A stretch of DNA of 47,586 nt, taken from positions 1 to 47,586 of the forward strand of contig CAUROB010000001.1 of the NCBI GenBank assembly GCA_963526655.1, given 5' to 3'. A model generated the notes under the pieces. The model was given only the letters and a program-made list of their open reading frames with translations. It ran no database searches and had not been told where the DNA came from. Position 1 is the first letter of the stretch, and each line of letters begins with the position of its first letter. A program made the position numbers and the translations under genes. Positions 1-47,586 of the stretch are shown here, in pieces. Source of the stretch: an uncultured Candidatus Saccharibacteria bacterium (GTDB taxonomy: Bacteria; Patescibacteriota; Saccharimonadia; Saccharimonadales; Saccharimonadaceae).

Positions 1-312
1 ATCCTGGCGGCACTGATCAATATCATCACTCAATACAAGCTGCGCAAAGTCAGCCTAGCGCGCTTTCGCCATCAATTAATTATTTGGTTGGTTATCATGA
101 TTGTTCTAGTGGGATCGTTCCCGATGTATAACATCTCTCTTGGACATCCGCCGCTGGATTCATCAGAACTCAGCCTATTTGATATCCTGCAAACTACCAC
201 TATCATCCTCCTGTTCTATATCGCTAACACACAGCGACAGCGTATCGACCAAAATGAGCGTAGACTGCGCGATTTACATCAAGAATTATCAATCAGATTG
301 TCTAAAAAATAG
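1..312 (+). CDS. Small membrane protein, 5'-truncated by window (DUF2304-like, glycosylation-associated)
   Basis: Frame 1 open from base 1 to TAG at 310-312; hydrophobic segments followed by a coiled-coil-like tail (RLRDLHQELSIRLS); next to glycan locus. Confidence 0.6.
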   Translation: MLAALINIITQYKLRKVSLARFRHQLIIWLVIMIVLVGSFPMYNISLGHPPLDSSELSLFDILQTTTIILLFYIANTQRQRIDQNERRLRDLHQELSIRLSKK

Positions 313-321
313 GTATACTAT

Positions 322-1116
322 CTAGCCTGTAATCATTCTTATCTTTGAGTCATCACCCCAAACTGCCGGCGAATCATACGGCCTGTCCGGAAACGCCCCA
401 TACTGCAATGTAATATTATAATTATTGTCTTGTATATATTGTTCAACTCGTTCAGCCAAACTCACTGGCTTACCAGAACAAATATTGATTATGCCTGTGA
501 CTTTATCCTGGGTGATAGCCGCCAACACTTGATCCGAAAATTCATCAATATGCAAAAAATCATATTTATTTTTGCCTGTCGTGAAAGGAAATTCTGTCTT
601 ACCGTCAGCGGCAGCTTGTGCGATTTTGGAGAATATCGAGTGGCCCCCCATATCATCACCATAGATATAAAAACCACGCAGCCAATATAAGGTAATGTCG
701 CTATCTTTTGCGAGCAGCATCATACTTTGCCGCAAGGCATTTTTGGCAACGCCGTATTGAGACAGTGGATTACACGGTGTCTGTTCATCGATTGCGCCTT
801 CCCAGTACCCAACCTCATGCATACTACCCATCACGGCCACATTCTTGCCGCCACCGTTGATATATGACCGCAAAAAATCGTAGTGATGAGAGAGATTTTT
901 CATATGTTCTGGTGAATTGTGTCGAAAGCCATCTCGCCAAGCTAAATGCAGTAAAACATCAGGTTTTTGTAACACTTCAAATATATTGTCGTGTTGAGCA
1001 AAAATATCGATATCGCTCGACCTATCAATAGCTATTACCTCGTGGCCATTCTTTTTAGCTAGCGTAGCAATGTGACGCCCAATATATCCACTTGCTCCAG
1101 TGATGGCAATTTTCAC
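322..1116 (-). CDS. NAD-dependent epimerase/dehydratase (nucleotide-sugar SDR)
   Basis: ITGASGYIG Rossmann motif, YGVAK (YxxxK) catalytic motif. Confidence 0.9.
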   Translation of the reverse strand: MKIAITGASGYIGRHIATLAKKNGHEVIAIDRSSDIDIFAQHDNIFEVLQKPDVLLHLAWRDGFRHNSPEHMKNLSHHYDFLRSYINGGGKNVAVMGSMHEVGYWEGAIDEQTPCNPLSQYGVAKNALRQSMMLLAKDSDITLYWLRGFYIYGDDMGGHSIFSKIAQAAADGKTEFPFTTGKNKYDFLHIDEFSDQVLAAITQDKVTGIINICSGKPVSLAERVEQYIQDNNYNITLQYGAFPDRPYDSPAVWGDDSKIRMITG

Positions 1117-1907
1117 CCGTTGCTCCGCTCACTGAGTCGATATACTGATGAGATGATTTTAGCTATCGGTTTTGGCCAAAACTTTGACAAGATCATATAC
1201 TCTTCTCTGGCACGGGCATTGTCGCCGATCGCCTTGGTGGTGATTGAACCTTCGTGAATACGATGACCCATTAGCGATTTTTTGATATACCCAAAGCCAT
1301 AGGTATTTTTCGACAATTTTTCCCACGCCCAATAATCAAACGTCGCTATCAAATTAGACTCAAAAACCGGGAGCTTGTAGTGACCTTTTACAAAAGTCAC
1401 AGCTGGACAGCAAATTGGATCACCAAAAGACAGAAGCAATCTCTTAGTAAATCGACTTTTCTTGGAAATCGCCAGCGGCCAGCAAAGCATATTTTTAATA
1501 ACTAAATTTAGAGATTTAGTCACTGCAAAATTGCCTTTGATGTCGTACGCCCTGGTAAAAATAATGCAACTATCTTGATGTTTTTCATAGTACGCAACCA
1601 CCTCTGAAGAATAATTATAGTCATATATTTCATCGTGGTTAGCGACGGTGGTTAGCGTCGTCTTAGAAACTGACAGCCCAAAATCAAAATCACTTGCTGC
1701 ACCTTTACCCCTGTCTTTTTCTGGTCGAGCAATTACTTTTAAGCCATACTTTTTAGCGATAGCATCAATGAAATCATTTGGTGTTGATGTAGCAATTACA
1801 ACATCACTATTATATTGCTGATTCATCACAGATTTAATACAATCTTCCAAAAATGGTGATTCTTTATAGGCTAAAACAACAAAAGTGTGTTCTGACTTGC
1901 TGCTCAT
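1113..1907 (-). CDS. Glycosyltransferase family 2
   Basis: N-terminal FVVLAYKESPFLEDCIKSV, ICCPAVTF and HRIH motifs typical of GT-A/GT2. Confidence 0.85.
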   Translation of the reverse strand: MSSKSEHTFVVLAYKESPFLEDCIKSVMNQQYNSDVVIATSTPNDFIDAIAKKYGLKVIARPEKDRGKGAASDFDFGLSVSKTTLTTVANHDEIYDYNYSSEVVAYYEKHQDSCIIFTRAYDIKGNFAVTKSLNLVIKNMLCWPLAISKKSRFTKRLLLSFGDPICCPAVTFVKGHYKLPVFESNLIATFDYWAWEKLSKNTYGFGYIKKSLMGHRIHEGSITTKAIGDNARAREEYMILSKFWPKPIAKIISSVYRLSERSNG

Positions 1908-2896
1908 TATTTTTTCCTTGCAAATTTATGATTAACCGCCCAGGCATATAACTTGACGATTATCGATTGTGGTAATAAATCATACAGTCGCCAGTTCATA
2001 TCTTTCTTTGCTGCCGGCATCGTAGTATTTTTCCACGGCGTCAGGTGTAGATATTTACGCCACAAAATACCAACTGGGTTTTCATTACCTTGCTGCCATG
2101 GCCGACCATTTATACCAAACTGTGAGTGAATAATCTTTGGTGTGTAGTAACTCTCCATGATCTCATCATAGCTATAAAAGCTTTCGGGTAAGAAGCCGTT
2201 AGCTTTGATGTATTTTTTAATATCATAGCCATAGAACACAGTCGAGAAATTATACTCCACACCAACCTTCTTGATCTTGCCTTTGAAAAATACATTACAT
2301 AGATCTTGGTCAGCCACCTCATAGTGATTATGTCGCAAATGCTCGCGCATCTTGGCATCAATCTTATCTTTCATCCATTTTTTGTGATTAATCAGCATAA
2401 TTCCACAGTTAAAATAGCCGTCGGTTGGTTTCAAGCCGATAACGTCTTTATGTGCATTCACCATGGTAGCGTCATATGACAGCGCCATCACATTATCTTC
2501 AAAATCAAGCTCTAAAAGACCATCAAGCGCTCCGCTAATCACCGTGTGTGGGTTAATGTACAAGATTCGGTCTGTTTTGATATCAAGCTTAGCAAACGCC
2601 AGCATTTTATACCATGTGATATACAGCCCCTTCCACGCCTTGACGCCGATCTCTTTCAGTTCATCGGGGTAGCTTGAGACATCAACAAACGTGATTGTGG
2701 CATTTTGGTAGTTACCAACCATTTTATTAAACTTATTGATGCTAGCTTTTTTGAGCTGGTGTCCGAGATAAAAAATATTAATCTCTTTCAAGTGTTTGTT
2801 GTTTTCCAAAAGTGACACAATAGAAATTGCACTCACTACCGCATAATTGTCGTCGCTCTGGTATATAACGTTTAGAATTCCTTTATTCACGGTCAC
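1907..2896 (-). CDS. Glycosyltransferase family 8 (DxD motif degenerate)
   Basis: SDDNYA..SI.SLLENN, YFNCGIMLIN, DQDLCN, IIH and PW motifs of GT8. Confidence 0.85.
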   Translation of the reverse strand: MTVNKGILNVIYQSDDNYAVVSAISIVSLLENNKHLKEINIFYLGHQLKKASINKFNKMVGNYQNATITFVDVSSYPDELKEIGVKAWKGLYITWYKMLAFAKLDIKTDRILYINPHTVISGALDGLLELDFEDNVMALSYDATMVNAHKDVIGLKPTDGYFNCGIMLINHKKWMKDKIDAKMREHLRHNHYEVADQDLCNVFFKGKIKKVGVEYNFSTVFYGYDIKKYIKANGFLPESFYSYDEIMESYYTPKIIHSQFGINGRPWQQGNENPVGILWRKYLHLTPWKNTTMPAAKKDMNWRLYDLLPQSIIVKLYAWAVNHKFARKK

Positions 2897-2902
2897 AACC
2901 TC

Positions 2903-3760
2903 CTACTCATTCGCCGGTAACTGATTAACATAATCTTCCAACAGGCCTGTGTAGTCACTTGGTGTAAAACCCGTTTGACGCAATTTTGACAAATCCATGT
3001 CGCTGTTGAGTGGTCGCGGTGCAAAGCCTGGCTTACTGGCAGCGTATTCCTCGGTAGAAATTGGCTGCACACGACTACGGTCATGTCCAGCATATTCGAA
3101 GACGTCGGCAGCAATTTCATACCATGACTTGACTGGACCATCATTGGATACATTATACAGTCCGTACGCCACGTTATTGTCCAAGAAATATTTGGTAGCT
3201 CGAGCGATCTCTGACGCAAACGTCAGCCGACCAAATTGATCATTGACAACTTTTGGATTGATGCGCATATCCGCCAAGTTTTTCATAGTTTTTGGCATAT
3301 TATGTCCATCGCCAACAACCCATGACACTCGCATGATGTAGTGTTTTGGTACCAAACTAACCACCAAATCACCCGCCGCTTTACTTTCTCCATAGACCAG
3401 TAGCGGTGCAACAACTTCATCGTCTTGATGGTTCTTTTCACGACCATCCCAAACATAATCTGACGAATAGTGAACAAGGGTTTTGTTTTGCTCAATCGCA
3501 ATTTTAGCGAGGTTACGTGGACCATAAGCATTAGCTAGCCACGTCTTAGCACGCAGCTCATCTGTCTCAGAACCATCGGCATTAACCAAAGCTGCTGCAT
3601 TGATGATAACGTCGTATTTTGACCAGTCAAACGCCTTTACTTGTTCCTCATCGGCTATATCCAACTCTTCTCGTGATAATGCCTTAGCGTCTGGAAACAT
3701 GGCACACAACGCCCTACCTAGTTGTCCGCCTGCTCCTAAAATTACGTATTTCTTACTCAT
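2903..3760 (-). CDS. rfbD: dTDP-4-dehydrorhamnose reductase
   Basis: LGAGGQLG, HYSSDYVWDG, YGESK, VNDQFG and APRPLNS motifs of RmlD. Confidence 0.88.
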   Translation of the reverse strand: MSKKYVILGAGGQLGRALCAMFPDAKALSREELDIADEEQVKAFDWSKYDVIINAAALVNADGSETDELRAKTWLANAYGPRNLAKIAIEQNKTLVHYSSDYVWDGREKNHQDDEVVAPLLVYGESKAAGDLVVSLVPKHYIMRVSWVVGDGHNMPKTMKNLADMRINPKVVNDQFGRLTFASEIARATKYFLDNNVAYGLYNVSNDGPVKSWYEIAADVFEYAGHDRSRVQPISTEEYAASKPGFAPRPLNSDMDLSKLRQTGFTPSDYTGLLEDYVNQLPANE

Positions 3761-5013
3761 AACTCCCCTTTATCTTTGTCAGTTATTATAGCATCTTTTA
3801 ACGACCGCTTGTAGATGACTAACAAAAGTGCTAGTTGCAACAAGCTAATCAGCATAAAAACTAGCACACTGCCTAACATCGCTAATCGCTCAATCAGACA
3901 CATAGACACTGCTACCGCCAAAATATCCGTGAGTAGCAGTGCATAAAACTGTCCCTTAAACCGACGCATAATGATCAGCAAATTAACATAAATCGACACG
4001 AAAGCATTCGCCGCCGCACCAATCACCATAATTGTTAAATCGAGTTGGAAATTGTTAATATTGATGCCAAAAATAGTATTAAGCACCCAAACACCAACCA
4101 AATAACTCAGAACAACCGAAAGCACTCCTATGCCAAAAGTTATGTGATTAATTTTACTAACAATTCGTGCAAACTCCTTCAGTTTTCCTTTTACTAACAA
4201 TTCAGATAGATTCACCACATTTGGCTGAATGATAAATGATATAAAAAGACCAAGGAGCGTAATCGGCATTGCCATAATACCAAAGTAACCAATCTGGTCA
4301 GGGTGTGACTTATCTAAAAAATACCGCGGGATATTGAGTGAAAACATCGTCAAAAACATTACAACAAACACTGCTGACGTGTGTTTCATGATGGCAATAG
4401 CTTGACCAGTATATTCTTTGAGGAGTTTTTTATTCACAGCGATGGTTTCAACACGCCGCACCCAAAGTATATCGTAGAGAAATATGATAAGCACATTAAC
4501 CAGCAGTATCGCCAACGTACCGTATATGACATTTTTGGTGACAATGTCAACCGCCATGAACGCCGTAAAACCAAGCATCGCTTTCATAGTTAATGACATA
4601 CCAGCGACATATAATTTATGATGAATTTGTAAAACACCATACAGCGAGTCAGCGATTGATTCTAATATCTTAAAGGTTACTAAAATCATGATCAGACCTG
4701 TTTTTGTAGTGTTATAGCCGTTCAGCACACAGAATACTACTGCGGAAATCGCCACAATAAGTGATGCGATGAAGCGTACGGCGACGTATCCACCACTCGA
4801 AAACTCCCGCTTAACATCAGACACTTGATAGGTCCGACCACCCCATAAAGAAACCGCCCAAAACACCACTGAGAGTGACAACGCAAACGAAAACAGTCCA
4901 GAATCGTCAATGCCATTTAGTCGAGTGATGACAATTAGTAATACCGGAGAAATCGCACTCTGTAGCAATGAACCCAGCGAGTTCCAGAGATAATCTTTTT
5001 TGATATTTTGCAT
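3757..5013 (-). CDS. Wzx-like polysaccharide flippase / MOP exporter
   Basis: 418 aa, ~12 hydrophobic segments, YLWNSLGS start, RTYQVSD motif, glycan locus context. Confidence 0.8.
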   Translation of the reverse strand: MQNIKKDYLWNSLGSLLQSAISPVLLIVITRLNGIDDSGLFSFALSLSVVFWAVSLWGGRTYQVSDVKREFSSGGYVAVRFIASLIVAISAVVFCVLNGYNTTKTGLIMILVTFKILESIADSLYGVLQIHHKLYVAGMSLTMKAMLGFTAFMAVDIVTKNVIYGTLAILLVNVLIIFLYDILWVRRVETIAVNKKLLKEYTGQAIAIMKHTSAVFVVMFLTMFSLNIPRYFLDKSHPDQIGYFGIMAMPITLLGLFISFIIQPNVVNLSELLVKGKLKEFARIVSKINHITFGIGVLSVVLSYLVGVWVLNTIFGININNFQLDLTIMVIGAAANAFVSIYVNLLIIMRRFKGQFYALLLTDILAVAVSMCLIERLAMLGSVLVFMLISLLQLALLLVIYKRSLKDAIITDKDKGEL

Positions 5014-5027
5014 ACAGTCGCCTCACG

Positions 5028-6458
5028 TTACGGGGTATACATGAAATACCGCTGAAACGTTATCAATAGCGCCATTATCACCAATAATAAAATGATTAGC
5101 GATGAAATCATGATGATATTTTTCTTATCTTGAGGTTTTAGCTCAGCTCCTCGACCCAAAAATATCGCCATGAAAATTATGATAAGTGTTGGCAAGAAAT
5201 AGCGACCTTGGACCCCGTAGATGATGTCAAAGTTATATGGTGTATACGTTAGATAGATAGCTACATTAACTGCAATAAAATGTACCACAGCCAAACCTCC
5301 AGCTAACCAACGCCAAGAGTTCGGGATAGTAAGCTTGCTCTTATTTTTTCCTAATGATACTGTCGCTGTCATTCCCAGCACAAAGAGATATATATAACCC
5401 ATCCATAATGGATATAGTGTATCGGCCGCACCAAAAGTACCAATTACACCTCGAGCCTCATCATCACCAAATGATGTCATATATGAATTCCACAAAACAC
5501 GAGGTCCTCGTCTTGGATGTTCTTTGAGATTCTGTAATTGTTTATCTGATTGTATATTTTGAGGCAATGAATCACTTCTGTATTCATATTCGCCTGCATT
5601 GTTCGCCATCACTATATTAGCTCCAAGCAGCAATACACTGATAACGGCAGCGGTAATCGACCAACGCCAAAAATGCTTCTTTTTTACCAAAATAATGATC
5701 AATGGTAAAAACAGATATAGTAGCGGTTTAGACCAAACGATCGCACCGCACAGCATAGCTAATTTAATCCATTGATTACGTTGGATGTCGGTCGATTGTA
5801 CATACAGGCGTAGCGTATATGCAAGGAATAACAATAATAAAGCATATGATACTCCATCCGTTCCTACCATAGACTGCTGGAATAACATCATTGGCAACAA
5901 CGCAACAAACGTAAATAAATATTTTTTAGCTGGCAATAGTTTAAGGGCAAAATAAACTATTGCCACTGATGCTAGGGCTAATAATATTCGTGCGACATAA
6001 AGAGAAATGACTGGGCTGAGATTAAAGACATTAGCCAAGAATACGCCTGGAACAGCTGGCAAATAGGTTAGGAAATTGTATGAAACCATAGGCGGTTGAT
6101 ACCGCTCACTTGGGTTCAATGATCTCTTGACGGCTTGCTTAGTACGATTAAAATCATATTTTTTAGCTGAAAAACCGCGAATCTCATCATCATAGAACGT
6201 TAGTCTCAGCGTCTCACCAACAGACTTTGGCAAACTAGCACCAGTGCTTTTTGGGTTGACTGGTATAATATGTCCATGCGCGATATATTGCACACGAATA
6301 TAATGCTCTGGCTCATCAGGACCTTGAAATGGAGGGGTGATGACCGCAAAGCCTAATGCACCAATTAACCCAACTATAAGGTAGATTTTATGCGGCTGAC
6401 TACACAGCAGCACTAACTTTTTCTTGATAATATCAAGCTTCTCTCGCACCGTCTTCAT
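5028..6458 (-). CDS. DUF2142-like multi-pass membrane protein (putative GT-C glycosyltransferase)
   Basis: TPPFQGPDEPEH after TM1 and GVQGRYFLP near C-terminus. Confidence 0.8.
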   Translation of the reverse strand: MKTVREKLDIIKKKLVLLCSQPHKIYLIVGLIGALGFAVITPPFQGPDEPEHYIRVQYIAHGHIIPVNPKSTGASLPKSVGETLRLTFYDDEIRGFSAKKYDFNRTKQAVKRSLNPSERYQPPMVSYNFLTYLPAVPGVFLANVFNLSPVISLYVARILLALASVAIVYFALKLLPAKKYLFTFVALLPMMLFQQSMVGTDGVSYALLLLFLAYTLRLYVQSTDIQRNQWIKLAMLCGAIVWSKPLLYLFLPLIIILVKKKHFWRWSITAAVISVLLLGANIVMANNAGEYEYRSDSLPQNIQSDKQLQNLKEHPRRGPRVLWNSYMTSFGDDEARGVIGTFGAADTLYPLWMGYIYLFVLGMTATVSLGKNKSKLTIPNSWRWLAGGLAVVHFIAVNVAIYLTYTPYNFDIIYGVQGRYFLPTLIIIFMAIFLGRGAELKPQDKKNIIMISSLIILLLVIMALLITFQRYFMYTP

Positions 6459-6493
6459 ATAGCACTAATTATACACTTATGTTCGCTGTTTTG

Positions 6494-8818
6494 CTATATG
6501 AGTTCACCCTTAGCTAGTAGACTAACTGTGATATAGGAAATCTTAACGATAGGCAGTTTTTCTTTATTCAGCTCAACAAATTTTTGCCAACTACGAATCG
6601 GGTGCAAAGTTCCGTTCTTTAGATGATAGATTGTACCACCTGGATCGCCCACAAACTGCGGCAGTTTTGCTTCTTTGGTCAGCATGGCGCATGTTTTGCT
6701 TTGTAGTGGATATGGGTTTTGTGACGGTAGGTGTAATTCAAATAATTTACCGCCCATTCCTAAGTAACTGCGACCCTCGCAATTGACATATGGAGACAAG
6801 ACTCGGTTGCTGACTTTGTATTTTTCAACCACCCTGTCATCAACTTGACGGATGGCGCCATTGACACCCAAATCAGCAGCTTGATCGAAGTGTGACAACG
6901 GGATGAGTGTGTCGTATCCATCAGAAACATATACCGTACCATTAGAGGGTGCTTTCACCATTTTACCGGGTGCAAAGACCACGTTGCCTGAAGGAATCTT
7001 TCGAATAGTCTCACCAGATAGCCAAGCGATAGTTGGTCGCTCAGTCTTAGTGATGGCAAATACATCCTCCATAGCAACTATCGGTCGTTTCTGGCGTGAT
7101 TCCATGACATATACCGTGCCATTATCTGACGATTTCAGGGTTACAACATCGTCCAGCGCCCCAGATCCAGGCAATGAGCGGACTGTTTCGTCTGATAGTG
7201 CCAGCGGACTGACTGGTATGTCTTGTGGCTTGGTGACTTTCTTTTTACCTTGATTGGTGATAAGGAAGGTTTCCCCGGCTGGGTTTTTAACATAATCATC
7301 GACTGTTTGGCTGGTTTGCGGTAATTTGTTGATGCTTTCTTGTTGCAATACGCCGCCGCCAAGTGATTGCAGAGTTTGATCGACATATTCAGAGTGTTTG
7401 ATGTTGTGTAGTGTTCCGTTGCTGATCAGTTTTTGATGACCAGTGTCCCTGTTTCTCACGACCGCTGCCTCTCTGACGATTGGCGTGCCATATGGTAGAT
7501 ATTGAATGGCTGATTCGCCTAGTACATTATATCCCTGGTCGTATTGTTGCAAAGCTAATGATTTGTCATCCAAGACCTCACGGCGCGTACCATTTTGGAT
7601 ATAGAATCGCTTACCACTAGTTGTCTTATAACCGTGTCCCATGCGCGGACCGTGATAGAATTTATTCACTTGTGCCTCAGTCAGTAACATACTATTGCCA
7701 CAATCCATGCCGTATTGTGCCACCATGGCACAGGTTGTAAACGCCAGCCTAATACCAGAATCATAGAAATACACCGTGCCGTCAGGTGATCGCATCAATC
7801 GGTTTGCCACCTGGCCTGTCGGAATTTTATCTAGATACGCTTGAGACACAAAACCAACACCACCCAGAGGAGATAATGCCGCCAAAATGTCATAGTTCGG
7901 CACCGGATATTTAACATTATCTGACACCAAGTAAACTGTTGCGTTATCATGAGACCTCAGCAAGGTACTGTTGACGTGGGTGCTACCAAACCACTCCCTA
8001 AACATATAGAAGAAGTTGCGGTTGCCGTATGCCCCACAGTGCGCCGTACCAGGATAGGCTGCTAGTGCTGCATCATTTGGTACATATGGTGTATAGATAT
8101 ATAGACTGGCAGTTGCGTAATTTTCAATATATACATCTCGGTAGCCACAAGCAGGGTTTGGATTATACAAAATTCTATTGACTCGACCCGGCTGATAATT
8201 ATAGTTTTGAATTTCGTTGCGATATTTTCGTAATTGCCAGGCGGCTTTATTTACTTGCTTATAAAAGCCAGCTTTCTCATTATCACAGTTTGCAGAATAG
8301 CCTGGACCACTGTCAGGACAGCCATAACCCATGGCATATTTGTACTGTGACCGCAGTGGCCAAGAGTCGGCAAACAACGGACCAGCCGATTCTTTTCTCA
8401 ATGTTACCAACAATACTTGTGGGTTAATTTGATAGCGTTGCGCAGCATCCCAGATGATTTGACCAGCATTGATACCACCAGGAAAGGCACCGCCACCACG
8501 ATCAAAGGAAGTCTCGCCGTTGTTTGGATTTTCGTGATAGTTTTGTAAACAAACGTATGGTGGACCATGCCAGCCACGCTGTGCTGCGTACTGGGCTTTG
8601 GTATTGCCGTGACCAGAAGGCCCAGTACCCCAGGTATCACACGCTGGTGTGTGCTGTTCGATGAACCGCTGTACCGCCGCCGCAGAGCCCATGGCTCGTG
8701 AGTCATAAAAAATCTCATCGTCAATAATTCTACCAGGGTTAAAGCCTGAAGCTCCAGCCCCCTGGGAGATAATAACTGCAAAGGTTACACTCAGTAATAA
8801 TCCTAATACTTTCTTCAT
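6494..8818 (-). CDS. Secreted surface protein: N-terminal putative lysozyme-like domain plus C-terminal tandem repeats
   Basis: Signal peptide; AAQRYQINPQVLLVTLRKES, AMGYGCPD, ATASLYIYTPY, GNRNF motifs; about nine GTVY-type repeats. Confidence 0.7.
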   Translation of the reverse strand: MKKVLGLLLSVTFAVIISQGAGASGFNPGRIIDDEIFYDSRAMGSAAAVQRFIEQHTPACDTWGTGPSGHGNTKAQYAAQRGWHGPPYVCLQNYHENPNNGETSFDRGGGAFPGGINAGQIIWDAAQRYQINPQVLLVTLRKESAGPLFADSWPLRSQYKYAMGYGCPDSGPGYSANCDNEKAGFYKQVNKAAWQLRKYRNEIQNYNYQPGRVNRILYNPNPACGYRDVYIENYATASLYIYTPYVPNDAALAAYPGTAHCGAYGNRNFFYMFREWFGSTHVNSTLLRSHDNATVYLVSDNVKYPVPNYDILAALSPLGGVGFVSQAYLDKIPTGQVANRLMRSPDGTVYFYDSGIRLAFTTCAMVAQYGMDCGNSMLLTEAQVNKFYHGPRMGHGYKTTSGKRFYIQNGTRREVLDDKSLALQQYDQGYNVLGESAIQYLPYGTPIVREAAVVRNRDTGHQKLISNGTLHNIKHSEYVDQTLQSLGGGVLQQESINKLPQTSQTVDDYVKNPAGETFLITNQGKKKVTKPQDIPVSPLALSDETVRSLPGSGALDDVVTLKSSDNGTVYVMESRQKRPIVAMEDVFAITKTERPTIAWLSGETIRKIPSGNVVFAPGKMVKAPSNGTVYVSDGYDTLIPLSHFDQAADLGVNGAIRQVDDRVVEKYKVSNRVLSPYVNCEGRSYLGMGGKLFELHLPSQNPYPLQSKTCAMLTKEAKLPQFVGDPGGTIYHLKNGTLHPIRSWQKFVELNKEKLPIVKISYITVSLLAKGELI

Positions 8819-9424
8819 CTACTCAACCACCACCGTCATACCGTCAGCTACACCGTGAGACCTGCCTGAATTATACTCGATTGACACTGTCCACTTACCA
8901 GCAGCTCCTAATTCATCTCTGCTTACCCGCATCGTTTGGCACGACGTTGAGCTTGGACCAGGAATTGCCCCGGCTGTCTTTTTGACGACTCGATTGCCCA
9001 GTGTAAATACATAGGTACATGTACCATCCTGCTCGACAGCGTTCGTTACAAATCCGCTAGCGGTGATAGTATGCTTATCAACTGACTGTTCAACACTAGT
9101 CATCAGCACATAGACTGATTGTTTTTTTGTTTGAGGGTCGGTCTTTGGCTGCGGTGTCACATCAGTGTTTGGTCGAGCTGATTTATTATCTGGATTATCC
9201 TCGACATTTTTAGTGTCTTTTTTCTCAGTTTTGGTTTTGTTTGGATTTACTCCACGACCCTGATCGTCAACCGTAAAAGCCTTGTCCTGATCTGAAAATG
9301 GCAACCATTTATTATAGTAAGCTGCCGCCACATACGAGCCAGCAACAACAATTGTCGCCAGTAGTGATATACTGATAATTTTCTTGCGTGATAGTTTAGA
9401 AAGTTTTTTCTGTTTCATAGTCAT
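8819..9424 (-). CDS. Membrane-anchored hypothetical protein with C-terminal beta-rich (Ig-like) domain
   Basis: Basic N-terminus, single TM, low-complexity linker, two-Cys beta domain; start placed at ATG downstream of a TATCAT box. Confidence 0.7.
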   Translation of the reverse strand: MTMKQKKLSKLSRKKIISISLLATIVVAGSYVAAAYYNKWLPFSDQDKAFTVDDQGRGVNPNKTKTEKKDTKNVEDNPDNKSARPNTDVTPQPKTDPQTKKQSVYVLMTSVEQSVDKHTITASGFVTNAVEQDGTCTYVFTLGNRVVKKTAGAIPGPSSTSCQTMRVSRDELGAAGKWTVSIEYNSGRSHGVADGMTVVVE

Positions 9425-9473
9425 TACCCTAGGATAATGATACAGTAAAAAAACCAATTTTTCAAATTAACCA

Positions 9474-10478
9474 CTAGCTTTTTGATTTTGCTTCAACATG
9501 TTCTAACGAATATTTATCAATCGCCGTGTGGTCGTCCAATTTCGTCAACACTGCCCGACGTACGCCGCGCCATTTTTCTATATTATAAAAAATATTCAAC
9601 ACCAAGTAGAATAGCTTTCTTTTCCGTGAATATTGTTTATCACGCAGCGTAAATAACGTATCACGAATCCAACCGATGATGACCATTTTAGTTATCTGAG
9701 AAATGGTCGGTAGTGGCACATCAATACCCACACGACGAAGCCCCATTGTCTCGTCAAACATTCGCATTTTATATTCACGCAGCTTAAATTCATTAGAATG
9801 TAGCACATTACCCCTGGAGGCATAGGCTTTCATGTAGCCCGCGTTGATAACATCGCGGCCAAACAATTGATCTTCAGCATACGGAACATCTTGATATGGC
9901 AATTCACCAGTCAGATAACTGCGACGAGCAGCCGAGTTAACATCAGAATAAAACGCTACTTTATCATAGGTTTCCTGTTTTTTGATAAAAGAATCTTTGT
10001 AGAACAATGTTGTTCCAAAATCAGGACCAAAACCATTGAACACACCCATGATTTCGCGCTTCAACAAGGGAAAGGTGGTTGGCCGCGGGTCTTGTTTTCC
10101 CATAACACCAATGATACGGTCTGACAATTCAAACGGTTTCGTCATCTCATATAGCCAATATTTATGAGCGGGCGTAGCATCTTGTGACAAATAAACCACG
10201 ACGTCGCCTTTTGCATCATGAGCGGCGGCTGCCCGCGTCTTACCGTGACCATATTCCTCTTTTGTGATGGTTTTATACCGTAAGTTTGGGTGTTTTTTAG
10301 CATATTTTTTGATGATTTTTGGCGTCTTATCTGTGGAGCTTGTGTCGTAAATCAAAACTTCATAGGTTTTGTCAATTTTTTGTTTGAACACCATTTTTAG
10401 CAGATCATCCAAATAGTCCTCACCAAAATACGTTGGGATAAAAACAGTGATGTCGATTTTGTCCGTGTTGTTAACCAC
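9474..10478 (-). CDS. GT2 rhamnosyltransferase-like
   Basis: VFIPTYFGE, DTSSTDKT, YGHGKTR, YLSQDATP, AEDQ motifs. Confidence 0.85.
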   Translation of the reverse strand: MVNNTDKIDITVFIPTYFGEDYLDDLLKMVFKQKIDKTYEVLIYDTSSTDKTPKIIKKYAKKHPNLRYKTITKEEYGHGKTRAAAAHDAKGDVVVYLSQDATPAHKYWLYEMTKPFELSDRIIGVMGKQDPRPTTFPLLKREIMGVFNGFGPDFGTTLFYKDSFIKKQETYDKVAFYSDVNSAARRSYLTGELPYQDVPYAEDQLFGRDVINAGYMKAYASRGNVLHSNEFKLREYKMRMFDETMGLRRVGIDVPLPTISQITKMVIIGWIRDTLFTLRDKQYSRKRKLFYLVLNIFYNIEKWRGVRRAVLTKLDDHTAIDKYSLEHVEAKSKS

Positions 10479-11685
10479 CTATCACCTCACGAATCAGAAT
10501 GCGCTCAACCTTCTTGTATGATTCGTCCCATGACAAATCTTTGACGCTTTCTGAAGCCTTTTTGGCATAGGTGTTGATATTTTTGATCTCAACAACCTTA
10601 CACAACTCATTAGCCAGTTCAATCGGTGAAGCCGCGGCGTAGTGGATGTATTTATTTTCACCCAAAACCAAGCTGTTGTTTTCGCCTTCGTTCATCACTG
10701 GGATACAACCAGCCGCCAGTAACTCGAGCGGCAGTAGCGACACGTTAGTAAGTGACAACACTAAGCACGCTTCAGACTCTTTGTACAGATCAGCCACGTC
10801 TTGGTGAGACAAGATACCGCGGTTGACATATGGAAATGGTATTTGATAATTCGACACGTCCCAACCAAAGAACTCAATAGTGTATTCTGGATGTTTTTTG
10901 TGGAATTTATCTAGTGCAATCACGCCCAACTCAAAAGCGCGGCGCTCAGTCACTGGGCGGGCATAGAAACAAATTTTCTTTTGCTTGTCGGCTTTATCTG
11001 CCAGGCGGTAGATGTTCATGTCAGCACCAAAGTCGAAATAATCCGCCTTCATGCCGTATTCGCTCACTTTTTTAGTCAGCCAACGACCAGCTGTGATGCC
11101 ATAAAAATTCATTTTATAGGTGTTTTCAGCCAACACCGCCTTTGAACCTAGTCCATAAAAGTACGGCTCAAAATCTTGCACGAAATAAAACTTGTGTGCC
11201 TTAGTGTTGATGTTAAATACCGGGTAGGCCGTCTCCCATCCGGTAGCGATCAACGCGTCAGATTCAGTGTATTGCGACACTTTTTTCACATTAACGTCAA
11301 AATTGAAACTTTCTGACAAAATCGCCTTGGCTTCGGCTGGTGATTGCGGGTGGATTCCTTCATAGATGTAAAAAGTTACGTCGTGACCCTGCTCTTGTAA
11401 GAATCGAGCAAAGCGGGTGATGGTGTTTTGTCCACCACTTCCTTTTGAGATAGGAGACAATACCCAGCCAATTTTCAAAGACTTCTTTTTTGACTTTTTC
11501 TTTGGTGTTTTGTACGGGTGATTGATGTAGTCCGCGTTCATGATATCTTCAATTGAAGCCATCACCTCAATTGGTTGCTTGATCACTGGTGCGGTCTTTT
11601 TCGACAGATATACCTGGGTTTTCCTGACAGCCTGACCTAACCCATTTTGTCTGGTGTAGGTGTAGAATTTGTACAGTTTACTCAT
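10471..11685 (-). CDS. GT4/GT-B rhamnosyltransferase, WsaF-like
   Basis: GSGGQNTI, ATGWETA, YFVQDFEPYF, FYARPVTERRAFELG, SLTNVSLLPLE motifs. Confidence 0.85.
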   Translation of the reverse strand: MSKLYKFYTYTRQNGLGQAVRKTQVYLSKKTAPVIKQPIEVMASIEDIMNADYINHPYKTPKKKSKKKSLKIGWVLSPISKGSGGQNTITRFARFLQEQGHDVTFYIYEGIHPQSPAEAKAILSESFNFDVNVKKVSQYTESDALIATGWETAYPVFNINTKAHKFYFVQDFEPYFYGLGSKAVLAENTYKMNFYGITAGRWLTKKVSEYGMKADYFDFGADMNIYRLADKADKQKKICFYARPVTERRAFELGVIALDKFHKKHPEYTIEFFGWDVSNYQIPFPYVNRGILSHQDVADLYKESEACLVLSLTNVSLLPLELLAAGCIPVMNEGENNSLVLGENKYIHYAAASPIELANELCKVVEIKNINTYAKKASESVKDLSWDESYKKVERILIREVIGG

Positions 11686-12899
11686 GACGTTTTCTCCTTC
11701 TTACTTTTCACACTCATCCATGAACCACGCTTTTTCAACAAACCACCCCTCGGCTTATTTTCTCTCACATAAAACTGGCTGATGCCCTCTTCTGTCGTGT
11801 AGGCAATTGGCTCATACGAGTCCTTTTTCTTATTATAAGCAAACAGGGTAGCCGTAATTTCAAAATCACGGTTGTTAAACAGATCCAATGGCAGAGTATA
11901 CTTATAAATATGCGTGCCTTTTTTACTGGAGGTTATTTCCACATTATTATCATCGATAAAGAATCCGTCATCAATCACAGAAGTGATGCGATTTGAAGCT
12001 TCGTCCAAAATTGAAATACCAAATGACACTTGCCTATCTTCTGGAACAAAATATTTTACTTCAACTTCCAACGTGTCTTTCGGTGTTAACACCTTGTTTT
12101 CTACCCTTGTTTGAATATACGCAGTATTTTTCTTTGATTTCTTATCAGTTTTTGCTGTTGACTCTATATTTTCAATAGAATACAGGTTAGCAACTTCATT
12201 TGGATCGCCTGAAGCGACGATTTTGCCAGATTCCAACATAATGGCTTTATTACAAAAACGTCGCACCGACGCCATGTCGTGAGTCACCAAAATAACCGTC
12301 TTTTTCTGTTTTTTGATCTGTTTGAAATATTCAAAGCACTTACGTTGAAAGGCTTCGTCGCCAACAGCCAACACCTCGTCCAGGACAAGGATGTCGGTAT
12401 TGGCACGAATAGCGATTGAAAACGCCAAACGCACCTGCATACCACTGGAATAGTTCTTCAGTTTTTGATCCATGAACTGTTCTAGTTCGGCAAAATCAAC
12501 GATCTCGTCGTACATATCTTCAACTTCATCGTGCGAAAAGCCAAGCAATGCCCCGTTCAAGTAGACATTTTCCCGACCAGTCAATTCTGGGTTAAAACCA
12601 ACACCAAGTTCAATGAACGGAATCAATTTACCATTAACAATCACCTCTCCAGAGTCCGGCGAATAAATATCAGAAATCAGTTTTAACAGTGTAGATTTTC
12701 CACAACCGTTTCGTCCAACGATGCCGAAAAAGTCACCTTTTTCCACCGTAAACGAGATATCTTTTAGAACTTCTTGTTTTTTATAGCCCTTGACACCCTT
12801 AGTCCAGTTCAAAAATGCCTGCTTGATACCGTTTGCCTGCTCGGTTGGTAAATTAAAGCTCTTGTATAGATTCTTTACTTCTAGCGCATATTTACTCAT
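11682..12899 (-). CDS. wzt: Polysaccharide ABC exporter ATP-binding subunit (Wzt/RgpD) with C-terminal extension
   Basis: Walker A GRNGCGKST, signature YSSGM, Walker B LVLDEVLAVGD. Confidence 0.92.
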   Translation of the reverse strand: MSKYALEVKNLYKSFNLPTEQANGIKQAFLNWTKGVKGYKKQEVLKDISFTVEKGDFFGIVGRNGCGKSTLLKLISDIYSPDSGEVIVNGKLIPFIELGVGFNPELTGRENVYLNGALLGFSHDEVEDMYDEIVDFAELEQFMDQKLKNYSSGMQVRLAFSIAIRANTDILVLDEVLAVGDEAFQRKCFEYFKQIKKQKKTVILVTHDMASVRRFCNKAIMLESGKIVASGDPNEVANLYSIENIESTAKTDKKSKKNTAYIQTRVENKVLTPKDTLEVEVKYFVPEDRQVSFGISILDEASNRITSVIDDGFFIDDNNVEITSSKKGTHIYKYTLPLDLFNNRDFEITATLFAYNKKKDSYEPIAYTTEEGISQFYVRENKPRGGLLKKRGSWMSVKSKKEKTS

Positions 12900-13708
12900 T
12901 ACATATTCTCCGCAAAGGTTTTGCTGCTTTTTCTGAAATACATAATACCAATAATGACGACAACCACCGTTAGTACAACAGGTATTAGACTAATCCAGAT
13001 GTTATTTATTGTACTCCAAGTGGTTGGTGTTGTCTGTGGAGCAATCAGGCTGTATCGGACATCTTGAATACTTTGTGCAATAGGATTGAGCATCATAACT
13101 TTTGCGACTTCTGGGTGAAAATTAGACACCAGGCTAAGTGGATAAATAATTGGGATGCTATAAAAACATATCTGTAAAATCACATCCCAGATATGGCTAA
13201 TATCACGGAATTTTACGTATAGTGTTGATAATATTAGTGATACACCAAGCGCCAAGATAAACAACTGAATAATGCTCAATGGCGCCAAAAGAGCTCTCCA
13301 AGTAAAATCTACTCCAGAGATAAGTCCAAAGATTAGCACCACAATCAAGTTGATCGACAGACTGATGAGCGCGCTGGACATTGACGAGATGATGATAATG
13401 TATTTTGGAAAATTAATTTTACGCAGTAAGTCACCCCTACTAACGATGGCGTTCATACCAACCGAGGTAGCTTCGGTAAAAAATCCCCAAAGAGCAATAC
13501 CCAAGAGTAAAACAATTGGGTAGGTTTTTGTGCCGTCGGTAAACTTCAAAAATTTCACAAACACTAAATACATCACCAAAAACAGCAACAGTGGCTTCAG
13601 CACTGACCATAAGATTCCTAAAAATGAACCTTGATAGCGCAATTTAAAATCAGTTTTGACTAATTCGAGTAAAATTACTCTGTTTCGTTTATTGAACAAC
13701 TCCTGCAT
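12899..13708 (-). CDS. wzm: Polysaccharide ABC exporter permease (Wzm/RgpC)
   Basis: DFKLRYQGSFLGILWSVLKPL, FRDISHIW, PIIYP, LNP motifs; coupled to wzt. Confidence 0.92.
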   Translation of the reverse strand: MQELFNKRNRVILLELVKTDFKLRYQGSFLGILWSVLKPLLLFLVMYLVFVKFLKFTDGTKTYPIVLLLGIALWGFFTEATSVGMNAIVSRGDLLRKINFPKYIIIISSMSSALISLSINLIVVLIFGLISGVDFTWRALLAPLSIIQLFILALGVSLILSTLYVKFRDISHIWDVILQICFYSIPIIYPLSLVSNFHPEVAKVMMLNPIAQSIQDVRYSLIAPQTTPTTWSTINNIWISLIPVVLTVVVVIIGIMYFRKSSKTFAENM

Positions 13709-13733
13709 ATACCAAGTCCGATTATACCGCTTT

Positions 13734-14192
13734 TTAATCTTTTAGGCTAATCACAAGCCGTCGATCACGACCCTCACCCTCCGAGTGAGTTTCTATATCA
13801 TTAAAATCGTGTGCCGCGTGATGCACCGTCCAGCGGTCAGCCGCGTTGAGATCTAATGTTTTAGATTTACCGGTGTCTCGGACTTCCTGGAACCAAGCGC
13901 GAGCTTTCTCAGCAAGTTTTTCAGCGTGCTGCTGCTTGTAGTCAGCAATATCCAGATTGACTCGTTCCACTGCCGCATTGCTGTTGCGAAGCAGTGCTGA
14001 GAGTAAGTGTTGGATACTGCGCAACGTCTCAGCACCGCGACCAATCAGTAGGCTATTGTATTGCGTTGATGGAATTTTTACGATCAAAATATCGTCTTCG
14101 ATAGACACTTCAGCCGTTATATTTAGGTCGAAAAAGGCCATCAAATCCTCAACATATTTCTTGATGTAATCGATTGTTTGCTGCTGATCCAT
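13734..14192 (-). CDS. khpB: KhpB/Jag (EloR)-like RNA-binding protein, KH + R3H domains only
   Basis: LLIGRGAETLRSIQ (KH), DRWTVH (R3H), SEGEGRDRRLVI; canonical position after yidC. Confidence 0.88.
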   Translation of the reverse strand: MDQQQTIDYIKKYVEDLMAFFDLNITAEVSIEDDILIVKIPSTQYNSLLIGRGAETLRSIQHLLSALLRNSNAAVERVNLDIADYKQQHAEKLAEKARAWFQEVRDTGKSKTLDLNAADRWTVHHAAHDFNDIETHSEGEGRDRRLVISLKD

Positions 14193-14204
14193 GATTATTC
14201 CTCC

Positions 14205-15137
14205 TTATTCCTTGGCCTTGATCCGGGTGATTTTTGCCTCAGTTGCTGTCGCTGCACGCCTACTTGCTTGAGATTTTTTGGAGTTTTTCTTTGACTTGTT
14301 CGGTGTTTTAGAAATAGTCTCCATCTCGTCACTATCGCCTTTTAGGATGATGGCATTTTGCGCATATGCTGCAACGTTTGAGACGGTCAGATACATTGCC
14401 AGGGCGCCCGGCAGGTTGATAATCACGAAGAACATAAAGATTGGCATAAATTTCATCATCTTGCGCATCACGATAGCATTGATCTCTGACTGATCCGCCT
14501 CTTTGCCTTCAGCAGCTTCTTGCATGATATCGCGCAGTCGCTTCTTACTGTCACTGGCGGGAGAAATTTGCTTAGTGGTTAGGAACTGCATCACCGCCGC
14601 CAATACAGCCAAAATTAGTAAACTCCATGTAACACCACTATTGCTGACTGCGTGCTGTGTGAGGTCAACCATCCCCAAAAAGTTCTGATTGAGTTGATCT
14701 GGATGAGCTACTAAATTGGATACTACTGGTAATTGTTCGATAAAATCATATGCGTATTTAGCAAGGTCGCCGGTATGAACCCGGCTAGACACAAAGATTT
14801 GCACCACTCGGTAAATACCGATCAACACTGGCAGCTGAATCAAAAGCACGCCAATTGAACCAAACATGCTAATGTTGTGCTCTTTGTATAATTCCATCAT
14901 CGCAAGCGCTCGTGCCTGGCGATCATTCTTGTATTTGGCGTTAATCTTCGCCAGTTGCGGCTGCATTTTGCGCATCGCCTTTGTCTGGTGTAGCTGCTTT
15001 TTAACCATTGGCCACAGCAGAAGACGGATGATGATAGTAAAGAGGATAATGCTGACACCAAAGTCTGGAATTAAGCCGTAAATGGCCATTAAAATATTAA
15101 AAATTGGCTGTACAATCAGAACATCAAAAAAACTCAT
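14205..15137 (-). CDS. yidC: Membrane protein insertase YidC/Oxa1 (short form)
   Basis: FGVSIILFTIIIRLLLWP, MELYKEH, LIQLPV, LPGALAMY motifs; synteny with rnpA. Confidence 0.95.
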   Translation of the reverse strand: MSFFDVLIVQPIFNILMAIYGLIPDFGVSIILFTIIIRLLLWPMVKKQLHQTKAMRKMQPQLAKINAKYKNDRQARALAMMELYKEHNISMFGSIGVLLIQLPVLIGIYRVVQIFVSSRVHTGDLAKYAYDFIEQLPVVSNLVAHPDQLNQNFLGMVDLTQHAVSNSGVTWSLLILAVLAAVMQFLTTKQISPASDSKKRLRDIMQEAAEGKEADQSEINAIVMRKMMKFMPIFMFFVIINLPGALAMYLTVSNVAAYAQNAIILKGDSDEMETISKTPNKSKKNSKKSQASRRAATATEAKITRIKAKE

Positions 15138-15162
15138 GCCTCACATTATATCAAAAAATGTG

Positions 15163-15510
15163 TCATTTATACAGATTAGCCTGAGAGAATAGTCGTTTAA
15201 CTTCGTTTTGAATACTCTTATATTCCATGTGTAAAAAATCAGCCGTAACAATGATCAGCGCTATGTCATGATTATCTTTAAGCATCGGCAACTCAGCTCG
15301 AATCACCTCGTACACCCGTCGACGCACCCTATTACGGCGAACGGCTGATTTGAGGACTTTTTTACTGATTACCACAGCAAATCGACTGTGTTTCCGGCGC
15401 GGATTGGTGATATATTTTACTGTCATTACACGAGACCGTACAGCATCACCATTTTGGTACAAATACCGTAAACTGCCGTGACCGTGAAATCTGTGACGAT
15501 GCGTTAACAT
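15163..15510 (-). CDS. rnpA: Ribonuclease P protein component
   Basis: RFAVVISKKV..SAVRRNRVRRR (RNR motif); synteny. Confidence 0.95.
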   Translation of the reverse strand: MLTHRHRFHGHGSLRYLYQNGDAVRSRVMTVKYITNPRRKHSRFAVVISKKVLKSAVRRNRVRRRVYEVIRAELPMLKDNHDIALIIVTADFLHMEYKSIQNEVKRLFSQANLYK

Positions 15511-15526
15511 TCTCTTAGTATACCAA

Positions 15527-15557
15527 ATACCACTCCGATATACATCAGGAGTGGTAT
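15527..15557 (-). terminator. Hairpin between rpmH and rnpA
   Basis: ataccactcc (15527-15536) / ggagtggtat (15548-15557) perfect 10-bp inverted repeat; U-tail weak. Confidence 0.55.
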
Positions 15558-15584
15558 CAGATCATCGAGCGCACTAAGTATTAT

Positions 15585-15722
15585 TTACAGTGCAATCCGT
15601 GCACGACCTTTTAGGCGGCGTCGCTTCAAAACAGCGCGACCAGCCTTTGTAGAAACACGTGCTCGAAAACCGTGCGTACGGGCACGATGACGTTTGTGTG
15701 GTTGAAATGTTCGCTTTGGCAT
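15585..15722 (-). CDS. rpmH: 50S ribosomal protein L34 (missing from ORF track, 45 aa)
   Basis: Hand translation [45 protein letters not shown]. Confidence 0.97.
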
Positions 15723-15941
15723 ACTGGGTGATAGTTTAGCGTTTTTTTGGTTTTTTTGCAAGTATCAATTGTAGTTTTCCACTGCTCGGTCTATTTTATC
15801 CACAATTATAACAGAGGTGGTATATGCCTGTGGAAAAGTTTACCTCTATTTTCAGTTTCTATTCCATGAGATGTCTATGCTTGTGGAAAACTCTGTCTTT
15901 TTGCTATAGTACAGAGTAGATTATGTGTGAGGGGTTATAAC
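15723..15941. other. oriC part 1 / dnaA promoter region with DnaA boxes
   Basis: TTATCCACA 15796-15804, TGTGGAAAA 15829-15837 and 15882-15890, TTTTCCACT 15775-15783. Confidence 0.85.
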
Positions 15942-17294
15942 ATGAAAGAACAAGCAATCTGGCAGGGAGTGTTGGGTCAGTTAGAATTGACTATTCCGTC
16001 TTCTTCGTTTTCTGCATGGTTCACAAAAACAAAATTAGAGCTAGTTTCTGATAAAGAAGCAGTTATTATTGTGCCAAATATTTTCGTAGAGGCACAGCTA
16101 GAGAAAAAGTTTCATACCGATATTCAAGAAGCTTTAAAATCAAACGGTTTTGAAGGAGTGGTGCGATACCGGATTGGTTCTGGTTCACGAAAAAAAACCG
16201 TCAACCGGGATCAGCCAGAAGAGACTGCTCGCCCGACAGAACGTCGCATCATCGCCCCAACGCAAAAAAACAATAGCAATCTCAATCCGCGCTATACGTT
16301 TGATAACTTTATCGTTGGATCGAGCAACGACCTGGCTTATGCTGCCTGCCAAGCGGTCGCCTCACACCCTGGCCTCAAATACAATCCACTCTATTTATAT
16401 GGCGGTTCAGGTCTTGGTAAAACCCACCTCATGCAAGCAGTTGGTAATGAAATTATCAAACAACAGCCGTCAGCTCGGGTGTTATACACGACAACTGAAG
16501 CATTTGTAAACGAATTTTTGGATTATATCCGTTTCAAGAAAAAGGGTTTTTCTGATAAATATCGCAATGTTGACGTGCTAATTGTTGATGATATGCAGTT
16601 TATTGCCGGCAAAGAAAAAACCCAGGATGAATTTTTTCACACCTTCAATGACCTCCATCAAAACAACAAACAAATCATTATCAGCTCTGATAAACCACCT
16701 AAAAGCATCCCCACCCTCACTGACCGACTGCGTAGTCGTTTTGAATGGGGTATGGCGATTGATATTCAAATGCCTGACTATGAAACGCGGTGTGCCATCG
16801 TCAAAGCAAAAGCTGGCCTCAGTGGCACTGAGTTAGAATCAGGTGTTGTTGAATATCTGGCAGCTAATTTTAAAACCAATATTCGAGAGTTAGAGGGCGC
16901 GCTTAACCGTCTGTTGGCCTATGCTGACATGCAAGGCTTCGTGCCAGACGTAGCAGCAGCTGAAAGTGTTCTGGGCGACATGAAACGGGTTCGCCCGCAA
17001 CACATCACCGCTAAGCAGATTATCGATCGGACGGCGCGCTATTTTAATCTCGATCCAAAAGATATGTGTTCAGCCAGGCGCGATAAATTCATCGTCCAGC
17101 CGCGACAAATTGCTATGTATCTGTTGCGTAGCGAATTGAAAATGAGTTTTCCAAAAATTGCTCAAGAACTTGGCCGTAAAGACCACACCACAGCCATGCA
17201 CTCTGTCGAAAAAATTACCAAAGAAAGTTTAACCAACCAGCTAGTGCGCGAACAAATCAATGATGTCAAGGATAAACTATATGTGCAAAATTAG
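15942..17294 (+). CDS. dnaA: Chromosomal replication initiator DnaA
   Basis: LNPRYTFDNF, YGGSGLGKTHL, LIVDDMQF, RLRSRFEWG, KDHTTAMH. Confidence 0.98.
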   Translation: MKEQAIWQGVLGQLELTIPSSSFSAWFTKTKLELVSDKEAVIIVPNIFVEAQLEKKFHTDIQEALKSNGFEGVVRYRIGSGSRKKTVNRDQPEETARPTERRIIAPTQKNNSNLNPRYTFDNFIVGSSNDLAYAACQAVASHPGLKYNPLYLYGGSGLGKTHLMQAVGNEIIKQQPSARVLYTTTEAFVNEFLDYIRFKKKGFSDKYRNVDVLIVDDMQFIAGKEKTQDEFFHTFNDLHQNNKQIIISSDKPPKSIPTLTDRLRSRFEWGMAIDIQMPDYETRCAIVKAKAGLSGTELESGVVEYLAANFKTNIRELEGALNRLLAYADMQGFVPDVAAAESVLGDMKRVRPQHITAKQIIDRTARYFNLDPKDMCSARRDKFIVQPRQIAMYLLRSELKMSFPKIAQELGRKDHTTAMHSVEKITKESLTNQLVREQINDVKDKLYVQN

Positions 17295-17548
17295 TGGAAA
17301 ACCTGTGTATGACCTATGGAATTCTATCTGCAGTCTGCGACTAAGCTTGTGGCAAAGTCTGGCGGGCTCCGTACGACTGTGGGTTAACTCAGCCTTATCC
17401 ACTGCCTTGCACCAAGTTGATCCACAAAGCTATCCACAGGTTTTTTCGCCCACCCACCTCTGTCTGAACACTTGTTTTACTCAGTTTCCACAGCACCTAT
17501 TATTACTAACACCAGATAAAAAATAAGAAAGGTTATATAATAGTCACT
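17295..17548. other. oriC part 2: DnaA-box cluster and unwinding element
   Basis: Multiple boxes (ttatccact ~17395, tgatccaca ~17419, ctatccaca ~17430, gtttccaca 17484-17492) followed by gcacc, TAT-TAT-TAC-TAA trios (17498-17509) and an A-rich tract. Confidence 0.88.
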
Positions 17549-18649
17549 ATGAAGCTCTCAGTCACACAAGAAAATTTCGCAAAAGCACTTAGTAATATCG
17601 GAAGGGTAGCTTCTGGTCGTGTCGAACTTCCCATCTTGAACAATATTTTACTTCGCACCGACGGAGGGAGATTGTTGATTGCAGCTACCAATTTGGAAAT
17701 TGCTTCCACTCAGTATATTGGCGCAAAAATACAATCACCGGGTTCGATCACTATCCCGGCACGATTGATCTCAGAATTTATCTCAACCCTGCCAAGCGGT
17801 ACTATCGACCTGGAGACCAAAGACGATCACCTGCACATCACCTCTGGCAAATTTAAATCAGTCATCAACGGCGTTATTGCTGATGAATTTCCAGAGTTAC
17901 CAACCATCAATGAAGATACAGCAGTGCGCTACGAAATCGCCACTGATGATCTGAAAAAAGCGGTGTCGCAAACTATCTTGGCGGCCAGCTCTGATATGGC
18001 CCGAGCAGTGCTGACTGGCGTGTATTGGCATACCTTTGAAGACGAGTTATATTTGGCAGCAACCGACGGCTATCGATTGGCTGAGCGAAAACTCATGAAA
18101 GCAGATGGTGAAGTTGCAGCTATCATCCCGACGTCTGCCTTGCAAGAAGTGATTCGTAGTTTAAGTGACGCCACAGAAACCATCGTGATATTATTTGGCG
18201 ATGACCAAGTTTGTTTCCAAACGCCAGAACTAGAAATTATCAGCCGCTTGATCGATGGAAAATTTCCAGATTATCGCCAGCTGATTCCTCAGCAGTCACA
18301 AACGGAAATCATCGTTTCGCGCGCCGACCTCAGCCGCATCACCAAAGTTGCTAGTTTGTTTGCTCGAGATTCAGGCGACGGTGTCACCATTAATGCTTCA
18401 GCTGAAAATAACATCATCTCCATCCACTCCATTGCCTCAGAACTTGGTGAAAATACTTCAGAAGCTACCGCTAAGATTTCCGCTGATGGTCAGATTACGC
18501 TCAATTCTCGGTACTTGACTGAGGCGTTAAATGTCACAGATGGAGACGAAGTGTCGTTTGCCTTCAGTGGTAAACTCTCTCCTTGTATCATCCAATCTAC
18601 GGCGAAAAAACGTGATTATATCCACATCATTATGCCACTAAAAAGTTAG
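17549..18649 (+). CDS. dnaN: DNA polymerase III beta sliding clamp
   Basis: LPILNNILL, ATNLE, ATDGYRLA, SRLIDGKFPDYRQLIP, IIMPLK. Confidence 0.98.
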   Translation: MKLSVTQENFAKALSNIGRVASGRVELPILNNILLRTDGGRLLIAATNLEIASTQYIGAKIQSPGSITIPARLISEFISTLPSGTIDLETKDDHLHITSGKFKSVINGVIADEFPELPTINEDTAVRYEIATDDLKKAVSQTILAASSDMARAVLTGVYWHTFEDELYLAATDGYRLAERKLMKADGEVAAIIPTSALQEVIRSLSDATETIVILFGDDQVCFQTPELEIISRLIDGKFPDYRQLIPQQSQTEIIVSRADLSRITKVASLFARDSGDGVTINASAENNIISIHSIASELGENTSEATAKISADGQITLNSRYLTEALNVTDGDEVSFAFSGKLSPCIIQSTAKKRDYIHIIMPLKS

Positions 18650-18650
18650 G

Positions 18651-19379
18651 TTAATAATCACGGAACTTGTAGCACCATGATGGACGTCCATTGCCGCATG
18701 GTACAGCGGCTCGACTATCTTTTTCTTTCTTGGTCGGTATGATGTAATTATTTACCTTCATATCGTAGTTATCTGGCGTCGCGCCAAGTTTAGCCAGTTT
18801 TTCTAATATCTGACTCAGGAGAGCTTCGCCATTACGTCCAGCCATAGTGATACAGATGCCAATTTTATGCGATTTCTTGATATCCGTGCGATACGGCTGG
18901 CAAGAAAATACTCGATAGTCTCTGTCCTCAAATGGTAAGTGTTGCAATATCGGGTTGGCTTTATCGATCTCTTTACCAACCCTATTCACTTCTCGACTAC
19001 CTAGACCATCAAAAACCTTGGCGTATTTTTTCTGTTTCAGTTCATTTTTTGCTTTGTCGGTTTTTGGCGTCAGGGCGAATAATAATTTTCGCTCCTTCCC
19101 TTTTTCCAGATCAAGCTCAACGGTATATGTGTCATAGCCGTCAGCGCTAAAACTAAAAGTATGTTTACCGCTTTTAACCGCTACGGGCTTGTCAGACTTG
19201 ATGATCTGATTTTTCACTGAGTCGTACGACATTTTAACAGTCTCTGGAGCAAAGGTCGCCAGTAATGTAGTATCGTGCGTGACTGTTTGAAATACATAAT
19301 ATGAGATAAACATAACAATCAGCGCGCCGATAATCACTGCACCGCCAATAATTTTTTGCTTTGTGATGACTGGCTGCAT
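18651..19379 (-). CDS. Bitopic membrane protein, last gene of T4SS-like run (PEGA-like segment)
   Basis: N-terminal TM; GKHTFSFSADGYDTY; SD AGAAAGGA upstream. Confidence 0.65.
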   Translation of the reverse strand: MQPVITKQKIIGGAVIIGALIVMFISYYVFQTVTHDTTLLATFAPETVKMSYDSVKNQIIKSDKPVAVKSGKHTFSFSADGYDTYTVELDLEKGKERKLLFALTPKTDKAKNELKQKKYAKVFDGLGSREVNRVGKEIDKANPILQHLPFEDRDYRVFSCQPYRTDIKKSHKIGICITMAGRNGEALLSQILEKLAKLGATPDNYDMKVNNYIIPTKKEKDSRAAVPCGNGRPSWCYKFRDY

Positions 19380-19391
19380 GATATTTCCTTT

Positions 19392-20630
19392 CTAGGTTTT
19401 GTTTGATTGAATGACGCGAACCAAGATATTACCTGGTTGAGTGAGTTGATAGTCAACAGATCCTTGCTTGATGAATATCGGTACTGTATCTCCAAGGGAG
19501 GCATTAGCGGCGACGTAACCTCCACCGACGTCACCAGTGTAAATCAAAGTATGTCCGTAGCCACCATGGCTTGGGTGGAGGAGGATATCACCTGGCTGCA
19601 AGTCTGAAGCAGATGGACGATCGATGATTTTGAATTTTTCTGGATGAGATTTTACATAAGAATATTGTGCTGTAGTGCCAATCGGTTCATAATCTTTATC
19701 TGCACCAGAAGTACGCAGCACCGTCGCTACAAATCTACCGCAGTCACTGTCTGAACTACCGACGACACTTGGGTTATTCTTTTTGACTGCATCGATATAT
19801 TCAGCCTTAGCCGTCTGGTTATTAGCCCCTTTGTCAGTATTTGGATTCCACGCCAACTGCTTGGCTGTATCGACGATGCTCTGCCCGGCGACACTAGATC
19901 CATTACCACTACAACCAGTTGCTGATGCTGAACTAATTTGTGCACCGCTCGAATCACCACCGGCGCTTGCCGCGATTTTCGATGGATCGCCGTCTTGGAT
20001 TTTACCGTTGTAGCTATTGAAAATCTCAGAAGCATACTGGGCACGGTTACCTTCTTCGCCTGCACCATACCGCTCAAACGTTTCACCAAACTCAACTGCC
20101 AAAGCGCTGACACCACCACCCGATTTGTCAGTGTGTTTAAGTAGCACCTTTAGACCAGCATTTTCTGCTCCGTTTAGCTCCTCCCAGAGGTATTCTAATT
20201 GCCCCTCGATGGTACTGTAATTTGGCTTCTTCTCTAGGTTGGTGCGGCGTCCACCCAGCCACTGAGCGATGCCGAAGGCACCGATACTGTTGAGCGCGCT
20301 CGGGTCAATGCGAGATTCCTGCTGGAGGTTACCAGCCACCGCTGCTGCTTGTACTAACGTTAGACCTTTGCCGGTAAAAAACTTAAGAACTTTTTCTACG
20401 TTTTCACCAGAAAGTTCACCAGTCGCGGTATTTTGGGTTGAGCAGATTTGACCGTTTGGATTGTTGATATTTATGTCGTTTAGAATGTAATCTTTATAGG
20501 GGATACCAGCCGGCTGATTCTTCTTTTCTTCTTCTTTTTTGTCTTTTTCTGGTGCTGCTGAAGAATTGGCGGTCAAAAATATCATACAACCCACCAAAGC
20601 TAATAGTAGACCGATAGTTACTCGTTTCAT
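19392..20630 (-). CDS. Secreted peptidoglycan hydrolase: phage-tail-type lysozyme + CHAP/NlpC-P60 domain (VirB1-like)
   Basis: Signal peptide MKRVTIGLLL; AAAVAGNLQQES..GIAQW..GRR lysozyme motif; DCGRFV, LQPGDIL, GHTLIY Cys-His dyad; ATGA overlap with upstream gene. Confidence 0.85.
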   Translation of the reverse strand: MKRVTIGLLLALVGCMIFLTANSSAAPEKDKKEEEKKNQPAGIPYKDYILNDININNPNGQICSTQNTATGELSGENVEKVLKFFTGKGLTLVQAAAVAGNLQQESRIDPSALNSIGAFGIAQWLGGRRTNLEKKPNYSTIEGQLEYLWEELNGAENAGLKVLLKHTDKSGGGVSALAVEFGETFERYGAGEEGNRAQYASEIFNSYNGKIQDGDPSKIAASAGGDSSGAQISSASATGCSGNGSSVAGQSIVDTAKQLAWNPNTDKGANNQTAKAEYIDAVKKNNPSVVGSSDSDCGRFVATVLRTSGADKDYEPIGTTAQYSYVKSHPEKFKIIDRPSASDLQPGDILLHPSHGGYGHTLIYTGDVGGGYVAANASLGDTVPIFIKQGSVDYQLTQPGNILVRVIQSNKT

Positions 20631-23600
20631 TGTACTCTCCTTGCGTAGTCCCAGTGCCACGGCTCATCCCTATACCAGTCAGGGTTACTATGATCCCATG
20701 CCCATGGTGGGTTGACAAAGCCGTATTTCGAGGCATTTGCTTTTAGCCATAGGAATGTTGGCGTATTGAAACTAGTGCCACCGACGTTAATATCTAGGGC
20801 TAGTCCATGACCATGTTTTGAGGTTCCTGCAGGAGCCATTGTAGTACCATCTGCTACATAACTCTGCTGTGTTGCTAAATCTCGGTATGATTCTTGAATT
20901 GTCATATACTGGCCACCATGCTCTTTGGCGTAAAGCTCATTTAGGGCGTCAAAAGCTTGGGCGGCTTTTGGATGCATGTAATGTCCTGGTGCGGTTTTTA
21001 GTTCACCCATGGCTGATAGCGGAATTTCACCATTTCTATATCCACCCCATGACGCAGGATCCTTACCAAAAGTCTGTGCTTCTTCCAGTTCTGGCGGACC
21101 GATAGCATCACCAACCGGTCCGCTATTTGGCTGTTGTGCCCCAGTGTTGGCTGATGGATCATCAATTTCTTTTGGATAATATTTACCTTCTTTGTCGTCC
21201 GCCATCAAGGCCAGGTTGCCAGCTACGGTTAATTCCAAGGCACATGGATCGGCCACACTGTACGTCGGGACTAAGTCGCCTTCATGAATCCCATAGCTCG
21301 CTTCACGCTCTTTGGCTTTGGTTGAACAGACAGCATCGGTGTACTGACTTGGATCGGCTTTATATACCGCTTCATCACTAAAGCCATGCCATGTCACGCC
21401 GAAAGCTCGCATAACAGCCGCTTGATCATATTTGGCGGCATGAGTGTTGGCTGGTGTAATAGCGGACGCCAGAGCGACTGGTGCGCGTGCGATTAATCGC
21501 ATGGTTGAAAAACCGGAAGTTGGCATAACGGCTAGTAATTGTCCAGCCACTGAACGCTTAAGTGTTGGGTCAAATAACTTCGCCATGAGTGGTTGTTCGC
21601 GGAACTCTTCGTCACGCTCTTGCTCAATCTGTTTTGCGAGCACACTGACTTGCTGGTTGGTGAGGCGTGCCCCACCAATGCCGTCTGGCTGTTTAGATCC
21701 TGAATCGGCGCCAGCTTGTCCAGCTTCAGTACTACTTTGCATAGTTGTTGTCAGTCCGCCGTGTAGAGCTTCAAAGTTATTGTTACCCGGCGCGTCAACC
21801 CCCACCTCTGGTATACCGAACAGCAAACTCACTGCCCAACCCATAGCTTTTTCGATCAAGCCTTCAGAGAGTTCAACCAGCTGCTTCAATCCTGGTAGTT
21901 CCTGTAAATAACTAAAGAACCAGCTAAATACCTTGCCGACTGTGTCGCCAACAAAGTCGATGATCGCGCCGAACGTACTATTCCAGGCTTCAGCTATCCC
22001 GGCCAACACTTGCCAGACAGGATATTTCGTAAAGGTAGTGTAGTCCTTAACAATCTTTTTTTCTGGACAGACAAGCTCACCGGGATCTAAGGCAACCACC
22101 TTTTCTTCACCACCAACCTCGCATTTGGTGCGAATACCACCGTCCTCGGCGTAAGCTGTTGGATATAGTAGTGAAGCTGCAGTGTTATTACCGCCAAACG
22201 TCGCTTGGAATATTGGTGCTGCTTCGGCGCCGTCAAATAGCGAGGTTGCTAACTCAACATGTTGAATATTATCAATCGTTCCCGCCCGAATTTGATCTCG
22301 CGTCAAGACCGGACTAGCTTCTTCATCATAAGTGAACGCGGTGTACAACTGCTTCTTTTGGTCAGCTCCGACAATTTCGATAATCTTTTCATTAACCGCT
22401 CCAACAATCTTCGCAACCAAATCAATTGCTCCAATAATGGCGTTTGCAGCTGCTATTTTCTTAAACAATTGTTTACTGATAATTTTACCTAGTGGTGTGT
22501 CCGGTGCTGCTTTGGACAGAGAGTCGATATTATTAAGAGCTTCTTTTTGGCCTTTAACTTTCTTCACCTTTTCATCAGCTTTTGTTTTATTGTCACCTGT
22601 CGCTTTTTCAGCCTCTTTTTCTGCTTCGCTAATCTTACTATCAAGGTCGTTATTTAATTTATCTAATGTGTCTTGGCATTTTTTAGCGTCAGTACCATCC
22701 AAACATCCTAAATACGCTGCAAAACGAGGCGACATTTTAGCGGTGATACGCGTATTCATATTTAGCTTGATCTTAGCCTTAAAGTCAGCATATTTCTGAC
22801 CAGCTTTCTCCGGTATGATGTTAAACTTTTTCACACCGTATTTTCGGTACAATACACGTTTAGACAGATAGCGCATGAAGTAGTTGCGCCCATGGACTTT
22901 ACGTGTCATCTTTTTGATATGACGACGCATATCTTTGTGAGATAATTCCTTTTCTACCCCCTGCAGGACAGAGTTCATATCTTTTGACTCAAGATGCATG
23001 GTAAATGAGGTCGCCTTACCACCCAGGGTGTTTCTACCGCTCGCATTAAAGACGGCCTTAACGTTTCTTCCTTCTTTTTCAAATTTAGCATCAAGCTGTT
23101 CTTCAAACCACGTGCTGTATTTTGTAGCTCCCAGGTGACACAAAACACCACCGCCAGCACAAAACACGAGATTGGCGTCGCCAGGATATGCGGTTTGCAT
23201 CATTTTCATGGCGACCCAACGAGTGGTGATATACTCGAGTCGTTGGTTGATGGCGTGCTGTGGCACAGAGCTGAGCTGGTCGGTGATGGTGGAGACCATG
23301 GCATCAAGCTTATATGGCAAAATTGTGAAAAATAACATCATTAAGCCAAACAACCCTCCACCGATACCGGCTGTAGCGCCCCATTTTCTACGATTCATAT
23401 TTGCCAAGAGGTTACCACGCTTTTTACCGCCGGCCTTACCTAAAGGTGATCGAGAATACAACTGTTCTTGACTATTAACACTGTCCGCGGCGTTGAGTCC
23501 GTCGTCTTTCTTGTCGCCATCATAAAAATTATCATTGGTGGCATTATTCTCCATGGAGTTCAGATATTTAGACGTTTGTCCAGAGGCCGGATTGAGCCGT

Positions 23601-23641
23601 TCATCAACATCTGGATCGGTCGTATAATCAATCCGCGCCAT
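20627..23641 (-). CDS. Large membrane-associated T4SS-linked protein with C-terminal M15 (VanY/LdcB-type) Zn peptidase domain
   Basis: SYRD..Q, SKHGHGLALD and EPWHW motifs at C-terminus; TM near residue 90-110; coiled coil mid-protein. Confidence 0.8.
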   Translation of the reverse strand: MARIDYTTDPDVDERLNPASGQTSKYLNSMENNATNDNFYDGDKKDDGLNAADSVNSQEQLYSRSPLGKAGGKKRGNLLANMNRRKWGATAGIGGGLFGLMMLFFTILPYKLDAMVSTITDQLSSVPQHAINQRLEYITTRWVAMKMMQTAYPGDANLVFCAGGGVLCHLGATKYSTWFEEQLDAKFEKEGRNVKAVFNASGRNTLGGKATSFTMHLESKDMNSVLQGVEKELSHKDMRRHIKKMTRKVHGRNYFMRYLSKRVLYRKYGVKKFNIIPEKAGQKYADFKAKIKLNMNTRITAKMSPRFAAYLGCLDGTDAKKCQDTLDKLNNDLDSKISEAEKEAEKATGDNKTKADEKVKKVKGQKEALNNIDSLSKAAPDTPLGKIISKQLFKKIAAANAIIGAIDLVAKIVGAVNEKIIEIVGADQKKQLYTAFTYDEEASPVLTRDQIRAGTIDNIQHVELATSLFDGAEAAPIFQATFGGNNTAASLLYPTAYAEDGGIRTKCEVGGEEKVVALDPGELVCPEKKIVKDYTTFTKYPVWQVLAGIAEAWNSTFGAIIDFVGDTVGKVFSWFFSYLQELPGLKQLVELSEGLIEKAMGWAVSLLFGIPEVGVDAPGNNNFEALHGGLTTTMQSSTEAGQAGADSGSKQPDGIGGARLTNQQVSVLAKQIEQERDEEFREQPLMAKLFDPTLKRSVAGQLLAVMPTSGFSTMRLIARAPVALASAITPANTHAAKYDQAAVMRAFGVTWHGFSDEAVYKADPSQYTDAVCSTKAKEREASYGIHEGDLVPTYSVADPCALELTVAGNLALMADDKEGKYYPKEIDDPSANTGAQQPNSGPVGDAIGPPELEEAQTFGKDPASWGGYRNGEIPLSAMGELKTAPGHYMHPKAAQAFDALNELYAKEHGGQYMTIQESYRDLATQQSYVADGTTMAPAGTSKHGHGLALDINVGGTSFNTPTFLWLKANASKYGFVNPPWAWDHSNPDWYRDEPWHWDYARRVQ

Positions 23642-23643
23642 GA

Positions 23644-25485
23644 TTATACTGCTCCATATCCACCAATTGGTGTTTCAGACGGAAGTTGTTGTTTCACGGG
23701 TGAAGTATTGATTAGATCATACTCAGTATCACTGGCCTGAATCTGGATATGTACGTGGTTTTGTCCAGCAAAGAACAGCCCCTGCCCAACTGGGAAATTC
23801 GCTAGGCGTTTCTGCTCTTCCTCGGTTAACTTAAACACACTAGAAAGCACATCAACGGCACTTGAGGATTGTTTAAGGAGTAGCTGCATGGATGAGTTGG
23901 CGACGATAGCGCGGCCCATTTTACTGCCCACAAAGTCCTCGACGTCCTGGGTGATGGTGGTAAGTCCTAGTTGATATTTTCGGGCTCGCTTCGCCAGGCT
24001 AAATAAGAAGCTAGCTGAGTCTTCATATTTCATCAACTGCCATGCCTCGTCAACGATCAACATACGTTTCTTCTGGTCAGTTCGAGTGATGTTCCAGATG
24101 TGATTTAGTACAATATACATAGCTGTTGGGCGCAGTTCGTCTTCTAGGTCTCGGATATTAAAGACCACCATGGCGTTATTGATATCGATATTACTCTGCT
24201 GACTGAAAATACCAGCAAAGGTACCTGAAGTAAATTTACGCAGACGCTGTGCTAACTGTGGACCAGTGCCGCCCATGTGTAGTAATGTATCGTACAAATC
24301 ATGAATGGTTGGCGGTGTTGAATTGTGGGTCAATGGATCTGATGTGATACCAACACGAGCGTAGGTGTCGATCAACGCCTGGTCGATATCTGCTTCCTCT
24401 GCCGCGGTCAGTCCGATAGAACCAGCCACTGAACCGCCCAGCATTTGACGCAACAAACCGTGCAGCGTAACTAGGTTGGCGCGTAACGCGTCGTCTGCTT
24501 CTTCGGTGTCGATCACTCGTGGCAGATCAAATGGATTGATGCGCGTGTCACTATTCAAACTCAAGCGTATATGACTACCACCCACGGCGTCACATAGCTT
24601 TTGATACTCATTTTCCGGGTCGATGATAACGATGTCAGCACCAATCATCATACTACGCAGCGCTTCCAGTTTCACGGTAAATGACTTACCAGCACCAGAC
24701 TTTGCAAACACCACCATGTTGGCATTTTCTAGAGAAAATCGGTCAAAGATCACCAAACCATTGTTGTGCATATTGATGCCGTACAGCACACCCTTGCCGT
24801 CAGTGAGGTCAGCAGAGGTGAATGGGAAGCTGGTGGAAATGGCACCAGTGTTCATGTTGCGGCGGATTTGCAATTGGTCCATCAACTGAGGAATGGTGCT
24901 GTTTAGTCCCTGTTCTTGCTGGTTTGACGCTACTTTACTAAAGATAAGCTGCTGACCAAAGATTGTTTCAATTTTGTGTTGAATAAAATTCAACTCATCA
25001 AGGCTGTCGGCATAAATCGTCACATATAACCCATAACGGAAGAATTTTTCTGACCCAATCTGCAGCTGGTTACGCAGCTCTTCGGCGTCCTGCAAGGCAG
25101 CTTCCATGGCTGGGTCACGCACACGTCCCTTCTCTGCGTTGATATTCATACTAGCTTCCAGCTGAGTCACTTTTTTACGCAAATTGTTCAGCACCACCTG
25201 AGTGTCGACTGGGTAGATAAACATGCTGATATCCAACACCTCGTCGATATTAATCACTGAACTCAACCAACCAGTGTAAATTTCACGAGGATAACCATAG
25301 ACGTAGATGGTGCGACCATACTTGGCACCCAGTCGGAAATAGCTCGCTTGAATTTCCACACTACTTGGTGCAATAAAGTCGCGCAAAGTTCTCACACCGG
25401 TCAAGAAGGCTTGCTCGACTTCGGCCTGTTCGCGAGCACGCTGTTGAGCGGCAATGTCGATGGCGTCTAGTTTTTTCTTAGCCAT
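23644..25485 (-). CDS. virB4: VirB4-like type IV secretion ATPase
   Basis: Walker A AKSGAGKS, IDPENEY, INPFDL, Walker B MLIVDEAW, RARKY, ITQD. Confidence 0.9.
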   Translation of the reverse strand: MAKKKLDAIDIAAQQRAREQAEVEQAFLTGVRTLRDFIAPSSVEIQASYFRLGAKYGRTIYVYGYPREIYTGWLSSVINIDEVLDISMFIYPVDTQVVLNNLRKKVTQLEASMNINAEKGRVRDPAMEAALQDAEELRNQLQIGSEKFFRYGLYVTIYADSLDELNFIQHKIETIFGQQLIFSKVASNQQEQGLNSTIPQLMDQLQIRRNMNTGAISTSFPFTSADLTDGKGVLYGINMHNNGLVIFDRFSLENANMVVFAKSGAGKSFTVKLEALRSMMIGADIVIIDPENEYQKLCDAVGGSHIRLSLNSDTRINPFDLPRVIDTEEADDALRANLVTLHGLLRQMLGGSVAGSIGLTAAEEADIDQALIDTYARVGITSDPLTHNSTPPTIHDLYDTLLHMGGTGPQLAQRLRKFTSGTFAGIFSQQSNIDINNAMVVFNIRDLEDELRPTAMYIVLNHIWNITRTDQKKRMLIVDEAWQLMKYEDSASFLFSLAKRARKYQLGLTTITQDVEDFVGSKMGRAIVANSSMQLLLKQSSSAVDVLSSVFKLTEEEQKRLANFPVGQGLFFAGQNHVHIQIQASDTEYDLINTSPVKQQLPSETPIGGYGAV

Positions 25486-26411
25486 TAGAAATCTCCTCCA
25501 TATGGTGATTCACCATTTCCCTTGCGGATATAAGTCGTCGTCAGATCATTTGGGTTGCGTACTAATGGCTGACGTGCTGCAGTATCAGGATTATAAGAAA
25601 TATAGAACAATTCTCCAAGCTGCCTGGTATTAAGTTGTAAACTCTTCACACCCATGGCAAATAAACCGTTCATTACCGTGTCGATACGGTTTTTGATTTC
25701 ATCTTTTGCCTTCTCGTACATTGGCTGATCAATCCTGGTGATCAATGTTTCCTTTTTGCCGCTAAAGAAACTATCAAACAGACCCTTCGCTTGCTGCTTC
25801 ATAGCATTAACATCGCCACCAGGAAAATACGGTACTACGATGAAAAAGCGCTTGTCCATAATGTTTGCCTCTTGTGATAACACCTCTATGAAGTTCATAT
25901 AGTCATCCATCAACACATTTAGTAACATATTGTCCTGAGAGCGGCGAATGTGTGACAATCGATCCAGATATGGGCCAATATCAACGCGCTGTGACCGTAC
26001 CAGGATCTGAACCGGGAAATAGAGCGAGTTGAGTAGGTTTTGATAGCTAAATTCAATAGCCTCTCGCTCACGGGTACTCATCAAGTCAAAGTTGATGGAT
26101 TGACATTCTATTACCGCTCGAAAACTACCATCGCTCATAATGATCATATTTTCGCGCATCTCTGAAAATAGCAACGTATTTTGTGTACTGATGGCGCTCT
26201 TTTTATCTTTCGGAGTTGGTGGAGTTTGCGGATTTGGAGCTGGTTGACCAGGCTGAGTCATACCGGGCTGCATTGGTGGCATCGGCTGACCAGGTTGTGG
26301 TTGCTGTGGTTGTGGTTGTGGTGGTAAAGCTTGGCTGGGCTGCCCAGAAACAACCGGCGGTGTCGTCGGGTTGGGTGGTAGTTGGTATGGTTGTTGATTA
26401 TCTGGTTGCAT
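25485..26411 (-). CDS. T4SS protein resembling a detached VirB4/TraC N-terminal region, with Pro/Gln-rich N-terminus
   Basis: DGSFRAVIECQSINFDLMS..E and KRFFIVVPY; translationally coupled to virB4. Confidence 0.65.
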   Translation of the reverse strand: MQPDNQQPYQLPPNPTTPPVVSGQPSQALPPQPQPQQPQPGQPMPPMQPGMTQPGQPAPNPQTPPTPKDKKSAISTQNTLLFSEMRENMIIMSDGSFRAVIECQSINFDLMSTREREAIEFSYQNLLNSLYFPVQILVRSQRVDIGPYLDRLSHIRRSQDNMLLNVLMDDYMNFIEVLSQEANIMDKRFFIVVPYFPGGDVNAMKQQAKGLFDSFFSGKKETLITRIDQPMYEKAKDEIKNRIDTVMNGLFAMGVKSLQLNTRQLGELFYISYNPDTAARQPLVRNPNDLTTTYIRKGNGESPYGGDF

Positions 26412-26418
26412 TTCCCAC

Positions 26419-27348
26419 CTAACGTAGTGAAATCACCACTTCCTCCTCAGCTGTTTCCTCTGAGCGTTTATGTATCCGATCTGCTTCTTTTTGTAGGGTC
26501 GCTATGGAAAGATCGGAATGATTATTTGCCAAATCTATTATACCAGGGTCAATAGGCTGTTGTATAGGTTGATTTTGGTCGGCTGGCGGGGTGGTGGCAG
26601 GTCGCTCCCCTGCTGGAGATAAGACACCCTGGCGCATGTGAGGATATGGATTGACTGTTAATTTTGGCACGTCTTCCTCCTGTGCAGCCATGAAGACTGC
26701 TGGTTGAGCTGGTGGCTGTGCTGCTGGTGTTTGAGGTTTTTGCATGCGCTGCATCAACTCTTCTCGTCGCTGCTGGTCGGTCTCAGCGATCATATCGGCA
26801 ATTTGTCGTGAGGTAGTATTACCCCGGTCTAAAATGTCTTCCTCTGCCTGAACGGCGGTGTTATAAAAATCAGCCTGTAGTGAACTGGCGGTGTCCAAGT
26901 TACCCGTCGCTTCTGGGTTACCAACACCACGGACTGACCAACCATGAGTGTCGACGATATTGGCCAGATATGACAATCGTCGCTGGATTTCTCGTTGATC
27001 ATAGTTTTTACTCAGGTTTTCTTCCTTAGTTTTTGGTGCCACCACTTCTATCAGCGTCTCTACTCCGTCTGGTTCCCAGAGGCGAACACGTGGTTTTAAA
27101 AAGAACGATATCACCGCTGCGATATATATTTCCATCGGCTGTTCCTTGCGCAATGGTAAGGCTAATACGGTGAAAAACACCCCAAACGGCAAAGGAATGA
27201 TTGCCAGTGGCAACAAAGCAACTCCCAGCGCCCACGCTATACCAAAAAAGCCCACCGCGATGATGAGAAACACAAATTGCTTAAAACTGAACGGCCCAAG
27301 CAGCTTATCTTCTGCTTCCACATCCTGGGGCACTCTATACACAGCCAT
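26419..27348 (-). CDS. PrgI-family (VirB3-like) membrane protein with long C-terminal tail
   Basis: YRVPQDVEAEDKLLGPFSFKQF followed by two TM helices. Confidence 0.85.
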   Translation of the reverse strand: MAVYRVPQDVEAEDKLLGPFSFKQFVFLIIAVGFFGIAWALGVALLPLAIIPLPFGVFFTVLALPLRKEQPMEIYIAAVISFFLKPRVRLWEPDGVETLIEVVAPKTKEENLSKNYDQREIQRRLSYLANIVDTHGWSVRGVGNPEATGNLDTASSLQADFYNTAVQAEEDILDRGNTTSRQIADMIAETDQQRREELMQRMQKPQTPAAQPPAQPAVFMAAQEEDVPKLTVNPYPHMRQGVLSPAGERPATTPPADQNQPIQQPIDPGIIDLANNHSDLSIATLQKEADRIHKRSEETAEEEVVISLR

Positions 27349-27373
27349 ATGATACTAGTATAGCAAAGATAGC

Positions 27374-29893
27374 TTAACTAGTTAAATCTTCGGGCTTAAT
27401 CCCCAGAGAAAGAGAGATTTCTCGAATTGTACCACCGGTCTTACCAATTCGACTACTAAACCGAGGATCGGTTTGTGCCAAAACAAGGTTCTTGCGCAAC
27501 GTATCCAGACCAGCTTCATTGATTTGCGAGACAAAGCTTTGGTCGCTCAACGCTTCCTTTAGCGGCTTTAAGTAAGCCAAGTCTGAACCGACAATCGCTT
27601 CGGTCGACAAACCACCGATATTAAGGTTATCAAGCATAAGTTTCCTCATGTAGTCTGGGCCGTTCATATTAACATTGTTGGCCTTGATAGCCGCTGCAGC
27701 TGCACCACCTAACCAAGCTGGTTTAGCAGAGTTGGACAGCAGCGCGTCACCGTATTCTTGCGCTAACTCATCATTTAGTGCACCAAAGTCGGTTTTTTGC
27801 AGTAAGCTCTGGATAGCTACGGCGTCTTTACCACCCAATACATGGTGAACCGCTGCATAGCGGATATCATCAGTAACCGTCAAGTTGCGCCGGCTGACAC
27901 CGTTTGCCAAGTCCACCATATCATCATTGCTGACGTTCATAGCATTGAGGATAGTCATAGCGTTCTCAATCGATTCCTTATTAGCCTTGGTGATGGTACT
28001 ACGCGCCGCTGACCATACGCGCTGTGAGCCACGATCCTTGCCGAAGTACATATTTTCCACGGAACCTGCTTGGGCTCGCAACCCTTCCTGGTCGGCTAAG
28101 CTCTTTGCTAATATGTGATCATTAACACGCTGAATACTGTTTTTTCGTAGCCCTTGAATCGCAATATTGCGCGCTTCTTGTTGAGTTTCTTCCTGTAGTG
28201 TTTCATAGCGGCGGGCAGCTCTCTTTTTCAGGTTAGCTGGTGTTTGTGTATTCTGATCCTTATACTTAACTTTCATCTCCTCATAAGCGTTTGCGGTCGT
28301 GACATCAGCTAGCGACAATTGGTCAGCGGCAGCTCGCGACTCAATGTCAGCAATTTGGTTAGCGCGGGAAAGTTTGTAGGCTGCGTCAGCCCGTTTTTGG
28401 TAGGCTTCTGAACGAGTTTTGAATTTACGCGAGCGGTAATTAGCCCAGCGCCCCACTTTGCGTATACCATTGTTCAGCTCACCATCGGCTTTACTTAATG
28501 AATTCTTGTGTGCTGCCAATTGACTGCGGTCACGGGACCAGTTCTTTGTACGATCGATAACACCACGGTTCTTGTTGTTGACCATACCAGCTACTCGACC
28601 CAGCACACCGCCGCTTAGCTTAAATACCAGCGGTGCGATGGCTAGGGCTGAAACTTGCACTGCCAGTCCTAAAATCACCATAATCCATGAATTGGCGTTT
28701 TGTAAAATGATCATTCCTGCCAGCTGTGCTCCGCCAAAGACCACTGAAAATGCTGGGAAGAATATCACCAGGGTGAACATTAAGTTTCGCCATTTTTCAA
28801 AGAATTTCTCGGTGCCTGGTAACAGATAGCACACGAAAGCCAGCGGTGATATGACCGTCAGAATGATCAGTAATGCCTGTCGTGCCGCCAGGATGATAAA
28901 GACGACCGTCAGGGTTAATAAGATACTAGCGATGATAGGCAGTAACCAGTAAGCGGCTGAAGCTAATGACCCGCCAGTTACTGCCAGCGCGCCATAGACC
29001 CCTGCTGTTGCTGCGCCACCAGACAGAACCATAGCCACCAAGTCACTCCAGGTTGGTAGTGGAGCACCATTAAACGCACCATTTGCTGACACCTGAGAAC
29101 GAATTTCGTTGAACATATCTTGTAGGGCGACACCAAAGATATTCGACAGATCGATCATCGCAGCACAGATGATGAAAGACAGGTTAACTAAAATTGCGGC
29201 AATAACCACTCGTGGAACTAGTTTTTTGATACCGTAGTTACTAATGCCAACTGAGGTGAGCTGTGAATAAATAACGATCAAAAAGGCGACGATGAACGCT
29301 GCATTGGCGATGTTTCGCATGATATCCCAGGCGACCTTTACCCCAGAGTTATTGTTGGAGCTGTCTATCGCTGGTGTAGTCATCAGGTCGGAAATCCAGG
29401 TATACACTTCATCAATTCCTGAGGCGATCCCATTAGAGATTGGGCAAATAAACCAACCCGTTCCCCCTCTCACATCACATTCTGACTCACTAGGGTTACT
29501 GTCTTGTTTAACTTCAATGTCTTCTGGTTCGCCTGCCTGTGTTGGTGTGCTGCCGTTTAGAGTGTATTTAACATATTTCGCGGTAGTAGCAGTTCGTGGA
29601 TTGCTATTTCCAGCGAAAAATACTACGGTTGACTGATTACCTTCGGTAGCCTCGTAGACCCAGTCTTTACTGTCACGACCAAGCAGTTTTTTACGAGCTG
29701 TGTCGTTAACTGGTTTGAGTGTTTTACCGTCAACGACCAGGGAATCGCTTTTCCACTGGGCTTCAGCGGCATAGACCGAAGTAGAGTTGATGAGTATACC
29801 ACTAAAAAACCCGACAAAAATACCAATAGTCAGTATGGCAAACCACTGCGACCGACGTATTTGCGGACGCACTCGCATTTTCAACCACTCCAT
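27374..29893 (-). CDS. VirB6/TrbL-like polytopic membrane protein (paralog 2)
   Basis: GWFICP, WDIMRNIAN, SNYGIKKLVPR, ISPLAFVCYLLP..W core; soluble N- and C-terminal extensions; start uncertain (29893 or 29878). Confidence 0.8.
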   Translation of the reverse strand: MEWLKMRVRPQIRRSQWFAILTIGIFVGFFSGILINSTSVYAAEAQWKSDSLVVDGKTLKPVNDTARKKLLGRDSKDWVYEATEGNQSTVVFFAGNSNPRTATTAKYVKYTLNGSTPTQAGEPEDIEVKQDSNPSESECDVRGGTGWFICPISNGIASGIDEVYTWISDLMTTPAIDSSNNNSGVKVAWDIMRNIANAAFIVAFLIVIYSQLTSVGISNYGIKKLVPRVVIAAILVNLSFIICAAMIDLSNIFGVALQDMFNEIRSQVSANGAFNGAPLPTWSDLVAMVLSGGAATAGVYGALAVTGGSLASAAYWLLPIIASILLTLTVVFIILAARQALLIILTVISPLAFVCYLLPGTEKFFEKWRNLMFTLVIFFPAFSVVFGGAQLAGMIILQNANSWIMVILGLAVQVSALAIAPLVFKLSGGVLGRVAGMVNNKNRGVIDRTKNWSRDRSQLAAHKNSLSKADGELNNGIRKVGRWANYRSRKFKTRSEAYQKRADAAYKLSRANQIADIESRAAADQLSLADVTTANAYEEMKVKYKDQNTQTPANLKKRAARRYETLQEETQQEARNIAIQGLRKNSIQRVNDHILAKSLADQEGLRAQAGSVENMYFGKDRGSQRVWSAARSTITKANKESIENAMTILNAMNVSNDDMVDLANGVSRRNLTVTDDIRYAAVHHVLGGKDAVAIQSLLQKTDFGALNDELAQEYGDALLSNSAKPAWLGGAAAAAIKANNVNMNGPDYMRKLMLDNLNIGGLSTEAIVGSDLAYLKPLKEALSDQSFVSQINEAGLDTLRKNLVLAQTDPRFSSRIGKTGGTIREISLSLGIKPEDLTS

Positions 29894-29901
29894 TACTGTA
29901 A

Positions 29902-29930
29902 ATGGTAGCATTTTTTCGCGCAAAAGTCAA
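29902..29930 (-). promoter_or_regulatory. Sigma70-type promoter of second virB6
   Basis: Minus strand TTGACT-17 bp-TACCAT with extended TG; ATG 8 nt downstream. Confidence 0.65.
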
Positions 29931-29940
29931 CTATATGAAT

Positions 29941-32900
29941 CTATCGGCCAAACGCAGTAGGCGGTCGGTTGCGTCGGTGTTGTGACCGTCCAGTGCCACT
30001 GGTACCACCCTGGTCAATATAGCTCGGTGGGATACTGGTAGCACTCGTCGGATCAGAAGATCTGTCTACCTGCACAGTAACGTTAACCTGTGGAGCTGGA
30101 GCCTGTGTTTGACCACCTGAAGATGAGGACAATGAATCTGGTTTTGGAGCTTCTGCTCCTCGTGCCTGTTCTTTGATGGCGTATTGACGATCAGGGGCCA
30201 TGCTTGGTGCTTGAGAAGGTGTTGACTGCGAACTAGCCATATTAGACTTTATTGTGTCAATTGCCGACTGAAGATTAGGCTGACCTTCTTGACCCAAAGC
30301 CTTAAACACTGGTGCGGTCTTACCATTGGCTTGACCCATGTATCGTGAGCTATCGGACACTTCAGCAGCCCTACTGTTTGCCAAGCCTCCCTTGTCGTAA
30401 GCATTAACAAGTGCCTCTGCACTTTGCGTAGATAAATTATCTACAGAAAGGTTTTCAAATGCTTTACTTGTCATTTGGGCTAGCTCGTCTCGACTAACAC
30501 CATAAGCCTGCTGTCCTTTACCTATTGCGTCAAAACCGGCCACTCCGGCAGCGGCCACTCCGGCATCGTATTTCTTGACATTGGTGAGAGCATCCCCCAT
30601 CTCGATGCTGGTAATTTTACCACCCTCTTCCAAGTATTTACGCAACTGTGCTGTTCCCCAGGCACCCGATTGGGATAATTTTTCTGCAGCAGCCGCTTGA
30701 ACGTATTTGTCATCTGACCGTAGAGCCTCAGTTGCATTGCTGTTGTATTCGAATCGCAATTTTTTGGCTGCAGCTTCTTGAGATAATTTATGAATATATT
30801 CCTGGCCACCAGTAGTAGCTGCCGCAAACCCAAGGCGCTTGTCTAGTTCACCTCCAGAAGCTTCAGCCAGCCCTTCTCGGTAGCGCTGCTGTTCGCTTTG
30901 TTCTGCCAGAGCTGCTCGGGTTTCTCTGTCGAGTGAGCGTTGGTTTATTTTTCTAAAGCCCCGTTGCAGACCACCACTCCAGACGCGTCTAGGAGCCTTA
31001 CTCTTGCTAAAATCTTTCGCCATAAATTCACGACGTTTCATACCTGCTCGACGTTTAGCAAACTTATTTCCCGCATTAAGCGCTGGTGCTGATGCCTTGT
31101 TCAATAGTCCATTTGCCCGCCCCATCAGGTTGCCGATGATAGCATTGGATTTTAGAGCCATACCAAGGATGACGAAAGTACCAGCAAATAAAAGTGCCAA
31201 AGCCATCAGTTGTTGTACCACTCCACCGGTTTTGTCAGCAAGGGCAGTAAAGGCTAATAATTTTAATCCGCCGTAGTATATTGCCGCCAAAGGATAGAGG
31301 AAGACCATACCGGTGAAGACTTTTTTCCACTTGTCAAAGACACTTTGGGTGTTTGGTAAAATCCAAGCTGCAAAGGCCAATGGAGCTAAGATTGCCAGTA
31401 CCGGTATCACTGCTGATCGAAATACCAATGCTAACAACCCTGAGACGATGCCGATCACACCTGGAACGATTGCCATAAGCACAAACATAAACAGGGTTCC
31501 AATCCCGAAAACTGAGGCCGCAATTGTTCCACCAATTAGTGTCGCTCCAGCCGCCGTGCCGCCACCTGCTAAAATTGCTGTCAATAAAGCACCCCAGCCA
31601 ACATCGGTAAGATTCATGCTTTGTATCGGTGTTGTGATTATTCCTAATAAGGTGCTACCGATAATGTTTGCAATATCAACGATGATTTGGATAACAAAGT
31701 AGGATATATTAACTGCAACTGCAGCGATGATGAAACGAGGTAACATTTTCTTGATGCCGTAATTGGATATACCGACATTCGACACCTGTGAGATGATGAT
31801 TAGTATAAATACCAGTGCCAATAGAACGTTAGCAAGGTCTCTCATGGTTTTCCATGCATCATATGTACTTCCTGTTGCTTGTAAAGGACTTGTAACCAAA
31901 TACCCTTCTAACATTCCCCAGACTGAGTCGGCAAAATCAGCTAACTTTTCAATGGCTGGGCAGAGAAACCACCCTACGCCAGTCAATTCACTTGTACAGG
32001 TCTTCTCTTCCTTTTCTTCTCCCGCTCCTTCTGTTGACTGGGCTGTAGCATCAGCACTTTGTTCTGGAGTATCCCCTACGGAAAGTTCTTTTTGTTCATC
32101 CTTATGTTCAGACGCATATTTGGCAAACTTATCAAAAGCACCCCTGTTGTTTTGGAGCCAAGAACCGATATCGCTACAACTTACTTCGACTAATCCTCCC
32201 TCAGTGTCGTCGGTTGCTGCCAACCAGACTTTTTCATTACCCTTGGAAGTTTTATAAATCATGTCGGCGGTTTTGCCACCTGTACTGGTAAATGGAATTT
32301 TGTAGTAATAATACCCCGAGCTATCTGGATTTTCTTTAGGGATTTCCTTGAGAGATTTATCACCGCTAGCAGAACAACCGCTAGCAGAACTAGTAAATGT
32401 TTTTGAATACATATACCATTGTTCGGCACTGCCTGAAGCTATAGAAGGTAGGCTACCGGTGGCATTTTTGATACCGTCTTTGAAACGTTCTTTAATGGCC
32501 GCGCCACCCTTTTTTGGTGCACAACCACCCGGAGGATTTTCGTCAGGAGCTAAATTACTACTAGAATAGTAAACAGTGTATGAAGTAAAATAATTTGGTT
32601 TTGATACACTCCGTAAGTCGTTAACATTTTGTGTAAAACGACCCCAAGAATTCCATTCATACTTTTTACATCTTTCCCAATTTCGAAACACCCAGCCAGC
32701 TTTGGTTTGATCAATAAAAAATTTACCACCCATATGCCGGTAGAAGTCAGCATATTTAGAAGAGCCCTCCCAAATATCAATCCCCGCTTTTAGGAGGCTA
32801 GCACAGCTGAGATCTCCACCGATTTGTTTTGTGATGGGGTCGACGCCTGAGTAGGATTTAATACCGCCTTTGGTATTTTTTCCCACAAAGGTATTTGCAC

Positions 32901-33159
32901 GCTCCTCATTATCACCGTTAGATGGCGCCCAGTTAGAGTCGGTGCTTGTCGTGTTTCTATACCGCATCCCCTCGAAATCGGTCATACATGTCCAATCGTT
33001 GGTGCCACGCTTCATCAAATTAGCGTAAAGTAGTGTTGACTCAACTTTTTGTTTTAATTTCAAATTTTTCGCAGCTTCTGCCTGCGGAGCAAGTAGCACT
33101 GCTGATATAAGTGCCACCACTAGTGTGGAGAGTACTATCAACCCTCGCTTTTTACTCAT
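29941..33159 (-). CDS. VirB6/TrbL-like polytopic membrane protein (paralog 1, large Cys-containing N-terminal domain)
   Basis: Signal peptide MSKKRGLIV..AEA; GWFLCP, WKTMRDLAN, SNYGIKKMLPR, LAPLAFAAWILP..W core. Confidence 0.8.
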   Translation of the reverse strand: MSKKRGLIVLSTLVVALISAVLLAPQAEAAKNLKLKQKVESTLLYANLMKRGTNDWTCMTDFEGMRYRNTTSTDSNWAPSNGDNEERANTFVGKNTKGGIKSYSGVDPITKQIGGDLSCASLLKAGIDIWEGSSKYADFYRHMGGKFFIDQTKAGWVFRNWERCKKYEWNSWGRFTQNVNDLRSVSKPNYFTSYTVYYSSSNLAPDENPPGGCAPKKGGAAIKERFKDGIKNATGSLPSIASGSAEQWYMYSKTFTSSASGCSASGDKSLKEIPKENPDSSGYYYYKIPFTSTGGKTADMIYKTSKGNEKVWLAATDDTEGGLVEVSCSDIGSWLQNNRGAFDKFAKYASEHKDEQKELSVGDTPEQSADATAQSTEGAGEEKEEKTCTSELTGVGWFLCPAIEKLADFADSVWGMLEGYLVTSPLQATGSTYDAWKTMRDLANVLLALVFILIIISQVSNVGISNYGIKKMLPRFIIAAVAVNISYFVIQIIVDIANIIGSTLLGIITTPIQSMNLTDVGWGALLTAILAGGGTAAGATLIGGTIAASVFGIGTLFMFVLMAIVPGVIGIVSGLLALVFRSAVIPVLAILAPLAFAAWILPNTQSVFDKWKKVFTGMVFLYPLAAIYYGGLKLLAFTALADKTGGVVQQLMALALLFAGTFVILGMALKSNAIIGNLMGRANGLLNKASAPALNAGNKFAKRRAGMKRREFMAKDFSKSKAPRRVWSGGLQRGFRKINQRSLDRETRAALAEQSEQQRYREGLAEASGGELDKRLGFAAATTGGQEYIHKLSQEAAAKKLRFEYNSNATEALRSDDKYVQAAAAEKLSQSGAWGTAQLRKYLEEGGKITSIEMGDALTNVKKYDAGVAAAGVAGFDAIGKGQQAYGVSRDELAQMTSKAFENLSVDNLSTQSAEALVNAYDKGGLANSRAAEVSDSSRYMGQANGKTAPVFKALGQEGQPNLQSAIDTIKSNMASSQSTPSQAPSMAPDRQYAIKEQARGAEAPKPDSLSSSSGGQTQAPAPQVNVTVQVDRSSDPTSATSIPPSYIDQGGTSGTGRSQHRRNRPPTAFGR

Positions 33160-33182
33160 GTTTTGATGCCCTTTCAGAAAAA

Positions 33183-33226
33183 ACATATACACTACAAATT
33201 GTAGTGTATATGTCCCAAAAGCGCAA
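33183..33226 (-). promoter_or_regulatory. Perfect 31-bp palindrome overlapping predicted virB6 promoter
   Basis: acatatacactacaa-a-ttgtagtgtatatgt (33183-33213); minus strand TTGCGC(33221-33226)-17 bp-TACAAT(33198-33203). Confidence 0.7.
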
Positions 33227-33234
33227 ATGCTTAA

Positions 33235-34296
33235 TTATGACTGTTTTTCTTCTTGGATTTCTTTATAGCTTGCCTGGTGAGGGTTGAAATCTAGCTTACT
33301 AATAACAACAAGGCCTTCATTGGTCTTTTTGAATGAAATATAGCCATCTTTTATACCTTTGATAGACAATCCCAGGATACGGTCTAGGCCTCCAAGGTTG
33401 TTACTACCAACCTTATCAACTAAGCTTGTGATTGTTTCAGAATCCTCGGCTTCGGTATCTGGCCGACAACTAAACTTCATGCCAACTGTTTCATTGGAGT
33501 ATTGTGCGTTATCAACAGACATTTCTTCGATAGATATTTTTCCTAAGAATTTGTCCGGTTCGGCTGGAGAGGTAAATGAAGGTAAGGCTGTACCCCACTT
33601 ATTTTCTCTACGCTCAGCGTTATCGTCTTTTTGTAGATATGCTTCTGAAGATACGAGTTGTGTCAGGAAGGTTGTTAGACCGTTTCCAAGATCAAGTGAT
33701 TTTGGTTTGCCATCCATATCAACGCCCGGGTCTTCGAAAACGGTCCCCTTTAAGTAATTTTCTGCAAAGTAAGAAACTAACTCATCTGCCAACTTAATAG
33801 CACCTCGTTTGGTTGTTGGCTGACCCAGTCTATTAAGGGATTGTACTTCATAGTATTCTGACACTGGTGGGTAACTTTGTTCGTTGGTGTCAGTAAACAC
33901 ATTACATATCTTTTCGAAGATATTAGAGAAATGTTGCCCTAGTTTCTGAGGGTCATTGTAAGCATTTGCAGGAATAGTCAGTGCTTCAAACGCTTTTCGA
34001 CCTTCAGGAATCCTGGAGTCAAAAAAGTGCTTACAAAGTTCTTCTATGGTCTGAAACTCACTCGCTTCTAGTTTTTTTGGACCTTCAGGAGTTGGAGATT
34101 TTTCTGATGAAGAAGTATCATCATTGCTTTCTTCATGTTTAGGCGGTTGTACTGGTGTTTGTTCTGTAGAATTGTTCTGGCTACTACAGCCTGTCACACC
34201 CTCTGCTACAGCCACTGCTCCAGCCCCACAAAGCATCAGAAACCTTCGGCGGTTTAATGTGTCTTTTTTTGAATCGCTTGGGTTATAATCTTTCAT
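33235..34296 (-). CDS. Hypothetical exported protein with twin-arginine-like signal and lipobox-like Cys
   Basis: 353 aa ORF; LNRRRFLMLCGAGAVAVAEGVTGC then Ser/Thr/Pro linker. Confidence 0.7.
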   Translation of the reverse strand: MKDYNPSDSKKDTLNRRRFLMLCGAGAVAVAEGVTGCSSQNNSTEQTPVQPPKHEESNDDTSSSEKSPTPEGPKKLEASEFQTIEELCKHFFDSRIPEGRKAFEALTIPANAYNDPQKLGQHFSNIFEKICNVFTDTNEQSYPPVSEYYEVQSLNRLGQPTTKRGAIKLADELVSYFAENYLKGTVFEDPGVDMDGKPKSLDLGNGLTTFLTQLVSSEAYLQKDDNAERRENKWGTALPSFTSPAEPDKFLGKISIEEMSVDNAQYSNETVGMKFSCRPDTEAEDSETITSLVDKVGSNNLGGLDRILGLSIKGIKDGYISFKKTNEGLVVISKLDFNPHQASYKEIQEEKQS

Positions 34297-34417
34297 AACG
34301 CTTGGGATTCTTTCTCTGGTTTACTACCAGGTTAGTTACATGTACCATATCTACAATCGATATGGCGTGATTATAACACAAAGTATATAAAAATACAAGT
34401 ATGAAAACCAGCAAAAT

Positions 34418-34442
34418 AAAAACACCCTGTCGCTTGGGTGTC
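34418..34442 (-). terminator. Intrinsic terminator after tRNA-Asp
   Basis: Minus strand acaccc-loop-gggtgt followed by T run. Confidence 0.7.
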
Positions 34443-34444
34443 TG

Positions 34445-34522
34445 TGGCGCGCCCGACCGGATTCGAACCGGCGATCTCCTCCGTGACAGGGAGGCGTGAT
34501 GGACCAACTTCACTACGAGCGC
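34445..34522 (-). tRNA. tRNA-Asp(GTC)
   Basis: Cloverleaf, anticodon loop cTGTCAc, GTTCGAATC T-loop, CCA end. Confidence 0.96.
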
Positions 34523-34588
34523 ATGTCAACTAGCTCGATAATACCAAAGACTTCCCTAATATTCAAGAGCTACCAGGTGAAATGCTGT

Positions 34589-34617
34589 TTGCATTTTGAG
34601 CGACAATATCTTACAAT
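34589..34617 (+). promoter_or_regulatory. Predicted promoter of pilin array
   Basis: TTGCAT-17 bp-TACAAT, divergent from tRNA-Asp. Confidence 0.55.
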
Positions 34618-34654
34618 TAGTCACATATCAACCTAATATTGGTAGAACAATTCA

Positions 34655-35044
34655 ATGGTAAACAGAAATTTCTTTACAAAAACCATCATTACTGTAGCTT
34701 TACTAGTCGGTTTTGTTGTCTCGACTCCAGTGTTTGCCGAGGAAGCAGACTCAAGTAAATGTGCTGGTGTTCCTACCTCAACTATAGAGTGTGGCGGTAA
34801 GAGTGGTAAAGAGGCTATTTTTGACATTGTTAAACAGGCAGTAAAAATTTTAACCATGGGTGTAGGTGTCACAGCTGTTGGTGCGGTAGTTTATGGTGGG
34901 ATATTGTTTTCATCATCTGGAGATAAGCCAGAAAACATCAAAAAAGCTCGCGAGATCTGGATCAATGTTGTGATAGGGTTACTGCTATACGCCTTCTTTG
35001 TCACACTGACTCAATTCTTAATTCCAGGAGGAGTATTCTCATGA
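34655..35044 (+). CDS. VirB2/TrbC-like pilin 1
   Basis: Signal peptide, two hydrophobic helices joined by YGGILFSSSGDKPENIKKAR..INVVIGL. Confidence 0.8.
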   Translation: MVNRNFFTKTIITVALLVGFVVSTPVFAEEADSSKCAGVPTSTIECGGKSGKEAIFDIVKQAVKILTMGVGVTAVGAVVYGGILFSSSGDKPENIKKAREIWINVVIGLLLYAFFVTLTQFLIPGGVFS

Positions 35045-35466
35045 TCAAACGAGCAATTGTAGCGCTGACCTTGATAGTTACAGGTAGTTTTGGTATGGCG
35101 TTCGTCAGTACACAGCCTGCTCTGGCTGGTGTTTGTGACGAGCGTGGTCGTGTTATAACTCTAAAACCTTGGTTTTATAACTTAACATCTGGTAATTCGT
35201 GTGATTTAAAGAGTCCGAGTGACGTTGGTGGTTTTGGCCCATATATCTGGCGTATTGCCCTCAACCTCATTGAAGATCTATTTCAAATCACGGGCTATAT
35301 TGCAGCAGGATATATCATATACGGTGGTTTTCTGTTCATCACTAGCTCAGGATCGCCAGATCGGGCTGTTCGTGGACGAAAAACAGTCTTTAACGCCATT
35401 ATTGGCTTAGTTATAGCCATCGCCTCAGTGGGTGTAGTAAACTGGGTGTCAGGAGCATTATTATAA
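35041..35466 (+). CDS. VirB2/TrbC-like pilin 2
   Basis: Signal peptide; YGGFLFITSSGSPDRAVRGRKTVFNAIIGL; ATGA overlap. Confidence 0.82.
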   Translation: MIKRAIVALTLIVTGSFGMAFVSTQPALAGVCDERGRVITLKPWFYNLTSGNSCDLKSPSDVGGFGPYIWRIALNLIEDLFQITGYIAAGYIIYGGFLFITSSGSPDRAVRGRKTVFNAIIGLVIAIASVGVVNWVSGALL

Positions 35467-35468
35467 CT

Positions 35469-35765
35469 ATGGAAAAGTTTATCGTTCAAATTGTTAGCCA
35501 ACTAGGTTCCCCAAGTGACGTAGGGATTCCTGATCGTAAAGATGATAAGGTGGCATTACAAAGTATAGCGAACCTGGTGTTTGCTGTCTCGGCGGTTGTG
35601 GCTATCATCTCCATCATTGTCTACGGTATCATGTATAGTGTATCTGCTGGCGATCCAGGTAAAATTTCTAAGGCTAAAAATGGTATTATCTATTCGGTGG
35701 TTGGTTTGCTGGTGGTATGGTGTGCTTTTGTTATTACAAATTATGTCGCAGGGAGGTTTAACTAA
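35469..35765 (+). CDS. VirB2/TrbC-like pilin 3 (no obvious signal peptide)
   Basis: YGIMYSVSAGDPGKISKAKNGIIYSVVGL. Confidence 0.82.
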   Translation: MEKFIVQIVSQLGSPSDVGIPDRKDDKVALQSIANLVFAVSAVVAIISIIVYGIMYSVSAGDPGKISKAKNGIIYSVVGLLVVWCAFVITNYVAGRFN

Positions 35766-36139
35766 TGAAAAAAACCGTAACTATTACCGCTACTTTGACT
35801 CTCGCCATAGTTGGTGGTTTTTTGCTGTCACAAGCTGCTTCAGCGGTTGGTATTTATGATGCATGTAGTACCGATCCAAATAACATTGTTTGTGCTAACA
35901 GTAGTGAATCAGTTGATCCTGTCATCAAAACAGTCATCAGATATCTGCTGATTATCTCTGGTATTGTATCGGTTGTGATGGTTATTATTGGTGGGTTAAA
36001 ATATACTACATCAAACGGTGACAGTGCCAAGCTAAGCTCTGCTAAGAATACCATCATGTACGCCATCATCGGTGTGATCATCTCTGCTCTTGCGTATGCT
36101 ATCGTTGATTACGTATTTCTTCGCATAATTGGTAAATAG
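35765..36139 (+). CDS. VirB2/TrbC-like pilin 4
   Basis: Signal peptide; GGLKYTTSNGDSAKLSSAKNTIMYAIIG; TAATG coupling. Confidence 0.85.
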   Translation: MKKTVTITATLTLAIVGGFLLSQAASAVGIYDACSTDPNNIVCANSSESVDPVIKTVIRYLLIISGIVSVVMVIIGGLKYTTSNGDSAKLSSAKNTIMYAIIGVIISALAYAIVDYVFLRIIGK

Positions 36140-36225
36140 AGCCCAACACAGTATAGACAGACCGTAAAATATGGTATAATGAAGTAAAATAACAATCAAT
36201 TTCCCAAGGAAAGGAAACGAAATTC

Positions 36226-36606
36226 ATGAAAAAAACCATTATTAAAATAGCCGGCGCGTTTGCCCTTCCTATGTTGGTTATGGGTGTCGTATTTTTGGCG
36301 TCTGGCGATAACGCATTTGCCCAGGTTCGAGAAGGTTTGAACAAGGTTCAAAACGCCAACACTGGTGCTAGTGCTAACGTTGATGACATCATCTCAAAGT
36401 CAATCAACTTTGCATTGATGGCCATTGCGATTGTCTCTGTGTTTATGTTGATCCTTGGTGGCTTTAAATACACCACATCAAATGGTGATAGTGCCAAGGT
36501 GACATCTGCTAAGAATACCATCATGTACTCTTTGATCGGTCTGTTGATTGCTATCTTTGCCTACGCTATCGTTAACTTTGTGGTCAATAAGGTTACCGGT
36601 AACTAG
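36226..36606 (+). CDS. VirB2/TrbC-like pilin 5 (candidate major pilin)
   Basis: Signal peptide; GGFKYTTSNGDSAKVTSAKNTIMYSLIGL; own TGG-TATAAT (36175-36180) and AAGGAAAGGA SD. Confidence 0.87.
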   Translation: MKKTIIKIAGAFALPMLVMGVVFLASGDNAFAQVREGLNKVQNANTGASANVDDIISKSINFALMAIAIVSVFMLILGGFKYTTSNGDSAKVTSAKNTIMYSLIGLLIAIFAYAIVNFVVNKVTGN

Positions 36607-36625
36607 GACAATTAGCTATAACTTC

Positions 36626-36656
36626 AAAAACACCAGTCATTGCGACTGGTGTTTTT
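36626..36656. terminator. Bidirectional intrinsic terminator
   Basis: aaaaacaccagtc-attgc-gactggtgttttt between convergent pilin and hsp20. Confidence 0.9.
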
Positions 36657-36675
36657 AGTAGAGATTAGTGATTGA

Positions 36676-37149
36676 TTACAGAACTTGAATCTTCTTAGCT
36701 TTTTCTTGTTTTACTTTTTCAAAGGTAATTGTCAATACACCGTCTTTTAGTTCTGCTTTTACACCCTCTTCCTTGACTGCGACTGGAAGAGCTAGGGTTC
36801 GCCGAAATTCACCCCAATAACATTCCTGAATGTGCCAGTTGTTAACTTCAGTCTCGTCACCACTGGACAAGGTGCCAGAGATGGTCAAGATACCATCAGA
36901 GATGCTGACATCCAGGTCGTTGCGGTCAACGCCAGCGGTGCGTGCTTTGATGACCAATTCTCCTTCGGTCTCAAAAACGTCAACCGCTAACTGACCCATC
37001 AGGTCATCAGCGTCCTCTTCCCAGTTGTCTTCAGCGGCAGTCATGGTTGGTGCTGGTGCTGGTGCTGGAGTTGACAAATCAGCTTCATCCAAAAATGCAG
37101 CAGTTAAATCGTCATCTGTAAATAAATTATCGTCCTGTTTCCGGGCCAT
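36676..37149 (-). CDS. Small heat shock protein (Hsp20/alpha-crystallin)
   Basis: LAVDVFET, GEFRRTLALP, AELKDGVLTI. Confidence 0.92.
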   Translation of the reverse strand: MARKQDDNLFTDDDLTAAFLDEADLSTPAPAPAPTMTAAEDNWEEDADDLMGQLAVDVFETEGELVIKARTAGVDRNDLDVSISDGILTISGTLSSGDETEVNNWHIQECYWGEFRRTLALPVAVKEEGVKAELKDGVLTITFEKVKQEKAKKIQVL

Positions 37150-37254
37150 AGTTGTTCCTCCACTCTATTTGGCTCAATTGACAATGTTCCCTATTAGTAT
37201 AACGGTTATGTGCGTTATAATCAACAGTGAAAGGTAAAAAACGTAAAAAATACA

Positions 37255-37938
37255 ATGTTTGATAAGGTATTGTCAGTCATCGCTCCTCACTACTGTTATG
37301 GGTGTGGAAAAACTGGTCAAACTATTTGCCAAAAATGTAAAAAACACATCATACAGATGAGCTATACTACATGTGTGTTGTGTGATCGGCGGCCTAAATA
37401 TGGTAATTATTGTGGTAGACATCACTTCCCTGTTCAATGTATTTATTGTTTGCTGCTCAGGCAAGGTGTGGTGTTGCAAGCGATTGACGCGCTCAAGTTT
37501 GAGCGCAAACGAGCTGTCATCAACGATTTGGTAGATATCACTGACGCATTACTGCCACAGCTGCCAGCTAATAGCGTACTAGTTCCTATTCCGACCACAC
37601 CACGCAATACCCGCATCAGAGGATATGACCACATGAAGCTGATTTGTCGCCAGTTGGGGCGAGTTAGGAGAATCCCTGTTAAGCAAGTGCTTCAGCGACG
37701 CAATAACGTGACACAGCATTTTGCTACATCAGCCAAACAGCGGAAATTGCAGGCAAAAGAGTTTTTCCGGGTGGTGGGTGATATCGATCCAGCCAAGCAG
37801 TACTATCTGGTGGATGACATTTTCACTACTGGTGCTACAGTGCGGGAGGCTGCCAACTGTTTGCGTCAGGCGGGCGCTACCTCAGTGACAATCATAGTCC
37901 TGACGCGGCAAACTTCACAAGAAACCACAGCTGATTAG
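37255..37938 (+). CDS. comF: ComF-family phosphoribosyltransferase-like protein
   Basis: CxxC..CxxC zinc finger, LVPIP, RGYD, LVDDIFTTGAT. Confidence 0.88.
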   Translation: MFDKVLSVIAPHYCYGCGKTGQTICQKCKKHIIQMSYTTCVLCDRRPKYGNYCGRHHFPVQCIYCLLLRQGVVLQAIDALKFERKRAVINDLVDITDALLPQLPANSVLVPIPTTPRNTRIRGYDHMKLICRQLGRVRRIPVKQVLQRRNNVTQHFATSAKQRKLQAKEFFRVVGDIDPAKQYYLVDDIFTTGATVREAANCLRQAGATSVTIIVLTRQTSQETTAD

Positions 37939-38390
37939 ACGTGGTGATATCCGCTACCTTTGGCGATTTCTTGGGCGCGGTAGAGCTGCTCTGTCAGAAC
38001 TAGGCGGACAAGTTGATGCGGGAATACTAGCTTTGACAGCGACCAAACGACATCAGCCCGTTCGCGTAGTTCTGAAGAAACACCAAACGCCCCACCAATG
38101 ATGATGACCACGGACTGACTGTGGGTGAACTGCTCTTCTAGGAAAGCAGACAGTTCAGGAGACGATAAATTATTACCTCTTTCATCCAGTAAAATGACAA
38201 AATGATCTGGCTTGATCTGCTTAAGTATCCGCTCAGACTCTTCCTGACGCGCTCTGGAGCCTTCGAGTGAAGAATTAGCCAACAATACCCATTCAACATT
38301 CCACGGGGCTCTCAGGCGCTTCTGATAGTATTCTAGGCCGTCCATGACCCATGGATTATTTTTCTTGCCGATTGTGATAATTTTGAGCAT
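37935..38390 (-). CDS. rlmH: 23S rRNA pseudouridine-1915 methyltransferase
   Basis: LDERG, IIGGAFG, SLSKLVFPHQLVRLVLTEQLYRA, YHH. Confidence 0.95.
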   Translation of the reverse strand: MLKIITIGKKNNPWVMDGLEYYQKRLRAPWNVEWVLLANSSLEGSRARQEESERILKQIKPDHFVILLDERGNNLSSPELSAFLEEQFTHSQSVVIIIGGAFGVSSELRERADVVWSLSKLVFPHQLVRLVLTEQLYRAQEIAKGSGYHHV

Positions 38391-38440
38391 ATCTACTGCA
38401 AGTATAACCCAACCTCTGGTATAATGAAAAAGTCAATCAC

Positions 38441-38528
38441 GGAGAGGTGCAGGAGTGGTTGAACTGGCCGCTCTCGAAAAGCGGTAAGCCGCAAGGCTTC
38501 GAGGGTTCGAATCCCTCTCTCTCCGCCA
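38441..38528 (+). tRNA. tRNA-Ser(CGA)
   Basis: Anticodon arm ccgct-ctCGAaa-agcgg, long variable arm, GCCA end. Confidence 0.96.
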
Positions 38529-38628
38529 TGGAATATTTATTAAACCCTCGCCACGGTGAGGGTTCTGTACTACCACAGAAGAATTATGATACAATGATAT
38601 TGAAATATCGTAAAAAGGAGATGATAAT

Positions 38629-38871
38629 ATGGATTTTAATTATGAAAATTTGCCTAAATATATTGAAATTGCCGAGGAGGTTATTAGGGGCTTAGGAGGA
38701 GCGGCGGTTAATACCGTTCAATTTCTTGATGTAATGGCAAAAGAATATGGTATTTCCGCGCCAGATGCACTTCTTGCTGCTGATACCGCAGACTTCATTT
38801 GGGTAGATCATCTTGAGGGCACAGTTGGGTTGTCTGAGCCGTCTTCTAAAGAGGAGCTGACAGAAGAATAA
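38629..38871 (+). CDS. Small acidic hypothetical protein
   Basis: 80 aa ORF, AAGGAG SD, TACAAT box upstream, terminator downstream. Confidence 0.65.
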   Translation: MDFNYENLPKYIEIAEEVIRGLGGAAVNTVQFLDVMAKEYGISAPDALLAADTADFIWVDHLEGTVGLSEPSSKEELTEE

Positions 38872-38892
38872 TCTACGGGATGGTTCAGAATA

Positions 38893-38924
38893 AAAACAAC
38901 TCTTCCATGACGAAGAGTTGTTTT
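38893..38924. terminator. Bidirectional intrinsic terminator
   Basis: aaaacaactcttc-catgac-gaagagttgtttt. Confidence 0.88.
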
Positions 38925-38936
38925 GATAATGCTCAT

Positions 38937-39013
38937 TGGTACACCCGGCACGATTCGAACGTACGACCTTTGGCTCCGCAAGCCAACGCTCTATCCAGCT
39001 GAGCTACGGGTGC
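38937..39013 (-). tRNA. tRNA-Arg(GCG)
   Basis: Minus strand anticodon arm ttggc-ttGCGga-gccaa, GTTCGAATC, ACCA end. Confidence 0.95.
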
Positions 39014-39128
39014 ATACAGCCTTTCGGTAAAACCGATTGGCCATAACAAAAATATAAGGTACCTTCTCTGCTCACATCATGAACATCGAACTTTTACATT
39101 CTAACACATATCAAAAGCTAAGAGCAAG

Positions 39129-39626
39129 CTAAAGCTTAATGATTCGGATGAGTTTTTCCAAAGCGTCTGGTTTTATCTCTTGCATGGGGAGGCGTGTGCC
39201 TAACATATCGACAATTACTTCCCCTTCTGTCTCTGAAAAGTAAATGGTTAGCCCCGGTGAGAAACGTTTAACGGGAAGTAGTAATACTGAGAATTGACCT
39301 TGATATTCGATAACTCCAAAGGCTTTGAATTCACTAAAATCGTATAACTTGTCCGCCACATAAACACCTTTAGGGCTAATGGCATAGTTGATCATGCGAG
39401 GAGTCTTGGTAGACAGAGATAGTAATGCCACTGCCATGATGGGTATCAACACCGTGAATGTCCAGCTTTTGATCCAAAAAACAGATAGCGCCATGAGCAC
39501 CATGATGACTACGGCAAATGATAGATACCAGCCTAGACCGCGCACTGGACCTCTGGTCTCTGGGGCGTGCCAAGAAAACGGTTCAGACAAATCATGAGCT
39601 GTTGCTTTGGTTGGTTCTGCTTCCAT
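39129..39626 (-). CDS. Hypothetical two-TM membrane protein with PH-like C-terminal domain (DUF5673-like)
   Basis: FSWHAPE, two TM helices, ISPKGVYV..YDFSEFKAF. Confidence 0.65.
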   Translation of the reverse strand: MEAEPTKATAHDLSEPFSWHAPETRGPVRGLGWYLSFAVVIMVLMALSVFWIKSWTFTVLIPIMAVALLSLSTKTPRMINYAISPKGVYVADKLYDFSEFKAFGVIEYQGQFSVLLLPVKRFSPGLTIYFSETEGEVIVDMLGTRLPMQEIKPDALEKLIRIIKL

Positions 39627-39658
39627 GGTTTTAGTATACCATGAGCATGATGTGCAGG

Positions 39659-40060
39659 CTAGACGTCAGTAGAGCCACCACTGACGGCGAAATTGATGAC
39701 AAACTTGATGATGGCATAGGCAAAAAGAGCGATCAATAGACCAATGACAGCATACAAGATGGTGTTCTTGGCGGCGGTAACCGATTCTTTTCGTCCACCA
39801 GATATGACATAACGAAAACCACCAAAGATCAGCATAACAACGCTGACCACCGCGATACCGATCAGCATAAAGTTGATAACCCGACGCACTAAAGAGCTGT
39901 CACCGTTCCATAGGTTGGTTGGCACGCCATTGCCGCGAGCTGCCTCTACACCTTCTGCAAAACCACCCTCACCAAGTGCTAGGGCTGGTAGACCAGTGAT
40001 GGTCAATGCCAACATGGTCGTTATGATGATGCTTGCGCTAACGGTTACAATCTTTTTCAT
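39659..40060 (-). CDS. VirB2/TrbC-like pilin 6 (orphan)
   Basis: Signal peptide; GGFRYVISGG..SVTAAKNTILYAVIGLLIALFAYAI, homologous to pilins 4 and 5. Confidence 0.85.
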   Translation of the reverse strand: MKKIVTVSASIIITTMLALTITGLPALALGEGGFAEGVEAARGNGVPTNLWNGDSSLVRRVINFMLIGIAVVSVVMLIFGGFRYVISGGRKESVTAAKNTILYAVIGLLIALFAYAIIKFVINFAVSGGSTDV

Positions 40061-40156
40061 AATAGTTATATTATCCTTGTTTGGTATTAAAAAGTCAACG
40101 CTATGGTATTTTGTACAGGTGTGGTACAATGTAACCAGGTTTCATGGTCTACATTT

Positions 40157-40249
40157 GGAGGAGTACCCAAGTGGCTGAAGGGGACGGTTTGCTAAATCGT
40201 TAGTACGGAGAGATCTGTAGCGGGAGTTCGAATCTCCCCTCCTCCGCCA
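40157..40249 (+). tRNA. tRNA-Ser(GCT)
   Basis: acggt-ttGCTaa-atcgt, long variable arm, GCCA end. Confidence 0.95.
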
Positions 40250-40261
40250 GAAACTGATATG

Positions 40262-40295
40262 AAATTCTCAACTTACGGGTTGGGAATTTTTATTT
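40262..40295 (+). terminator. Intrinsic terminator after tRNA-Ser(GCT)
   Basis: aaattctcaac / gttgggaattt stem plus T run. Confidence 0.7.
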
Positions 40296-40331
40296 GTGAA
40301 CAGGAGTGTGGTATAATGTGAACAGATTTCT

Positions 40332-40421
40332 GGAAGGGTGACCGAGTGGTTGAAGGTACCGGTCTTGAAAACCGGCGTGCGGTAAAACGTACCGAGGGTT
40401 CGAATCCCTCCCCTTCCGCCA
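40332..40421 (+). tRNA. tRNA-Ser(TGA)
   Basis: ccggt-ctTGAaa-accgg, long variable arm, GCCA end. Confidence 0.96.
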
Positions 40422-40432
40422 GAATGATACGT

Positions 40433-40455
40433 AAACACCTCAAGTAGGTGTTTTT
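40433..40455 (+). terminator. Intrinsic terminator after tRNA-Ser(TGA)
   Basis: aaacacct-caagt-aggtgttttt. Confidence 0.75.
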
Positions 40456-40479
40456 ATTTGCCATCAACGTGAAATATAC

Positions 40480-40508
40480 TTGACATAAAATAAAACTTAT
40501 GCTAATAT
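40480..40508 (+). promoter_or_regulatory. Near-consensus sigma70 promoter
   Basis: TTGACA-17 bp-TAATAT with extended TG. Confidence 0.7.
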
Positions 40509-40564
40509 GATAATCAGTTTAACAGCGCTTGGTGCGCGTTAATAAAACATAAACAGAGAGATAG

Positions 40565-40921
40565 ATGAATATATTACAACAGATTATTACACAATTTACC
40601 ATATTTGTGAGCCTGACTACTGCTTGTGGTGTACTGATGCACGACACCCACGTGGATAAGGCGGTGGTATCAGTATTTAGTACAGTTGATTTTCAGGGAT
40701 CAACGGGTGACGATGGTATGAAAACGACGAGGATTGGCTCGTCAGCGCATACACACCCGGAACATACATCACTGAGTAGTATCATTCATGATGGATCAGC
40801 AAACCCACGTTCGACACCGCGTAATGATGACCGAAAATATATGAAAGTTAAGCGTGCCCAGGGCAATGGCGGTCCTGAGTTTGATGGGCAACGCCTGTGT
40901 ATCGGTAAGATTTGTTTTTAG
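40565..40921 (+). CDS. Hypothetical protein, N-terminal hydrophobic segment and His motifs
   Basis: 118 aa ORF behind a strong promoter and AGAGAG SD; MHDTH and AHTHPEH. Confidence 0.65.
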   Translation: MNILQQIITQFTIFVSLTTACGVLMHDTHVDKAVVSVFSTVDFQGSTGDDGMKTTRIGSSAHTHPEHTSLSSIIHDGSANPRSTPRNDDRKYMKVKRAQGNGGPEFDGQRLCIGKICF

Positions 40922-43473
40922 TTAAATTTGATAACTTCCAACTCGGTAACTAGCCGCTTAATGAGCGCCTGTTGCTCTGTGATGTGTTGGCGAGTCTCTT
41001 CCACTAAGTGGGCTGGTGCTTTTTCAGCGTAGGACGGATTGTTGATACGCGCTTCAAGCCCCTCGAGGCGTTTTCGGGCTTCTGCGAGGCGCATTTCCAG
41101 CTCAGTCTGGTGCTGGTAGAGCGTCTTGTCATCGATATCCAGCCACACTTCCCTGTTTGCTGCGGCCAATCTGAGACCACGTGGTTGATCAGTGTGCTCA
41201 ACTGAGGCAAGGCGCATGAGGTGTTTGATGGTGTCGGCGTTTTCCTTGACCAAGCTGTCATTGCCGTATAGTAAGCGATATTTTTTATTGCCCGGTAGCT
41301 CTGTGATCACCCAGCGACCTTCGGAGACTAATTCTTTGATTCGTTCAAATTGTTCAGCTTCAATTTCATCGTATTGTTCTGGTGTTGGCCAGCTGTCGCG
41401 CATCAGAATACCGTCGGTGTAGTTGAGTGTCTGCCAAATTGTCTCAGTGACGAACGGTGCGAATGGATGAGTAATCCTCAGGCTGGTTGCCAGTACCCAT
41501 GACAATAATGGGCGGTTGATGGCGGTTTTTGATGATTCGATGTACCAATCAGCGACGTCATCCCAAATGGCGTGATAGACGGTTTCGGCGGCCTCAGAAA
41601 AACGGTATTGCTCCAAACGAACAGCGATGTTGTTGGCTGCGTCGTTTAGTTGACGGATAATCCAGTGGTCAGCTGGGGTTTGTGGCTGTAATGGCACAAT
41701 GACGTGATCGTCGCCAATTTGCGCTTCAACAAAGCGAGCAATATTCCACAGCTTGTTGCAGAAGTTACGAGCAGCGATGACCGCACCCCGGTTGAATGCT
41801 TGATGCTGAGCTGGCGCTCGCCCAGCGATGATACCCATGCGGGTGGCGTCTGAGCCGAATTCTGACACCAGTTCCATTGGGTTGATGACATTGCCTTTGG
41901 ATTTGGACATTTTTTGATTGTGCTCGTCGTTGACCATGCCGTGTAGATAAACATCTTTGAATGGTAATTTGCCGGTGCGGTACAGACTGAGCATAATCAT
42001 GCGTGATACCCATGCTCGCATGATGTCCATACCAGTTTCCATCAGGCTGGTTGGGAAGTATTTAGCTAGTTCCCCGCCATTGAGATAATCGGTAACGATG
42101 TACGGCCATTGACCAGAGGAGAACCAGGTGTCAAAGGTGTCTTCTTCTCTGATATATGTTGTGCCATTTACAACAATACGCTTTTCTGTCACCCGAGTGT
42201 CAAAGATCCAGTCGTTTGAGTCGGTTTCATTAACAAAGGCTGGAATTGGGATACCCCACGGAATCTGTCGGGAGATGTTCCAGTCTTTGAGCTGCTCCAG
42301 GTAGGCGATGAGTTCTTTACGCTTTGAGGCTGGGTGGAAAGTAATCTCCCCTTTCTCTAGTGCCTCAATGGCTGGCTTAGCCAGTGGCTGCATTTTGATA
42401 AACCACTGCTCTTTAACCATTGGTTCAATAACGGTGCCACACTTGTAACAATGACCGACGGCATGTTCAATGTCAGATTCACCGCGACGTAGCTCCATGG
42501 CTTCCAGGGCGGCTAGGATGCGGCGTCTCGCTTCTTGTGGATCTAGGCCTAAGAATTGTGGCGGCACGTTGATTAGCTTACCATCGTGGCTGATGATACT
42601 TTTGATCGGCAGGCCATGACGTTCTGCCATCTCAAAGTCATTTGGATCATGCGCTGGGGTTATTTTGACGGCTCCAGTACCATAGCTCATGTCGACGTAT
42701 TCGTCAGCGATGATTGGGATTTCGCGGTCGATAATTGGCAGGAGAATGCGAGTACCAATGAGTTTTTTGTAGCGCTCGTCATCAGGGTGAACAGCCACCG
42801 CTACGTCACCAAGCATGGTCTCAGGACGGGTGGTGGCAACTACGATCTCGCCAATTTTGTCCAATGTTGGGTAGGCAATTTTCCATAACGTACCCTTCTC
42901 TGTTTTGTGCTCGACCTCGATATCGGCGAAGCTAGTTTGGTGAACAGTACAGTAGTTAACGATTCGTTCGCCACGGTAAATCAGATCATCTTCCCACATC
43001 TGTTTGAAGGTGTCGTACACCGTCTGTATCACCTTGTCGTCTAGAGTGAATGTAAGGTGCTTCCAGGAGGCGCTGGTGCCCAAGGCGCGTAGCTGTAATT
43101 CCATATTGCCACGCTTTTCTTGGACAAAATTCCACACCTGGCTATACAGTTGTTCTCGCGAAAAATCAAAGCGACTTTTACCCTGCTTTGCCAGCTCTTT
43201 TTCGTAGACTACCCATGTTTCAAAGCCAGCATGGTCGGCACCGGGGATAAACACTGCATCATCGCCCTTGAGCCTATGATAGCGGATCAAGATATCCTTC
43301 AGGTTCATATCAAGCGCGTGTCCGATATGTAGGTTGCCGTTGGCGTTTGGTGGTGGCATGACGATACTGTACGGCTTACCTTCACCTGTGGGCGCAAAAG
43401 AATTGCTCGTCTCCCACAGGGCATAAATATCTGGTTCGTAGTCATTTGGAATGTATTGTTTGGCTAATTGCAT
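40918..43473 (-). CDS. valS: Valine--tRNA ligase
   Basis: PPPNANGNLHIGH, TTRPET, DWNISRQ, DTWFSS, KMSKSKGN, C-terminal coiled coil. Confidence 0.97.
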   Translation of the reverse strand: MQLAKQYIPNDYEPDIYALWETSNSFAPTGEGKPYSIVMPPPNANGNLHIGHALDMNLKDILIRYHRLKGDDAVFIPGADHAGFETWVVYEKELAKQGKSRFDFSREQLYSQVWNFVQEKRGNMELQLRALGTSASWKHLTFTLDDKVIQTVYDTFKQMWEDDLIYRGERIVNYCTVHQTSFADIEVEHKTEKGTLWKIAYPTLDKIGEIVVATTRPETMLGDVAVAVHPDDERYKKLIGTRILLPIIDREIPIIADEYVDMSYGTGAVKITPAHDPNDFEMAERHGLPIKSIISHDGKLINVPPQFLGLDPQEARRRILAALEAMELRRGESDIEHAVGHCYKCGTVIEPMVKEQWFIKMQPLAKPAIEALEKGEITFHPASKRKELIAYLEQLKDWNISRQIPWGIPIPAFVNETDSNDWIFDTRVTEKRIVVNGTTYIREEDTFDTWFSSGQWPYIVTDYLNGGELAKYFPTSLMETGMDIMRAWVSRMIMLSLYRTGKLPFKDVYLHGMVNDEHNQKMSKSKGNVINPMELVSEFGSDATRMGIIAGRAPAQHQAFNRGAVIAARNFCNKLWNIARFVEAQIGDDHVIVPLQPQTPADHWIIRQLNDAANNIAVRLEQYRFSEAAETVYHAIWDDVADWYIESSKTAINRPLLSWVLATSLRITHPFAPFVTETIWQTLNYTDGILMRDSWPTPEQYDEIEAEQFERIKELVSEGRWVITELPGNKKYRLLYGNDSLVKENADTIKHLMRLASVEHTDQPRGLRLAAANREVWLDIDDKTLYQHQTELEMRLAEARKRLEGLEARINNPSYAEKAPAHLVEETRQHITEQQALIKRLVTELEVIKFN

Positions 43474-43498
43474 ATGATCTAATTCCTATATATTTCAC

Positions 43499-43603
43499 GG
43501 GAAAAATGACACACATAAACCACTGACTACTTTTCACACGAAAAAGTACCCTCGAGCGAGCTTATGTGTGTATTCTCCCATGTTTATTTCTGGTTATAGT
43601 ATA
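43499..43603 (-). promoter_or_regulatory. valS promoter and structured 5' leader
   Basis: TGG-TATACT (43598-43603); 10-bp perfect stem 43509-43518/43562-43571 enclosing two small hairpins. Confidence 0.55.
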
Positions 43604-43632
43604 CCATAGAACTGGGATTTTAGCGTTATGGC

Positions 43633-44706
43633 TTACGCTGCGTCCAGCATAGATAGACTTGGCTGGACTTCCATATTGTATGGGTCGGTGGGCTGGTCGA
43701 TGTGGGCGCGGAAATACCCGAGTGCGGCGATCATGGCGGCATTGTCGGTGCAGAGCTGAATGGGTGCGTATTCAATGTCGATAGGCAGGGCTAGGCTTAG
43801 TTGGCGGCGCAGTTCTTGATTGGCGGCGACACCACCAGCGATGACGACGGAAGCAGGCTGAAAATTGTCATAAGCTTTCTTAGTCTTATCGACCAGGGTT
43901 TTGATGGCAGTGTACTGGAAGCTGGCTGCCATGTTGTGTTGTAATTCGTCAGTCACCAGGGCAGGGAGCTCGTGTGAAGGAAAGGTAAAGTCTTTACCGA
44001 CTTCGCGCTGCACTGTCCTCAGAACGGCTGTTTTAAGGCCAGAGAAGGAAAAGTCATACTCACCAACGAGCTTAGCGATGGGTAGATGAAAGGCCTGCGG
44101 ATCACCGAGCTCAGCTGCTTTGGCGATGGCAGGGCCGCCAGGGTAGGGTAGACCGATAATTTTAGCGACTTTGTCGAACGCCTCACCGACGGCGTCATCT
44201 TGGGTTTGGCCGATGAGCTGGTAGTCGCCATGGTTACGGAACAGGACGAGCTGTGAATGTCCACCAGAGACGATAAGGGCAAGGAGAGGGAAGGTAGGTT
44301 GGTTTTTTGGCAGTGTTAAAGATAAGCTATCAGACTGCTGGTTGATGAAATTAGCATACACATGAGCTTCTACATGATGTATTTTATACAACGGTTTGTG
44401 ATGAATAATGGCGAGGGTGCGGGCAGCGAGGGTACCAACAAGGAGCGAACCGATGAGGCCAGGAGCGTAAGTGACGGCGATGGCGTCGATATCATCCCAA
44501 GTACAGTTGGCCTCAGATAACGCCTTTTTGACAACCGGGTTGATAACCTCCAGATGTGAACGGGCGGCAATTTCTGGAATGACGCCACCATATTCGGCAT
44601 GGATATCGATTTGTGAGTTAACAACATTTGATAATAGTAGATGACCATCTTCGACGACAGCGGCAGCTGTTTCATCACAGCTTGATTCAATTCCCAAAAT
44701 CCTCAT
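43633..44706 (-). CDS. tsaD: tRNA t6A37 threonylcarbamoyltransferase
   Basis: ILGIESSCDET, GGVIPEIAARSH, HHVEAH, DDAVGEAFDK, FSFSGLKT, CTDNAAMI. Confidence 0.97.
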   Translation of the reverse strand: MRILGIESSCDETAAAVVEDGHLLLSNVVNSQIDIHAEYGGVIPEIAARSHLEVINPVVKKALSEANCTWDDIDAIAVTYAPGLIGSLLVGTLAARTLAIIHHKPLYKIHHVEAHVYANFINQQSDSLSLTLPKNQPTFPLLALIVSGGHSQLVLFRNHGDYQLIGQTQDDAVGEAFDKVAKIIGLPYPGGPAIAKAAELGDPQAFHLPIAKLVGEYDFSFSGLKTAVLRTVQREVGKDFTFPSHELPALVTDELQHNMAASFQYTAIKTLVDKTKKAYDNFQPASVVIAGGVAANQELRRQLSLALPIDIEYAPIQLCTDNAAMIAALGYFRAHIDQPTDPYNMEVQPSLSMLDAA

Positions 44707-44786
44707 AACTATGGCATAGTATAACACATATTCGCCTCTGTTGTCTGGAAGTGTGAATCGGCACGCAAAAATGGTATCATGGATAT

Positions 44787-46085
44787 ATGAAACAGATTCT
44801 TGTCAAAGCAGCCAGAAGTATTTTGCCCGCTAGTGCTTTGCATGGCGTGGAAAACGGATATCGCCGAGTTAGAGTACGACTATTGAGCGCGCGGTATGGT
44901 AACCCGTCAAAAAACTTGCGAGTTATCGCAGTAACTGGTACCAACGGGAAGACAACGACCGCCTGCTATATCAATGAGATCTTGAAGGAGGCCAAATTTA
45001 AGACCGCCATGTTCACGACAGCGTTGATCGAAGTGGCAGGGAAGGCTCAGGTCAATGATTTGAACGCAACAGTGGCTTCGACTGGCAGGATGCAGCGGTT
45101 CTTTCGTGATGCAAAAAAGGCCGATGTGGACTATGTCGTGTTGGAAATCACGTCGCACGCGCTTGACCAGCATAAGCTTGACGGCGTGCCGATTGAGGCA
45201 GCAGTGATGACCAATTTGACACAGGATCATTTGGATTATCACAAAACCATGGAGAATTATGCAGCGGCTAAGGGTAAGCTGTTTGCACTGGAACCGCGAT
45301 ATATCATTTTGAACCGCGATGATGAATGGTATGACTATTTTGATCAATTCGTTGCTGGTGAACAAAAAATGACCTATGGTAAGCATCCGGAAGCAGAGGC
45401 GCAGATTCAGCGAGTGAAGCTGTACCGCAAGGGTACTGAAGCCGATGTGGTTTTGGACCATCAGACTCATTTGGAGCTGGCGACGGCGCTGCCGGGTGAA
45501 TTTAATGTACACAATATGACGGCGGCGGTGACGTTGGCGTATCTGCTGGGTGTGAAATTACAAGATATCCAAGAAGGCGTGGCTAACGTCGAGGCGGTTC
45601 CTGGCAGGTTTGAGCGAGCAGTCGAGGGTGTTGGTTATGACGTAATTGTTGATTATGCACACACCCCTGATGCATTGGATAAATTATTGACGGCGGCTCG
45701 TAAGATCGCCAAGGGTCGAGTGATTTTGGTATTTGGGGCCTGTGGGGATCGCGACAAGAGCAAGCGGCCAACTATGGGCGAAATTGCTGCCAAAAATGCC
45801 GACAGGATATTCCTAACCGACGAAGAAAGCTACAACGAAGACCCTGATCAGATCAGGCGAATGATCTATGAAGGAATTGAACGGGCGCATGGTGACGCCA
45901 AGACGACGGAAATTCCTGACCGGCGACAGGCGATTGAGCGGGCGCTTGGCTCTGCGCAGAAGGGTGATATGGTGCTGATCACTGGAATGGGACATGAGAA
46001 ATATCGAATCGTGAATGGACAACGGCTGCCGTGGAATGATAGCCAGGTGGTACGTGAAATTTTGGGACAGGAAAAAGCAGAATAA
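44787..46085 (+). CDS. murE: UDP-MurNAc-tripeptide synthetase MurE
   Basis: VTGTNGKTTT, LEITSHALDQ, TNLTQDHLDYH, PGRFE, VDYAHTPDAL, GACGDRD..KR..MG. Confidence 0.92.
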   Translation: MKQILVKAARSILPASALHGVENGYRRVRVRLLSARYGNPSKNLRVIAVTGTNGKTTTACYINEILKEAKFKTAMFTTALIEVAGKAQVNDLNATVASTGRMQRFFRDAKKADVDYVVLEITSHALDQHKLDGVPIEAAVMTNLTQDHLDYHKTMENYAAAKGKLFALEPRYIILNRDDEWYDYFDQFVAGEQKMTYGKHPEAEAQIQRVKLYRKGTEADVVLDHQTHLELATALPGEFNVHNMTAAVTLAYLLGVKLQDIQEGVANVEAVPGRFERAVEGVGYDVIVDYAHTPDALDKLLTAARKIAKGRVILVFGACGDRDKSKRPTMGEIAAKNADRIFLTDEESYNEDPDQIRRMIYEGIERAHGDAKTTEIPDRRQAIERALGSAQKGDMVLITGMGHEKYRIVNGQRLPWNDSQVVREILGQEKAE

Positions 46086-47375
46086 TTAACTCAATGACTT
46101 GCCGAAAAAAGCTTGTTTTTTGCTAAGCCATTCTTTGGATTGGCGGACAAGTTTTTCGGTATCTTTCGAACTTTTGAGGAGTGGTTTGATGGCTTCTTCA
46201 AGGTAGACACCGCCTTGAGATCCTTTGAATAATAGGATAGTGTCCTGACGGGCGAGGGATTGTAATAATTCTACAGCATCGATGGCTATATTAAACGAGG
46301 TGACAGTACAGCCGTTGTCTTGGGCAGCTGGCGCCAAGAATGTAGCTGCGTTGGATCCGACAGTGATGACGTGCGATAGCTGCGCTGGGTCGCATAGGGT
46401 ACCGAGTGTGCGGTGTTCAGACGCTGTTGTATCGCCAAGCTCGTTCATATCTCCCAAGACGGCGATTTTGGTTTTGGCGGGTAATTGATAGAGTGTTTCG
46501 AGGGCTGATTTGGCAGCGAGCGGGCTGGAATTGTACGAATCATCGATGATCGTTGAGTTATTAATGCCGCTCAGGAGGTTCATTCGCCCTGGCACGGGAG
46601 TGAAGTTCTCTAGAGCAGTGATGACGCTTTCAACGTCAAGATTAAACTCCAATGCAACAGCAGCGGCTCCAGCAGCAATGCGTAGTTGGTGTTTGGCAAC
46701 AACAGGCATAATAAATTCGCGAGAGGTTTGTTCGCCGTGGGTGAGAGTACAGGTGTATCCTTGGCTGTGATTGAACTGATGAGCGGTAATGTAGTAGTCA
46801 GCATCTGGCTCGGTGCTATAGGAAAGATTGCGTTCAGAATTAGCGAAAGCGATAAATCCAGAATTGATATCATCACGGTTATACAGGGTGACGATACTGT
46901 GGCTGGACAGAGCAAATTCTTCCTGGGCTACCGTTTTGAGATTACCAAAAAACTCCATGTGTTCAGGGGAGATGGCGGTAACAACGAGAACATCAGGGTG
47001 AGCGTAGCGACCAAAGGCGGTCATTTCACCGGGGTGATCGATGCCAAATTCTTGGACGATGACATTGATATCATGAAGCTGGCGGGCTGAGCGATAGGCG
47101 CGGTAGATGGTTAATAGCCAATCAGTGATGGATCGAGGATTTTTCGGGCCATCAATACCAAGCATCTCCAGGGGTGCACTAAATTCAGCATTGAAATTAC
47201 CCCTGTTGGTGCGAACTTTCTTGTTGTGTTTGAGAACGTTGATGATGGTTGATTTGGTGGTTGTCTTGCCGACGCTTCCGACAACGGCGACCAGGCGAAT
47301 GTGTGGATTATTGTGGAAAAATTTACGCATAATTCGCACCAATAGGCACGAGATGAGAGATTTGAATAGCTTCAT
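46086..47375 (-). CDS. murF: UDP-MurNAc-tripeptide D-Ala-D-Ala ligase MurF
   Basis: VGSVGKTTTK, EFGIDHPGEM, PGRMN, IIDDSYNSSP, LGDMNELG, FKGSQ. Confidence 0.92.
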   Translation of the reverse strand: MKLFKSLISCLLVRIMRKFFHNNPHIRLVAVVGSVGKTTTKSTIINVLKHNKKVRTNRGNFNAEFSAPLEMLGIDGPKNPRSITDWLLTIYRAYRSARQLHDINVIVQEFGIDHPGEMTAFGRYAHPDVLVVTAISPEHMEFFGNLKTVAQEEFALSSHSIVTLYNRDDINSGFIAFANSERNLSYSTEPDADYYITAHQFNHSQGYTCTLTHGEQTSREFIMPVVAKHQLRIAAGAAAVALEFNLDVESVITALENFTPVPGRMNLLSGINNSTIIDDSYNSSPLAAKSALETLYQLPAKTKIAVLGDMNELGDTTASEHRTLGTLCDPAQLSHVITVGSNAATFLAPAAQDNGCTVTSFNIAIDAVELLQSLARQDTILLFKGSQGGVYLEEAIKPLLKSSKDTEKLVRQSKEWLSKKQAFFGKSLS

Positions 47376-47435
47376 ACAGGTATTATAACAATATCAAGGC
47401 GGGAGGGCTATTTTTAGGGAAGGGTATTGAGTGAA

Positions 47436-47462
47436 TTAGCACTCACCCTTGACGAGTGCTAA
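47436..47462 (+). promoter_or_regulatory. CIRCE element (HrcA operator) overlapping groES promoter
   Basis: Perfect TTAGCACTC-N9-GAGTGCTAA; TTGACG (47449-47454) inside it, TACAAT at 47473-47478. Confidence 0.95.
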
Positions 47463-47509
47463 CGTGGTGCGATACAATAAGATGTATTGTTAATGAAATG
47501 GAGGATATT

Positions 47510-47586
47510 ATGAGTGTACCTATTCAGCCTCTCGGTGACCGCGTGGTAGCGGTGCGCGAGGAGGCGAAGACGCAGACGGCTAGCGG
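47510..47586 (+). CDS. groES: Co-chaperonin GroES, 3'-truncated by window
   Basis: MSVPIQPLGDRVVAVREEAKTQTASG; GGAGG SD; CIRCE upstream. Confidence 0.93.
   Translation, partial: MSVPIQPLGDRVVAVREEAKTQTAS

Follow-up and report, generated by a model that had tools for sequence, protein, structure and literature searches.

A type IV secretion system (T4SS) encoded beside dnaA-dnaN has been described in Candidatus Southlakia epibionticum ML1 (SEML1_0004-0019; Wang et al. 2023, PMC10633639), where every pilin of the array and each counterpart of the locus genes except the lipoprotein gene are essential in co-culture, and where no coupling protein was recognisable in the T4SS. For an MPF-FATA-like clade of Patescibacteria, earlier work likewise describes a location near the origin, no relaxase, arrays of pilins, and hydrolases encoded downstream of virB4 (Quinonero-Coronel et al. 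2025, PMC12102498), and TM7x carries a T4SS with a ‘secreted array’ (McLean et al. 2020, PMC7427843).

The window analysed here, a stretch of 47,586 nucleotides from an uncultured Candidatus Saccharibacteria bacterium whose genome is 88% complete, holds the same genes beside dnaA-dnaN as ML1; compared via the tables of that paper, their order and strands are nearly the same as far as Hsp20, comF and a detached pilin. We regard it as almost certain that the locus belongs to this already published origin-proximal T4SS and pilin cluster. A preceding sequence-only reading of the same DNA had rightly called the class not new, and its interpretation as a fixed epibiont system is also in print (PMC12102498, PMC10633639). 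The locus itself adds nothing to the literature; what is new is two leads on its cargo, an orthologue of SEML1_0142 and a lipobox gene.

Composition of the origin-proximal locus

The features of the locus and its immediate context are as follows.

15927..17294, plus strand: dnaA (context); PF00308, E 1e-68
17549..18649, plus strand: dnaN (context); PF00712/02767/02768; convergent with the locus across a 1-base gap
18651..19379, minus strand: PEGA-like membrane-anchored protein, 242 aa; TM 10-28; PEGA-type matches weak, E 0.03-0.04
19392..20660, minus strand: two-domain secreted wall hydrolase (VirB1 role); phage-tail-lysozyme domain PF18013 at 86-216, E 2.5e-23
20627..23641, minus strand: membrane-anchored M15B/VanY peptidase protein, 1004 aa; TM 90-108; C-terminal PF02557 at 887-1000, E 3.7e-12
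23644..25485, minus strand: VirB4 ATPase; NF045971 at 383.7 bits, cut-off 325; Walker A 261, Walker B 476
25485..26411, minus strand: TrsD-like VirB4 partner; NF041427 E 7.7e-4, below cut-off; matches the N-terminus of NF045975
26419..27348, minus strand: PrgI/VirB3; PF12666 at 5-90, E 6e-10, above cut-off; two TMs
27374..29923, minus strand: extended VirB6-like protein a, 849 aa; 7 hydrophobic segments; ESM Atlas TrbL/VirB6 0.94
29941..33192, minus strand: extended VirB6-like protein b, 1083 aa; homologous to VirB6a; polytopic
33235..34296, minus strand: hypervariable lipobox protein, 353 aa; twin-arginine-like signal, Cys37; NTF2/cystatin-like fold
34445..34522, minus strand: tRNA-Asp(GTC), by ARAGORN; separates the minus-strand operon from the pilin array
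34655..36606, plus strand: array of five VirB2-like pilins of 129, 141, 98, 124 and 126 aa; PF18895 above cut-off in 5/5
36676..37149, minus strand: Hsp20, conserved neighbour
39659..40129, minus strand: sixth VirB2-like pilin (T4SS_pilin), detached

PrgI/VirB3, VirB4 with its partner, two hydrolases and five pilins all lie where the sequence-only reading had placed them, within 18651 to 36606. Its inventory passed over the lipoprotein-signal gene, the tRNA-Asp and the sixth pilin, which falls outside that range. The two VirB6-like genes that it set directly after dnaN are present but 9-14 kb away; the minus-strand operon reads toward dnaN, and the genes adjoining dnaN are the PEGA-like gene and the two hydrolase genes.

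In the first hydrolase, the second domain is a probable CHAP/NlpC-type cysteine peptidase; the motifs QES 114, DCxxFV 306 and GHTLIY 369 are what we take to be hydrolase motifs. The second hydrolase has zinc-site motifs at 941 and 993 and a large N-terminal part without an assigned domain. The two correspond to SEML1_0006 and SEML1_0007 of ML1. Hydrolase domains have been swapped between lineages, as would be expected if these enzymes target different walls. By position, the PEGA-like gene corresponds to SEML1_0004/0005, which are essential in ML1 (Tables S1/S2, PMC10633639); SEML1_0020, the counterpart of Hsp20, is essential as well, and SEML1_0024, that of the detached pilin, is non-essential (PMC10633639). 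The array pilins share 21-43% pairwise identity.

The VirB4 protein is of the monoderm type, scoring above the NF045971 cut-off, and matches PDB 4AG5 (E 6e-52); the TrsD-like gene occupies the position of SEML1_0009. The two VirB6-like proteins, each with 6-7 hydrophobic segments, share 27% identity over 392 residues. They were assigned from the best ESM Atlas cluster, TrbL/VirB6 (0.94, 218/256 features), and Pfam TrbL weakly matches 3/13 homologues; Pfam gave no match to the pair themselves, a VirB6 profile found only chance matches among solved structures (best E 0.033), and tblastn with the VirB6a core against plasmids matched nothing. Across close strains, the membrane core of VirB6a is almost invariant, and VirB6b is a mosaic whose core (401-680) falls into four types. 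Four PF00437 matches, obtained with a general family model, were considered as VirB11 and rejected, their sizes fitting PilB/GspE (587-592 aa) and PilT (378 aa).

Conservation and genomic position

An orthologue of VirB4 is found in 59/61 genomes of the order at 69-100% identity, and in 41/42 of those at least 90% complete. Synteny near dnaN, which the sequence-only reading had proposed to compare, is conserved: the locus sits beside dnaA-dnaN in 53/53 long loci of near relatives and in 10/10 other families, bearing out the view of a fixed core system rather than a mobile element. The same reading had recF-gyrB as the usual occupant of the slot; a replacement of recF by the locus did not hold up. 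In all 10 other families examined, and in S. epibionticum, recF lies between dnaN and the locus; it is gone from that slot in 53/53 near-relative loci, and in the present genome recF is on contig C6 and gyrBA on C23. Thus, recF is merely relocated in this genus and the locus does not replace it.

The reported absence of mobility genes was also upheld. There is no relaxase in the window, and six relaxase families were not found in the 88%-complete genome with controls working (MOBC and MOBH being outside this set). Neither att-like repeats nor an integrase was found at the locus, and the genome's two tyrosine recombinases are on contigs C3 and C20. Judged by identity and synteny, the locus is the Patescibacteria T4SS, which is passed on vertically, descends from conjugation machines of the Gram-positive (MPF-FATA) kind and serves epibiotic growth. 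Separately, 7/61 genomes carry a second, patchy ICE-like VirB4 system (37-39% identity), with VirD4 directly linked in 4/4 examined and a serine recombinase in 1/4.

Transport and the VirD4-like ATPases

That VirD4 is missing is true of the window, but contigs C2 and C23 each carry a VirD4-like gene, and a VirD4-like match is present in 60/61 genomes. The product of C23:2215-5124 combines an N-terminal TM and Walker A and B motifs with a TraG-D_C domain above cut-off, and scores far below family cut-offs with NCBIfam models. The gene's surroundings (131 aa +, 144 aa +, 969 aa +, 192 aa -, 534 aa -, gyrB, gyrA, 143 aa +) equal SEML1_0140-0147 by order, strand and size; the gene is the syntenic orthologue of SEML1_0142. 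In the PMC10633639 data, SEML1_0142 was scored ES at all three Tn-seq time points, while still bearing 9-11 insertion sites at T0-T2, and the second VirD4-like paralogue, SEML1_0293, was non-essential. A polar effect is unlikely for SEML1_0142, since the next genes are non-essential and on the other strand. The ML1 t4cp called non-essential in PMC12102498 fits SEML1_0293, not SEML1_0142. The published statement that no essential coupling protein exists overlooks this ATPase, and the lack of a coupling protein implied by the sequence-only reading is probably wrong. SEML1_0142 sits in the published Tn-seq table, and the main text does not discuss it.

From the essentiality of its orthologue, we infer that the C23 ATPase couples to the T4SS of this locus, although essentiality does not prove service to the T4SS, and HerA/FtsK-like ATPases do other jobs. 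Whether protein export is the main function of the locus appears to us evenly balanced. Type IV pili would first attach the cell, and the two hydrolases would then open the peptidoglycan at the contact; VirB4/TrsD, PrgI and the two VirB6 paralogues would form a membrane channel, several VirB2-like subunits, none redundant, would be assembled into a pilus, and the unlinked C23 ATPase would load protein substrates for delivery to the actinobacterial host. Against export, no one has shown a transport substrate, the wall that the hydrolases cut could be that of the epibiont itself, neither a conserved VirB8 nor a conserved VirB11 was identified, and PMC12102498 favours import while PMC10633639 finds no recognisable coupling protein.

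Import by the same machine of host DNA, RNA or other macromolecules, with the VirD4-like ATPase as the import motor, is a serious though less probable possibility. The archaeal Ced and Ted systems, which would work in a like manner, are likewise built with homologues of VirB2, VirB4 and VirB6 and have no relaxase. Weak matches to CedB/CedD models were obtained for VirB4 and for both VirD4-like proteins, but they fall far short of the cut-off, and the conjugative models score better. Import was proposed in PMC12102498; comEC is dispensable for growth, and tubular structures and RNA feeding are reported for another Patescibacteria member (10.64898/2026.06.21.733656). Import does not account for lipobox proteins in genomes that yielded no Lgt. 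The machine could also work in both directions.

It is improbable that the locus builds merely an adhesion or wall-breaching pilus without passage of macromolecules. The 5-7 divergent pilins per array across the loci examined, each essential in S. epibionticum, and the variable extracellular N-terminal region of VirB6b would suit such a pilus, but PMC12206443 and PMC12857230 already give the attachment role to type IV pili, and an essential VirD4-like ATPase would be left without a role. An integrated conjugative element, or its remnant, is extremely improbable and largely refuted already, for although MPF-FATA ancestry, a tRNA inside the locus, a GC content of 45.2% against 47.8% for the genome, and an 88%-complete assembly in which the MOBC search was uninformative (no control matched) and MOBH was outside the set speak for it, the locus holds a fixed position over 11 families, is nearly universal rather than patchy among relatives as such an element should be, lacks any att repeat, linked integrase or linked relaxase that we could find, and looks quite different from the ICE-like second VirB4 system. 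The two leads make the cargo of this essential machine, and the direction of transport, directly testable in genetically tractable strains.

The lipobox protein and its nearest parallels

The product of 33235..34296 is encoded with the T4SS and carries a lipobox, its lipidation being predicted; its counterpart, SEML1_0012, is non-essential in ML1 (Tables S1/S2, PMC10633639). The family splits into 9 BLAST-unconnected groups, with allele classes of near-identical strains at 31-48% identity, and its only invariant residue is the lipobox cysteine, the lipobox itself being present in 55/56 loci; such divergence, with a dispensable counterpart, does not describe a conserved, required channel subunit. 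No Pfam or NCBIfam family matched, a homologue search found 11 sequences, all of them close, ESM Atlas matches were all <0.9, profile comparisons between groups showed no link (18% and 0.7% probability), and Foldseek on the model returned none at E 0.001. Models of two sequence-unrelated groups have an NTF2-like fold; in structural comparison, VirB8-family proteins tied with generic NTF2 proteins (Z 5.3-6.5, rmsd 3.2-4.7), the VirB8-family structure 3WZ3 being among the top matches for both groups (Z 5.6 and 6.3).

Lgt and LspA were found in 0/61 genomes of the order, compared with Lgt in 103/150 of the phylum, and a profile of 20 Patescibacteria Lgt, run with no positive control, gave nothing in 5 genomes (best E 0.15). 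Selection keeps the lipobox although searches of this lineage detected no enzymes of lipoprotein maturation, and the cell itself seems unable to lipidate the protein. Three lipoprotein allele classes agree with the core type of the adjacent VirB6b in 19/22 strains, the kind of co-variation seen in exclusion proteins; this figure depends on thresholds set by the analyst and on related strains and falls to 15/22 for either single loop. The most class-associated VirB6b window is 521-560, between hydropathy segments 3 and 4. Strict one-to-one pairing was rejected, since 3/22 strains depart from it and two core types accompany class I. An NPSxS motif was ruled out as a general effector tag, the N-terminal signal profile giving essentially one strong match per genome.

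The protein may, with slightly better than even probability, be an accessory VirB8-like or surface protein kept on the epibiont, by an uncleaved signal anchor or an unrecognised lipidating enzyme, and varying under phage or host-defence pressure; its link to VirB6b would then reflect same-cell partnership or shared ancestry. The VirB8-family matches for two unrelated groups point this way, as does the absence of a lipobox gene from the locus of 10 other families. VirB8 proteins are conserved and required, unlike SEML1_0012 and its 9 unconnected groups, and an uncleaved anchor gives no reason for keeping the cysteine. The twin-arginine form follows the cell's own TatC in one clade, occurring in 4/4 TatC-positive genomes and not in TatC-negative kin, which also weakens it as a sign of host Tat use, but twin-arginine signals occur in 5/14 genomes without detected TatC, including a 99%-complete genome in a single contig. 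Two different strains can share one host cell without visible exclusion (PMC12206443), which also suits this reading. A ‘virB8’ of TM7x is reported in PMC12592800.

Alternatively, in oral Saccharibacteria the prolipoprotein would be loaded by the VirD4-like ATPase, injected via the T4SS, exported and anchored by host Sec/Tat and Lgt/LspA, and would block superinfection via its cognate VirB6b, a scheme we consider unlikely. In this scheme the epibiont lineage would have lost Lgt/LspA and host machinery would lipidate the protein, which on the host membrane would recognise the VirB6b of later arrivals. If true, this would be plasmid-style entry exclusion by a transferred protein, not a transferred gene, and the first named substrate of a Patescibacteria T4SS. 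If the protein is host-matured, Saccharibacteria T4SS substrates could be picked out in one line by their lipobox, and the superinfection block raised as a possibility by Wang et al. gains a candidate gene; if epibiont-matured, an unrecognised lipidation route exists. Neither lead was found in print, and neither the lipobox/Lgt paradox nor Saccharibacteria exclusion was found described in the literature searched, which included PMC13622651, PMC13194787, PMC12419801 and PMC9166423, with subscription journals and bioRxiv supplements outside its scope.

The nearest parallel to the exclusion scheme is YddJ of ICEBs1, which has a cystatin-like fold. It is a lipid-anchored, non-essential protein of a Gram-positive-type T4SS whose allele specificity lies in a membrane region of the VirB6 homologue ConG, in the loop that joins the third TM to the fourth (10.1101/2021.01.25.428195); residues 521-560 of VirB6b are similarly placed between hydropathy segments 3 and 4. 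Unlike the present protein, YddJ is made by the displaying cell from the transferred element; no DNA transfer is expected here, so the lipoprotein itself would need delivery. The present protein is also much larger, and the likeness is one of description, not of sequence.

Among whole systems, that of ML1 likewise has two VirB6 genes, and its cluster includes an NTF2-like gene with a Tat signal. It differs in having recF in the slot, six pilins rather than five, two PEGA-like genes rather than one, a longer lysozyme protein, and its lipoprotein gene between the two VirB6 genes rather than upstream of both. With the systems of PMC12102498 and PMC7427843, the locus shares VirB4, TrsD, PrgI, VirB6, the VirB2 array, the dnaA/dnaN vicinity, the absence of a relaxase and an unlinked VirD4, with no difference in architecture.

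The origin-proximal locus and its conservation

The window corresponds to contig C1 of a 733 kb genome (88% complete); the named organisms nearest to it are oral Saccharibacteria, some of them recorded as Candidatus Nanosynbacter. Beyond dnaA and dnaN lies a minus-strand block that runs convergently towards dnaN; a tRNA-Asp forms the boundary between this block and five VirB2-like pilins of divergent transcription, beyond which lie Hsp20, comF and a sixth pilin.

Genes of the minus-strand block, first to last read
33235-34296, minus strand, 353-aa lipoprotein-signal protein
29941-33192, minus strand, VirB6-like (VirB6b, 1083 aa)
27374-29923, minus strand, VirB6-like (VirB6a, 849 aa)
then, minus strand, PrgI, a TrsD-like protein and VirB4
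then, minus strand, a 1004-aa protein with a C-terminal VanY/M15B peptidase, a lysozyme-plus-peptidase protein and a PEGA-like protein

Matches above curated cut-offs were obtained for VirB4, for PrgI, for the pilins and for the two hydrolase domains, and the TrsD-like match was weak; the two putative VirB6 identities rest on membrane topology, the Atlas and weak TrbL matches in three of 13 homologues. The sequence-only reading was essentially right about the type IV secretion (T4SS) locus, which is already in the literature. A T4SS with its array was described for TM7x (PMC7427843), and SEML1_0004-0019 of Southlakia epibionticum is the same cluster, essential throughout except for SEML1_0012 (PMC10633639). 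A survey reports VirB4 in 2,417 of 3,035 genomes, with the T4SS close to dnaA/dnaN; it counts 441 pilin arrays and finds relaxases to be rare (PMC12102498), and the T4SS of these bacteria has been reviewed (PMC12857230). Two leads, a coupling-type ATPase and the lipoprotein, make it possible to address by defined experiments what the T4SS carries and in which direction.

The T4SS locus belongs to the core genome. VirB4 orthologues (69–100% identity) occur in 59 of the 61 genomes of the order, the exceptions being one genome with a distant paralogue only and one (86% complete) without any; patchy presence among relatives was thus not seen. The TrsD-like protein was used to fetch 80 loci, and dnaN is present in all 53 that extend 9 kb downstream. 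All 10 other families that were examined have dnaA-dnaN-recF followed by two to four envelope genes, a large peptidase fusion, virB4, trsD, prgI, a single VirB6 (two in one family) and five to seven pilins. From this order we conclude that recF normally stays and has moved only in this genus.

These counts uphold the claim of a fixed, non-mobile system, as does the relaxase search, in which six families, each with a control that gave a match, were not found in the genome searched (88% complete) and MOBC was uninformative. No linked integrase or att site came to light either: both tyrosine recombinases of the genome map to contigs other than C1, and no att-like repeat was found flanking the locus. 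At one contig end (C20:7754-11547, locus L112) a tyrosine recombinase adjoins phage-like genes, probably marking a prophage or island that has no connection with the T4SS.

Several neighbours deserve mention. Hsp20 (36676-37149) always accompanies the pilin array, and S. epibionticum cannot do without it; a possible role is that of chaperone for pilins or substrates. Across the origin (322-13708) lies a cell-surface polysaccharide cluster (ABC transporter, glycosyltransferases, WsaF, RmlD, DUF2142) that includes a 774-aa ORF (6494-8818). Six loci (L027, L028, L029, L030, L037, L079) carry additional cargo genes of ~380 aa, which by eye look Fic-like and AAA-ATPase-like, inserted next to tRNA-Asp in the interval that separates the lipoprotein gene from the pilins.

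VirD4-like coupling-type ATPases

The sequence-only reading had seen no VirD4, which did not hold for the genome, where two VirD4-like genes were found on other contigs; the family matches in 60 of 61 genomes.

VirD4-like genes and operon
Contig C2, 880 aa, N-terminal hydrophobic segment and Walker A/B motifs
Contig C23, 969 aa, N-terminal hydrophobic segment and Walker A/B motifs
C23:1344-5124 (locus L002), upstream of gyrBA, three-gene operon of a 4-TM protein, a 144-aa protein and a VirD4-like ATPase

The C23 gene belongs to an eight-gene run that ends in gyrB-gyrA and has the same gene order, strands and gene sizes as SEML1_0140-0147; the orthology of the C23 gene to SEML1_0142 was judged by synteny, not alignment. 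In the tables of PMC10633639, SEML1_0142 is essential at three of three time points, having kept 9–11 insertion sites, and the genes after it are non-essential and on the opposite strand; the main text calls the coupling protein not recognisable and leaves SEML1_0142 unnamed. The C2 gene is the counterpart, by Pfam coordinates, of SEML1_0293, non-essential in the same tables, and t4cp is called non-essential in PMC12102498. A predicted coupling-type ATPase is present in the genome, and its syntenic orthologue is essential; we infer that this essential paralogue serves the T4SS. The operon's counterparts, SEML1_0140-0142, are growth-defective or essential by Tn-seq (PMC10633639 tables), and the operon may be a detached T4SS coupling module.

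The lipoprotein-signal protein and the adjacent VirB6b

Among strains with 98–100% identical DnaA, DnaN and VirB4, the lipoprotein gene falls into three allele classes, with 80–100% identity within and 31–48% between them. With the slot defined by position and an ORF of at least 180 aa required, 55 of 56 loci encode a lipobox protein there; the remaining 24 of the 80 have no ORF of that size in the available DNA. An N-terminal NPSxS-like motif is found in 49 of the 55 and a twin-arginine-like motif in 29, and in 32 aligned lipoproteins no column other than the lipobox cysteine is invariant. The 73 mature domains form nine BLAST-unconnected groups; models of two (pLDDT 71 and 79) are predicted to be NTF2/cystatin-like, with VirB8-family chains among the tied matches, and a table of PMC10633639 gives SEML1_0012 the same fold. 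In one lineage (L063, L067, L068, L071) the gene lies in the opposite orientation to the operon, suggesting a promoter of its own.

Across 22 close strains, the class of the lipoprotein co-varies with residues 401-680 of the neighbouring VirB6b; no such association is seen for the physically nearer N-terminal part of VirB6b, for the core of VirB6a, for the pilins or for the hydrolases. The 40-residue windows 401, 481, 521, 561, 601 and 641 were reached by 0/500 shuffles and window 441 by 5/500 (five to six of seven at 0), and core type equals class in 19 of 22 strains (0/5000 shuffles), compared with 13/22 for the N-terminal part, 11/22 for the C-terminal part and 15/22 for single loops; thresholds were picked after viewing the alignment and the shuffles ignore relatedness, such that the co-variation is suggestive only. 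In near-identical strains, VirB6b is a mosaic of independently swapped blocks (N-terminal extracellular region, membrane core, cytoplasmic tail), and the VirB6a core is nearly invariant.

Such co-variation would fit a lipoprotein that is injected through the T4SS, lipidated by the host and blocks superinfection by recognising its cognate VirB6b. YddJ, a lipid-anchored exclusion protein of ICEBs1, recognises a loop in ConG, which is a VirB6 homologue (10.1101/2021.01.25.428195), and superinfection blocking is mentioned as a possibility in PMC10633639, where most attached cells stayed unproductive. Neither Lgt nor LspA was found in any of the 61 genomes of the order (controls matched in 10 of 14), and across the phylum Lgt was found in 103 of the 150 genomes that are well assembled; Saccharimonadales appears to have lost Lgt, whereas about two thirds of Patescibacteria retain it. 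More likely than host processing with exclusion are lipidation by an enzyme that has escaped recognition or an accessory, VirB8-like function within the epibiont. TatC, which was found in 20 of the 61 genomes and not in the studied one, is followed by the twin-arginine form in one clade (4/4 with it, TatC-negative kin without), though that form also occurs in 5 of 14 genomes lacking a TatC match. No lipobox gene was seen in the T4SS loci of 10 other families, which makes the protein an accessory of oral lineages, and in PMC12206443 two different strains share one host with no visible exclusion.

TatC is patchy even inside a single genus (6/36). Our filters gave two other lipobox proteins in the genome, and the one tested keeps its cysteine in all 12 homologues that were fetched, the most distant being 41% identical. 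Outside the locus, C8:7759-8226 and C42:99-797 encode these two lipobox proteins and C20:7153-8595 a 480-aa protein with a Tat signal (PF10518), in a genome that yielded no match to Lgt, LspA or TatC. Polar N-terminal extensions precede the signals, and all three are candidate further host-processed substrates.

Hydrolase exchange and a second VirB4 system

The two hydrolase genes (19392-23641; compared in loci L084-L103) have had their catalytic domains swapped between lineages, the VanY region being the most variable part among close strains.

Alternatives across lineages
Large hydrolase protein: VanY, M23, M14 or GDSL
Second hydrolase protein: lysozyme, SLT, glucosaminidase or amidase with CHAP, M23, C39 or NlpC/P60

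A second, compact VirB4 system occurs in seven of the 61 genomes.

Compact system in relatives' genomes G006, G004, G051 and G043 (loci L104, L107, L108, L109)
Pilin, pilin-VirB6 fusion, PrgI, TrsD, VirB4, CHAP or M23 hydrolase, linked VirD4

No relaxase was recognised among the few neighbours scanned. VirD4 is directly linked in all four examined, and a serine recombinase and a ParB-like gene lie beside one of them. It is this compact system of relatives that forms the true contrast to the fixed core T4SS locus.
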